Under the pieces are notes generated by a model. It worked only from the letters and a program-made list of their open reading frames with translations, had not been told where the DNA came from and searched no databases. Made by a program: the position numbers and the translations under genes. Shown here in pieces: positions 1 through 64,000 of a stretch of DNA of 64,000 nucleotides. Within the stretch, counting starts at the first letter, position 1; each line of letters begins with the position of its first letter. This stretch comes from Cenococcum geophilum (Eukaryota). The DNA is taken from positions 11,346,001 to 11,410,000 of the forward strand of contig CP158635.1 of NCBI GenBank assembly GCA_050273025.1. Direction: 5' to 3'.

Positions 1-587
1 ATGTATTATCTTAGCTACTAATATCGCCTTAATTGGAGTTTTTTTACGCTCGTAATTTCTTCCCTAGTAGCCACCTCGTCCCCTTAGTTAGCTTATTTAA
101 GCTTAATCTATACTCTTCGTGGCTGCAATAACCCTTATCCTAAAGTACCTACTCTAAGTGCAGATACCATATACTCCTAGAGGTAGTCTCTATAAGGCGT
201 TTTAGCTAGGTTTAAAAACAAAAGGCATATCTATTATTGAGAGTAACTTCCTTAAAATTCAGAGTTCCCCTATCTTCTCCCCAAATCGACTACAAAAGGC
301 CGCGGACAACCTATTATCTAGACAGTATAACGGCCCCCCCCCGCTAATCTAGATTATAGAGGACGAGGAATAGGAAGTTAAAGAAATCCTAGCAGTTAAA
401 AAGGACCATAATGTCTTAAAATACTATACAAGCTAGGTAGGCCATGATAAAGACCTAGAATGGTATCCTGCATCTAATTTTAAGTATTCCCCCCATAAGC
501 TACGGGATTTCCACTTAGCCTAACTAGACCTCCCCAAACTACCACGCAAACTAGAAAACTAGATTAAATGCTAGGAAGAAGGGTTGG
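1..587 (+). mobile_element. 3' part of RIP-degraded Ty3/Gypsy (chromovirus) pol: integrase C-terminus and chromodomain
   Basis: ~360-520 translates EDEE*EVKEILAVKK..LKYYTS*VGHDKDLEWYPASNFKYSPHKLRDFH (chromodomain). Interrupted at 588 by a Copia element. Confidence 0.85.
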
Positions 588-855
588 TGTATAATTACAG
601 CACCTATTGTACCAAACGCGTGCTTACGCGTTCGGTACACTAGGTACGCGTTTACGCGTTCAGTGCACTAACCACTCGCTTACGCGTCTGGTGCACTTAT
701 AAAGCACTAACTAATTAGGGGGGAGGTGCATTAGTATATAGACCACGTAGTCTGCTTTATATAATTAACAGTTACCATCTAAACAAGTATACAATACTAC
801 ATGTATTTCGTGCCCGTGGATACGACTCACTTATGCTATTAAGTTAGTACAAACA
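588..855 (+). repeat. Copia 5' LTR
   Basis: tgtataattacagc...gtacaaaca; direct repeat of 6683-6950. Confidence 0.95.
616..687. promoter_or_regulatory. Cluster of five ACGCGT (MCB-like) motifs in the Copia LTR U3
   Basis: ACGCGT at 616, 626, 646, 654 and 682; retained in the 3' LTR. Function is inferred only. Confidence 0.45.
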
Positions 856-3800
856 CTGATCAGTAAGCGCGCACAGATCAGCAATTACTTAACACCTCCC
901 CCTAAGCGATACACACGACAGCGACCACCCGTTTAGACTCCTAGTACGACCTGCTAGAAGGTCGGAAGTTGGGGATTACGGACTTATCTCCAACTCTATA
1001 TACTTATTTAAGTCTTAGTACAGTTTACTAGAAGTTATAGACGCGAATATAGACCTATACAGAACCCCTATCCTTAACCCCCTTAAACCTTAAACCTCTT
1101 TAGACCTTTTACGGAAACTTCCTACCCTCCTACGAACTATTATGGACCCGTTAATTGATTTTACAGACTGTTATAAGACCTCCCCCACCCGTTATAAGCT
1201 GCTACTACCCGCTACGCACTATATTACACTATAGTATGGTAGATATTAGTAAGCAAGTCAGCGAAGGTTAAAAGAAGTGGAGATAAGGCGTTGACGTTAC
1301 GTCTATAAACGATGTTAACGACTATATTAGCTTTAAAATCCTTAAATATAAATACTTTAAGCTTATAAATAACGACCTGTGGGAGTAATATAAGGAAGAC
1401 TTTACGGACTTTACGGAAGCTATTTTTAAGGCTTACAACCCTACTGCCATCCGTAACCTACGAACCCTTTTATGTCACCAAGGCGTATAGGTTAAAAGGG
1501 ATAAACAAGTCACTGTTACACGGTCTCTATATAATATACTACGTAAGGAGGACCAAACGGAATAGATTAAAGAGCAGATCTTAGATTATATTAAAACCAG
1601 CGACCTCTTTACCTTCTTTAAACTTAATAGAATCTCTAGCCTTATAGCTAACCTATTTAACCGAATTCGTTCCACAAACCTAAGTGGCATTAGAATTAAT
1701 CTTACTGGCTAAAGTATACTTAATACTTAAGTTACGGACTATAATACCCCCGTAACCCAAATTACGGACCGTAATACCCCTATAAACCAAAATACGGACT
1801 AAATTACCCCTATTGTTTAAGTTATAGATCCGCAAGCCATATATCTATAAGCCACAGATCCGCAAGTTATAGATCCGCAATCTACCTAAGTAAAGACCTA
1901 CGGTAAGGAGCTAGCTAACCTAGCTAAGCTCTATACCGACGAATCTAAGTATAGTAGTAAAAACGATAACTTTAACTTTAAACTTACTATCTTTACGGAC
2001 CTCTGTCGGAAGGCTAATATTCTTAAACAGGAATTCAGCCAAGCCTACTCCACTATACTACGCGGCCTAGCACTTAACTACTACTACACTAACCTTAAGA
2101 GCAACCCCCTTGGTGTTCCCTTTAATAAGCTATACGAAGCTACATGTAACTACTTTAAAGGACCGGAATATAAGCGTAATATTCTTACCTAATGGAATGC
2201 GACCAAGCTACGGACCGTAATCGACAAGAATACTAAAAAATCGACTATAGAGTGCCTGTAAATTCTCATTAAAGACCTTCGGCACCTATAGCACGGCCTT
2301 AATACCAAGCTTTAAACAGACGACTTCCTATATAATAAACTTATTACAGCCTGCTAGGAAGTAGAGCCCTACAAGTACGCCTACTATAAGCCTACAGATA
2401 CCTTAGCTGGCCTTATTAATAACTTACGCTCCTTTATTGTAACGTATAAAGTCTTAAACCCACTAGGCAGCACTTAAGCCTTTGTTGCGGATATTTAATA
2501 TCCGCAAATAGACTTAGACGTCTACTTTACGGACCGCCGCTACCGCTAGCAGCACCTATACCGACCAAGTCCTACCCGTAACCCCTATAGCAACCCCCGT
2601 ATAAAAATATACCCCCGTAAATAAACTAGCTAGAAGTGCTTTATGTGCGGTAAGGAAGGATATTGGTCTATAAGGTATACCCAGGAAGAACGTAATAAGT
2701 CTAGGAAGAGACTTAATAGCCGTATTAACTAGTTTATTTTGGAATACAAAGGAGAGGAAGTAGAAGAGCCCCCTAATAAGTTAATAGAAGCCCTTATAAT
2801 TGACTTTAACTTAGACGCTTAAGAATAAGAGACCTTAGAGATATTCTTAACTACTTTTGGACCTTTTACGGACAGCTAAGCCTTTAATATTACGACCGTA
2901 TTAGCCGACCGTTCCTTTATACACTTAGTTGCGCCCAAAAACCATTCCGTAAGTACCCCTGTTATAGATATTACAGATTATAAGCAGGACCTATTTGCAT
3001 ATATTACTATAGAACGCTATACCCCTAAGGAATTCTATAGTGTTATAATCGACATAAGTACCTCTAAGAAGTCTACTGTAGGCTACGGACAATACCTTGT
3101 ATATAGGACCACCACAAATAATAATACGGATATTAATATTACGCAAACTAGGGCCGTAAACGTCTAATTTGGCATCGGCTTAACCGCATTAATTGGATTA
3201 GTTAAAGTTAAGACTCTAATTGGCCTAGTTAACTTCCACGTAGTAAAAGCGGACACCCCCTTCCTACTCTGTCTTGCAGACATGGATAGGTTATAGGTGT
3301 ACTACAATAATATTACGGATACCCTAATTGGCCCCGCAACTGCCCTAGGAAGTAAGTATATTACCCTGCTAATTATACGACGATTTGGACACCCGTTCCT
3401 TATATAGGGAGAGACTTTATAGACCTATATTTAGGAATCTTTTGACTATAACCCGTGCTACCTTACCAGTACGGAGATCTACCGCCTATACCGCTGTTTC
3501 GGCCACCTGTTAGCCGAAAAGCTGTATAGAGTCCTTAAACGCTCTGGATATGACAACGTTAATAGGAAGGCAATTAACCACCTAACTAAATACTGCTCCT
3601 TCTGCTAGAAATACGGACGTTCCCCAGGCTGATTTAAGTTTACCCTTTATAAGGACCTTAACTTTAACCACTTAGTATATGTGGACATTATATATATTAA
3701 CGGTAGTCTAGTATTATATATAATCGATAAGGCAACCCGCTATTAAGCCGCCTGTTGGTTGTAAAATATATCTATAAAATACACTTGGGATATTTTACGG

Positions 3801-6682
3801 ACCTGCTGGATCGACATATACGTTGGACCTCCGCAGTATATCACCTACGACGCTAGTAGGAACTTTATTAGCAAGGAATTCCAGCAGTATGCTATGGCTA
3901 TGGCTATATTAATAAAAGCTGTTCTAGTTAAGGCGCACTAGTCCGTTAGGCTTGTTAAGTAAGCTTACCTAGCCTTATAGAGAGCTTACTAGATCATTAT
4001 AGACGAGTGTAAGGACATCTAAAAGGAACTGGCTTTATAGATGGCCGTAAAGGCTATTAACGACACCGCTGGCCCCGACGGACTAGTACCCACCCTCTTG
4101 GTTTATGGAGCCTACCTAAGGATAAGTAACCTAGGCCCTCCTGCCCCGTCTATTATGGAACAAGCAGCTGTAATATGGAAGGCAATAACTAAAATAGTTA
4201 AGCTACGGGCTAAGTAAGCTATTAATAACGCCCTGTACTACCGTAATGGACCTAACACGACCCTAGTATACAACCTCCCGCTTAACTCTAAAGTCCTTAT
4301 ATGGCGTAAAAGCGGCAGTTGGAATGGACCTTATTGTCTACTAGCCGTAGAAAATGAGACGTGCTGCGTATAGCTTCCTAATGGGCCAACTAGCTTCAGA
4401 AGCACGTCTATAAAACCCTACTTTCGGCCTAAAAACACCCATAATGTTAAACTAGACGAACTAGAAGCACCCGTTAAACTAGACGAACCGGAAGCACCCG
4501 CCGAATTAAACGAATTAGAAGCACCCTTGCCTACCCTAAAAGTCCCCTAGAAACCCACTAAACCTACTAAACCTACTATAAAGCGTGGTTAAGGACGCCC
4601 CTAAAAGCACTCCGTAACCAAGAACACCGTAATAGAAAATCACCTAACCTCCGCAGAAATATCCGCAAGGCAATCTCCGCCTGTGGATATATTAGTTCTA
4701 GTATAGGAAACCCCATTTACGGACTTACGACGTAAAGAGATTAACGGACTACTTAAAAAGGGTGTCTTTGCGGTTATAATAGAGAAAGACGTCCTATAAG
4801 GCATCCGTATATTTAACTTATACTTTATTAACGAGATTAAGCACCCTAGTACTAATAAAGCCTTTAAGAAATTAAGGCTTGTTGTACAAGCTTATAATAA
4901 TAAGGGAAAGGACTTAGTCCTTACGTAATTGCCTATAATTTAATAAGTTAGCCAATGAATTATACTTGCACTTGCGCTAGGACTACAGTAAACTAAACCC
5001 GTAGCCCTATACTTATAGGACATCTCACAAGCCTATATGCAGTCCAATACCTACCTAAGTAGGGACATCTTTATACGACTACCCCGTGAGCTTAACCTAT
5101 AACTAGGAATAATTTTATAGGTTATAAAACCTCTTTACAGAGTACCAGAAGCTAGGAACCACTGGTTTAAGACGTACCACTAGTATTACGTTAGTAAGCT
5201 TAAAATAAAACAGTCGACCTACAACCCCTACCTCCTATACAGCCCATCGAACGGCTTTGGTATTGTTGGACTTTAAATAGATAATACCCTATTCCTAGTA
5301 GACTAGACCTTTACGGACGTTAAAGAAACTGAACTATAAAAGGCCAAGTTCTTGGCAAAGCTGTGAGAGTAGTTAACTAAGTAGAATCCGATTAAGTTTA
5401 ATAGAGGCTTAATTATATAAAAGGGTAACCTAATTAAGCTAACTTAGGAACGCCAAGCTTAAAACCTAAAGCTTGTTATAGTAAAGCCTACGGACCTTAC
5501 TAGTTCCCGCAGAGAGACCTATAAGACCGTAAATATAAAGGACTAATACGCTGCATAGCGTGCAAGAGGCGCCTATATTACCACAGTCTGCTAACCCAAA
5601 TCTGCCTATAACTTGTCCTTTGCGGCCCAGGCAGTAGATCCGCAAGAAGAAAATATTAAGCAGCTTAATAAGCGCATTTAGTGGCAAATTGATAATGCAG
5701 TAAGGGGACTTACTTTTATACCACTAGACCTGAATTCCCTTAGCCTACTGGCATTTACGAACGCCTCCTTTACTAATAATAAAGACCTATTATTACAAAT
5801 TGGCTTTATAATTATACTTATGGACCGCAATTAGGACGCAAATATACTATACTAGTCTTTAATTAAGTGCAAATGAGTAACCCGTAGTGTACTAGCTTCT
5901 AAACTATATACACTAGCTTATGGATTTAATATAGCAACTGCAATTAAATTAACGGTCCAGAAGATTTTATAACTGGAGTAGTTACCCCTGGTTTTATGTA
6001 CTAATTTAAAGTCCCTTTACGACTGCCTAGTTAAACTAGGTACGACATAAGAGAAGAGGCTTATGGTCGACCTAATATGCTTACGTTAGGCCTACAAACA
6101 ACATGAGATTATAGAGGTTAAATAGATTAGTAGCGGAGACAACCTAGTGGACGCTATAACTAAGGCAAAGCCGTATTAAGCCCTTAAAACCCTAATTAAC
6201 ACAAATAAGCTCAACCTAAAAGTTATAAAATGGGTAGAACGGGACTAACGGAGCACCTACGGTATGTCTACGGCCCGTTGGAAGGCCGTACAGCTCGTTA
6301 TACGGTACAGGTAGAAAACGGTAGAAAGCTACGGTGGAACTTGGTGGACTTACATAACCTGCCGAATTTTATAGGGTGGTTGAATTAACTAATTACGATT
6401 TTCCATTCCCGGGATGGAAAATCGCTATTAGTTTGCTTAGCACTAGCGCCTTAGCGGCCCTTAAAATCTAACTTATGGCTCGTCTACTGCCCGTTAAAAG
6501 GCCGTACGGTTTATTTTACGGACCGTAAGCAGAACTTACGGCCAGCTTGGGGCACCGTTTGGAAGGCAGCCTAAACGGCACCTTAGGGAGATTTCCTATA
6601 TATTTTCCTTTGTGTTCTATAGTTTTATTAAAGCAATTACGGAGGCTATACACAGGTGGTTTTATTTTTTAAGTACTGCTAG

Positions 6683-6950
6683 TGTATAATTACAGCACCT
6701 GTTATACTAAACGCGTGCTTACGCGTTCGGTACACCAGGTACGCGTTTACGCGTTCAGTGCACCAACCACTCGCTTACGCGTCTGGTGCACTTATAAAGC
6801 ACTAACTAATTAGGGGGGAGGTGTATTAGTATATAGACCACGTAGTCTGCTTTATATAATTAACAGTCACCATCCAAACAAGTATACGATACTACATGTA
6901 TTTCGTGCCCGTGGATACGACTCACTCGTGCTATTAAGTTAGTACGAACA
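6683..6950 (+). repeat. Copia 3' LTR
   Basis: tgtataattacagc...gtacgaaca; the differences from the 5' LTR that I compared are C/T and G/A transitions. Confidence 0.95.
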
Positions 6951-7200
6951 GTTGGATAATTATAACAATTTAGACGATAATAAGGAGCTTAGACAATACC
7001 TAAGGGCAGGCTTTTTTAAGAGAGGGGGGTAATATAACTATGCTAGGGCGCGAGGCAGATAAGGCAGATAAGGCAGATAAGGTAGGTAAGGTAGGTAAGG
7101 TGGATGAGGTGGTTAAATATATATAGTAATAGTGTTATTAGTTTCTAGTGCCTTGGATATATTTAGATAAACATTAAAGATTCAATTATATCACCTATGT
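6951..7200 (+). mobile_element. Remainder of the interrupted Gypsy: pol end, polypurine tract and 3' LTR (right end approximate)
   Basis: ctaagggcaggcttttttaagagaggggggtaa then tataac (RIPped tgtaac) at ~7033. Same PPT context as the Gypsy at 48121-48152. Confidence 0.7.
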
Positions 7201-7399
7201 AGGATTTTTAATCCTAATACTATATTCCTTTTTTATATATTTAATTCTGATATAATTTATAGGATTAAAAAAATAATACTGTTTAACAACTTCTTTAATC
7301 TCGTTTGAGATCGAACAAATATAATAGAAGTCTTAATATTAATATTTCGCTATTAGCTATTAAATCTTTCTCTTCCTTTAATCCTCCGCTTAATCTTAT

Positions 7400-8960
7400 A
7401 ATATTATTATACTCCCCCCGCAAACATTAATACGTTACACTTAGACGGCTTCTGCGAACTCTATAAGGTTATAAATATCTTAAACTATAAAAATCTCACG
7501 CTTATATTGTATATAAAAGGTAAGGGCGGCACAGTAAACAGATTAATACTTACGTTAGAGGTGTATAGGGAGAGAAAGAACCCTATACGTTACTTAAGAC
7601 CCCACTTTACTAATCCCAAGGGCCTTCTTAACGCAATGGCCGAGAGTAACGCGTATATATTAGGTTCTCGCGCTATAGACTACTTCGTACCTAGCTCTGC
7701 TAAGTTATATTCTAATTTTAACTTCTATATCCAAGCAGATATTAAAGGCATTTTTAAAATGCTTAGTAAGATAAAGTTAAGCCATAGCGTATAGTGGACC
7801 TCTCTAATATAGTCGCTAGTCCGAAAATTAAGCTTCCGAAAATTTAAGATAGACGTAAGAGTGTTGCAACACATATTTAAGTCTAAAGAATTTAATGCCC
7901 TAATAGAAAAGTATCCTTAAAAAAAGGTTTATTCCATAAAATACAGCGAGGGCCTAGATATATCCGCTAGGTATACCTTTAATAGAACCGCGTTTTTATT
8001 TAACTAAGATATATCTAGTTAAAACAATTATTGGGATAGAGATATAGATAAAATGGACTTACCTAATCCTATCTATAAGACTACGGAAGATAAGGAGTAT
8101 AACGCTTACATTTAGTTACGGCAGTTCTTCGCCGATCTTTATCATTATTAATATAACTATGACCTACGAGGATTATATAAGACGATCTGGGTCTTATATA
8201 ATAGGAAGGGATTATAGCATCTAGGGACGTTACTAACCTTTTCCTTTTAGCACGAAAATAACTATAATAGGCTAGACAAATACGACCGAGGCAGCGAAAT
8301 ACTCGAGGTAATTAAAGGAAAGAGCGTAAAGAGTAGGGTTCGTATACAATTAATGTTTAATACAGCCGTCCCTTAGTTAACTCCTTTTTATAACATCCTC
8401 TAATTCTATTTAAGTTAAGTTTAATATTTTATTTCTAGGCTTAGAGCGGTACATTTATACCCTAAACCCTCCCAGCGGAAGGAGGTATATACTTAGTTAT
8501 ATAGAGTAGAGACCCTACGTGTCTAGGCGGCTAGAAAGAAGTATAAAGTTTAAGGATATTAATATATAAAAAATTAGGCGGCGCTAGAACTCCGCAGAAT
8601 AGGGGATAATAAATCCTTATTTATACCATTTCCGCAAAGAGAGGGATAGTCGGCTAAAACACTAAAGTAGTTCCGGGATAATTTGCAGGTTATAGCTTAG
8701 TAGTAAAAGGAGACCTAGCTTAATCCTCTACTAGGATTATATTAGATACTCCTAAAAAACCGTTAAAGGGTAGACATTAAGGCCACATAGTAGAATACTA
8801 AAAATTTGGGATATACATATAATAGCCAATATCTCCTTTAGCAATTCTATACTAACTATTTTAATAAATATAGCATCTTACCTAAGCTCGGTATTATAGA
8901 CTCCTATATCCAAGCTAAGTATTATAGAGGGTAGTAGTTATAGGGCCTTAAGTATCCCTA
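7400..8960 (+). pseudogene. RIP-degraded gene with pol-beta nucleotidyltransferase-like motif
   Basis: 7657-7730 reads ILGSRAIDYFVPSSAKLYSNFNFYI, de-RIP ISGSRA.DYFVP......SDFDFY (hGS..DhD pattern). Later IQLM, VHLY, KY..GY and RRIGD..SLFIPF in the same degenerate ORF. Confidence 0.5.
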
Positions 8961-9484
8961 AAGCTACTATAGTATACTAGCAGTTAAACCGCTATAGTTA
9001 AGTCACAAATTAAGTATTGGCCGAGGGTTAATCACTATTTAATTAATAATAAATTAGGGGTATTTTAATATAGATCTTAGTGTATATTATAAGAGTATAA
9101 AGCCTCTTATAATTCGATAGAGTTCTTATTCTTAATCTTCTATTTAATATTAAAATATTAGAGCTTAGGTATATTCTTTTTTAAGTTTTTATATATAGTT
9201 ACACGGGACAATATTTAAATTATCTTGTAAAGCCTGCTATACCTTATATAGATTAATACTAATTATTATATATATCTATATACTTAGAGACTCCTAAGTT
9301 AAACTAGATAGTTATATTATACTAAAGTAAGACGGTAATAAAACAAGTCCGATTTAGGTCGACAATATATAAATCGCCTTAAGCAGCTCTAGAATTAAAC
9401 TTCGATTAATTTAAGGCATTCTACCTAGGAGCATATAGAATTTTTTTTAAAAGAACGCGGAATTCATAGTAAATTATAAAAAGA

Positions 9485-10575
9485 GATACGCTAGGTGGTT
9501 ATATAAGCTAGATAATCGTACAAACTAGGTAATTATATAAGCTAAATAGACAAGCGTAGCGCCCTCTAAACATATAGCTAGGATTTTAACGGATTTAGTG
9601 GCTGCGGCTTTAGTCCTATAAGCTAGGCGCTTATAGGAGCTAGGGGATCCTACGAGCTAGGTAATCGTATAAGTAGGGTAATCTAACCTAGCGCCTTCTA
9701 ATTAACGCCTAGCGTGCAAATAGAATATTAATAGGTTTAGTAACTCCGCGGCTTTAATCCTATAAGCTAGGCAATCCTATAAGCTGGGTAATCGTATAAG
9801 CTAGGTAATCGTATAAGCTAGGTAATTATATAAGCTAGATACTTATAGGAGCTAAATGCTTATAAAAGCTAGGTAATCTTACGAGCTAGGTAATCTTATA
9901 AGCTAGGTAATCTTATAAGCTAGGGGATCTTACAAGCTAGGTAATCTTGCGAGCTAGGTAATCTTATAAGCTAGGTAATCTTATAAGCTAGGGGATCTTA
10001 CGAGCTAGGGGATCTTACGAGCTAGGTAATTCCATAAGCTAAGTAATCTTGCGAGCTAGGTAATCCTATAAGTTAAGTGATTTTGCGAGCTAGGTAATCC
10101 TATAAGCTAGGTAATCCTATAAGCTAGGTAATTCTACAAGCTAGGTAATTCTACAAGCTAGGTAATCTTATAAGCTAGGTAATCCTACAAGCTAGGTAAT
10201 TATGCAAGCTAGGTAATTGTACAAACTAGGTACTTATAGGAGCCGGCCGATCCTACAAGCTAGGCAATTGTGTAAGCTAGGTGCTCGTAGGAGCTAGCTA
10301 ATCCTATAAACTAGGTGGTTATATAAGCTAAGTGCTTATAGGAGCTAGGCGCTTATAGGAGATTGTAAGAGCTAGGTAATTATAATCTAGTACCCTTTAT
10401 TAACGCTTAGCTGTAAGCTAGTCAATTCTATAAGCTAGGTAATCGCACAAGCTAGGCAATTATACGAGCTAGGTAATAGCAGGGTCTAAGTATAAGCCTA
10501 TCTTACTGCCTTTATAAAGTTAAAAATAACCACTAGTAAATTATGCGAGCTAGGTAATCCTATAAACTAGCTAAA
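9485..10575 (+). repeat. ~1.1-kb degenerate 17-bp minisatellite (consensus ~gctaggtaatcttataa)
   Basis: e.g. 9902-9952 gctaggtaatcttataa|gctaggggatcttacaa|gctaggtaatcttgcga; dozens of units with short interruptions. Confidence 0.9.
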
Positions 10576-10619
10576 AGGTATAAAGAGATTTAATACTAGC
10601 TAATTCCTCTATAACCTAT

Positions 10620-13520
10620 AATTATAGCAAATATATTATAGGATAAAGCTATTTCTAAAGACCTACAAAAACACTTTCTCGGCACGGTAAAGATTGCTCT
10701 ACAGTATCTAAAATTTCACGGGCCTAAGGAAGAGTATCTTAATCTAAACCATATCTCTTATTTAGAAAAAGTTTTTAAATAGGATTGCGCTTGACTTGAT
10801 CTAGGGAATTACATCCCTGCGATTATCGACCCTATAAAATTCGATATATTAGTCCAAAAATCTAGTACTAGAAAACACCTACTAAAACTACTTCACTAAA
10901 AACTACTAAGGCTCCCTATATAGAACAACACGTCTTTACTTTACTTATATAGCAGGTATTATATTACGGTAGCTTAGAATATGCTCTTCTTAGAGGATAG
11001 ATAGTGGTATACTAACCTATATTTATTGGGTTTATTTACAGCTTTATTTACAGTTAATTAATCTAATAAGGATAGGTATATCTAAGCGAACGGGGATATA
11101 TATTTAAGAAAGGTACTTATACGCTCAAAAAGCTACTAACGGCGAAGTATACTAACTAGTCCGCTTCTATCAATCTTATAGGGATACGTTAGGCGAATAG
11201 AGATGGCTCCTTTAACTAAGTAATAATAAGTAGGGTAAAGTTATAAACCGGATCCAACAACCTAAACATAAATGGTTAGGCTATATAATAGATACGCTAT
11301 TACTATATATAGGGTTATAGGGGGACCTTAAACTTAGATATTTTCCTATAATATAGAGTTAGAAGTGCCTAAAGGTTTACTTCCTACAATTAAGATTTTT
11401 TAGTATATTACTTACAAATAATAGGAAATCTGCTACTATATCGGGCATATATAGTAAGTTTAGAAGTTTATTACCAATAATAATAAGTTAATACTACCTT
11501 TTCTTAACGGGGGTACGGTCTAGAGCCTATAATCCCTTACGCCATTAGCGTATTCTAACAACAAAAATCTAGTAATAACATTAGTAAACACTAGTTAGGT
11601 TTTTCCTAATATACTAAATTCGCTACACCCAAAGGTCCTAACTTAGTTACTTAAGGTACTAGGCATAATCCCAACATTTAAAACATTCTTTAAAGATTTA
11701 AAGTATCTTAAACCCGTAATAATAATCTTAAGGGGAATACTACCGCTAAACCATAAAGATTCTATAAGAGAGATAATTACGCGTTGCTATATAGGGTTAT
11801 TAGAGCACAACAGTTATTATTTAGTTCAATTTAGTCTAAATAGAAAGCGTTATATACTAAACACCCCAGGATTACTTATCCGCTATCGTTAACTCTACTT
11901 ATACTTACTATAATATTTTCCTAGCATAACTAATATATCTCCATTAATAGACAGAAGAAGTAAGAAGGATAATATTAAAAGCGGTAAAAAGAGCAATAAC
12001 TCCGCTAGAAAGAGGGCTTAGTATAAATTCGCAAGGCTAGCTAGTAATCTTAGGTTTAAGTTAAAGCCTATTAAGGAACTTCTAGGGGAAGACCCTAATA
12101 AAGCAGAAATCTGGGTTTCCCTTTGTAATCGGCGACCTAAAGAATTATATAAAATCAGTAACGAGGATTTTAAATTAAAGGTAGACCGCTAACTAAAAGT
12201 GCTTTATACTAAATTTAAGCGGCAAATACTCCTAGACCCTACTCTTACTCTAAGCGTTGATTTTAGTAGTAAGCCTATTAATTATAGATGCGGTAAACCG
12301 CTATAGGCTTCCCATATCTCTAATAAGAATCTTTTATTCCTACCTATATTATATAGTGTAGATAATACAGTTAGTCCGAAAGCTATGCTTACATCGTTCG
12401 CAGTTAAACGATTTATTTTCTTCTGCTTTTTTAGGTAGAGGGATATAAACGATTCCGACCTTTAGACAAAAGAGATATAAGCACCTGCATCGGAAGTGCC
12501 TAAGAGTGCTCATTTAGCTGGCCATAAGCAGCAGCAGGGCCACGAGCAGCAGCAGAGCCACGAGCAGCAGCAGAGCCACGAGCAGCAGCAGAGCCACGAG
12601 CAGCAGCAGAGCCACAAGCAGCAGCAGAGCCACGAGTAGCAGCAGAGCCACGAGCAGCAGCAGAGCCACGAGCAGCAGCAGAGCTACGAGCAGCAGCAGA
12701 GCTACGAGCAGCAGCAGAGCTACGAGCAGTAGCAGGGGAGTAATGAGTAAAGTCAAATGGGTTACCTTATGGTCTGGCTGCCTCCTAAAACTGCTATAAC
12801 AACTACTTAAAGCGCCCTTTTTACTATCAAATCTCTATTTAATAAATGCAGGATTATAAATTAGGTTGCTTTTTTTTAAATTATAACCTTAAAATATAGC
12901 AGGGTAGGGAACAATAGCTCCGCTATAAAAAATATAGCTTCCGAAATTATAGACGGATATTTTAACAATAACTTTATTAGAGCGCCTTAGAAATTTGGAT
13001 ACGTTATTACAGACTCTCTATAGTTAATAGATATTATAGATGTTTATAATAGAGCTAATTTAATAAACATGAATTTTCTATAGGTTATTTTTATTCTAAA
13101 CAAAGGATCTAAGTCACTAGATACACGGTTTCTTAGAAAGCCTTTTTCTTAATATATAGATCTATTTCACGGTGGCAAGGCTATAAAATAAAAAGCACTA
13201 AAGGACCAGCTACTAACTCCTAACAATTCTATAAAAAGCATAAGACTTATCTAATAAGAAATCCAGCCTACGCTACCCCCTAAAACGCAAACTAGGCCCA
13301 AACTTCGCCCGTCTAACAAAGATATAGACGAAATTTAGTAAGTGCGAATTCCTCAAATTAGGACGTGGCAAGGGGAAAGCCGACTTTTATATCCATAGAG
13401 AAATATTACATTGCTAGAAATTTAAGTTAAGGATTTTAGTATAAGCGCTTAATTTTATCTAATTATTAACCTAAAGGGATTAAAGAATATATAACGTCGG
13501 CTTAAGTATTATATTAGGAT
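10620..13520 (+). pseudogene. DUF3723 family protein (Starship accessory gene), RIP-degraded
   Basis: FLGTVKIAL; LDLGNYIPAIID; LLYLYSRYYI.VA..EDR*WYTNLY (de-RIP LLCLHGRHRI..DRWW..DLY); IPTFKTFFKDLKYL; TSFAVKRFIFFCFF. Confidence 0.8.
12521..12738 (+). repeat. 18-bp tandem repeat (~12 units) encoding HEQQQS in the DUF3723 frame
   Basis: gccacgagcagcagcaga units; in frame after TSFAVKRFIFFCFF...APASEVPKSAHLAG. Confidence 0.9.
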
Positions 13521-14199
13521 AGAGGCGTAAGCATAATAGGTTTACTAACATTGCTATCTTCTTAGAAGTTTACTATAACTTCACACTTATATTGTCTTTA
13601 CTACTAGTTTATATTTACTAATCTCCCAGTTAGTAAACCTTATAGCGTCGCTCTATTAAACTTTTAACAACTACTACGGCTATTTAGTAGAAGGGGTTTA
13701 TAGCTCTACTCTCTACCTAGCTAGATATAAGAATTGGGATCTATAATTAGCCGATTAACCAAAATTACACGATTCTAATTCTTCTTCCTTAATCGTCTTA
13801 AAAACGCACACCTCTTTATATAAGTTTATGGCGGATAAGGCCTTATAAAGTATTTTATGCAATATATAGAGAATTTAAGCTTAGTAAGCATTATATTAGA
13901 ATTTTAATCCTCTTTATTATAGTCTAGGGATATAGCTAAGTAAGTTAGTAGCAGAAAGGTAATAGCTAGCTAATTAATTATGCCATTAGAAAAGAGTAAC
14001 TAAAGACGCACGTAGTAACATAAAACAGAAAAATTCCATTTAGCCTAAAGATTAGCTTTTGTCCTAGAACCCATTTCTACTAATATAATTACCTATCCGT
14101 ATAATAAGTGGTTGAAACTCTATAGGAATTATAATAAGTAGTTAATAACCTATAAGGGATAACTCTAAAAACTTATAGCCGACATAACGTACGCAGACA

Positions 14200-17100
14200 C
14201 TTAGTATTTATCTTTACTCCTTTTTATCGGAAAGAAGAATAAAAAATAAGCACTAAGAGCTCTCTTTCCTGTAATTAACCATAAACGGCGTAGCGTTTAA
14301 GGTATAATTAGGCTAAATATTAACCTAACTACCGCAGGCGCTAAAAATCTAATGCTCTTCGCCGAGGCTAATCTAGAAAATCTTCCTATTAAACTTAGTA
14401 AAACGGCAGACTACTATTATAAGACTAAGCGGTATAGGCTTAACTAGGTCAGCGACTAATATCCTAAGCCTAAAACTAAAGATGTGGTTAATAGGATCTA
14501 CTCGCTATTACTTCTCCCCTTTACTAATATCCTTTGCCTTTTCGTAGAGGATTTCTTAAGTTTAGAAGAGGTTTTAAATCTTCTTTATAGATAGGCAGAA
14601 CGAGGCCAGGAATTGGTAATAAGTTGACTATATATTATTATTATCGTTATATAAACAGTTAACTCTGCGGACTTTATTAAGAGCCTACTAAATATATTAA
14701 AATCCTTCTCTAGCGTAACAATTATAGCCTTACTAGATACTATGGAAGTATTACTAACTACACGCTACTTTTCACTTAAAGATGCTCTACTACAAGAGGC
14801 TGACTATACTTAACGAGCAAAAATTACTAAGCAGGTACTATTCTCCGCAACTTACCTTTAAGTATTTTTCTATAAAGCGTTGATTTATTTTACTATAACT
14901 ATAAGTCTACCTTTTAGTTTCTTCCGTGCGTCTAGGGAAGAAAATAACATTAATAATCAGTTTTCTGCCCACCTAGGCTTATTCCTATAACTCTATTACC
15001 AGCATAAAGTCTCCCTTAATAACGCCGCTATATATATTGCCTTAGCTATTCTTATAAATAGTTCTCCCCCTAAAATACATTATAAGATTTTAAGACCCTT
15101 AATTCCTACTAGTTACTAAATATATAAGGTTTTTATCCTAGAGCCCTTTTTCGAACTCTTTATTACAATTACTGCCAAGCAGTATATCTTAAACAGCATT
15201 ATCTTTAGCACCCGTTAGCTTATAACTAGTGTCGCTTAATAAAGGATAATCTTATAACTATACTATCTAATTTAGATATAGATAACATCCCTTCTTCTTA
15301 GCTATACTAGCAGAATCTATAGGAACTTAAATAGAGTATTCCCTAACTAAAGTTAAATAGAACTTACCTATTCTGCCTTCGCAGAAAACCAAAATATATA
15401 CTTATTTATAGACATTTAATATATAATATTTACGTCTATAGATACGGCACGCCGATATAAGGCATTAAATATCACTTTAAAGTCTCTAAGTGTATATTAT
15501 ACCAATCTAAAGGGCCGCTAGGAGTAAAGCTTCTTCTACTAACTACTGGTACTTATTTACTAGCGATTAACGGAGGCGGCGTCTAAGGAAAGCTATTACT
15601 GCTAATACTAAGAAATCTAGAGCAAGTTTAGGACCTCCTATATCCCCTCTAGGATGATTTCAACTTCGCTCTAAGTACTAGTTTAGGTAGGGTTTAATTA
15701 TACGATAATATAAAATGAACTAACTTCTATAGGAGGCCTTACTATTCTCCAGCTTTTCCAGATACGATAGAGTATCCAAAATTGCATTTTTATATTTAAG
15801 ACGCTAGCTAAACGAGTTTTCGCTATACAGCGTCTTGCTAGGCTTTTACTATACTTTCGTATAATTTTATTTTTAGGTTCTTAGCTTACTAAAAGCCGTT
15901 CTAAGATTGCCAAACTTAAGTTCTGTCTTAAAGATGCATTCGGAATAAATAACTAGCTATTCAATATAGTAAAGTTTAGAACATCCGGTATAAAAGTTAC
16001 TATAACAGCCATAATAATATCTAAGGGCGCGCTATACATATTATCGAATTATAATGGCGTATTAGAACGTCAAAAAGATTGCAGTAAATTTAACCTAAGC
16101 CATTTAAACTCTATCCTAATATACAGCTAGGTTATAAGCATGTTAAATCAACTAATCCTTATAATAAAGTATTAATATAGTAAGCGTAAGTTTCAATTAT
16201 CTTATTTATATATATAGACTAACAATTTATAGTATATAAGCTACGTCTACTATACCCACATACGTTTAATATACTCTTACTTACTCTGTTAAAGTTCTAA
16301 TAGATTTATCTAGTATCTTTCTAGCTAAGTTTATCCCTATTATCGGTTTTATTTAAGATAGGGGTATTAAAAAGTATAACAACCCTATAGATCTAATCTA
16401 TTAGGAAAGTCGTATTGCCTTTAACGCAGACCCTAATCTAACCATATCTATTAGTTTAGGGTTTACTCAACAGCCTAGTTCCCCTAGAGCCCCGTCTACA
16501 TAATATAGTTTTTAGAATAATCCTATACCTCGGCTCCTAAGGTCGTTTAGGACTATACTAGTAGCTTAGAATAACTACGTTAAGCATTTAAATTAACTTA
16601 AGTCACTATTAGTGGATAAGGAAGCTCTAGGAAGCTACTTCCGGATTAATATACCCTTTAAATACTAGCCCACACTAGACGAGATAGGTAAGATAGCAGA
16701 TCTTTAAAGGGAAACGCATCTATATCTTTAGTTATAATAACATATCCTTCTAGCCATTAAATAAGCACTACGGTCGGCCTCTTTCTTCTTTAAATTAAGC
16801 GAGATGCCAAGCTTTTAAGGGCGTTAGTACGAATGTCATGGATCTATACATTGTTAGAGTCTAAATGCCTAAGCGCTAGTCTGCGATTTGGTACAAAAAT
16901 TCCCGTCTACCCAGTTCTTAACTAATTAAAACACTAACTTAAGTAATCTAAATGAGGGTAATCTATATATAGATTATGGAATCTATAATAAGGCCGTTAG
17001 ATTCCCCGTCTATTACCTTAGTCAGAAACTAACTATATACTTATAATTAAATCAGTTATACCGCCAAAAGATTAGTAGCTTTCCTAATTTAATTACTTAG

Positions 17101-17230
17101 TTTATTAAGCAATAGAGACTTAATGCCAACTTTAGCGAACCTGGCCATTCTAACCCTAAGGAAGTCTTTTATTATAAGTGCGACTACTCTATCCTAAGTA
17201 TTCCGACGCGAAAGAGGCTATTAGTATACT
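14200..17230 (+). pseudogene. Patatin-like phospholipase (Starship plp-type), RIP-degraded
   Basis: LLAINGGGV*G (DGGGxRG, ~15556-15590); FALSTSL|GGL across an intron (GTSSGG, ~15670-15740); LSNYNG; *DRG...NNP (QDGG..NNP, ~16355); C-terminal KISSFPN...FSEPGH. Confidence 0.85.
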
Positions 17231-17419
17231 TTAATAGAGACTTTTGTAAAAAACATCATCAAAGTATCTTTACTTAGTTAATATTATTTGCCTTTACAAG
17301 ACAAGGCCAAAATGTTATATTTTTATCAAAAGGCGAGGTCATATATAGATATTAAATTTACTATTTTTAAATTCTCTATAAAGCTTTAATAGTAACTTAT
17401 CTCTTACCCATTACCTAAT

Positions 17420-17570
17420 TTATCCCTAGTATTATCCCCGGTATTATACCCTATATCATTCCCTACATTATACCCTACATTATCCCTTACATTATCCCCT
17501 ACATTATCCCAGTAGTACTACCCACCTACTTTACCTATCTACTTTACCCACTAACTTTACCCATCTACGC
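17420..17570. repeat. Short tandem repeats (~13-bp attatcccctac-type and ctactttacc-type units)
   Basis: Visible tandem iterations. Confidence 0.6.
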
Positions 17571-19466
17571 CTTACTAAGAGTAGTAGGTTAGATTATCTA
17601 TAGGTAGTTCTTAGGTCATAAATAACTTACCAGAATTATAAGATTTATTTTAATACTTATAGATATAAGTATTACAACTTATAACCGTAGTAGTATTTAA
17701 TTTTTAGGTACTTATAACTCTACCTTAATCTCCTAAGTAATCCTTATATTGTAACGAAGAACTTTGCTATATTCTTATATCTAAATTATAAACACGGCTG
17801 CCGAGGCCGTAGTAATTCTCTTAATATCCCTTGCGATAACTATATTATCCTTTATATATAACAAAAAGGCCTAACGCAAACCACTTCACTAGTTACGGTT
17901 TTAATAACCTTAGTAACTTTAACGGCTTCAGCAAATCTAACTACTTTAACCTCTTTAGCAGCATCTAATACTTCGCGCACAACTTATTCAGCAATGAATT
18001 CGGCCTTTACTACACTAGCTTTAGATATTTAGGAGTAAGTAACTTAATAACCCTATTAATACTATATTAATATAGGATAACTAATAAATATTTAAGTCTT
18101 AATGTTAACGGAGAAGAAGGGAGTAAGACAAATTTATAGGGCATTTAAATAAATAGCCTTTAAGATTTAATTAGGGCTATCTTTAGAATATATAGTAGTA
18201 GTTAAATAATACCAGTAGTATTTCTTGCCTTAACATTATAAACCAACTAGAATTTAGCTGCACTATATTTAAAATAGTTCTAAGCTTACTACTATCTTAT
18301 ATTCTATATCCTATAAATTAACGCGAAAATAAAGCTGGAAATTTAATACCTAAGAGAATAGTGTTAAAATCTCAATAAATCAAAGATACCTTTTACGGTT
18401 ATCTCCTATAGCTAGCTAGGATTCACCGTAATTCTTTAATTTATACCTACTTTTGGCTTCTTAAGCGCACAAATATAAACATGTTTAGATATCCTTATTA
18501 TACCGCTAGAGCTTAGCTAGAGATACAGCACTCTCCTATTTTTATTCTCTAGTACCCTCTCTAGTACCCTCTCTAGTACCCTCTATTATCTATCTTACTA
18601 AGATAAATATATTTTTTAGATAAACGCCTAACTTCTTAGGGTTAATATTATTAGGTTCCCCTCTTCCTCTTCCGGCGGACTATATAATTCCCATTATAGC
18701 GCCAAGATTCCGCATAGTGAGGTATAATTCCCCGTTGTTTATTTTCTTATAGTAGCTGTTTCCTAAATCGCTAATATCTTTCTTAGCCAGATCATTATAG
18801 TCTACTAGCAATTCTTAAGGTATATTTATAGATAAGATAAGCCTATAGATTGGGGCCTTTTCTAAGCCGTATTTAATTAGGTATTGTTTAGTTAAACTAT
18901 ATTTAGTTAAACTAAATAGTCGCCAGCCTTTAATAGCTATATCTATTTTATCCTCTTCTAGTAATTAGTTTTGCATTTCTTTAGTAAAGGCTATACTAAG
19001 TCTAACTAATAGTAAGATATAGATAAATTCGTGTGTATAGTTTAGGCTTTATATAAGTAGAGACCGCCTTTTTTTTAGCACCTATTACTTTTAAAACTTA
19101 ATAGCTGTAAGAAAATGCCTACCTCCTTACTCTAACCTTAAATGGAAACTCGTTACCTTTTTCTAATTATAAAAGTTGTATCCTTTAGCCAAATACGAGT
19201 AAATAGTTCTAGAAACGTTAACTAAGAAAGAACAATAATGATAGAAACAGAGCAGTGGTATTAAGGTATGAGTCATTTTTCTAGATAAATACAATTTTAT
19301 TTAAAACTATAAAAGATTATTACTACAAATAGACATATTCTAAGCCTGTGTAATAACTATAATTTATAACCCTTTAGCAGTCTAAGCGAGATAGGTCACC
19401 CCTAGTATTACTTAGATACTAGGACTTGCAAATAATCAAAATAGGAGACTTATTCGTCATCGTAAT

Positions 19467-20150
19467 TGCTATACCCCTTACTACTCCCTACCCTTTTAAT
19501 TACCTCATTAGCTAGCTTCTCTAGCGTCTCTACTTACTTCACCCTATATTTCTAATAAGTAAACTATATATTGGCCTACCTAAAATATCCCTTTGGACAA
19601 TAAACTACTAACTTCCTATCCTTTATATACTCGCTAAGCTTTAGTAAGGATATCGGCGATATAGTATTTGGATTAAAGAATATAGTAATTACTGTGGCGC
19701 GCTCTAAGCCGTTAAACTCCCATTTGATTTGCCTCTATACTTCTCCATTAAGTTTATCTTACGGTAAAGAACTATCCTAGTCGTTACGCCGTGGGTTTAG
19801 AACTATAATTCTATACGGCTTAAGAAGCTCTATAATATCCTTTTGCCATTCTATTACTTTACCACTTTTAATACTACCAACAAGGAAGATAGATTTTCCA
19901 ATAATAGCACGTATAGACGGTATGGTTAGTAGCTAATAGACGATGAAGTTAGGGTGCTTATCCATAACAATAGGTTTAGCGGATTTTTTAGTAGGAGTTA
20001 TAATGCTTGGGGCGGTAGGCGTAGAGTCGGCAGGAATTCTAATAGGACTTAAAACAATCGGGATCGCAGCTAGTTCGGCGGGGATTTTAATAGGAGTTAT
20101 AGCGATTAAGGGCGTAGTAATAGACCAGAAGTTTAGGGATAACTCGGATA
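19467..20150 (-). pseudogene. Nucleoside 2-deoxyribosyltransferase-like protein (Nuc_deoxyri_tr2-type) with Pro-rich N-terminus, RIP-degraded
   Basis: SIFLVGSIKSGKVIEWQ..IVLNPRRND*DSS..QIKWEFNGLERATVI.IFFNPNTISPISLLKL...KLVVYCPKGYFR*ANI. Confidence 0.85.
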
Positions 20151-23100
20151 TAAGGCAAATTTACAAAAGATAACTTAGATAAGAGTCTTACCTATTAGTT
20201 CTATATAAAACAAAATAGTTTATAATAGTTTCTTCTATAAGAGCGTAGTGTACTTACTTTATAGGCCTCTTCTTAGTAAGGAGATATGGAAATCTACCTT
20301 GAAATAAAAGGCTTAGATGCTAAAGTCGGCCTAAAAAAGAGAGAGTTTTAAAACGCGAGGCACTCTAGGCCCCATATATTTCTCCTATATACTTAAAAAA
20401 GTGGCGTAAATCTAACTACTACTATAGCCCTATAACTATAGACCTTATACTAATCTACTTAGTCTATTATCCCCTTAATCTACCTAATCTATACCTAGTT
20501 ACCTATCTAATCTACCTAATCCACCTAATCCACCTAATCCACCTATCCCTACTAATATCTTATATAACGGCTAAGATATCCTATTAAACCCTAGATATAA
20601 AAGTTACCTTATATACTTCTATTAGCTACTAATATTTTTTAAACTTTATCTACGCAAATCCGATTACTACCTACTACTATATATAGAGCTGCTAAACTGC
20701 GCTAAATTCTTAAAAAACTAAAGTAAGGCATATTCCTTAGCTTACGGCTAAATTAACTAATAGACATAGCCATAAACTCCTCATTAGAGTGGCCATGTCA
20801 ACGACCCGTAAAAATAACCATTATAGCGCATCGCTACCCGCCCTTACTATTATTAAGATTATTCTTATAATTTTAAACAGCCTTATAATTATAATGCAGT
20901 TAAATAGTATCTAGTAAAGGTATAAGCCTAGGGAAAAGCGGGTAAATACTAAGCAAGGTATAGCAGACCTAAAATAACTCCTTTTTATACCGCATTTCAC
21001 TTAAGAAAAGGCTTATTTACGTTTTAATTTTTAGGCTCCTCTTAACACATAAGTAATAGGGTATTTATTATATATAGAACTCCTATAGCAAATGGATTTT
21101 TTATAGTAAATCCTATACAGATGCCTATATAATATTTTGCTCCAGTTTAAGACCGGTATTTTTAGATAAATAGTAAAAATATCATTTTAAGATATAAAGC
21201 ATTACATCTATTTATATATTAAATGGTAATATAACCTCTCCTTCCCTTATTCCCCTCTAGTAATCTTTTTTGACCGGAGTGAAGTGGATTTAAGCTTAAA
21301 TTTACTCCACTTATAGTTTAACTTATTCTTAAACAGGATTAATACTTACCTATTAAGGCTAGTAGTCTAGTCCACTCTACTCTACTTTAACTTTAACCCA
21401 GTCTAAAAAGATCACTATAAATACGATCTGCTATTGCTGCCTAATATAGTCCATTTACTAGCTTCTTAAGATCTAACTATTATACCTAGCTTTGCCTTAT
21501 TAAGTAGTAAAGGCTCCCTTAAAACCTATAAATAGTCCTAAGACTAGAGCGGATATATTTACTTAGACTTGGTTATATAGCCCTATATTAGCGTTTAAGG
21601 GGATATCTAACGAATTGCATTTTGTACGCAATCCAAAGTCTATAAATTTCCTCCACGTCATCCATTTACTTCTTTTCCATTATTATAACTCTATTCCACT
21701 ATCGCAGGCTTTTTATAGCCTATAACCGACTATAATATAAGGTAATATATCGTATTGCTATACCTTTAAAAGAGAAAGAGATAATAGGAATAGCTCTGTC
21801 TATATACTTTTTTAGGATATTTTTATACAGTCACATTCCTAAAGCACTTTGTTATCCCTAGGGTAGCTTAGCTAAAGTAGTTTTAGGCCAAGCCTACCTT
21901 AATAAGACTCCGCTAAGAGCGTAGGCACCTTATAGTTTAATTTAGAGGACCATATCCGTATAAAGGGGCTTATCCTACAATATATTTATATCTTAGGGCT
22001 ACCTATACCAAATCGTATTAGATCTCTTTTTGTAGCTTAAAAGCTAATAAGTCTGCCTTAGCTCTAGGAGATTTTAGGTCTATATTGCCTTTACTCTTAT
22101 TAAAGAAATACGGGCAGAATATAACATCTAGCTACAGTTAGGGCCGCAGTAAGTACATATCCTATATCTTTAGGCTATTTTAGGACATACTTACGTAATT
22201 TAAACGCCTCTAAGACCTATAATCTTCAGCCCTATACTACTTAACCTAGAATATATATATCCTGCTACGGATATCTACTTCTAGATATTACACTTACCCT
22301 CTAACTGCTCCCTATATAGCCCTAGCCCCTAAACTATATAGCTAGAGTCTCTTAGCTATGGAACCCTCTAAGCTTTTAATCTACGCACCTCTAGCAACTT
22401 CGTAACTTCTAGTCTACGCTTTCTTTTTAAAACACAGCCTCTAAACCCTAAAGTTTCTAACACTTAAGATAGATGCCATTGCGGATAATACTAGCCTAGT
22501 TTAAACTATAACCCCTTAGTCTGGTATAGCAGCGTATAATAAAGTGGTATATATTTACCTCATACCTAATAGTCCTAAAGCCCCTAGGACTTTTACCGCA
22601 GTGCCCATTAATAAGTCCAATTTAGAATCCGTTATTAAAGTCTAAAAGAAAAAGAAAACCATTTATAGAGTCTTCTCGCTCTGCATTCCGGGCGATAAGC
22701 TAGCACTTCTTATTAAATATACCTTTTAAGGGAATACAGCCGAGTACGTTAACGCCCTATAAATATTTTTATAATATTCTCTCTAATATATAGCAAAAGA
22801 AATCCAGATATACTTTATATCCTCTTAAAGCAATAGAATAATAACCAAAATTTTAACCAACTCTTAGCGGTCCAAATTCCAAAGGGACTTTATAATTAGC
22901 TGATTATAAAAGCTTATCAATTATTAGCACTTTAGTTAGATAGCTCTATATATAAACAACGTATTATATTCTATACCCAAAGCGAGAATATAAGCGTAGA
23001 ATTTTTCTATACAGATATAAAGATCTATACTAAGTCTGGTAAGTATCTAGAGATTTAGACTATACCTAAACTAAATAATAATATCGTGCCAAATCTGGAG

Positions 23101-23255
23101 TCTCTAGAGATTAAGACTATACCTAAACTAAACGATCTTGGAATTTATTTAAAATACCTTTTATCTAATTATACACTTCTTTTTATTAGTTTGGTGGCCT
23201 TTATATTGTTATAATTTATATTACTATATCTTGTTAAGTATGAAACTATTAAGTA

Positions 23256-23458
23256 TGTTACAGTACTAGCAGAAAACGGTAGATTGCGGCAGATTGCGGT
23301 TACGTAACTAAAGGATTGTATAAAACTTCAAGCGGCGCTACTATTCTTCTCCTTTCCTTTCTCTAGCTTTAGATCCTCATTAATAGACAATCTAATTATA
23401 TAGGCTTACGTACGTCCTTCCTACTATACTCATACCTTAATTAACTAAGTCGCTAGCA
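23256..23458 (+). mobile_element. Solo Gypsy LTR related to the LTRs at 42482/48153
   Basis: tgttacagtact...aagtcgctagca; shares cttctcctttcctttctctagctttagatcctc. Flanks AAGTA/GAGCA are consistent with a RIP-altered 5-bp TSD. Confidence 0.85.
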
Positions 23459-25699
23459 GAGCATAGAGCTAAGATATAAGTTCTAAAAGGGCTTAGCTTT
23501 AGTCCTTTACTAAGATATAAATTATTGCTTTAATAATTTTTAGAAGTAGATACTATATTTATAATTATCACTTAACAAGGCTAGTATAATACTACAACTC
23601 CAAAACTAGCTAGTGCCATTACTATAACATATCTAAGTCTTAAGGAGAATATCCCTACTATAAAAGCTAGGAAGCCTAGCTTTAGAAAAAAAGGACTTAT
23701 TTAAGGTGGCTCCGCTTTTTAGCATACTAACCCTCAGATTTATTAGGCCCTTATAATATAAAGATACTAAGCTAAGGAGAAGGGGATTGGTAATAGGGCG
23801 CTAAAGCGTACCGCTAGTATATAGGGTAGATACAAATAGCATAATAGACAATAGCTTAAAGATAAATGGGGTAGATAAGGTAGATAAGGTAGAAGTAGAT
23901 AAGGTTATATTATATAATGTTATATAAGGAAGATTATAGTCAAATAAGCCCAAAAGTACAGCACTACTCGTAGATCTGCAAAATTAATTATATAGTATTT
24001 TTTTTCTTTTAAAGTTATTAATTCTTATAATATAAAGGAAGCTTTTCCAATTACCAGCTTTATTAAACTAAAGAAACTTCCTATTAACCTAGTGCTAATC
24101 ACTACTATATTAGGGTTAGATTAGGGGTACCTATAACTCATCTACCGTATATATATAGCCTTATTTTCCACGTAAATCAATCTATATACGAGTTCGTTCC
24201 TAACCTAAAATTTCTAGTCAACACTTCTATTTTAATATAAGACTATTATACCTAATTAGTCCGTTTACACTTAAAGCTCTAGGAGCCGCAAGTCTACACT
24301 ATACTAAACGCAAAATAATAACCACTAAACGACGGGCACGAAATTCCTTAGGATTTAAAACCTCTTTTACTAACTCTATATAGGATGTTTATAGCCCAAT
24401 TAGACTCTATACCTAGACGGAGCCTAACTATTAAGGAAATATAGCTTAGACAGAATTTAATGACAACTTTTTCTCTTACAACGTTTCAAATTTTTATATA
24501 TCCTAGAGTTTTATACTTATCTATCGCGGTCTTCAAGGCCAGGAGCAGCTAGATATTTCCGTTACCCTTAACTTTAATACTTAGTCTACGGACAAAGATC
24601 AGTTATCTACAAATGACTTATCGTGCCGTTCTTTTATACACAGTTACTATTATCTTAACAGAAGCACTAGTTGCACCAATACGCCAAATTTTATATATTA
24701 CCGGCTATAGATAAACCCAGGCCTTCTAAAACGCTAGGCTTTAAGCAGTGTATAAGAACGTAGGTATAGTTATAGGTCCACTTAAGCTTCTAGTTTTATA
24801 CTTTACTACTACTTCTAATCCTTCTTCCTTCCTAGATTATATAAAGTGCGCATTTATTAGCAATAAAATTTCATATACTCTATTTATCTTGTATATTAGT
24901 TATATATTACACATAGCCTTAAAATATAAAGTTCTTAGGCTCTACTAGTACCGTTCTATTTAGCGCTTCCTATATCTATCCTAGTATGCCACAGCTTTTA
25001 TATCGTCCTTCTTTAATAGTAAACTTTTAATACTAAATTCGGCTTCAATATCAATTCCAATACGGCCTTATATTAATATTAAATACTAATAAAAGGCCTA
25101 GTCTTTTATACACTTATTAGTAGTTCAATTTCCAGTTATAGGGCTAGCCAATTTAGCCTTATCTGGGATTTAACAAAAAATTATTAGTATTTAATACGCT
25201 ATATACAGAAACCTATTTAAGAAACTTTATTATAAGTTTTATATAGCCGCCTTTAACAAGGGAACTTAACGTTAGTACTAACCGTATCCTCCTAATAATA
25301 ATATATTCTGCTTATCCGGTGCCTTTATAAACCTAAGTAAAGTTTAGTAAGCTAGGGTTTACTAGTAGCCTAGGGGTTATTATAAACGGGCTGCCTCCCT
25401 CCCTATTAGCTTCTTTATTAAGTGGCTATAAGCAAGCCAATAATAATATAATATTATTTAATTTTCGGTGGGGTGCTGTAACGGCACGTATAAATGCCTC
25501 TAAGATAAAGCTTATAGATTACAACTATTAAAGATACTAAGCTAAGGAGGGGACGCGTTTATATACGCGGGGGTTGCAAGAGAATTAACACAATGCTCTT
25601 AATTACGAAAGAAAAAAGAAAGGAAATCCTATAAACCGGTAGACTATATAAGTATATAAAGGGAATTAATCAGTTACTATCCTCTATTCCCACTATCAA

Positions 25700-26820
25700 C
25701 CTATCTACTACCATCTTCTTAACAATTGGCCAAGTTATAACTCTATAATTACTTATCCAACTTAAAATCTTCTTAAGTATAATCTATTTATTATACTACC
25801 CCTATCTAAAAGCATATAGCAGATATATAGCACTAAAATCCATCTCCTAGTCCTTCCGCGTTCTTTAGTTCTTAATAATAGTGTTATAGTAGATAATAGG
25901 ATCCGTTAAATTAGTAGTAATAGGCTTAGGAGATGCGGTACCGTGTATCCTAAAGAGGGCGTCCTTACTATCCTAGAACTAGTATATTGGCGCAAATACG
26001 TTCCGGTCTAAGATAAGGACTTTATTTAGAATACTAATAAGGCGCCCAGTAATTTGTATTAGTAGTTATAAATTAAATTCCTAGGCGCCGTTAAACATAG
26101 CTATCTACTTACGCACTATAAGTCTTATTAAGGCGCTATTCGGCTTTATTAAGAAAACTCTATTATTAATCATACCGTTAATAGTGCCGTCCTTCTCTGC
26201 GCCGCTATACTGTTGTCTAGCAATAAAGGTAAACCCTGCGTTCTATAGTAGAGTTAGGGACTTAAGCGGCATAACGTCCTAGTCTATATAGATGCCGCCA
26301 ATCTTAAAGACCTCTTCCTAGCGTAGCACGTCTAACTTATACTAGATAGCTTTAATAGGCTTTATTATATTAGGGCCTATAAACTATAGAACCTAGACGT
26401 AGTTAATTTGGAGAAGGTTTAGGAAGGTAGTAAAGACCTTACAAGTCTATATATTCCCTATTTCGATAGCGGACTTAATCTTAGTTTAGTTATAGTTAGT
26501 ATAGAGGTAAATCTTAGATAGCTTAATATATATAACTAAGGCGTATAGGGATAGAAAGTACGTAAAGTGTATATTAATTATAGAATCTAAATCCCTCTTA
26601 ATATATATATAGTAGACGATACTAGGAATATACCTATATATAGTAAGATACTATATTACGGCATCCTTAGCGGAAGGGTATAGGAAGGAGGCTAGAGAGA
26701 GAAGAATAAGGATAGGGACGCTAATTTTAACAAATATCTATAACTAGGAGTAGAGGAATAGTGGAATAAGGTTAAGGGGAGCGTATCCTTTCTTGCGGTA
26801 GAAGGGGTTAAAAAATTATA
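25700..26820 (-). pseudogene. Glycosyltransferase family 32 (DxD sugar-binding), RIP-degraded
   Basis: N-terminal hydrophobic segment; IPSIVYYIY (IPNIVHY); YKLDVLR*EEVFKIGGIYID*DV (HKSD..R...GGIY.DWDV); INNRVFL; ILDRNVFAP. Confidence 0.85.
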
Positions 26821-29099
26821 GAAATTCTACTATTTTAAACCACTAATATCTAAAGAGCTAGAAGAAAAACAAGAACGTAAAAAGAAAAAAACCCTAAGTA
26901 GTGCAGGAAAGGACAAAAGACAGATTACTTAAGTAAAATTCCCTAATAGTTACATTAGACTAGAAAGCGTTAGGATAGATTTTACTATTATTAACTGTTT
27001 TAAGTATAGTGTAGCCTTTAAAGGTAATAATGGGGTAGTATTAGATATCCTTATCTCTATCCTACTTATTACCGTCCTATATTATATTATACATTCTTTT
27101 TCCTTATTCTTATCCTCGTCCTATTAGCTAATGCTACTTCTTAGCGTTTAGTTAACGTTAATAACTTACTTAGCCTTATCGGCTTTACCTATATTATCCA
27201 CCTTACCCATATTATCTACCTTATCTATACTATCTACCTTACCTATATTATCCACCTTAGCTACACCAGCCATTAGTTAAGCAATTATTAGCACCTCTAG
27301 CGGTCTTCCTCTAAAAATAATATAAAACTAGCTTATAAAGTTAGCTTAGTAAAACTAAGAACCATATTAATAAACTAGGTACCGCCCTACCTAAATTTAG
27401 CCTTCCTTATATGCCCCTACTCGCTTTTTTTATTCTACTTATTACCTTTCTTTTATATTAAAAGTTACGCTATATATTATATTAACCTTATAGTACTTAC
27501 GCTTCCTAAATCTACTAGCGTCTATTATATTCTTAGCTACTTACTAAAACTAACTACTTCTAAAAGATGCAGCTAGATATAATATACTTAAAAGCAGCGT
27601 ATATTGCTACAGTATGCGCTAAAATAGGATTAATAGGAATTGTCTTAGCAATAGTTATAAATAAGAGAAGAGAAAAGGCCAAAGCTTTTACTTTATAGGT
27701 TAGTATAAATAAGTCTAACTAGGTGCCTTTAATTACTAATACTTATATTTAGTTTTTACCTCTAAAGTATAATTATTAAGTTCCTTAAAATATAACGGTT
27801 AGAATAAAATACTTTTATATAAATTATATAAACTATATAAGTTATAAACTACTTCCTCTTTAAGTTTCTAAATTATTAGCTAGCCTACTAATTTCCTATT
27901 CTTCTAATCACCTTAATTACCTAAATTACGCCTTAGCTAGACTCCTTTATAAGACAATCACGGGTTGCTTAATTATTAGCATAGTGCTTACATTTTGCTA
28001 TTAGTGCATTTTAGCGTTTATTTTCTCTAATTTACAAATACTATATAGGCAGGTTTAGGTTAGCAGAAAGAACTTATTCCTCGTTATCCTTTATATAGTA
28101 AACACAACTATATTCTATATTATTTGCGCTTTCCCTTACTATATATTACACTCTATACACTCTAACGCTTACTTACTAGGCTTGGATATTAGAATAGAAA
28201 TAGGGGATACTACTTAATTCTGCTTAGGAGTACTCTATTCTACACTTTATATAATAACATTTATAAGCCTTACTTTATTATTAAACTAAAGGTAGAAAGG
28301 TAATTTATATTTACCATATTCCTCAATATATTAAGTCTATAATAATATTATTTTAGTAACGTTCCCAGTTCCCCCACCGGTCTTAAATTTAAGAATTATC
28401 TTATCTACGACTTTATTCTAAAATAAGTCGATATATAAGTAGTTCGTAGAGACCTATAGTTTAAATAACTGTAGCCATAGAAGGCCAAAGAGGTCTCCGT
28501 AATGCTATTAACTTAATATTTAATAAAGGTGCATCCCCATATAGAAACTTTACAGTCGACTATTTAGGTTATCTTAGATTTTCCCTAATAGTGCTCACCT
28601 TGTCCGCCAATTCCCTTATTTAATCGCGGGTCCATCCTATTATTAGCATCCCTAGGTATAGTTTCGTTATTAGTTATACTTTAGTAGCATTATAAACCGT
28701 TACTAAACCGGCTAGTATTATATAGTTAAGCCTAACTAACTCGTAGCGAGGGCGTTCTAGGTTAGTAGGCGAGAGGTTATATAGTAATAATTCACGATAA
28801 ATAATATGTATTTTATCGTCTAATAAATGCCAGATTAACTATAAAGGAAAGAAGATATCTAGGTAAGGATTATATGTGCTTAAGTATATCCTAAACTCCC
28901 TATAACCCTTATAATACGTTAATATGCGATATACGTGGTACGCGACCTATATGCCGTATATATCCTATCTATAAATTTTTTTTTAACGATTTTATATTAT
29001 CTTATTGTTAAACGCTTAAAACAAAGCTGCCATAAATACACCACTATATAGGTCTAATTCCATAAAAAGTTCTATCTAAATTCAAACTCTAGATATCCG

Positions 29100-30170
29100 A
29101 AGTCCAATTATAGGGGGGTAGAATTGTGAGCTTCCAGCTATACGTATCCGCTTTATCCAAAATAGCAGCAATTACATCTTAAATATTAGTCTTATTAGTA
29201 GCATAAATAACGAAGCTTATAAGGTAGAACATTATAAAGGGGTATTTTGCGTTTATATAGTAGTAGACGTAGTACTGCTATATTCGCTCCGACTAAGGTC
29301 TATTAAACGGCATAAATCCCTAACAATAGACGTGTCCTTACTAGGTGCCAAAATTAAGCCCGGCCTTCCCTAGTCATTTAATAGCCGGTATAGGCTAAGT
29401 ATAATAGTGGGTCTAAATAGAACCCTTAGCTATAAACGCATTTAGATACTTCTCTTTAAAGGTCTCCGCAAATTTAACAAGATAATTAGGTAGAGGGAGT
29501 GCTCTATAAGATATTATAGACTCTAATAACTCTGGTAATTTTTCTCTAAAGTCGTATAGGAAGTATAGGTTAAGGCCTCTATCTATACCTTAAATAACTA
29601 ATAGCCAAGTCTAGGCAGGTCCGTATTCCGGATTAAGACTAATTATACCTCTTTTTTCTATATCCTAAATAACGTATATAATAAACCGATCTTTATCTCT
29701 AGTATAAGACTTCTTAAATTTAGACTAGCGACTTATAAGTAATCCTTTATCTAAGTCCTAAGACCTAAATCTATTTCCCTTATATTTAATATCCTAAAGG
29801 GGTAAGTATCCTAAATTAAAGGTATTCTATAGGGTTATTTCCTCCTAAAATATCTCCTAAACCGCAGGTAGTATTACGTCTTAAATAACTCTTTTAGCTA
29901 GTTGCCTTAGGGAGAAGTCGCTAATAAGCATTAATAAAGCGTCCTAGATAATATTAAAAAGTAAAAACGGTAAGCTAGGTTATTTATCAATAATAATAAA
30001 TTGCTAAGAGTCTACCACTAGCGGATTATATATTAAGTCTTTCCTTAGAGTATTTTTTATATCTTTTAAAGTAACCTTAGTTATCTATTTAACGTTCTTA
30101 AGTTCCTCCTCCGTCTTCGCTAAACGACGCCGCCTAATAGGGGCATTATCTTTAGACGGATAAACCATGT
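29100..30170 (-). pseudogene. Degraded conserved fungal hypothetical protein
   Basis: Long frame with RIP-type stops: FAETFKEKY.NAFIAKGSI*THY..*PIP..LNFGT**GHVY.*GFMPFNRP*SERI*QYY; family not recognised. Confidence 0.5.
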
Positions 30171-33100
30171 TATTAGCGTTAGTTCCTTTATAGATAATAA
30201 GTAATAGGCGGTTAGGTTACTTTTATAATTTATCTAGAAGCTAACGGGTTAATAAATTACCTATAGCTATCTATCTTATTATATAGTTTTAATACTAGAC
30301 TTACAAAACTAAACCATCCTTTAGGTTTATAGAAAGTAGGAAGCTCTTATAGTTAACCTTATTAGAAGGTATAAAACTAAGATATACTACAGTAGTATAT
30401 TTAAGTAGAAGGCTTTCCGGGTCGCACTAATATTTATTATATAATCCTATTATTAATAGCTTATAAATAGAGCTATAATCTTTAAAGCTTTTATAGATAG
30501 TTAGAAGAGTTTAAGGAGTAAGGAGCTTTGGAAGCTATTAATAGAGTATATCCTAGCACGGCTTAGTCATTTTTAGGCCTTCCGTATTAGATAAAATAAC
30601 ACTACCTAGGATTTTCGCATTCTTAAATTTAAGAGCGGTAAGCGTTTATACCTAGATGGCAACCCTAAGATATTAAAGAGCATACGGACGCTATACCTTC
30701 TTAAAAAAGTCAACGTATATCTCTACCTGGCTGGCGTAGAGACCTTTTAGGAATTTATCAATACTTACTACTCTAGTTACCTACTCAAGCACCTTAGGGT
30801 CGCTTTTATTAAATACTATAATTCGAAACCAGCTATACAGTATATTAGTACCACCATCCTTAGGCGTCGGAGGTCTTAAATCTAAACTTGCAGCGCTACG
30901 CTCCAGTAGAGAGTTATTAAGGTTTAGTACAATTTTATAAAGCTAACAGACGGTACTTACGCAGAAGCCTACATAGAAATCCTTTAAAACCATAACAGTA
31001 CTATTATTAGGGATGCTTTAGAGAGTAGTTAGCGTTACTATCTTTGTTTTTAAAAGGTCGGTTTTAGCAAGGCTCGGCCCTAGGTATAATATTAGAAAGG
31101 AAGTACCTAATTAGGCTTTGCTATACTTATAGCATAAAACCTACCTAGACTCTAGTTAGTAAAGGCCCGTATATCTTATTCTAGTTTTATAATCCACTAA
31201 ATACAGTTAGCGGTATCACCACTAGTCCTATAAAAGCGTATACTAATCTACCTTCTTAAATTAATAACTAAACGCAACTTATCCACTTTCCGGTTAGCGG
31301 AGTTAAAATTAAGGGGCCCTTTAATATTATCGGCTTCCTGCTAAGCTTACTTCTAGTTTATATTTAAAGACTTCATCTCCTTAAAATGACAATTACACTA
31401 GGCCTAACCTTTTATCAAAAGGACGGCATAGTAAGGCTGGTTGTTTTTAAGCGCATTATATCTTAAACCTTATACCTATAAGGACAAAGGTAGCTCTAAG
31501 GACTAAAGTAATATTCTAGCTTATTATTAGTTGCTATGCCTACCTAAGCTTTAAGACGCATAAATGCGAAATTGTAAGCTTATAGTAAATAATTACAAAA
31601 AGCCAACGTCTAAGTCGATATTATAAGTACGCCTAAGAAAAATAGCTACACCGTAAATACAAATTTGGATAGCGGGCGCTGTTGGCTTCCGGGTTACTAG
31701 TATTACAATATAGCTGCACTAGTTACTTACTAGATAGGCTATTTCTGCCTAAAATTTAAAGCATATCTATGGCTTTACTTATACATATCTATAGATAAAA
31801 GTATTACACTTAAAAAACATAAAACGCTAAAATAAGCTCTATAACATAAGACGTCCCTATATATCTATTATAGCTTAATAGGAAATACAGCCATAAGGGG
31901 TCGACGTCTATTCCACACTACTTAACGATAAAGGAGCTTAAAATCCGCTAATTAGCTTATTAAATGCAAAGCATTATAAATATCCTAACATATAGCACAC
32001 CTACTTCCTATACTAGGTCTTAGGGTATACAAAAAGCACTAACTATATATCTAGGGTGTTACAGGTAAGAAGCGGCTTAGCGTACCTTTATTTTAGTATT
32101 TTTTAGTAAGGAAAAGTATACAAGAGGTAGTAATGTACAAGAGGTAGTCCAAACTTAGTAATATAATTTCAGTTCACTACAGAGACTAGAGCACCTACTA
32201 ACTAAATTATTAGTAGGGATATAAACACTACAAAGGTACAAACTATTTAACTCCAATCCTATATATAAAGCGTCTTCTATAAATAAATAATATATTATAA
32301 TAACTCTAAGGCTAAACACTAAAAGGCAGCTCGTCTGCATCCTTTTCCGCTTATATTCCATAATTTCATTTTTAGCCTCTCTAACATCATTTACCTATAC
32401 ACTCTAAAGTCTCATTCCGGCTTCTTTTAAGGCTCTTAATTTTTTATTTAGGTATAGTTTATACCCTAGCTAGAGTCCAAGGACTTTAATAAATAGTAAT
32501 ATTAAGATAAAATACGTTTAGGCGGCTTTACTACACTATTATTTTCTTCCGCACTAGGATTATTACACTCTAAATTATTTTTATATTCTATAGCTAATAA
32601 GATACTCTGTTTATATTAATAGGCTAGCAAACAATAAAGCCACTTAGAAACCACTATTAACGTACCTACTTTACTGCGTTAAAGGCATTATCTAAGCCTT
32701 TAGGCTTTAGGACAAACGGTATAGCCTAGCAATATTAGTAGTACCCTATTAAAGAGTTAGAAATAAGGCATACCTCGGTTAAATATAATATGCTATCCCC
32801 TACCTTTACCTTTAAATTACTTACCATTAATTATATATCCTGCTCTTCTTATATAACTTATAAAAGAGCTAAATATAAGCTCTACTTAGCTCCGCCTAGA
32901 AAGCTAAGGCTTAAAGGCTAAGCTAATACACTAACTTAATAATACAACTATTATATTATAAATGCGTTAAAATGCGACTACAGACGGGGCTTAATCCCCT
33001 CTCTATCCATATTTAACCTTACTATACCTCTATATAATGGTTACATTAAAGATAATAGTTTATATTACCCTATATCTTCTAAGTATTTCAATACGGCGAC

Positions 33101-36100
33101 GTAAATACGGCCGGTAAGGCGGTTATTTATAGCCTCTACCCCCCTTAATAAATCAATAGCTAAAAAATCTAGCCTAGGGCCGATATTACCTAGTTTAGGC
33201 TTTAAATTTAGCTATCTAATAAACAAAAACTAATACAATCCGTAATTAGGATACAGTGTATATAGAGCCCTAAATTAAACCATAGATCTTAATTATATAT
33301 ACTTCCTTATTGCGTATAGGCCTAATAAGTGTAATAATATCTTAAGGGCTTATCCTCTTACAGAAACCACCCCCTACTAGCGGTTACTATATTATTTATC
33401 CACTAGCTTATATATCCTAACCCTCTTATAGGCACCAGTAGTAACTTCCAAACTTATAATACTAGCGCTACTAGCTAAGCTATAATAGAATATCCCTATA
33501 CTGAACTAGCTGCTTATATAACCAGGACCGCTTTATTTAAATATATATATCTAGTTCTCCAGCGCAATTCCCGGTAAGAAGGTATAATACGCTACAGACC
33601 CCCAAAGCATAGAAAGGGTAATTAACGCTTTACTAAGCCTCCCTCACGTATAAGTCTTCCTCTATTATAACCGTAGTTAATATAGCCTATAATATAAATA
33701 TAAGCGTCTCCTACATTAATCTCCTTTTTAACCGGCCTCTATTCCTAGGACTTCTTCTATAACTTAGCGCGGCGCGTAAACCTATACTTTACTAAAGGTT
33801 TTATAAGGAAGTAGTTTTGCTAGTATCTAACGCACACTAAAAAAAACATTATTACGGTGATAGTTTAAGCCTCTTCTAGTTTATATAGTTATAAAGGCTA
33901 TAATAATGTTACTTCTATAATCGCGGTGTAATTATTTTAAAATCTAATAGCAGAAGCTATAGGTAAGAGACTTTTTAGGATCGCTTAACCAAAAAGAGTA
34001 AAGGAGACCCCTTACCATCACCAGCACTGTAATTACGCTAGTACTTTCCTTACGCCGATATCTCTGCGCCCCTATTTTAGCCTATTTTAACGCTAAAATT
34101 TACTCCACGCCTATATCCTTAGTTGTTTAGCGTAGCTATAAGCATATAGTTAATACCCAAACTCTAATAACTAAGTAAAGGATAGAGTTTACCTAAGAGA
34201 TAATATATAAGTTAGGTCAAGTTATAAAACCTTTTTACTACCTTCTATTACTTACGGCATATAGGCAGACTACACCTTTATATATAATCCCATCTTTAAG
34301 GCCCCAATATTACCGTATTAGTAATGCGCCTCACAGCTGCGTTATAATAGCCCCTACCCTACTAAACCAGAGAAGGGTTTATATAATATATGCCCTTACT
34401 ATACCCTAAAGGCGCAGTACCTAAAATAGACCGTTACGTGTAAGTGTTACATTAGGCGGCGTATATCTATATCCCTTAACCTAAAATATCCACTGCCTTA
34501 AGGGAGAAGGTTATACAGCCTTTAGTTTAAATAACCTAAAGCAACTTCTACGGCCAAGGCTTACGAATTAGCTAAGCGGAACTATATATAAAGGTGCCAC
34601 CATTATAGGGGGAACGGAAGCCGGCGCAAGGCCTTAAAGCCTTAGCAATTTAGAATATGCCTTATACAGCATAATAGACAGCAGTAGGAGTAGTTAATTA
34701 GCTTATACTAAGAGCTCTAAAGGCTTTACTATATAGGTAGACGGCACAGAGCATCTTATCTGGGCTTAGGAACTACCTAGGCTAAGTTTATCTTACGTGG
34801 TTAAATTAGGGGCTTAGCAACATAGAGCAGAAATCCTTAGTTAAGAACGTCCCCTAATACTACCCCATCTCTAAGTAGAAACCCACGTTATATAGAATAA
34901 TAAAAAGTGGTATTTAAACCCCGGCATTTACACTTCTTAGATAAACCTATCTCCCTTCTTAAATAACCCTACCTCCTTTTAAATAAACCCACCGTATATA
35001 TTAGCAATGGATTATTCTAACTTTAAATATCCTCCTAAGCATTTCTCTATCTCTAAAGCCACTTGTTTAAGGTTAGTATAGGTAGATTCCATACTTAATT
35101 CTACTAGTCCTATTCCTCTTACGTTTAAAGATACCTTTATAGGATCTAAAGCCGACGAAACTCTAAGCAGAGAAACTTACGTAATTTTTATAATATTTAC
35201 TACTAACGGCCTAACGGCTACAGAGCTTGCAAGTAAGTCCCCTATATCCCACCTAAAGCATTTCTTAATTAGTAGCGGGCAAGGCTTAGCCATAACCGAT
35301 TCTCTTAACCCTAAACCTTCTATTGACGAAATCATGCTAGAGGACGTTTAAGTATATAATACCCAATTTAAATAGATCTTCTGCTACTCTAGCTACTTCT
35401 CTAAAACAGCAAATACTTCCGTAATAATGGCTAGCCAAATAATAAAGGAGTTTAGATGGCACGTACCTACAGAAGGTTCTGGCTCTAAAAACACAACTAA
35501 GCTATATACTTACACTAATACTATAGAAGTTCACTCTAATAAAGGTAATATAACGCACGCTTTTCTATATTAGCCGTAATAAATGCTAACTAAAGTTTAT
35601 AAAAGAGGAGTAGATAAATATAGAAGATTATAAGCAGCTAGGTAAACTTGTTTAGCAGTAATACCTAAATTTAGAGCAAAACCTTAGAAACGACTATTAA
35701 GGTTTATTTAGATCTTCTAAAGGTATACCAAAATACAAAAAGAGGTAAAAAGAGAATACTGTATATATACTAATAATTACATAGATTATCCAATCCTTAT
35801 TAAAGAGGACTTTAACACTCTTATCCCTTTCGCAGAATCTCCTATACGCTAAAAGTCTCCTATACGCCAGAAGTCTCCTAAGGAGGTAAAGAAAACTATT
35901 ACTCTAAACAAAGCTGGGCGGTTGCGATATAGTAATTAGCTTAACTTAGAAGCTTTAAAACCTAAGATATAGTTAAAATAGGAGAAAGTATAAGAGGGCT
36001 AGATTTAGATAGAAGAAATTTTCCATAAATAAGGATACTAAGCTTTACTAAAAAGCTTGCAAAAGTTTAAGAAGACTTTAAAAGAAGAATTAAAAACTAT

Positions 36101-36599
36101 ATACTCTTCTAGGGATTCTAGGCTTTATAGATATTAACTTATAAAGCTCTAAAAGGGTATACTATAAAGGTTAACTAAGAGTAATAAAACAATTAGGAGG
36201 CCCGCTTATAAGTATAGGGAGCTATTATATCGCCTAGCTAAGCATAAAAGTGTACTTTATTTAAGAGAGATATAGAATAAATCGAAGTTTATACCTTATC
36301 CCTATATCCTCGCCAAAAAGGTAGCAATAGCTATTACAATATAGCATTTAGGTAGCTTTTAGGTTTTTCATATCTACTTAAATAACTACTAAACTAAATT
36401 CACCGGTTATATAATAATACATATATAGTATAAGCAGTCTCCGTTAATAGTAAGCCAACTTAAGTTAATATTATTAGCCAAGAGTTAATCTATTAAACTT
36501 TAGGAGTTATATTAGTCCTTCCTAACAAATCACAGGTACCCTCGTCTCGCTCTCTAGTAAGGAGGCTATAGCAATATAGCTATACTTCTATCCTTAACT

Positions 36600-37386
36600 T
36601 CTTGCTAGCTTTATAGTCGTAATCTCCAGAATACTAGTAATATAAATTTTAAAACTATATATATACTATAAGCAAAGCCCAGAAATCTAGCTCGACCTAA
36701 TACTTACTAACTCTTTTTATTTATTCGCGGCGTAGTAGGTTTATAATGGCCTTTTCCTATTCTAGGCGAAGTCGCGAGCCGAAATGAGGTGGCTTAAAGT
36801 CCTCTTTACAAAGAATAACGCCTTCTTTAAGTAATAGTTAAATAAAAGCAATCTTAACCGGGTTATATATAGCTGCCTCTCGTATAAAGGGGTCTAGTCG
36901 TGCTTTAGCATCCTATAGTATATATATAATCTCTTTTTAGCTATAGGAAATGGCTGCGTTTAGCGGGATACGTCTATTAGTAGGCTTGACTTCGGCCCCA
37001 TACTTAAGCAATAGTTTAATAATTTCTATATTGCTTCTCTACAAAAGTTCTAAAAGCACGCTTTCGCCTTCTCTTAGCGCGTTAATAGGCGCGCCCCGTT
37101 CTAGTAGTAGGCGAACTATATTTATATAGCCTTCCTCCACAGCCAACAGTAAGGGCTTAATAAGGTTGTTAACATTAATAAACGGAACAGCCTTCTAAGC
37201 GGTGCTAGCCTACCTAAACTTCACTGCCTAGTACATTACGAAGCTGCTATCGCGTTTATAAAGCTCATTATTTAATATACAGTAAAAGTGACGACCTATA
37301 ATAATAAGAGCATTAATATCGCATACGCGTTTAAGATACTCCGCTATTATAGGAATTAATTTAATAGTCAGACAAAGTATAGACAT
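36600..37386 (-). pseudogene. F-box-like plus ankyrin-repeat protein, RIP-degraded
   Basis: MSILCLTIKLIPIIAEYL...DINAL...LNNELY; ankyrin repeats PLLLAVEEGYINIVRLLLERGAPIN and NIEIIKLLLKYGAEV. Confidence 0.75.
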
Positions 37387-37699
37387 TTTTAATAGTTAAG
37401 AGTGCTTTTTAAGAAATGGCAGGAGTAGGCTAGTTTTCCCCTCCTTTTAAGTCCTTAGAGTGTTAAGCTAAAGTTAAAATATTTAGTTGTTAGCGGCGTT
37501 ATATACTATTTTAACTAACAATATCTAAACGCTTATAATAGTTTATAGATAATTTCCCTTTAAGCGATAATTGTATATACGCTTACTTTAATAATACTAT
37601 TTATTTATATAATATACTCTCTTATATATATAAGAGATAAAGATTAAAACTAGCACCTAGTAGAAGATAGAGGGCTAAGGTATTAGCGGATAAAAGCTA

Positions 37700-38640
37700 C
37701 TATTCTAAGCCACGGTTGCTTTCCTCCTCCTTATACTTTAGGCATACTCTATCCTCCTAACAGCATCTATTATAAAAGCTATACTTTTAGCAGTCTACTA
37801 TTAGTACTAACTCCCCTAATAAATACCCTCCCTTACACACTATACATTTCTTTATTGTTTTTGGGTAATACTCTAGAAATCTCTTAACCTTAACGTATTC
37901 CTTAAAAATCCTATCTAGCTATTAACATTCTAACTCTTCCTAATAGTCTTTAATCCTTCTTAGCATCTCTACCTTTTTCTCTAGTGCTAAACGCTTTAGT
38001 ATCTACTTTTATACTCTTTCTCTAATTAATATCATTATATATCCTACTCTTTGCCGCTTTATTCCCATAATACAATTTACCGCATCTTAAGTATTAATAT
38101 TCTTAAGAATATTTACAATTAAATTATCCTCGCCAATTATTATAAACTTTTTAATAACTTTTCTATCTAAACTATAGTAAATCACCCGGAGGTTCCACCT
38201 AGGTAATTCCTCTATTACCTCCACGGCCTTAATATATTTAGAAACTTTATTCACAAGATTAAAAAGGCTAAAACTTATTTTAACCGTCAAAGATACTAAA
38301 ATTTAGCTTAGTATAAATTTTAGAGTAATAACTAAACTAAATCTTATAGATTTAAGTTTAGGAGGCAATCCAGTAACTAAGGGATCTCTATCCGCGATAG
38401 GGACCAGGATAAATGTAAAGGTAAAACAATAGAAACTACTTTTATCTACCTTAAGGAGCTTACTAGATAGATATAGAGGGCTAGTAAAATATTTAAGGTT
38501 AATAGTATAGAAGAATAGAGCAATTTATACTCGCGCCAATTAGATACAAAATGGCGGATTAGCTTATATAGGTAACTTATATTTAAACTAAAGGATTAGA
38601 GTGGATTTAACGCTAGTTTAAATAGATTACTAAAAGAATA
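37700..38640 (-). pseudogene. Degraded protein with C-terminal RING-like Cys/His cluster
   Basis: ~37730-37850 minus: KKCIVCKGGYLLGELVLIVDC*KYSFYNRCC*EDRVCLKY (de-RIP C..C...C.KH.FH..CC....CP.C). Confidence 0.5.
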
Positions 38641-38844
38641 TATTCACTAAAAGCACAGGAGCTTGTTAACTTTAAACTTAACCTTTTAATAACTAGGGGG
38701 GAACAAACGGATAACTTTTAGGGATGAAAAGGTCCGCCCTTAGGAAAAATAGGCCTATAAGAAAGAACCTATCCACACAAAGGAGCTAGTTAAGGAGAAA
38801 AAGTTAGTAGTATAGGGTCGCTACAGTTTTAAGTGCCCTATTTA

Positions 38845-39300
38845 TCTACCGCAACTTGCTTCCGGATAAGAGCCTCCTATATTAAAATGTCGTCTTTATA
38901 TACAAATTCGAATATAAATCATATATAATCATATACGTAGTACTTTTTTTACTTAAAATATATAAAACTCTATTTCTTACTAGCCTCTCTATTACTAAGT
39001 CTTAATAGGTATCGCCTACTTAAATTGCAATCCTATTAAGCCAAAAGGACAGTGTAATAAGGGCGTAATAGGCGAATGCTATACTTAATTATCCGATAAG
39101 CTTCTTAGCTATACCCTACCTAGCCATAATATAAGGCGACGCAGATCTACCAAACACGGTAAAAGGAAGCCTTAGGCTTATAGTAAAGAAATAGAGTTAA
39201 CAAAGTATACGCATACAATATATTCGATTTATATTCAAATTTGTATATAAAGACAATATTTAATATAGGAGGCTCTTATATAAAAGCGAGTTGCAGTAGA
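38845..39300. mobile_element. MITE with ~100-bp terminal inverted repeats
   Basis: tctaccgcaacttgct..ataagagcctcctatattaa..tctttatatacaaatt is the inverse complement of 39200-39300; flanked by TA (38843-44, 39301-02). Confidence 0.75.
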
Positions 39301-39709
39301 TAAGAAAACTACAATATCACTACTATACCTTATTTTAATGTCCCTTAAATTTCTCAGGCAATATAATCCTAGAAATTTTAAGATTTAGGTAAAGTTTTCT
39401 ATTTTATTAGATACCTCTTAGGGACAGCTATAGTTATTAGCGAAACCGGCCTCTGCCTTAGGGCGCTATTAAAAGTTTTCCTTTACTCTTAACTAAGATC
39501 CGCTAAACTAATACCACGCTATAAAGAAATTCTAGTCTTGAATAATTTATGCAAGGTATTTTATTTTAATAATACAGTTAGTTAAACGGCCGCTTAACCC
39601 GCCTTCTTTAGTAGAGTTACTTACAAAGAGGTGCTTTAGTGGGTTATTTATAGCCAATAACCGCTAACTATTAGCAAACTGCATCTATCCCAGACACACT
39701 TTACCTATA

Positions 39710-39962
39710 ACTATCCACTTTCTCTTCCGATTTGAAGATATCTCTTATAGTGGCTTAGCTCTAACTAAGCCCCTATTAATGCTAATAATAGCAGAGCGCT
39801 TAAAGTCTACTAGTATCGGCCGTCGCTGCTTAGCGTTCTAGAGAATCTTAGGGCCCCGCACGTCATTATATAAGACTTCTTAAACGCGGATATTATACAC
39901 TAGCTGTCTAACCTCTGCACTAAGGTAAGGTAAGCGCGCTAAGTCGGTAATTTCTCCGCCTT
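39710..39962 (-). pseudogene. C-terminal remnant of Spok-like (kinase-like domain) gene
   Basis: *GGEITDLARLPYLSAEVRQLVYNIRV*EVLYNDVRGPKIL*NAKQRRPILVDFKRSA...L*EISSNRKRK; resembles WGGE..GV.H.D.R..N.LW..L.DFER of Spok homologues. Confidence 0.6.
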
Positions 39963-40110
39963 AGAAAGAAGCTACTGCCAAAGCTACTATCTAAAAGAAT
40001 TCCAATGTATAGGGCAATATAGATCAGGAAGCTGGTAAAGAAGGGGGTAGCGCCGCTTGACGTTATATACAATCCTCTAGTCACATAACGGCAATTGTCT
40101 AAAATAGACA

Positions 40111-40434
40111 TGTCTATATGGCTAAGCGAGCACTACAGCAGCACCCCTGCATTTTAGTAACACTAACATCATTAACATTTATAAAATTAAGCCTTGCTTG
40201 CTTGCTTTCCCTCCTACCCACACCTTTTTCTTTAGTTATATATTTTGGGCTTTATAAATAGATACTGCAGTAATATGCTTACGCATAGGTCTATAGGCAT
40301 TACGTTTAGTTAAAGTAGGGCAATCCCCTATAAATGGCCTTGCGAATATACCTATTCTTAATTAATGCCTTTAAGCCCGTACCCACCAATTAGATTAATT
40401 AATCCTCTTCTTCGCAAGCGTATAAATAATAGAC
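40111..40434 (+). mobile_element. Solo A-B split-direct-repeat footprint of the Ngaro-type element
   Basis: Inverse complement of 58451-58775 over ~320 bp; no TSD. Confidence 0.85.
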
Positions 40435-40859
40435 TGTGTAAAACTGTCTGCGACTATCCGCCATAATCCACCAATATCTACTAATATCTATTAGCCATAA
40501 TCTACCAGTTTCTACCAGCGCCGTAACAACCTTAATAGTACTGATCTCGTTATAAGTGCGTGTTGATTATACCGATTAAATTGCGCGGAATTATACCCTT
40601 TCTCTATAGGATTATATCTAAAATAGGTAGAAATACGTTAGAAATACGTTAAAATGGTTATACTTAAAAAGGCATAAAATTATGCTATTTAATCGCCAAG
40701 ATCAATTAGTAAAGAGGCGGTATATATACAGTAGCGCGGCCGGTAGCAAGGATCAATTTAAACCACTAAGATTATTCTATTTTTTTACTAATTCCTAAAT
40801 AGGGCGAATATAACCTCCTATAATACCATAAGAAAAAGAAAAAAACTAAGAGTAACAGA

Positions 40860-42481
40860 CTATAGAGTATAAGATAGTAGAGAAGCGCTATACACCATAA
40901 ATATATGGTTTTTAAAATGCTTATACCTAAAGAGCATTATTCCCAATAAGTAACAATATGGGTCTAGACATAGGATTAATTCATCCTGTCTAAAAAAAGA
41001 AAGATATTACTTCTTAACATGTTCCCTTACTTTACGCAGACGACAGAAAAGGGTATATACTCCCGGCTTATAGGCATAGAAGAGATACTATTAATTTATA
41101 ATCTTTATAGGGCCCAGTTTAGGTTTAACCATTAGCTCTAGACTTAGCTCTAAAGTAGGAAGAATACCCTAATCACAATCACAGATAACCTTGCGCTTAA
41201 CTATAGGTTTTAGTACCCAGCATAGATTAAGCAAGGCTTTAATTACGTTAATTTAATATTAGAAAATTTCTTATATTATAAAATTAGCTAGACGTTTATA
41301 CAAGAGCTAAATAACGCGTTTTCATTTAGGATTATACTCCACTAGTTCTAGTTTCCACTCTTCCTTGCGTAAACCAATAGCCAATAGCGCAAGCTGTCGC
41401 CTTAAATCTTTAGTCTTAATTTTATTAAAAAAGTCAAGCTATATTTCCTTCCGTTTCCCCCTTTTTAAGGCCTTCTTTTATTTTTCTAATTCTAATGCAG
41501 CTTATATATACAATTTATACTCTTTACTCCCAAGTACCTATGCATTTTTAAGAGTACCGTATAGTTCCCTAGTTTCTTTAAATAAGGCATCGCGCTGCTA
41601 ACAGAGCTCTATAATAAGTAGATAAGTCTTAAGAGAATTATTTATTATATCTGTAACCGCTTTAGGAGCCTATAGGTTAATGTCCCGACTAATATACGTT
41701 AGGGACTTTATAAGTGCGTTAGTAGAAGGACAGCTAAGGAAAGCAGCCTAAACGTTATATAAAATCCACTTATTTATATAAGCCTAATAGACACTAGCAT
41801 CTTTATAACCTATAACCTATTGCAATTAAGCTTAGGTTACTATAACATTAACCACTTCACTTATTCCTCGCCAAATATTATAGGGATTAAAGATTTGCAT
41901 TATTCTAGCTATAAAGCCTAGCCGCTAAATATAATAAAGGAAAGTATAATAGGGTATAGGCTTATCTAAAGTTCCGATCCCGTCTACTATTATAATTACT
42001 TACCAAAATATTAGTTTATTTTCCTAGCTTTTCTTCCATCTTAAACGCGAGGTTATTTAATACGGGTTAACTCAAACCATAAAAACCTACTTAATAGTCT
42101 AGAATTTAAGTTTAAAGGCATTATTAAAAATTCCTAGGACAATTATATAAATTATTAAATCGAATATTAGGTCGTTAACCTTATAAAAATAAAATATCTT
42201 GCTATATCTAATTTAGTATTTATTAAAGAAAAACTTATTATATATGCCTTACCGTTTAGAATTCCGTCTATACCCTTTAGTAAATTATAAATTAATCTCC
42301 ATAGTAATAAGGTCCTATTTAGCCCCCGGCTTTTAAATAAGGATAAGTGTAATATATTTATAATACAAAGTATTAATAGGTTCGTCCTTTTCCTTAGATC
42401 CTTCACTAATTCCATTATATTAGTTATCCATTTCACTATCATCTTTGTCTTCACTATTGTCATCCCCATCTCTATTATTAA
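40860..42481 (-). pseudogene. Starship captain tyrosine recombinase (DUF3435), C-terminal part
   Basis: NIWRGISEVVN...VIGYKDASVY*AYINK..V*AAFLSCPS.NALIKSLTYISRDINL*AP (de-RIP IRRG..MGH.DA..Y..DVQAAFLG.PS..HMSR..DPRAP). C-terminal zinc-finger-like REHV..C.DP.C..HFKNH. Confidence 0.92.
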
Positions 42482-45400
42482 TGTTACGGCACTGGCAGAA
42501 CCTAGTAGAACTTAGTAGAACTTAGTAGAACTTCGCGGTCACGTGACTAGAAGACCGCATAAAAAGAACCCTACTTTGACCAGCGCTGCTCTTCTTCTCC
42601 TTTCCTTTCTTTAGCTTTAGATCCTCGTTTATAGACTACCAATTATATAGGCTTACGCGCCCCTCTTGCTGTGCTTATACCTTAATTGACTAAGTCGCTA
42701 ACATTATCTAAAGCTTAACTACCCTTTTTTCCTAAGAAGGAACTTAAATATATTTACGGACTATAAACTAGAATAGAATATAGAATTAGACCTAAAGAAT
42801 ATTACCAGAACTAGAAGAATAGAAAAGAATAATAAGACCTATAAAATACGCATAGACTAGAACCCCTGTAGAATCCTACTAGAGGTTACCCTAATAACTA
42901 TACCACGATGCCAAGAAATATAGTAGCCGGCAAAGCAGCCGTAGGACCCTTAAATACCTCCGACGGTAAAATAGCAACTAACTTAAACTCCTAAGTGGAG
43001 CTTATAGCAGCTAATGCCGAAATTAAATGATTTTAAGAGCTGCTTAAAGCTAGAGAACCCCCTACGCCTAGTAAGGAATTATTAGACACCTAGAGACTTA
43101 CTATAGTCCTTAAGGCTCTAGCCTAATGTATAGCATTAGTATTATTGCGGTCCGTAAAGGTCGCGGACCCCCCATTGCTTATAAACGGAACCGACCCTAT
43201 ATTTAATAATTGGAAGCTTTAATTACAGAATAAGCTTAAAGTTAATGCGGACCACTTCCCTACTACTTAGGCTAAAATGGCCTACGTCTTCGGCCGTACC
43301 GGTGGGGATGTATAGACGCACCTACGTCCACGGTACGTATAGGACTTGACAGAGCCCTTCCTCTCTAAAGAAGAGATAATTATCTACCTATCTTCTATTT
43401 ATAAGGACCCCTTTAAAGTATAGAACGCCCGACTTGATTATAAAAGCCTAAATATAAAAATAATAGAGACTTTTTTGGCCTTTTAGACCCGCTTTCTACA
43501 CCTAGCCGGCTAGGCTTAAATTCCCTAGGAAGATCTAATACCAGACCTATTTAATAAGCTTACCCTAGACCTATAGCGAGCCGTACTGCTAGTTTTTACT
43601 ATTATATAGACGCTAAAGGAACTTACGGACTAGTGCTTGGCTATTAACTAAGGCCTCCGCTAAATTAAGGCACGTGCCAAATGGTATAAAGCTAAAAACC
43701 CTTTAAATTAGACTATAAGCAATATAAGAACGGCCCGTAATGCCCCAGCACAATTGGCAACCCCTATAGCACTATCTATATAGCCTACCGCCAATTTAGC
43801 AGCTAGCCGTGCGGCTAGCCCTACTATAGGTCCGGCGAATACTTAGCCTATATATAGCAACCCCCGTATATAGGCCCTTAGTAATTAAGGAGCTTACTTC
43901 TCTTATAGACAGAAAGGTTACTATATAAAGGATTGCTTGATAAACGCGAAAGCGGACGAGGTTCTATTAATCTAGGAGGATAGCGCGGAGTTGGAAAAAG
44001 AGGAACTCTAGAGGAAGACTCCTCTCTAGGGTTAAAAGGGATTAATATGTTAGATGTTAATCTGGGTTGGCTAGTTAGTAGAAGAAGCTATACTATCCCT
44101 TATACTTTATTCCGCAATAGATACTAAGTTTTAACCTCTGCTTTAGCTAACTCTAAAGTAAATGCCTTCGCCTTAATAGATACCTAGTATGCCATAAAGC
44201 TGGCTGACTTTTTAAATGCACCTATTAAAGAACTGCCCAAACTAATTCCTATCTGTGGGTATAATGGGCGGATAGGACTACCTATTGCGACTATCTTGCG
44301 GATTTACCTCTGTGTTAACGGACGAAGGTAGTATAACGCCCCCTTTCTTATTACGGACCTAGGTAGCTATAATATAATCTTAAGGTGAAAATAGCTAGCC
44401 TATTTAGGCTTATAGCTTAACGTATAGAGTAAACGGCTTACCTAGCCTGAAACCCTACCCTTGACCCCTTCCTTTATAAAAGAAATCAGCATTATAATAG
44501 AAAACCTTATACGGCCCTAGATTAATACTATTTACTAGGCTGATGCTATATATAGGGACCAGGCCTTTAAGAAAGATATATAGCTTAATTCGCAATGGAT
44601 CTGTATACTATATCGCCCCTAGACTACCTATATTACGCCACCCGTATTAAAGACTTAGGAAGTTAATAGTGACCTAGAAAAGCCCCCTATAGAGAGCTTA
44701 GGCCCTATATAGCTATAAAGAATAGCAAGGGATGTTAAATATTATACTAAACTAATAGATCGGAGGGATAATCTATGGAAGATAGAATAGGAGCTAAGAA
44801 AGATTATAAACCCTAAACTGTAAAATATGGTCTGGAAAATGGCTATAAGGAAACTAGCGGACCTCCTACTAGTTAATGTTTGCTGTATTAGTGCCGTAGG
44901 ATTCTACCAGAACTTGGTTTAGCCTAATACCGTCGCCTTTATAATAAGCTTATATGAAATTAATTAAATAATTAAGGAAAAGGGAAATAAGCTTAGCGGA
45001 TAAGAAAGCGAGCTTATAGATAAGGAACTAGTAGAATAAAAGCTGCCTTATTAACACCAGAAATTTAAGGACGTATTCTCTAAAGCAGTGTCTGATATAC
45101 TTTTACCTCACCAACCGTATAACTACAAGATTGAGATTAAGTAGGGCAAAGAAAACACCCTTAGCTTTAGCCCCCTCTACGAGTAGTTTATTACCGAATT
45201 ATAGGCTATAAAGTAGTATCTTATTAATAACCTAAATAAGGGCTTTATTAAGCCTAGCTAAGCCCCTTTTATCTCGCCTATTTTCTTTATTAAAAAGCTA
45301 AATAGAGGACTCCGCTTCTGTATTAACTACTATAAGCTAAATAATATAACCCGTAAGGATCGCTATCCGCTACCCCTACTTAATAAGACTCTAGCTTAAA

Positions 45401-48374
45401 TAAGTAGAGCTAAGGTCTTTATAAAGCTTAATATCCGCTAGGCCTTCTACCGAATTAGGATAGACTCTAGGTCTAAAGATCTTACTATATTTCGGACCTA
45501 TTACGGAACGTATAAATATAAAGTACTCCCTTTTAGACTAACTAATAGACTAGCTACGTACCAGCGGTATATAAATGATGTACTCTTTAACTACCTTAAC
45601 AATTTCTATATAGCCTATTTGGATAATATTATAATTTACTTTAAGAATGAGCTAGAATACAAGGAGTATATTTATAAAGTCCTATAACGGCTCCGCGAGG
45701 CTGGCCTCTAGGTTAATATTAAGAAGTTAAAGTTTAGTGTTAAGCGTATAAAGTACTTAGGTTTTATTATTAGTATGGATGGAATTAAAACCGACCCAGA
45801 GAAAACGGCCGTAATTAACCAGTAGACACCCCCACAGACTATAAAGGGGGTACAATCCTTTTTAGGGTTTTGTAACTTCTACTAACGCTTTATTAAGAAC
45901 TATAGTAGGATTGCCCGGCCTCTTAACCGTCTTACTAGAAAAGACCAGCCCTTCTACTTTAACGCTATATGTAGGCAGGCCTTTAATAAGCTTAAGAAAC
46001 GGCTGGTATCGGCTCCCCTACTTACCTATTTTAACCCAAAACGGCCCTTAATGCTAAAAACTGATGCCTTAAATAGCGCGATAGCTAGTGTTTTTTCCTA
46101 GAAGCAACCGGACGGAGAGTGGTACCCTATTATATACTATTTAAAGACTATAATAGATACTAAGCTAAATTACCACATCTATAGTAAAGAAATGCTAGCT
46201 ATTATCTCTAGCTTTTAGCACTGGCGTATATAGCTAGAGGGGACCCCTAAGCCGATTAAGGTAGTTTTAGATTATAAGGCCCTAGAATACTTTATAATAA
46301 CTAAGGCCCTTATAGCCTAGTAGGCACGCTAGGCGGATACCCTATCTTAGTTTAACTTTTTGATTATATATAGACCAGGCGCTATAAACCGTGCGGATGC
46401 TTTTATAAGGCGCGAGTAAGACCTAGATAACTAAACGGCTATAAAGATCTCACTATGGACCTAGACGCTACTATAACCAGAATACCTTAACCCCTAGATA
46501 TAGGCAGAACTAAGCATAGACTCCTTAGGCGCCAAGATATATCCTATTAACTCCTTTAAACTTAACCTTATTAATAAACTACTATAGGCTAACTAAATAA
46601 CCCCCTCTCTATAGGAATACCGTAAAAAGGCAAAGAACGTTGCTAGCCTATAGTCCCTTGAAAACGGACTACTTAAGCACTAGGAACGGCTAGTAGTAGC
46701 TAAAAAATAGAACTTATGGACTTAGCTTATTGCCGAAGCTTATACCTAGGTCTCTACGGCCCACCCTAGAAAAAATAAAACCCGTAAGATTATTGGTGAC
46801 CGCTACTACTGGCTCAAAATAATTATAGATATTAACCGTTATATATAGAACTATAACAGCTGCCGTAGATCTACAATTCTATGAGATAAGACCCTAGAAC
46901 TATTAAAACCTCTCCTGATACCTGATTGCCCCTAGTAGCATATCTCTATAGACTTCTATAAGCTACTAACAGACTGCGATGGATATAATATGGTTATAAT
47001 TCTAGTTAACCGCTTTAGTAAGCGCCCGTTCTTAATTCCCTGTTATAAGAATATTAATGCTAAGGAGGCGGCCCGACTGTATATCTATTACATTTACCGC
47101 ATTTATGGACTACTAGATACTATTATATCTAATTACGGCCTATAATTTATATCGGCCTTTTAGAACGAGTTTACCTAAATCCTAGGTATTAGGCTAAAGC
47201 TCTCTATAGTATACTACCCCCAGACAGACAGCTAGACGGAGATTATAAATTAATATTTAGATTAGAGACTCCGGCCTTTTATTAACTACTTCTAGGATAA
47301 CTAGGGCGAACTACTACCCCTAATAGACTACGCCCAGGCGACCCTACCCTATAACTCTACAGGATTTGCACCTATCTAACTAGAAATAGGGTATTTACCC
47401 TAAATAAGCTTTGACTAGGATAGACTAGAAGGACTATAGACCGTACGCGAGAAACTATCTTATAAGGAAGCCTAGCAGTACGCTAAGCGCTTAGAGGAAG
47501 CCTAGATAGTAGCCCGTATAAATCTAGAAAAGGCCTAGAAATTAATAGAATAGTAGGTAAATAAGTATAGGCGCGAACCCGACTTTACTATAGGCGATAT
47601 GGTCTAGGTTATAATAAAGAACTAGAAGACGGAACGGCCTAGCTATAAGCTAGACTATTAGATAGCGGGACTGTATAAGGTCCTTAAGAAGATAGGTAAC
47701 TCATATAAAGTAAAGCTCCCGGATTTAATTAAGGTTTACCCTATTTTCTTACTAGATAAGCTACGGAAAGCTATAAACAACCTATTGCCTGGATAAAAGA
47801 ACGAACCTCCCCTACTGATTTAAGTTAATAGCGACAACGAATGGGAAATTAAAGAAGTACTAGCCTGTAAACTAGTAAGGAAAACGCTAAAGTACCGCGT
47901 TAGTTGGAAAGGCTATAACCTAGATCCTACCTAGTACCCTATATAGAACTTTATTAGCAGTCCCTATAAGCTTTAAGAATTCTATAACCGCTACCCTAAT
48001 AAACTAGGACCCCTAAAGTACCTAGATAAGTGGATAGAGTGCTAGTATAGTAAAGACGATAAGCTACCGGAAGAATATAAAGATAAAAACGCCCTATAAG
48101 CATAATACGGACTATAAAGCCTAAGGGCAGGCTTTTGCGGAGGGGGGGGTAATGTTACGGCACTAGCAGAACCTGGCAGAACTTGGCAGAACTTGGCAGA
48201 ACTTCGCGGTCACGTGACTAGAAGACCGTATAAAAAGAACCCTACTTCGACTAGCGCTGCTCTTCTTCTCCTTTCCTTTCTCTAGCTTTAGATCCTCGTT
48301 TATAGACTACCAATCGTATAGGCTTACGCGCCCCTCTTGCCGTACTCGTGCCTCGATTGACTGAGTCGCTAACA
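42482..48374 (+). mobile_element. Full-length RIP-inactivated Ty3/Gypsy chromovirus inserted in the captain
   Basis: 222-bp TG..CA LTRs 42482-42703 and 48153-48374; TSD ATTAA (42477-81, 48375-79); PPT 48139-48149. Domains: gag, protease, RT (RFCINY, KDRYPLP, AYLDNI), RNase H, integrase, chromodomain (~47840-48000). Confidence 0.96.
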
Positions 48375-49280
48375 ATTAATTTCGTTATTACTTATACCAT
48401 CTCCTACTCCCCTATCCTTATCATAGGTCTTAAAAGCGCATTAGGTTACCACTTTCGTATTTCTCTTTATATAGACTAATATACTTGGCTAAGATACTGT
48501 ATATATATAGATAAGTATTAAAAATACAAGTTATAGACTCTGTCGCCCATCTAAAAATATAGAGGTATCGCGAGCCTAGTAATAATATAAAACCCGAAAA
48601 ATATCATTAACATTTATTACTAGCTTCTCCTTAGTAGATATATTAAGCCCATTATTCTTAGTCAATAGTCCGTTAATATACTATAATAGTTAGCGGGATT
48701 TTATAAATATTTAAAGTAATTTCTATACGTCATTAATTTCTTCATTAATGTCTTTAGGCTAATCCTTCTCAGCATATTTTTAATAGAGCTATTGCTAGTA
48801 TTTATATTTCTAACAAATACTAGTCCTTTTCCGTAATAGATAATTATCTACAATCCACTAAAGAAAAATTTTAACGTTATGGTTTAAGGCATTCTTAAAA
48901 AGCTAAGTAGGGTTTTTCTTTATATTCTTATAGAACCTAAATAATAAGCCATAGAATTGGATTTTAGATAAGAGCACTCTTACCTTAACTATTGCGTTAA
49001 AATTTCGTTTATATTATTCTTCGTTACTAGTAAATAATTTTTCTTTACTAAACCTATCTTCTTAAATTCTTTACGGAGTTTTTTATAATACTTAGTCAAA
49101 TATTTTAGTTGCGCTAGTGGCTTGCGTCGTTAAATAGGCGGATGTTTAGGTATCCATCTAGGTTTCTACCCAAGTTTGTGCCTATACTTACGCCTAGGTT
49201 TATGCCTTAGGCTTTTCTTTAGCTTGTTATATAGGAGGGATATATATTAATTTGGTTCCTAAAATAAAGGGTATTACTAT
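48375..49280 (-). pseudogene. Starship captain tyrosine recombinase (DUF3435), N-terminal part with introns
   Basis: YINGLLTK..GLNISTKEKLVINVNDIFRVLYYY*ARDTSIFLDGRQSL*LVFL...YTVS*PSILV (de-RIP KPV..VDD...LHHHW..DT..FPDGRQ..QLA...YTASRPGALV). Confidence 0.92.
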
Positions 49281-49846
49281 AGTAATAGGGCGGGCGCGGA
49301 GTCCAACTTATAAATTAAGGCGAGGTAGAGTAATAGAGTAAGTCAGGTAATAGCATAGAATTGTTAATACGATTAGCAAAATAGCGGAGAATATTAAGTA
49401 GGTATAGGAAAAGAACTAAAGTAAAACATATCTATTGGAAGAGAAAGAAGAGTGAACCAATATAGTTGGTTAATAGAAGTAATACCGCGTAGAAGGCTGC
49501 AGCGGGCGTATTAAGCTTTATAAATATTTAGGAAACGTTAAAAGCCAGGGAAGTCTATCATAACCGGCTATAAGTCAGTAGGATAATAGATGACACACTT
49601 TTAGAATACAGGGCCGTCCCAATGATGGGTGATTAAATATGGAAGTACGCAGTTAGAAGTTTTAATGGGGGAGAGACACTTCGCTTAGGTCTTAGCGCCT
49701 AGGACAAGCGCTGCTTAAAACAGCGAGCAAACTATCTGAAAATGGACGTTAGTGTCCCTGGACATAGAGTTATACCAGTAATCATTTGCGAGTTTACGGT
49801 AGATATTGACATCATTAGAAATGTTAAGATTCACATGCCTAACGAA

Positions 49847-52020
49847 TTATTTAGACCTCGGCGCGATCGGTTGGCGGAGTCGAGACTTGAGTTCGAGCAA
49901 ATACTTGTAAGCTATTACCATCTGTTCCTCCAAAAAGAAGGGCAGGAATGGAATAATGGCGGATACCCGTCTAGAAAGAGGCGCCTTAATTCAACTGTCA
50001 GAGCGCAATGTTACGATGTGGGAGTTGGCCCAGCCACATACACCAAATTCTTCTTTCATTCCCCTAAATAGGGTTGCCACCAGAGCGTCTTTGAGCTTAG
50101 GATTAAATGCTTCCGAGTTATGCTGCTTTGCAAACTTCATTTCGCTGAATTCGTTGATTTTGGAGTCAAGCGCATTTGTGGCGAGGATCCAAATAATGTT
50201 TGTACAATTTACTTTCATTCTTGAGCGACGGTCCTGATACCTTCCTGTAGATGATTAGCACGGAAAAGAATTGGATGAATGCTTTGCTTCGTACCCTCAT
50301 CAAAAACAATTAAGTTAGCATCCATTATCTTAGACCCTGACTTCTCAATTTCGTCGAGCATTACAATGGCCTTCCGACCGGAGTTGTCTGCAAGGAAGTT
50401 ATTGAGGGGTGAGCCTTTCTCATACCCGACGTATGGAGAGTATGGACCAAACAAATCTGTCTCATGCTTGATCTGTGTCATATCGACGACTAGCATTTTG
50501 AGACTTAGTAGGTCACCAAGTCGCCTACCGACCTCAGTCTTCCCATGGCCGCTAGGTCCTTCAAGCCATATTAGACGAAGAGCATAAAATGAAACAGCGA
50601 AAGAAGGATAAGTAGAAAGCTTACCTGCGAAAGTTAGGACCAACGGTTTGGTAGTCGGTGTTATGAGGTGTGTAAGTAACCTATTCGTTAGCATCTCAAT
50701 ACTGAGATCTTGACCGATCATTGTGAAAGGGAGACCACATAGCTCGGTTAGCTGGTACTCCCTCGCGACTTGGATGAATCGGCTTGAAGGAGCGGGGTGT
50801 CGCGAACGTCTTCGAATAAAGTACTTTTGCGAGACGGTTAAGGAGTTTTCTACCATTTTTTCAATCACGCCATTGCACCACGTTTGACTTGCATCCTTTT
50901 TTAAAGGCCTGGCTTGTGTCGATGCATCATTTTCAGGGTGAATTGGCTCCAAGAGGTAGCTAGGAATGACGGTCACATCCGCGCCATTACTAAGAAGTAT
51001 ACGTAGCACTAACATGCTACCTCCGTCGTGCTGTGTGGAATTGAGGATGGCAAAGGCAAGCAAAGGGAGTCCTGTCCCCGGTTCCAGCGCGTTAACGTCT
51101 GCGCCGTATTCTACCCATGTACGAATTAGGGCTTCATTGTTTGTTTCGACAGCGTAGAACACTGAAGGAACTCCGGCCACCTGGCGATTTATCACGGCAG
51201 AAACTTCTGAGCGTTGAAAATAGGCCAAATATTCCCTACCATCGGTGGCAGAAAGGCCGTCCTGAACTGCCCACGTAAGCCTGTCTAGAGAGAAGTTCCG
51301 GGAACGGCCCTCTTTGGGGTCAAAGGGCGTTCCGGTATTTGTGAAGCGTAATTTTGGTAATTGGAATCTCTCTCGTTCAGAAGGAGAATGGATATCGGGC
51401 GTGACAACTTTCAGGCCGATGAAGTCATCCGGATTCCGGATCGGACTTTCTGGACGGTTGTGCGCATTATGTATCCCTTGCTGAAGGGCTATAAAGCGCG
51501 CATAATTCAACAAAGCACTGCTGAGATTGAGTGAGCTCTACGGACCTGAGTTTGTGTCCCTGTTGTCTTTGGGTGTGCCAGAACCCTTGTTCTCAGCAAT
51601 ATACCCTGCGCAATCGATAAGCAAATCCAAGCGCGAACACGCCATCCACAATCTTATGCGGCTCACCATGGCTAGCGCGAGTGTCTATGTCGGGGCGAAG
51701 ATCGACCACCTTGTCCTCAAAATCAAGGCGATGTCGAGTGGTGCTAAGGAGTCGCCGGGGTCGAGATCTGGTCTGGCTTGGGTTAGGGCGTCATGGCCGA
51801 GGAAATGGGCGTGCAACATACGATGGAGGTAACGGCCTGGTCTAAATCGTTCTTGTACACCTAAGACGGCTCAGCAAAGCTACACATGGAAGGAGGCGCT
51901 GGAAGAAGAAAGGCTCACCTTTAGTGCGGCGACGGCGTGCTCCCTCTCGCACGAACACTGCTGGAGAACGGCAGCGACGAGGGCACCGTAGGGTCCGTCC
52001 AGGCCGTAGCCATCATCCAT
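49847..52020 (-). CDS. Multi-exon UBA-like / ankyrin / ClpA-B-type AAA+ ATPase; C-terminus damaged
   Basis: Hand-spliced from ATG 52020 (MDDG..VLQQCSCEREHAVAALK|VYKNDLDQAVTSI). Ankyrin FYAVETNNEALIRTWVEYGADVN. Intron 50559-50624 splits Walker A FAGPSGHGKTE; Walker B IVMLDEIEK; sensor WILATN. TAA at 49847-49849 looks premature. Confidence 0.85.
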
Positions 52021-53180
52021 CCCGACGCTGGCACGCTGGCACGGGAGGTTTCAAGGTTAGTATGGCAGGGAGGACCCTGACGGTGATCAGCGCCCGGCTC
52101 CGGGCCACCGGGCCTACGATATGCTACGTCTCAGGATTACGCACGATGATGGGGGCAAGTCTGCTATGTGAACAATTCACGGGACGAAGTTGCAAGGACT
52201 TGCAAGTTGTGTAGAAGCGGAGGCGGCACGCTCGTTGCCTGATTGCCCATGCACGGCTGCCCGCTTGGCTAAACGTCCGGGCCACAGAAAGTCGCAATTC
52301 AGCTCGTACTCTTCACACGATTATCAGCAGATACTGTCTCCATGAAGCCGCCATGCCAGAGGATGTGATAAATGTGGGTGCGCAAATTGACTGGTTGGGC
52401 GTGTTCCGCGCTCACTAACGCAATAGGTTGCTGTCTGCCTCGGGTTGACCTCGATTGTCGCTGCCGCCGTCCTGTCGGGTCAAGTACTTCTCCCTTATCG
52501 TCGCATGGTTAAGGTCATGGTCTGCCTTGACTAGGGGTGTATGAGTATGCTGACAATAATTGCGTTCAAAGGATAGCCACAATCCGGTCGTAGTGGAATG
52601 GCCAAAACCCCGGGCCGGATCCGCTGCTCTGTAGGCCACTGATTCTTGCCTTTCTCTAGTGTCTCAAACCGAATAACATTTCTGCAGTCGCCTTCATTCG
52701 GCAAACGATGTGCTGCGGTGGGGAAATGATGCCCCTTTGGAAGGATCAGACTGTTTTTGGGGCCTGCAAGTCGCCATCTTGATACCTTAGACGATTCTGT
52801 TATAAACATTACCTAGGGTCCGCTCCGATCAGCAGCAAGATGCCGTCAGGGTATGGATTGCTCTTCATCGAGAAATATTCCGCAAACGAGGCGACCGCTA
52901 CCCAAGATTGAGGCCAGTTGAGCACGATGAAGGTTTAAAAACTGTTATCCAAAACATAACAAAGCACATAGCACAGTGGCTTACCGAGAAATATCAAGGT
53001 TTGATTAAACTTCCTATTCTATCCACTGGCCTGTCCTCGTGTGTTTAGGATGTTAATTTCTCGTTAGGAGCTGAATCAATCCAGAAGCGTCTCACGGTTG
53101 TGGTACCACCGTACATTCCCACACTGTGCTCGCTTGCCTCCGTCGAATCCTTGTTTCGGGGGAATATTACAACCACCTTC

Positions 53181-56100
53181 ATGAACGTCCACAACATCAG
53201 CCAAATATATGGAGCTCTTAGGAGCTATGAGCTGCCGTCGTTTGTTGTTCAAGACTCAATTGTATTTTGTTCCTCAGAAGATGAAGTAACTGTATGCAGG
53301 CGAAGATATTCCCAGCTACCCAACAATGATTTGACTTTTCCTAGGTAGTCGCATTATATGAAGTCGCTCAAATTAAAAATGCCTTTCCCCAGTTACAGCC
53401 TGGGCCAGCAAAACTGATCACTTCTGGAGCACGAGATGTCGCCGAGAGTTTTCTCAAATTGGTGGAGACAAAAATCGGGTCTATTGAGTCCCAGTTAATG
53501 CAGGAGGAGGTAAGTTTCTGCCTACATACTTTTCCCCTATAGTTGTGTAAAGCAATCTTATCGTTTTGTAGGTGAGGCTAAAATTTCTACGCGTAAGTTC
53601 CCAATTTTGATTTCCCCATTACATTCTAGCACCTAATTCTTGATAAGAATCTGAAAGATGGACGTGTTAAAAATATGCGAAGTAAGTAATGCTAGAACAA
53701 AGAAGATTTGTCCGCTTAAGATAGTATGGTAGTACCCGGACTAAAGCCTATCACGGTCCAGCCCAATCAACTACAGAATGACGTATATTTACCAGTGTTC
53801 TCGGACATATCGAAAGAGATATTGGAACTGATTTTACAGACACCCTCCCGAACTTTCCTACTCTTAAGTGGAGTGTTAGCAGAATGTGAATTTCTGCACT
53901 CACATATCCGGTCAGTAGTCAAACAACATTCGAGCAATCCCGAGGTCATCTTCCTTAAGCCGTTAAAAACGAGGTAAACAACAATTGGTATTATTGATTC
54001 CTTCGAGTACTCACGTATACTTTAGAAGCACATGTTTCTGTGAAGGCGCAGTCCTCCTAGAACCCTCTGCAACTCATTTCATCGATGGCGAGCTCGAGCT
54101 TGTTGTTACCTCTTCTCAACCCACACATTCCTACTTCTCTTCCGGGCATGCTTTTGCTATTCAGCAGCTCGAAGATTCCCTTCGGAAAATAGTTGAAAAG
54201 TGTGGGTATCGTTCGGAAATCACCAAGAATACGGTCCTAGCTTTGGAAAATGCCTTCCAAGTTCTCGAGGCCCCTGACATATTTACCGAGCACTGCTGGG
54301 AGTTCTACGGAAAATACTGTGAAGAAGCACGATCAGACTTGACAAGATCCGGCCTTGCCGATGAAAGAACGAATCTCACAGCCCTCCATTTAGCTGCAGC
54401 ACTGAACGACACCCTTGCGTTGCGGATTGGCCTTATTGCGGGGTTTTCAGTCAATGAATGGTCTTCCGGTTTATGTACAATGAGTCCACTCCACGCCTGC
54501 ATATACTACAACGATGAGGCAAAGGACATGGTTGAGGTCCTTCTCAACTCTGGGGCACAAACCCGGGACTTTGCGCATGACTGCCCTATTCACCTCGCCA
54601 CTGCGCGGAACCAAGTAGAAACACTCGCTCTGTTTGAGAGACGTGATCGAGAATTTTTCCAAGGATTGCTCCCCGATTTACTCCAGCTAGCATTTATGGT
54701 CTCGGCAAGAAACGCAGCTAAATATCTCATTAGCCTTGGAGCAGCAGATCTTAGGAGCAAGAACGAGTGTTCCTCTCAATTTATACTTTACCGACCTGGG
54801 CTGTTTTGGCCACGGAGTTGGGAGACCTGTCGGCCTCGTGCACCGTTAGAAACTGTGTTCGAGCGTCTCTGGGTCGAGGAAGCTGCTCTCATTTTGAAAC
54901 GCCGGATAGAACGTCACTCACCGAACTTCAAGTTTCACTCAACTTTGACCGGTTCACACTCTACTGATGAAAGACCCAGGCTGCTTGCGGAGTGGATTAG
55001 ATTTGACCCATTCTGGAAAGGAGAAGAAGACAAAGATGCCCTCTACTGGGCTGTTAGACTAGGATATGGCGACCTCGTGCATCAAATCTGCGCCTCAAAG
55101 CCCACTACAGCCCGTATTTTGAGTGCACTAGATACAGCGGCCGAATATGCTCGAAATGAATATGCTACAGAAATGATTGGAAGTGTCAAATCCTTCAATG
55201 AGAGCGGATTTTTGCATTTATTGCGCAAGCGCGCTTGGGCTTACGATGACACTGCTACTCGACGCCTCATCGCCAAAACTCTGGATCTAGAAGACTGGTA
55301 TCGACTTAGACTGCCTAACGTTACTGAATGTGCATTCACGCGTGCCTTGGATCTGGCTATTGATTTAGACCTTAAAAAGGTGGTAAAGATCCTTCTGGAT
55401 TCAGTTGGCTCAAGTTGGAATGAGAACGCCAAACTACTCCTTAAGTGGGCCGTCTCAAACGACCGGAAACAAATTGTTCAAAGTCTCTTTTCAGGGATAA
55501 CCTCTCCAAACTGGGACGGAAAAGATCACATTCTGGAGTCTCCAGAGGCCATTCTGAGCGCATTCAATTGGGCAACCCAGCACGGAGATGACGATCTCGC
55601 GGAAATTCTTCTCCAGCCTGCATTTCCCTCACTGTTACAGAAGAGCGATTTCACCACTGAGATCAAGGCTAAAGACAAGAAGACCCACACGGTCATAGCG
55701 CGGTTCTGCCTAAAGCTCATGTCGACGCTAAAGAAGGACATCTGCTCGCTCGGTTCATCAGATAAATCAATTACAGACATTGAACCTGGGCAACTGGAAA
55801 AATGTTTACCTACGGAGCTCCGATATGCATGTCTCCATTGGATATCGCATACCACGCAAAGTGGGATGCCACTAACCGATCATGGAGAAGTGCACACGTT
55901 CCTTCTCGGGCACTTTCTGCATTGGCTTGAGGCCTTGGGCCTACTAAGAAAATTACCTGAGGGAATTCGTGCAATCACTTCTCTGGAGTCTATAGTGACA
56001 GTAAGCGATAAGCAAAAGTTATATAATGTACTCTAAACTAACGGTAGTCAGGCTAACGGAGCACCCTCTTTATTAGCAGATCTGCATGATGCGAAACTGT

Positions 56101-56465
56101 TTATGCAAGAAAACCAGTCAACAATTGAACAAGCCTTGCTTCAGCTATACTGTGTTGCTCTTGTATTTCCACCAGAAGAAAGCCTTGTCCGACAAAATAA
56201 CCGAGAGCATCGGAAGCCGCATTGGATAGCTGAGTCGTCGAAAGTACCAAAACACTGTGACTCATTAAAGACACTCGCTGAGGAGAGCACTGCTAAGGAA
56301 AACAAAAGACGCGAGGCACTAGCTATAGCTAGGGGGAGCGTAATGCTGAGAGATCCGCTTAGACCTTATACGGTTACGCAGGCTGAAAGAGAGCGCTACC
56401 AGAGGCTAGTGCTGGGAATGACGGAGAAGCAGATCGTAAGGGCGAACGCGTGGCAGCGTCGCTAA
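53181..56465 (+). CDS. Multi-exon ankyrin-repeat protein with C-terminal NWD/HET-E-type post-NACHT helical region
   Basis: 683-aa ORF with ankyrin motifs (TALHLAAA, SPLHACI, PIHLAT, ALYWAV). Then CLKLMS.LKKDIC..LPTELRYACLHWISH..HFLHWLEALGLL; intron 56001-56051 joins LHDAKLF..IEQALLQLYCVALVFPPEESLVR. 5' exons inferred from GT-AG sites. Confidence 0.85.
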
Positions 56466-57099
56466 CATCTAGCTGCTAACATAAGCAGTCAGTCACCGCG
56501 GATATATATATAGTAAGTTAATACATAGTAAGGAAGGATTAATTTAGTAGTATTTTAAAGCTTTTTAGTAGACTGTAATAGAAGTTAAAAATCTTTAACT
56601 AAAATTTAGTTAAGAAGTCATAGGATATTTATGCTAAATTATATAACCATCTCCTATTATATATTTAGATATATTTTACCTAGACTCACTAATAAACAAA
56701 CCCCGTTTACTAATTTGTTTACTTATTTACTTTATAATTAAACAACCAATTAAACCTAGAGGCCTAATTTTAGCAGTTAATTAAGCCCTATATCGTCCCA
56801 TTTAATTAAGTTAGTTTACTTATTTAATATATAAGATATAAGTATTACTTTTAGTTAAGAGGAGTAAATATAGGGGTTCTTAGTAGGTAGTTCTATAATA
56901 TACAATAATCGCAATATAATATACGCGCTAAAAATAAATATCTAAACGCATCTTTCTAACCTAACCCTTTAAAATCCCCTCTTTCACCTACTAATTCTTA
57001 TTACTATCCTACCTATTACGTCTTCCTACCCTACTAAAGCTAGCCCTATTAATTTAGCAGAGAATATACCTATAATTATGCCTAGTAAAGCCTATAAAG

Positions 57100-57260
57100 T
57101 GTGCAGGCTCAGTCAAAAGAACAGAATCTATTGGCAGCCAGCGAACGAGAATTCCAAGACGAGGTCTGGAAGAAGGTCGAGGAAAGGACACGCCTATATA
57201 CATGAGCCAAGGCTCGGCTCGGCCGAGCCCCTGACTAGGGTTTGTAACAGTGCCGTAACA
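57100..57260 (-). mobile_element. Solo LTR, little RIP
   Basis: 161 bp, TG...CA; minus strand begins tgttacggcact like the Gypsy LTR; perfect TSD TAAAG (57095-99, 57261-65). Confidence 0.9.
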
Positions 57261-57304
57261 TAAAGTTTCTAATACCTTAGTATACGCAAAACTAAAACTA
57301 TAAT

Positions 57305-58260
57305 AATATTATTATTATTCATTCATTGCTTAACCTCCGAATCGGATCCCTGTCGGGCTCACGTGGACTACACCTTATCCCTTGACCCGTCAACTTGGGC
57401 ACGCAGGTTATCGATAAGAGTCCACCAATCAGATCAATAGGATTTGGTGGCCGTGCTCAGGAATACAAGATAGGCTCGAATTCGGGGAGTGGCCAAGGCC
57501 TTGGGGGGGGGTATTTTCGCCGTCTTATTTGGGGGAACCTTATATTGAGTCTTCTGAACAGGATCTGCATCGATTCTGGTATAATTGGAAGGCATGGTGG
57601 TGGTGTATTTGATGGTTGAATTCTATAGAGATACACGCGTTGTTCTGATTCTGGTGTTCGCGCACAGGCCTTCCCCTTTGCTCGCCCTGACGGGTTAAGG
57701 GATATACATGTGGAGAAAACTCTGTGAGAAAACCCCGTATGCTGTCTCTCCGCCTTTAGGTCCCGCCTGCCTGCGAGTCACCTGTGGTCCTGTATATCCT
57801 TACTTTCGGTCTCCTCGGTAACCACTGCTGCCGTAGTAAGCCTATGGACGCGCTAGTATCCTAAGCTTACACTCCTACTGTAGAGCCTCTAGGGGGCGCC
57901 TGTCCCCCCCCTTACCTTCCTCCGCTATTTGCTTTGTAACCTAGAACTGGTTTAGGACGTTCTGGCTGATGAGCCACCGGGTGATCGCCTTAAGGCCTCT
58001 TCGTGTTGAAAGTATTGTGTTATAGTCCTCCGTACCAGCTGCTAGAAGCATCGCCTCTCGGCCGGTACGTAGGGGGCATGCTAGTGTTACGTGCTTTAGT
58101 GTTTGTCTTGGCCAGCCGCACTCGTACCTAGGGACTCTTATTCCGTGGAGCCAATCTTTTAGTCCTATTACCCCTGTCCTTAGAAGCGTTGCCATTGTGT
58201 TTTCTGCCATCGTTAGTCCTCGGCAAAGTTTTTGGGCGTTTACCCTCCATCCCCGAGTCA
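57305..58260 (-). mobile_element. 5'-truncated Tad1-like LINE (ORF2 C-terminus, 3' UTR, AAT-rich tail)
   Basis: LLRTGVIGLKDWL...ECGWPRQTLKHVTLACP...ITRWLI..VLNQF zinc-knuckle end; minus-strand tail aatgaatgaataataataat at ~57305-57327. Confidence 0.8.
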
Positions 58261-58450
58261 TAATAGAGGATAAGAAAATTCCAAGCCCATACATATACAA
58301 CCAACTAAACGCTGGTGCCTATAGATGTAGAAGCGTCAAAAGCGGCCAGCAGTTGAGCGAGACAATCAAACGCCAAGAAAAAGAGGAAGCTGAACGCTAA
58401 GTTCATTTATGGTTAATTTTATTTTCCTACATCTTATAATACTATCGCGG

Positions 58451-61027
58451 TATCTATTATTCACACGCTTGCGGAGAAGAGGATTAATTAATCTAATTGG
58501 TGGGTACGGGCTCAAAGGCATCAATTAAGAATGGGTATATTCGCAAGGCCATTTACAGGGGATTGCCCTGCCTTAACTAAACGTGATGCCTATAGACCCG
58601 TGCGCAAGCATATCGCTACAGTATCTATTTATAAAGCCTAAAATATACAACTAAAGAAAAAGGTGTAGGTAGGAGGGAAAGCAAGTAAGTAAGGCTTAAT
58701 TTTGTAAATATTAATAATGTTAATATTACTAAAATATAGGGGTGCTACTATAGTGCTCGCTTAGCCACATAGATATATCTATCTATTATTTACACGCTTA
58801 CGGAAAAGAGGATTAATTAATTTAATTAGTAGGTATGGGCTTAAAGGCATTAATTAAGAATGGGTATATTTATAAGGCCATTTATAGGGGATTACCCTGC
58901 CTTAACTAAATGTAATACCTATAGACCTAGAAGCGCAGCGCCTATACTATATAAGATAGAGTAGGGGGAAGAAAAAATAAAAAATAAAAAAGGAGGGGAA
59001 AGGAGAGATTTAAGTTAATATATTAGAGTACTAAAATAGGCACTCCTATACGCCGTTATACCTAAATACCTTCACCTATTATATTTAGGGCGAGTAATAA
59101 TAAAAACGGTATTAGCGTTCTATATTAGAAGTTTATACTTAGCTAAAATAGGTTTTTTAGGGATAATAAATAGTAAAGCTGGAACGCTTATAAGGACTAC
59201 TAGCCTAGTTACTATATTTAGCTGTCTATAAAACTGTTATCTTAAGTATATTAAGTAGCACCTTTTTAAAACAAGTGTCCGTTATAGAGCTTAGAGTAAA
59301 GGCTAAGAGTAATAACTCTATACTTTAGCTTATTTCTAACTATATAGCTTATAAAGGCCGATCTCTTAAAGTAAAAGAAAGGGGCATTTCTAGGTTAGGG
59401 GTTATTTTTAAATAGGTATTTTATAGCTTAAACTACGTATTTAGGTTACCCTAAAGCGGTAATTATAATTAAGACTCCTTAGTAATTAATATTTATTTTA
59501 CTACGCTTTAAATATAATATTATATAGTCCTCTACTAGCGTTATATTATTTCTAGTATATTTTATAGTAAAGAAGGTATAGCTATCTTTTTAAGCCTTAG
59601 TATAGGTAATCTCGCCTAGATAAAGGAATTTTATAAAGGCTATAGTAACAGCGGCGTTAAAGTTAAGATCCTTAACAGATTAGGCATTTAGGGTAATTAA
59701 TTAGGTAAGGATATCTTTAGTAATTAGCAATCTTTTAGCCGTAGTAAAGGGATTTATAGATATTATACCGTCTAGGATCCTCTTAATAATAGGATTATTA
59801 AAGATGGAGGTGTTATAATTAGCGTTAATATAGTAGGATTAAATTGCGGAGATATAGGCTCTAACTATAGTAGGCTTAATATAGCTTATTTCTGGACTAG
59901 TATTACTAAAGATCTATTAGGTAATTTATTCTCTTAGGTAATAAAGGGGCGCTAGGTACTTTACTGCTCTATAAAGGTTATAGTAGCCCTCCTAACTCTT
60001 AATTACGGGATAATATAAATCTCTTATTCTATTAGAGAGGCCGTGCTATAATAGTTAGCTAAAGTATTTTAAGGGGGCTTTTACCTTAATCCAGAAATTA
60101 GGTAGGGGGTCTTTAAGAAAGACTAGGTCTTTTATTTTAGCGTTAGATTAAATATAATAAAGAAGCGTATAATAATGGTAAATTAGAAGTATCCTAATGT
60201 GGGTATAATAATAATACCCTATTATAATTAAAACGAGATAAAGTATTAGCTAGCCCGTTTTCTATAGAGGAAACCTACTCTATATAGAGCGTAATATTAT
60301 AGGCTATAGCTAGTTAGAGGATCTTATAGAGCGGGTAATTACTTAGTCCTTTTACTACCGTATTTTAGAATCCTAAAAGTGCTACTATATTATTTATATA
60401 GATATAAACTAAGCTATACTCCTACTACGTTACCTAGAGCTAAAATAAAGTTATAATTACTTAGACCTCTCGCTTATTAATTAGGGTAAGGTAGTATTCT
60501 ATATTAGGGTAGTAGCTTAAAGAATTATCTTAGGGTAGAGATACCGAATAGGGCGGCTATGTTGTCCCTTAAGAATCCTTAAAAAAGAAGAAGGCCCTAT
60601 AACTAAGAATCCTAAATACGTCTAAGAAGAAATAGAATTATTTTTAATCCGTATTATTAAAGAAGAGGATACTATTTAAAAGGGTAAGAGCATCCCTTTA
60701 CTATAATAAGTCTTAGCGAAGTTTAGCTATTAGCTATTAGTGAGGATAACTATCTACCTTTATAAAAGTAGAAATAAACTCCTAGATAAAGCGGTTATAT
60801 AAATACCTAAGCCTAATTACCTAGGCGCTCTAAGCGAGTCTACTAGCTAGTTTTTAACTCTAAACTAGCATTAGGGATCTACTACTTAACGCTTTATTAA
60901 TCTCCTTAATTATAGTGGCCTATTTTAAAGGAGAAAGACGTAGTTTAAACTTTAGAGTATCTATAATATAACCTAGGACTTTAGCCGTAGTGCCTTTAAT
61001 ATTCTTTAATTTATTTTATAGGATACC
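58451..61027 (-). mobile_element. 3' part of Ngaro-type (DIRS superfamily) tyrosine-recombinase retrotransposon
   Basis: RT end KVLGYIIDT; RNase H end NGLANTLSR; YR FLYLGEITY..LKRSK..YNGHLF*KGAT (GHSFRKGAA). 3' split direct repeats B1 58780-58927, A2 ~58600-58775, B2 58451-58598. Confidence 0.85.
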
Positions 61028-64000
61028 TGTCGGTACCAATTTAATGGTATAAGTGAGTCGTGTCTAGGGGCACGAAATACGTATAGTATCGTATGCTTAT
61101 TTAGACGGTGGTGACTCGTTCTTCTAATCGTACATAAAGTGGTAGAATTTAAGGGGTTTCCTGAGCTCGCTTAGCTCACGTGATTGCGACCATAAATTCC
61201 TGTACGAACTCGTTCAGACACTGGCAGTACTTGAAAAATGAAATAACTTGTGTATAGCCTCCGTAATTGCTTTAATGAAACCGTAAAATATAAGAGAAAA
61301 TATATAAGAAATAAAACCATAAAATATAAAAGAATTTAAGAAATAAAACCGTAAAATACAAAAGAAATATATAGGAAATTCCTCCGTACAATAGGTGCTA
61401 TGCTATAATTATATACTAGCGGTACTTAAAGTGAAAACCGCTTGTATATAGCCTCCGTAATTTGCTTTAATAAAACTGTAAAATGCAAAATATATAAAAA
61501 TAAAACCGTAAAATATAAAAGAAATACGTAAAAATAAAACTGTAAAACATAAAGGAAATGCGTAAGAAATCCTCCTAAAGTGCCTTCTGGGCTGCCTTTT
61601 AAACGGTGCTCTAGGCTGGCCGTAAGTCCTGCTTACGGGCCGTAAATGAACTATGCAGCCTTCCGTCAGGCCGTAAATGAACCGTACGGCCTTCCGATGG
61701 GCCGTAAACGAGCCGTAAGTGCTCTATTAGTCTCGTTCTAACACTAGGAGTATTATATCACCTCCCTTGGTGTTTAAGGACTCTGTATAGCTTTTCGGCT
61801 AATAAGTAGCCGAAACGGCGGTATAGGTGGTGGGTTTTAGTACTACTAGCGGCAGCGGCGGTTAGTGAGGGTAGTATATGCTCTTTAGCTAGGGTGTTCC
61901 TTCTTCCATATAACGGCTAAGGACTAGGCAGTAAAGGGTAGATCAAATAAGGCTATAGGTTGTTTATGCTCCTTAGCCATAGGCTTTGCCTTATATAGCT
62001 CGTTTTGGGGAAGGTAGGGGTTGTACGTGGGTTGGTCCATATACAGTAGGGGGAGGGTAGAGGCGGTTGCCGCAGGCAGTGATTGCTGGGTAGGTTGCGG
62101 AGGTTCGTACGAGCTTGGCTGCCGTGGCTCCTTGGCTTTGGTTAACGAAGAGGGTAAAGCTAGCGGAGCTTGTGCAGACGGAGCTTTTGCGGACGGAGCT
62201 TTTGCGGACGGAGCTTGCGCGGACGGAGCTTGCGCAGACGGAGCTTGTATAGACGGAGCTTGCGCGGACGGAGGTTGCGCAGGCGGGGCTTATACGGGCG
62301 GAGGTTGTACGGACGAAGGTTGTACGGGCGGAGGTTGTACAGACAGAGCTTAAGCGGACGGGGCTTGTGCGGACGAAGCTTGTGCGGACGGAGGTCGTGT
62401 AAACGGAGCTTGCGGTGACGGAGCTTGCGCGGGCGGAGCTTATATAGGCGGAGCTTATATAGGCGGAGCTTATACGAACGGAGCTTGCGCGGACGGAGCT
62501 TATATAGGCGGAGCTTGCGCAGATAGAGCTTACGGGGGCGGAGCTTATGTAGGTAGAGCTTGAGTAGACGGGGCAGTTATAATATTTGATTAAGGCTCTG
62601 GTAACTGAGCTAGGGTAGGAAGGCTAGGTAGAGGATTATCCTTTAAGGCTTACGGGCCTATTGCATCATCGTCTTAAGGGTTAAGCTCCTTTTAATTGGT
62701 TGCTTGATCTTAATTTCCACTAGAGTCTACTTGTCGATTTCCACTAGAGTCCACTTGTTAATTTCCACTGGAGTCTACCTGTTAACTTCCACCGATATCT
62801 GTACGAGTCTTATTAGGCTCTTCCTTTGACGTCTTGTCTAGTTCTTCCCTTGGCATAACTACCCCACTAGAACGTTCCGTAAAACCGTTCTGCTATAGGG
62901 TATACTGCTAATGGCCAAGTTGCTGAGGGTTGTACTGCTGCTAGGTAGGCTGCTAGGTAGGACTTAGTTGGTGCGGGTATTGTAGTTTCTGGGGAACTTC
63001 TAAAGTAGGCAGGGGTAATTCCAGCTCATCTAGTTTAACGGGTGCTTCTAGTTCGTTTGGTATGACGTTATAGGTGTTCTTAGTAGGGTGGGAATGTGAC
63101 GTTATATATGGTAAAAGTCCTATTTTTTTAGGCGGTGGTGGATTTGTATATATTGAAGGTCCTAGAAGACCAGAGATCTAATTAGGTTTTTGAGAAGTAA
63201 AGAATCTATAGGTATTAATGTGGTCTAAGACTTCCTCTTTAGTCCATTCCGTTTAGTCCTCCTTGCATAGTGTATCATATAAAGACTGTGCAATGGTAAC
63301 TTGCTTATTAACCCATATACCTTAGTAACGTAGGAGGGCTCGTAGGTTGTAGGTGGCTATATAGTCACAAGTCTTAAAAATAGCTTCCGTGAAGTCTGCG
63401 AAGTCTTCCTAGTATTGCTCCTATAGGTTATTATTTTTAAGCTTAAAGTATCCGTATTTAAGGATTTTAAACTTAATATATTCGTTAATATTAAGTATGG
63501 ACTTAATATCAACTCCTTATCTCCACTTCTTTTAACCTTCGCTAACTTGCTTGCTGATATCTGCCATACTGTGTAGTGTAGTATAGTGCGTAGCGGGTGG
63601 AAGGGGTCTTGTGGTGGTCCGTAAGGGCGGTTGATATCCATAACGGTTCGTAAAAGGGTAGGGGGTTTCTATAAGGTCTTATAACGGTCCGTAGAGGCAA
63701 TTAATAGGTCCGTAGTAGTTTATAGAGGGGTAAAAGGTCTCCGTAAGGGGTCTGATAAGATATCAGAGGTATTAAAGGAGGGTGTAGTAGAAGTAGGGGG
63801 TTAAGGTTTAAGGATAGGGGTTTAAGGTTCAAAGGAGGTTAAGTATAGGGGTTCCGTATAGGTCTGTATTCGCGTCTATAACTTCCAGTAACCATACTAA
63901 GACTTAAATAAGTATATAGAGTTGGTGATAGGTCCATAATCCCCAACTTCCAACCTTCTAGCAGGTTGTACTAGGAGTTTAAACGGGTAGTCGCTGTCGA
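61028..64000 (-). mobile_element. Internally deleted, non-autonomous relative of the Copia at 588-6950, inserted in the Ngaro element; runs off window
   Basis: 3' LTR 61028-61220 (TG..CA), whose distal half matches the Copia LTR end. 63200-64000 matches ~915-1620, 63000-63080 matches ~4430-4550, 61560-61740 matches ~6230-6600. No PR/IN/RT/RH seen. Confidence 0.85.
62163..62572 (-). repeat. 15-bp tandem repeat (~27 units) encoding QAPSA-like repeats on the element strand
   Basis: gcggacggagcttgc-type units on the plus strand. Confidence 0.9.

What the first reader, a model, noticed from the sequence alone, without database searches (positions are those of the whole stretch)
7200..49777. Cryptic Starship giant transposon (>40 kb) invisible to the ORF track
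Seen: a DUF3435 tyrosine recombinase on the minus strand (40.9-42.5 kb plus 48.4-49.3 kb), about 0.5 kb from the RIP/GC boundary, followed by many RIP-destroyed genes including DUF3723 and patatin at the far end. Known: Starships carry a DUF3435 captain as first gene, with DUF3723 and patatin as recurrent accessory genes. Inference: this was one mobile unit. Even single-copy-type cargo (GT32, F-box/ANK, NDT) is RIPped, so the whole element was probably present in two or more copies during a sexual cycle.
Basis: partly seen in the sequence, partly recalled or inferred. Interest (0 to 1): 0.85.

Follow-up and report, generated by a model that had tools for sequence, protein, structure and literature searches.

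The report
RIP-killed Starship-type giant transposon end
This AT-rich block holds the mutated wreck of a Starship-type giant fungal transposon whose recombinase end sits at an insertion point inside a host gene, a known kind of relic whose far end lies outside the window.

Summary
The core observation holds. A DUF3435 tyrosine-recombinase ("captain") pseudogene lies on the minus strand at 49160-48375 and 42476-40863. It is about 800 codons long with 55 stops, and a Ty3/Gypsy element (42482-48374, TSD ATTAA) splits it. Homologues bridge the split.

The element end is at 49776/49777, 616 nt upstream of the captain ATG. A 98.5%-identical metagenome contig (L001) and contigs of two other strains leave the window exactly there. 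In L001 a host Ank-AAA+ ORF runs on across the point, so the window carries an insertion into a gene. RIP-type changes have leaked about 250 nt into the flank.

Pseudogene mismatches to intact relatives are 84-100% C>T/G>A.

- **Confirmed:** DUF3723, NDT and ankyrin.
- **Borderline:** GT32.
- **Motifs only:** patatin.
- **Not found:** F-box.

The far (3') end, TSD and TIR were not found in the window. That 7.2-49.8 kb is one unit therefore remains an inference. By published definitions this is a "Starship-like" RIP-degraded element, so a new member of a known kind.

The parts
49161..49776 (-). 5' terminal non-coding region of the element, between the insertion junction (49776/49777) and the captain ATG
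   Evidence: L001 aligns to 52592-49777 and stops exactly at 49777. X6 record 18 and X9 record 26 also leave the window at 49777, and the X1 unitig starts at 49746, 31 nt inside. The ATG was placed from the minus-frame reading.
48375..49160 (-). Captain (DUF3435 tyrosine recombinase) pseudogene, N-terminal part; 262 codons with 22 stops; includes one copy of the Gypsy TSD (48375-48379)
   Evidence: tblastn gives P0008 aa27-193 -> 48998-48465 (E 1.5e-16) and P0032 aa53-230 -> 48938-48357. P0018 aa1-95 -> 48680-48375. Stop count. No Pfam hit of its own.
42482..48374 (+). Nested Ty3/Gypsy LTR retrotransposon (LTRs 42482-42703 and 48153-48374; TSD ATTAA at 42477-42481 and 48375-48379)
   Evidence: RVT_1 E 2.5e-20, RT_RNaseH_2 E 2.3e-24, Integrase_H2C2 and SH3_Tf2-1. 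LTR pair 91% alike, all differences transitions, TG..CA ends and TSD. Very high contig depth in all four runs.
40863..42476 (-). Captain pseudogene, C-terminal part; 538 codons with 33 stops; in frame with the N part once the Gypsy and one TSD copy are set aside
   Evidence: Pfam DUF3435 E 6.4e-36, profile 45-396/418. P0158 (428 aa) aligns ungapped to 42146-40866, with 140 of 156 mismatches in the RIP direction and 4 in reverse. For P0005, 68 of 68 mismatches are in the RIP direction.
40104..40433 (.). One unit of a 329-nt high-copy repeat inserted just 3' of the captain; also present reversed at 58451-58927
   Evidence: Self-blastn 90% over 330 nt. The depth bin 40002-40668 is 11,560 against 46 for single copy in X1, and an X1 contig joins 40100 to 40443 without it.
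36901..37152 (-). Ankyrin-repeat pseudogene fragment (possible NLR remnant; no NACHT or F-box found)
   Evidence: Ank_2 E 7.7e-8 and Ank E 9.5e-6.
26252..26356 (-). GT32-type (DXD sugar-binding region) pseudogene fragment, borderline
   Evidence: PF04488 at 21.7 bits and 24.1 bits against a cut-off of 23, E 6.2e-5.
23255..23458 (+). Solo LTR of the same Gypsy family; flanking 5-mers differ only by two RIP-type transitions
   Evidence: blastn 72-85% to the two LTRs. Flanks AAGTA / GAGCA.
19585..19896 (-). Nucleoside 2-deoxyribosyltransferase-like pseudogene
   Evidence: PF15891 E 2e-20, profile 2-105/105.
15557..15700 (+). Patatin-like motif pair only (oxyanion-hole and nucleophile-elbow motifs after reversing RIP-type changes); not supported by any profile or homologue
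   Evidence: Motifs and codons. Pfam negative at E<=5. Homologue search negative.
11036..12433 (+). DUF3723 pseudogene, profile 77-507/508 spread over three reading frames
   Evidence: PF12520 E 7.3e-9 and 5e-30 and 5.5e-19.
7237..8928 (+). RIP-killed gene of unknown function (32 stops) with intact relatives elsewhere
   Evidence: P0159 aa1-564 aligns ungapped, with 157 of 187 mismatches in the RIP direction and 14 in reverse. P0156 is 68% identical and has no Pfam family.
589..6950 (+).
   Evidence: LTR pair 95.5%. TSD. Weak rve hit E 0.0057, and polyprotein order read by eye.
49777..51537 (-). Host flank: an Ank + AAA+ (AAA_2/AAA_5) gene whose last exon is cut by the insertion
   Evidence: Pfam on ORF 50218-51537. 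In L001 the ORF 2603-3013 crosses the junction, with a ClpB_D2-small match at E 0.001, below cut-off. 8 of 9 differences within 250 nt of the junction are RIP-direction in the window.

Best explanation
The right part of the block is the 5' end of a RIP-inactivated Starship-class element. A DUF3435 tyrosine-recombinase captain reads inward (leftward, minus strand) from an insertion junction at 49776/49777.

The likely order of events is as follows.
1. The element inserted into the last exon of a host Ank-AAA+ gene (shown).
2. A Ty3/Gypsy inserted into the captain (shown).
3. Because the family was present in several copies, RIP struck during one or more sexual cycles. It riddled the captain, the Gypsy LTRs and the neighbouring genes with C>T/G>A changes and leaked about 250 nt into the flank (direction of the changes shown; timing inferred).

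The RIP-killed genes to the left are most likely its accessory and cargo genes (inferred). These are DUF3723, a patatin-like motif, a GT32 fragment, an ankyrin fragment, NDT and the unknown gene at 7237-8928. The 3' end is not in the window, so the size is at least several kb and probably more than 42 kb. This copy cannot move.
For: - **Captain:** Pfam DUF3435 E 6.4e-36. 177 homologues at E<=1e-3; the five I scanned (three long, two short) are DUF3435.
- **Split gene:** 4 of 22 long homologues hit both halves collinearly, P0018 bridges the Gypsy site, and the frames are continuous.
- **Junction:** L001 is 98.47% identical over 2816 nt and ends exactly at 49777, followed by 4130 nt with no match in the window. 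Two further strains' contigs break at 49777, and the X1 unitig runs 31 nt into the element.
- **Polarity:** in L001 a host ORF crosses the point with a D2-small-type match.
- **RIP:** indices. RIP-direction against reverse mismatches are 68/0, 140/4 and 157/14. Leakage: 8 of 9 differences within 250 nt of the junction are RIP-direction.
- **Multi-copy:** depth is 185-425 against 46 in X1 over 38-42 and 48.7-50 kb, and the differences are nearly all transitions.
- **Gene set:** DUF3723 is a recurrent Starship gene, and in Voyager it is adjacent to PLP (passages).
- **Mechanism:** whole-element RIP of duplicated Starships was shown in crosses (passages).
Against: - No 3' end was found. The first 700 nt of L001's far flank have no counterpart in the window even in an R/Y alphabet (best 66/80 against 63/80 for shuffles).
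- There is no inverted copy of the terminal 30-60 nt, so no TSD/DR could be read.
- Copy-number data cover 38-58 kb only and are uneven. In X9 the 48.7-50 kb bins are about 10 against about 5 for single copy, while 38-42 kb bins range 27-280. Parts of the block may therefore be different repeats.
- Pfam found nothing in 27.3-34.3 kb, and no FRE or NACHT anywhere.
- Patatin and F-box are unsupported.
- Heavy RIP hides domains. The Copia RT visible by eye gave no hit, so 'no TE domains in the cargo' is weak evidence.
- L001's far flank carries its own PiggyBac-like relic about 500 nt from the junction.
Confidence: 0.72

Rival explanations
1. This is a small multi-copy DUF3435 element a few kb long: a captain with short flanks, a stripped-down Starship derivative or Crypton-like unit. 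It inserted at the edge of a pre-existing RIP-degraded AT-rich region. On this view DUF3723, NDT, GT32, ankyrin and the 7237-8928 gene are not its cargo. They are relics of other duplicated DNA or of another, captain-less Starship.
For: - Only the 5' junction is proven.
- Depth is several-fold to tens-fold above single copy and differs between segments and between strains. This is more copies than the 0-5 per genome listed for the four Macrophomina Starships (table passage).
- No 3' end, TSD or TIR is in the window.
- The left side of the window is an LTR-retrotransposon nest.
Against: - DUF3723 co-occurs with a captain within 38 kb, followed 3 kb on by a patatin-like motif, as in Voyager's adjacent pair.
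- Composition and RIP indices are uniform (GC .31-.34) from 7.2 to 42.5 kb, unlike the nested LTR elements at .39-.40.
- No TE protein domain was detected between 7.2 and 40.9 kb apart from one solo LTR.
- In X1 the bins 38-40 kb, beyond the captain stop, show the same few-fold depth as the captain.
Confidence: 0.22
2. This is not a transposon insertion at all. It is a rearrangement or segmental-duplication breakpoint next to a stray recombinase pseudogene, and the AT-rich block is an ordinary RIP isochore.
For: The far flank of L001 is not in the window, so a simple insertion is not formally closed. L001 itself has a TE relic near the point.
Against: - The break coincides in three data sets to the base.
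- It lies 616 nt upstream of an inward-reading captain, the conserved Starship layout.
- The X1 unitig ends 31 nt inside the element. That is expected if other copies share the same terminal sequence with different flanks (my inference from k=31 unitigs).
- The captain region is multi-copy.
Confidence: 0.06

Closest known systems
Starship giant transposons (Voyager, Hephaestus and relatives; Gluck-Thaler et al. 2022, PMC9156397, passages read; Urquhart et al. 2023, PMC10104507, passages read)
   Same: - The DUF3435 captain is the first gene at one end and reads inward.
- A DUF3723 gene is present.
- The insertion is polymorphic, with an empty site in a close relative.
- Other TEs are nested inside.
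- It is vulnerable to RIP when multi-copy.
   Different: - Only one end was seen, with no TSD/DR or TIR read.
- The captain is dead (55 stops plus a Gypsy insertion).
- FRE and NACHT were not found, and patatin only as motifs.
- Apparent copy number is higher than usually reported.
- The empty site carries TTAC at the breakpoint (offset 1 nt), but the base after N7 is C, not the A of the Hephaestus consensus. The captain's family was not determined.
RIP-degraded Starships already described: Frontier captain, Limos in Fusarium falciforme (PMC12257634, passages read); putative degraded Tangerine copy and degraded Horizon (PMC13486527, passages read)
   Same: Transition-only decay of captain and cargo, captain inactivation by RIP, and location within large RIP-affected regions with nested Ty3 elements.
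   Different: Here the intact reference element is not in hand. Only protein fragments of un-RIPped relatives are available (P0005, P0158). The host lineage is unnamed; the closest named protein is from Cenococcum geophilum.
Crypton tyrosine-recombinase transposons
   Same: A tyrosine recombinase is the only mobility gene, and TIRs may be absent.
   Different: From my own knowledge and not tested here, Cryptons are a few kb long, carry no cargo, and their recombinases are not the Pfam DUF3435 family. This gene matches DUF3435 at E 6.4e-36.

Membership tests
Starship (definition of Gluck-Thaler et al. 2022) | Gene with a DUF3435 (PF11917) tyrosine-recombinase domain | tested here: met
   E 6.4e-36, profile 45-396/418, read with X at stops. 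The five homologues scanned are DUF3435: three long at E 1e-70 to 1e-86, two short at 4e-45 and 4e-13.
Starship (definition of Gluck-Thaler et al. 2022) | Captain is the first gene at the 5' end and is oriented inward | tested here: met
   The element end is at 49776. The ATG is at ~49160 on the minus strand, 616 nt away, and no other domain hit lies between.
Starship (definition of Gluck-Thaler et al. 2022) | Flanking target-site duplications or direct repeats at both ends | tested here: inconclusive
   Only the 5' junction lies in the window. The far flank of the empty allele was not found. Without this feature the paper's term is 'Starship-like'.
Starship (definition of Gluck-Thaler et al. 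2022) | Terminal inverted repeats (often present, not required; absent in Enterprise) | tested here: not met
   No inverted copy of the terminal 30/40/60 nt is in the window, even in an R/Y alphabet. The true 3' end may lie outside the window.
Starship (definition of Gluck-Thaler et al. 2022) | Presence/absence polymorphism with an empty site | tested here: met
   Met for one junction only. L001 continues with a host ORF across 49777. The X6 and X9 contigs diverge at 49777. The two-sided empty site was not seen.
Starship (definition of Gluck-Thaler et al. 2022) | Co-located accessory genes DUF3723, FRE, PLP, NLR | tested here: inconclusive
   DUF3723 is met. PLP is seen as motifs only. FRE was not found. 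For NLR there is only an ankyrin fragment. Whether these belong to the same unit is untested.
Starship (definition of Gluck-Thaler et al. 2022) | Large size with cargo (tens to hundreds of kb) | not testable with these tools
RIP-mutated DNA | Excess TpA and depleted CpA/TpG; differences from intact relatives almost all C>T/G>A | tested here: met
   TpA/ApT is 1.4-2.0 and (CpA+TpG)/(ApC+GpT) is .33-.8 over 1-50 kb, against .7-.8 and 1.1-1.3 in 50-56 kb.
Ty3/Gypsy LTR retrotransposon (nested element) | LTRs with TG..CA ends, 5-bp TSD, and pol order RT-RNaseH-integrase | tested here: met

The most novel reading that the evidence does not exclude
A Starship family has recently been, or still is, mobile in a lineage related to the ectomycorrhizal fungus Cenococcum. 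On this reading:
- insertions differ between strains whose flanks are 98.5-99% identical;
- un-RIPped captains of the same family exist in environmental samples;
- each genome carries several RIP-killed copies.

That would be a burst of giant-transposon activity checked by RIP. It would imply recent sexual cycles in a group long treated as asexual, and gene disruption (here an Ank-AAA+ gene) as a cost of the burst.
Probability: 0.35. Interest if true: 0.6.

Novelty: new member of a known kind. Interest (0 to 1): 0.4.

Why it matters
Starships move large sets of genes within and between fungi, but starfish-type searches that rely on intact captain ORFs miss RIP-degraded copies. This case shows that such a relic can still be pinned to the base: captain layout, an insertion junction inside a host gene, an empty allele in a close relative, and RIP leakage into the flank.

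If the host is indeed close to Cenococcum, no paper in the held library describes a Starship there. One search found 4 papers holding both words. In the one I opened, the Cenococcum genome paper, the word occurs only in the reference list.

The finding adds a data point on how RIP limits giant transposons in a very repeat-rich symbiont lineage. It does not reveal a new kind of system.

Tried and rejected
- **Frame finding.** The ORF listing under code 6 and sliding stop density both failed to pick true frames in RIP DNA, because TGA is depleted and stop density is about equal in all frames. I then read all six frames with X at stops in pieces through Pfam. A first attempt with 44,000 residues was too large.
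- **Rfam** on the whole window gave 0 hits, so no 5S or tRNA target is visible.
- **A second captain copy** right of the non-RIP island was not found.
- **Patatin** was negative in targeted Pfam at E<=5 and in a homologue search.
- **Earlier notes of the scan** held nothing.
- **Whole genome:** none is held.
- **Far flank of L001** was sought in the window by blastn and by an R/Y-alphabet scan, with nothing above shuffled controls.
- **TIR search** found nothing.
- **Organism hint** from the flank ORF 53967-56033 gave only 3 unnamed homologues.
- **Parts without contig cover** were not used as evidence.
- **The X9 joint 48375->57096** was set aside. I judged it to be another Gypsy copy next to a repeat, not a deletion allele.
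Full report
**Composition.** The window is AT-rich from base 1 to about 49.8 kb (GC .29-.42). TpA/ApT is 1.4-2.0 and (CpA+TpG)/(ApC+GpT) is .33-.81. A normal island follows at 50-56 kb (GC .47-.53, indices .7-.8 and 1.1-1.3). RIP-like DNA resumes from 56 kb to the end. Only three ATG ORFs of 120 aa or more exist, all in the island.

**Captain.**
- Read with X at its 33 stops, 40900-42500 (minus) matches Pfam DUF3435 at E 6.4e-36 over profile positions 45-396 of 418.
- The piece at 48.4-49.16 kb has no Pfam hit of its own. That is expected, since only about 45 profile positions remain for it.
- A phmmer search of 1.84 billion representatives gave 177 hits at E<=1e-3.
- I laid 22 homologues of 560 aa or more on the window. 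Every hit fell at 40866-42470 or 48357-48998 on the minus strand. Four of the 22 hit both pieces in collinear order, for example P0008 aa27-193 and aa221-538.
- P0018 crosses the gap: aa1-95 align to 48680-48375 and aa86-194 to 42467-42075.
- Five homologues I scanned are themselves DUF3435 proteins: three long at E 1e-70 to 1e-86, and two short at 4e-45 and 4e-13.
- The gene runs from about 49160 to 40863. It has 262 + 538 codons and 22 + 33 stops. The two parts are in frame once the insert and one TSD copy are set aside.

**Nested Gypsy.** Between the two pieces lies a Ty3/Gypsy element on the plus strand, with RT, RNase H, integrase zinc finger and a Tf2-type SH3 domain. Its LTRs are at 42482-42703 and 48153-48374, have TG..CA ends, and are 91% alike with only transition differences. 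The TSD is ATTAA. A solo LTR of the same family sits at 23255-23458. Its flanking 5-mers differ only by two RIP-type transitions.

**The element end.**
- A metagenome contig, L001 (6946 nt), was found through the neighbouring host ORF. It matches window 52592-49777 at 98.47% over 2816 nt and stops exactly at 49777. Its remaining 4130 nt match nothing in the window.
- I laid contigs of four runs on 38001-58000. A 1042-nt contig of X6 and a 1239-nt contig of X9 also fit only from 49777 rightward, leaving 346 and 454 nt unlike the window.
- In X1 a single-copy unitig (depth 46) spans 49746-56373, so it runs 31 nt into the element. With 31-mer unitigs this is what is expected if other copies share the terminal sequence but have other flanks. 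That reading is my inference.
- In the captain's orientation the flank ends ...GATTACT. The element begins GGTATAAC, whereas L001 continues ATGACTCAG.

**Polarity of the event.** In L001 an ORF (2603-3013) crosses the junction. It carries a ClpB_D2-small-type match at nt 2765-2899 (E 0.001, 19.5 bits, below the cut-off of 21.9). The upstream ORF, window 50218-51537 on the minus strand, has Ank_4 and AAA_2/AAA_5 domains. The window allele is therefore an insertion into the last exon of an Ank-AAA+ gene. In the window the frame runs into the element and stops about 20 codons later (reading).

**RIP leakage into the flank.** There are 43 differences between L001 and the window flank. Of the 9 within 250 nt of the junction, 8 are C>T/G>A in the window. 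Beyond 1 kb, 4 of 23 are in that direction and 13 are the reverse. RIP therefore acted on the element at this locus and leaked into the flank.

**RIP as the cause of decay.**

| Gene | Relative | Mismatches | RIP direction (C>T/G>A) | Reverse |
|---|---|---|---|---|
| Captain | P0005 (202 aa) | 68 | 68 | 0 |
| Captain | P0158 (428 aa, ungapped to 42146-40866) | 156 | 140 | 4 |
| Gene 7237-8928 | P0159 (564 aa, ungapped) | 187 | 157 | 14 |

Close, un-RIPped relatives of both genes therefore exist in public assemblies.

**Other genes in the block** (six-frame Pfam, X at stops, E<=0.01):
- DUF3723 at 11036-12433 (+), in three frames.
- NDT-like at 19585-19896 (-).
- A GT32 DXD region at 26252-26356 (-), borderline.
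- Ankyrin at 36901-37152 (-).
- Nothing in 27.3-34.3 kb.
- No patatin, F-box, FRE or NACHT hit anywhere.

At 15569-15691 (+) two motifs, spaced 27 residues apart, revert by RIP-type changes to the patatin oxyanion-hole and nucleophile motifs. Neither Pfam at E<=5 nor a homologue search supports a patatin call. Pfam also missed the reverse transcriptase of the Copia element, which can be read by eye. Negative results in this DNA are therefore weak.

**Left side.** Bases 589-6950 are a Ty1/Copia element, with LTRs 95.5% alike and TSD GTTGG. It is inserted in what looks like the chromodomain tail and LTR of another retrotransposon. It is not a demonstrated element end. The first 700 nt of L001's far flank have no counterpart in the window, even when C/T and G/A are merged (66/80 against 63/80 for shuffles). 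No inverted copy of the terminal 30-60 nt exists.

**Copy number.** In X1 the bins over 38-40, 40.7-42 and 48.7-50 kb have summed contig depth 185-425, against 46 for the island. X5 and X6 show similar ratios. In X9 the values range from about 10 to 280 against about 5. The differences listed are overwhelmingly transitions. The captain region is thus multi-copy at 90% likeness or more, but the profile is uneven and covers 38-58 kb only.

**Comparison with the literature.**
- Gluck-Thaler et al. 2022 (PMC9156397, passages) define Starships as TSD-flanked elements with a DUF3435 gene at the 5' end in a conserved orientation. They call regions with a captain plus DUF3723/FRE/PLP/NLR but no TSDs 'Starship-like', and list OCH1 among recurrent genes.
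- Urquhart et al. 2023 (PMC10104507, passages) showed that a two-copy Hephaestus is RIPped along its whole length in crosses, and that its target is TTAC(N7)A.
- RIP-degraded Starships and nested TEs have been described (PMC12257634 and PMC13486527, passages).
- The closest named protein, P0018, is a partial Cenococcum geophilum protein. Four papers in the library hold both 'Cenococcum' and 'Starship'. In the one I opened, the Cenococcum genome paper, the word occurs only in the reference list.
- I did not establish the window's organism.

**Verdict.** This is a real, RIP-killed, Gypsy-interrupted Starship-type captain sitting at a proven insertion junction. The unity and size of the 42-kb block remain inferred.

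Noticed in passing
window 40104-40433 and 58451-58927: A 329-nt repeat, with one unit 3' of the captain and about 1.45 reversed units right of the non-RIP island. It is very high-copy: the depth bin is 11,560 against 46 for single copy in X1. One X1 contig joins 40100 to 40443 without it, so it behaves like a small insertion.
   Followed up: partly
window 12527-12735: A GC-rich 18-nt tandem array of 11.6 copies with 96% matches, directly after the DUF3723 reading frame. It is barely touched by RIP although it lies inside the RIP block.
   Followed up: no
window 9755-10316 (wider 9486-10477): A 17-nt minisatellite of about 33 copies with 75% matches, between the unknown gene and DUF3723.
   Followed up: no
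window 38842-38953 and 39195-39303: A 112-nt inverted repeat (83%) with a 240-nt spacer, MITE-like. Contigs of X1 and X6 show opposite-strand joints there.
   Followed up: no
window 7237-8928 (+): A RIP-killed gene with no Pfam family whose intact relatives (552-565 aa) occur only in short ENA/JGI contigs. It may be an unrecognised Starship-associated gene.
   Followed up: partly
window 49777-56373: The only unique DNA in the window is a 6.6-kb island with two ankyrin-type genes (Ank+AAA+, and an ankyrin protein at 53967-56033 with only 3 homologues). Repeats bound it on both sides, and unitigs of three runs end at 56373.
   Followed up: partly
L001 3304-5000: The empty-site contig carries its own RIP-like stretch (GC .28-.33). 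A PiggyBac-like transposase relic (DDE_Tnp_1_7, E 1.3e-9) starts about 500 nt beyond the junction.
   Followed up: no
window 61027-63999 (-): A second, reversed and more diverged copy of the Copia family seen at 589-6950, 70-84% alike.
   Followed up: no

Follow-up and report, generated by a model that had tools for sequence, protein, structure and literature searches.

A class II-like nucleotidyltransferase pseudogene in a RIP-degraded block of probable Starship-type cargo in Cenococcum geophilum

DUF3723 and patatin-like phospholipase (PLP) genes are named Starship-associated genes (PMC9156397, PMC11162782, PMC10104507), and at least three auxiliary hits (DUF3723, PLP, FRE, NLR) define a degraded Starship (PMC9156397). 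These papers are cited here for parts of their texts and supplements, and the comparison of published regions covers two parts of table S13 of PMC9156397 and four rows of table S7 of PMC11162782. DUF3723 and PLP adjoin head-to-head in four of the table S13 regions; the region polfus1 h57 contains a nucleoside 2-deoxyribosyltransferase (NDT) gene, an unannotated gene and then a PLP gene convergent to these, and DUF3723. The PLP genes of published Starships are about 3 kb long. Fungal patatin domains are also found in the PLP-1-type NLRs, composed of patatin, NB-ARC and TPR (PMC12881547, PMC6737239), and the patatin domain is reported to be needed for PLP-1 cell death (PMC12881547). CBASS is another system in which a pol-beta-fold nucleotidyltransferase (NTase) gene accompanies a patatin gene; its CD-NTases are marked by the SMODS (PF18144) or a related profile (PMC10732462). 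The pol-beta superfamily as a whole is described by motif A, hG(G/S)X(9-13)Dh(D/E)h, on an alpha/beta core (bioRxiv 10.1101/2023.12.02.569716, part of the text).

The window, i.e., the whole analysed stretch of 64,000 bp of Cenococcum geophilum contig CP158635.1, contains a block with the following features (window coordinates):

7276-8934, plus strand: gene 1, pseudogene of a pol-beta nucleotidyltransferase, from ungapped alignment to the homologue P0002 and the L008 ORF
9755-10316, no strand: tandem array with a 17-bp unit, about 33 copies, separating gene 1 from DUF3723
10660-13150, plus strand: DUF3723 pseudogene, a Starship auxiliary gene, from Pfam PF12520; ends approximate
14085-17350, plus strand: putative pseudogene of a patatin-like phospholipase of the Starship PLP type, from degraded motifs, stop depletion and weak profiles; ends approximate
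18449-19048, minus strand: ORF X, a probable degraded ORF of unassigned family with few stops, co-oriented with the NDT-like gene
19462-20150, minus strand: NDT-like (PF15891) pseudogene, from a Pfam match, the translation, and the ATG and stops

The places and orientations of the four degraded genes agree with the preliminary description, three of them lying on the plus strand and the NDT-like gene on the minus strand. The cluster is looser than was claimed there; about 5 kb separate gene 1 from the patatin gene, because the tandem array and DUF3723 sit between them, and the probable fifth ORF X lies between the patatin and NDT-like genes. Degenerate copies of the 17-bp repeat reach over about 9450-10570, and in other sequencing runs some joints leave out or repeat segments of the array. 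A copia-like LTR element, with LTR copies at 576-855 and 6671-6950, flanks the block.

The Pfam search firmly identified DUF3723 (PF12520, E-value 1.4e-49, 169.6 bits where the cut-off is 22, best stretch 11425-12396); the gene carries an 18-bp repeat at 12527-12735, and its 3′ end was set by eye from translations. The gene at 14085-17350 is probably a PLP, judging by degraded motifs and weak profile matches. The motifs described earlier as DGGG, GTSSG and DGG are not literally present and read NGGG (15569-15580), STSLG (15674-15688) and DRG (16357-16365). The predicted gene, about 3.3 kb and multi-domain, has a long N-terminal region, a patatin domain that starts after about 490 codons and is split among frames, and a C-terminal extension, and it is depleted of stops. 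PADLOC phospholipase profiles matched with E-values of 0.009-0.017, and a degraded 87-aa piece scored 13.7 bits with NCBIfam CBASS_lipase (NF041079), whose cut-off is 200. Neither the Pfam search of the degraded sequence for Patatin, nor the profile search of solved-structure sequences with the patatin piece, nor the word-indexed protein search with the degraded N-terminal frame gave a meaningful match, and an intact PLP was never recovered. The likeness to PLP-1-type NLRs is confined to the fungal patatin domain, with no NB-ARC or TPR detected in the window gene, a weak difference in a sequence so degraded. The NDT-like gene has a full-length match to Nuc_deoxyri_tr2 (PF15891) above the gathering score of 30 (E-value 5.5e-22, 78.5 bits, profile positions 2-105 of 105); the domain occupies about 19585-19896, and an in-frame ATG is located at 19965. 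ORF X is weakly marked by 9 stops in 200 codons, compared to 12-27 in other frames, and has no Pfam match; in position, it matches the unannotated gene of polfus1 h57.

Every 1-kb bin between 1 and 50 kb has a RIP composite index of 0.4-1.7; at 50-56 kb the index is negative. Between 6900 and 21500, each of the four DNA runs covers all 30 bins with many variant contigs whose differences go in both RIP directions, which characterises the block as repeated, RIP-susceptible mobile DNA. RIP has inactivated the block, which appears to be a dead fragment of a repeated cargo element of Starship type in an ascomycete genome; it presumably makes no working protein today, because in-frame stops occur in every gene and the catalytic motifs are changed. 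Like Starships and the degraded 'Derelict' regions in the published tables, it combines adjacent DUF3723 and PLP genes with RIP degradation and a nearby remnant of a glycosyltransferase (PF04488, under the cut-off); as in polfus1 h57, an NDT-like passenger is the second gene beyond the 3′ end of the PLP. Unlike the four published head-to-head pairs, the DUF3723/PLP pair of the window is tandem, and the captain, FRE gene and element ends of published Starships were not found in the parts scanned. For the captain (DUF3435), there was no Pfam match in six frames of 20.2-35.1 kb, while 35.1-42.5 kb was scanned by eye only and 576-6950 is the LTR element; these blanks weigh little because Pfam is insensitive on RIPped DNA and misses even the degraded patatin. 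As the scanned parts yielded no captain, we infer the Starship label from the cargo, and this cargo is the part of the proposed 'Starship accessory cluster' that stood. An ankyrin-like remnant was noticed by eye near 37 kb.

Gene 1 was killed by RIP; it is the pseudogene of a pol-beta nucleotidyltransferase, class II-like (CCA/PAP-head), from a fungal / giant-virus (Gad2-like) family. It aligns without gaps to intact homologues with 67% identity, both over 430 aa and over 547 aa (7288-8928). Compared to the intact L008 copy, for which no RNA dataset is listed, 302 of 395 substitutions are C>T/G>A, and 167 of these are in CpA context. The 552 codons of its reading frame contain 32 stops, 31 of them TAA or TAG, while the five other frames have 44-68. 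The start was placed by offset from P0002, and the conserved Met maps to 7324. The GS..DxD motif noted earlier exists in the intact homologues; in the window, GS is found at 7663-7668, the DxD site reads NxN at 7714-7722 (GS...SNFNF), and the conserved Gln is at 8347.

The family numbers 344 homologues at E≤0.001; the word-indexed protein searches with gene 1 gave P0002 as the sole match. Intact copies are represented by P0002, P0008 and P0009. An alignment of 128 homologues demonstrates the conservation of G130 (126), S131 (126), D147 (120), D149 (122) and Q358 (117), so that the acidic residues anticipated for intact copies are there. Motif A and the alpha/beta core of the pol-beta superfamily are recognisable from this alignment and from the fold matches, with a GS-DxD spacer of 15 residues versus the quoted 9-13. 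No homologue has D or E at position 358 and 117 of 128 have Gln; this position may correspond to the third-acid strand, with Gln in place of the expected third carboxylate, a placement drawn from secondary structure and the Pandoravirus parallel and not from residue-level superposition. The class II motifs B (RRD) and C (EDxxR) are absent from the family consensus, which has FHSSxVQC and KYxxRG instead, and FHSS probably stands where RRD would be.

The nucleotidyltransferase fold suspected earlier was borne out by two separate models. In the wide structure search, the top 9 of 48,161 chains were CCA/A-adding or PAP heads and TENT5B; the best match had Z 9.5, rmsd 5.3 and 169 aligned residues for the first model, and Z 9.3, rmsd 5.1 and 176 aligned for the second. 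The chain 4wby_A (Z 9.0, rmsd 3.6, 158 aligned) displays the class II head-domain fold common to the family; the Z values are mostly 6-9.5, near the search tool's own middling range. The P0002 model contains a low-confidence insertion of about 160 aa. Foldseek found nothing in the PDB at E≤0.001, with weak rows including MNT antitoxins, GLD-2 and TUTases, and the profile search of solved-structure sequences with the family gave no meaningful match; the BFVD structure search yielded 63 matches at E≤0.001, mostly giant-virus proteins.

Gene 1 belongs to a large fungal, class II-like family, structurally allied to giant-virus F-box/BTB proteins, with phage Gad2 as a lead. The giant-virus BTB/F-box NTases (Pandoravirus cluster 7) resemble it in the intact motif A, the conserved Gln with the third carboxylate absent, the replaced RRD and, in some members, an N-terminal adaptor-like region, beside the BFVD matches; the same Gln-for-third-acid pattern is described for the Pandoravirus BTB-NTase in the part cited of bioRxiv 10.1101/2023.12.02.569716. 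The structural matches share merely 8-18% sequence identity, and gene 1, unlike its giant-virus and phage counterparts (Gad2: bioRxiv 10.1101/2023.05.01.538930, part of the text; PF26128), is fungal and dead here. In the ESM Atlas, a Gad2-labelled cluster, 34% of which is Gad2, scored 0.91 at rank 20 with 158 of 256 features in common. The Pfam scan of 102 members had no Gad2 (PF26128) row, the model possibly being absent from that Pfam copy, and tblastn with P0060 against 50,697 phage records gave no match.

Ten independent loci of the gene 1 family have varying neighbours: DNA polB in three, GH71 in two and a zinc-finger-like + chromo ORF pair in one. Three of the ten are virus-like, and compact virus-like contigs carry this family too. 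At locus L002, the family member lies 2.2 kb after the zinc-finger-like and chromo pair, which may be the 3′ end of a captain; this remains conditional because the ESM Atlas returned weak zinc-finger leads alone for the upstream ORF, and the chromo domain may alternatively be of chromovirus origin. In a FastTree tree of 139 rows, virus-like copies fall in three separate places and the window clade sits on a long, weakly supported branch (84), and therefore the tree indicates neither a donor nor a transfer direction for gene 1. The DNA pattern of gene 1 had no matches in viral_contigs or prokaryote genome_contigs, P0002 and the L001 polB had no relatives in viral_contigs, and the literature searches found nothing on topic about fungal polB/RNAP virus-like elements.

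These data are best explained, and quite probably so, by degraded cargo of Starship type that includes a virus-type gene as an independent passenger. When alive, the element would have carried the DUF3723 + PLP pair that is standard in the published Starships consulted and, oriented toward the 3′ end of the PLP, a recurrent NDT-like passenger whose single published parallel is polfus1 h57, and gene 1 would have acted independently of the patatin. The preliminary description suggested, as a speculation, that the same genes might be a second-messenger/toxin module similar to CBASS. In such a module, gene 1 would make the messenger, the patatin would kill as its effector and the NDT-like enzyme would modulate or remove the signal, with toxin-antidote or antiviral value for the element. 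The NTase fold and conserved DxD are real, the best NCBIfam and PADLOC rows of the first patatin motif are anti-phage phospholipases, far under the cut-off, and both the single recurrence of the NDT-gene-PLP layout and the role of the patatin domain in PLP-1 cell death fit such a module. However, it was not borne out and is very improbable: no CD-NTase Pfam match, SMODS included, was obtained for any of the 102 members at E≤0.05, P0002 has no PADLOC or NCBIfam match, and the best structural matches are class II RNA-adding heads, with cGAS / CD-NTase chains absent from the best 50 of 48,161 chains in both searches, where an unlisted family is possible. The two genes are not adjacent as in CBASS, and the Starship PLP, a common Starship gene, differs from the CapV-type patatin with its 317-position profile. 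The co-occurrence expected in other elements did not appear, patatin, DUF3723 and NDT being found in none of the ten loci (tblastn; Pfam on 92 ORFs), a small sample in which six loci have at least 7.5 kb on one side or more and four have <7.5 kb on both, searched with insensitive degraded queries. PF15891 occupies only two rows of the PMC9156397 supplement. Three co-oriented genes would arise by chance in one case in four, and fungi are not known to have operons.

A transposon island in which separate repeats and captured host genes underwent RIP together could also produce such a block; the missing captain and ends in the parts scanned, the flanking copia-like element with loose contig ends at 6951-7052, and the array that parts gene 1 from the other genes point that way. 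No contig spans the block in the four DNA runs, so a single element is itself a presumption. This mosaic is nevertheless unlikely: the summed depth of variant contigs, which is not a copy number, is fairly even within each run outside the array and the first bin (e.g., 27-73 in X5), the gene set is a Starship signature, the NDT-gene-PLP order has its parallel in table S13, and the L002 zinc-finger-like and chromo domains are those reported, in the part of the literature consulted, for Enterprise captains. Still less probable is that gene 1 encoded an NTase-fold scaffold, catalytically silent or repurposed, on an F-box-like adaptor for ubiquitin-linked substrate capture. F-box-like matches in 7 of 102 members and in the L002 protein, the absent third acid and the presumed replacement of RRD by FHSS favour it, but the GS and DxD residues persist in 120-126 of 128 sequences at ~25% identity, the Pfam search gave no F-box match for P0002, and class II CCA-adding enzymes need the two motif-A carboxylates only (cited in the part of bioRxiv 10.1101/2023.12.02.569716 used here). 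For gene 1 as an independent passenger, the chemistry would rather likely be two-aspartate NMP transfer to a macromolecule, either a protein or the 3′ end of an RNA, for the element against the host; other or no catalysis is a lesser possibility, and a diffusible nucleotide signal is improbable.

As found, the block adds another RIP fossil to the record of Starship-type cargo. Starship auxiliary genes have been hypothesised to aid transfer, yet are not required in HEPHAESTUS (PMC10104507, part of the text). No literature joining Starships and nucleotidyltransferases in fungi was found, and the published regions compared name no class II-like nucleotidyltransferase among their cargo. What is gained is the identification of an unannotated cargo ORF as such an enzyme, of a family common to fungi and virus-like elements, which can be assayed because intact natural copies exist. 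Proof of a counter-defence or signalling role would be important, but goes beyond what the block demonstrates. It is conceivable, if rather doubtful, that Starship-type elements recruit a giant-virus-type (Gad2-like) NTase as a counter-defence enzyme that nucleotidylates host RNA or protein, from a gene pool common with compact 27-32 kb DNA-polB/RNA-polymerase virus-like elements; the bolder form, in which this NTase makes a nucleotide signal for the Starship patatin, is scarcely probable. If true, either form would be the first biochemical handle on Starship self-protection or spread.

The block at ~7276–20,150 contains the four genes of the preliminary description in the order and on the strands claimed there, all of them degraded: a nucleotidyltransferase (NTase) pseudogene, hereafter gene 1 (~7276–8934, + strand), followed on the same strand by a DUF3723 gene and a patatin-type phospholipase (PLP) gene, and a nucleoside deoxyribosyltransferase (NDT)-like PF15891 gene on the opposite strand. 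The catalytic motifs quoted for these genes were back-inferred and are not literally present in the window; the DxD site of gene 1 reads NxN, and NGGG, STSLG and DRG occupy the three motif sites of the patatin gene. The genes of the block were killed by RIP. Read with X at its stops, gene 1 aligns without gaps to P0002, an intact metagenomic homologue (67% over 430 aa), and 302 of the 395 substitutions between gene 1 and its intact DNA copy at metagenome locus L008 are C>T or G>A. The stretch 7400–20,150 is overlapped by just five stop-free frames of at least 80 aa. Both the DUF3723 gene and the PF15891 gene score above the Pfam cut-offs. The patatin gene shows weak matches only to phospholipase profiles and no match to Pfam Patatin, and a protein search with its degraded frame recovered no homologue; judging by motif order, size and position, it is accepted here as a putative Starship-type PLP gene, the type that its N-terminal part presumably resembles.

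The window is fungal DNA. Between 1 and 50 kb it is AT-rich, and each 1-kb bin there bears the RIP signature; ordinary genes occupy 50–56 kb, beyond the RIPped part. The following features were annotated in and around the block:

576–6950, RIPped LTR retroelement just upstream of the block (repeats 576–855 and 6671–6950, LTRs 94% identical)
~9450–10,570, 17-bp tandem array inside the block
inside the block, − strand, probable ORF X
~25,800–26,450, − strand, degraded glycosyltransferase (PF04488, E 0.0003, below cut-off)
~34,700–35,450, − strand, degraded kinase-like frame, judged by eye
~36,950–37,250, − strand, degraded ankyrin-like frame, judged by eye
42,479–48,374, second RIPped LTR retroelement (LTRs 91% identical)
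50,215–51,537, − strand, un-RIPped ankyrin plus AAA ATPase gene
53,967–56,465, + strand, un-RIPped ankyrin gene

The copia and gypsy labels of the LTR elements correspond to motifs judged by eye. An inverted related copy of the 576–6950 element lies at the right end of the window (61,000–64,000), and a piece of the same LTR as that of the 42,479–48,374 element is found at 23,325–23,458. A 330-nt repeat occurs at 40,104–40,433 and 58,451–58,929 in inverted orientation, 18 kb apart and 90% complementary, and is partly duplicated at the latter site. As to the glycosyltransferase remnant, Starships are reported to carry OCH1-type genes.

Every one of the 30 bins of 6900–21,500 is covered by contigs from four DNA runs, which differ from the window by thousands of RIP-type changes in both directions. 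This pattern is consistent with a repeated element whose copies are mutated to different degrees; joints in the runs skip or repeat parts of the 17-bp array. Because no contig in the four runs spans the whole block and summed depth does not equal copy number, we only infer that the block is one single Starship-type element. Pfam, which is weak on RIPped DNA, detected no captain at 20.2–35.1 kb.

Gene 1 has 344 homologues at E ≤ 0.001 in a full HMMER search. Of the 150 hits listed, 125 were aligned with P0002 and its two cluster mates, fragments and long forms being excluded; these 128 sequences conserve G130 and S131 (126/128 each), D147 (120/128) and D149 (122/128), and at position 358 they have Gln in 117 cases and an acidic residue in none. 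Two AlphaFold models of the family (pLDDT 72 and 78) both found, as the best nine of 48,161 chains, heads of CCA-adding, A-adding and poly(A) polymerases and TENT5B (Z-score 6.0–9.5). Matches to viral structures (6 and 63 at E ≤ 0.001) were mainly giant-virus proteins, several labelled F-box, BTB or ankyrin; in a Pandoravirus BTB-NTase, Gln is likewise described as replacing the third acid (bioRxiv 10.1101/2023.12.02.569716). In the ESM Atlas, fungal hypothetical clusters came on top, and a viral cluster at rank 20 was labelled Gad2, an anti-Gabija protein of phages that is predicted to contain a nucleotidyltransferase domain (bioRxiv 10.1101/2023.05.01.538930). Among the 102 members scanned, 7 had F-box-like matches, 23 matched DUF7277 and none matched SMODS or another CD-NTase profile. 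The fold matches and the conserved GS/DxD motif thus bear out the NTase fold proposed for gene 1, but the class of NTase points away from cGAS/DncV.

The neighbours of the gene 1 family are variable. Eleven metagenome loci match a DNA pattern built on the active-site motif; L008 is the window's own element, and the other ten are independent. Co-occurrence with patatin, DUF3723 or NDT was seen in 0 of these ten, a small sample in which six have at least 7.5 kb on one side or both: tblastn with the degraded frames of the three genes gave nothing at E ≤ 0.01, a control with degraded gene 1 detecting 8/10 loci, and Pfam found none of the three on 92 ORFs of at least 140 aa (two shorter ones included). 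Three gene-dense contigs of 27–32 kb (L001, L005 and L010) have the appearance of compact virus-like elements: all encode DNA polB, and each carries an NTase of the gene 1 family, present twice in L010. Rpb1- and Rpb2-like genes are found in L005 and L010, RNase H in L001 and L010, NADAR in L001 and, in L005, a protein that has a TFIIS-like zinc ribbon and also matches a methyltransferase weakly. A narrow literature search found no published description of such elements, the L001 polB has no relative in viral_contigs, and the window's clade is not linked with the virus-like copies in the tree. In two related loci (L006 and L007), a GH71 (alpha-1,3-glucanase family) gene stands beside the NTase. 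Locus L002 (2–5212) carries a zinc-finger-like ORF and a chromo domain, followed 2.2 kb on by an F-box-like NTase; zinc finger and chromo domains are reported on Enterprise captains (PMC11162782), and L002 is possibly, on this suggestive evidence, the 3′ end of such a captain, its first cargo gene being the NTase.

DUF3723 and PLP genes are established Starship-associated genes (PMC9156397, PMC10104507, PMC11162782, bioRxiv 2025.11.25.690456), adjacent and head-to-head in at least four regions (PMC9156397 table S13). Since PF15891 appears in two rows of the PMC9156397 supplement and at least four further rows of PMC11162782 table S7, NDT is an occasional known Starship passenger. In polfus1 h57, PF15891 faces the 3′ end of PLP at a distance of two genes, the same arrangement as in the window, and this one parallel favours some NDT–PLP linkage; in lenflu1 h42, it lies 15 kb from DUF3723, with PLP absent from the rows covered (both PMC9156397 table S13).

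The preliminary description speculated that the cluster could be a second-messenger/toxin module aiding persistence of the element. The NTase fold exists, but neither the CD-NTase class test nor co-occurrence in the small locus sample speaks for such signalling, which we consider very improbable. When intact, gene 1 would more probably have been a two-aspartate transferase adding NMP to a protein or to the end of an RNA, and may have acted independently of the patatin.
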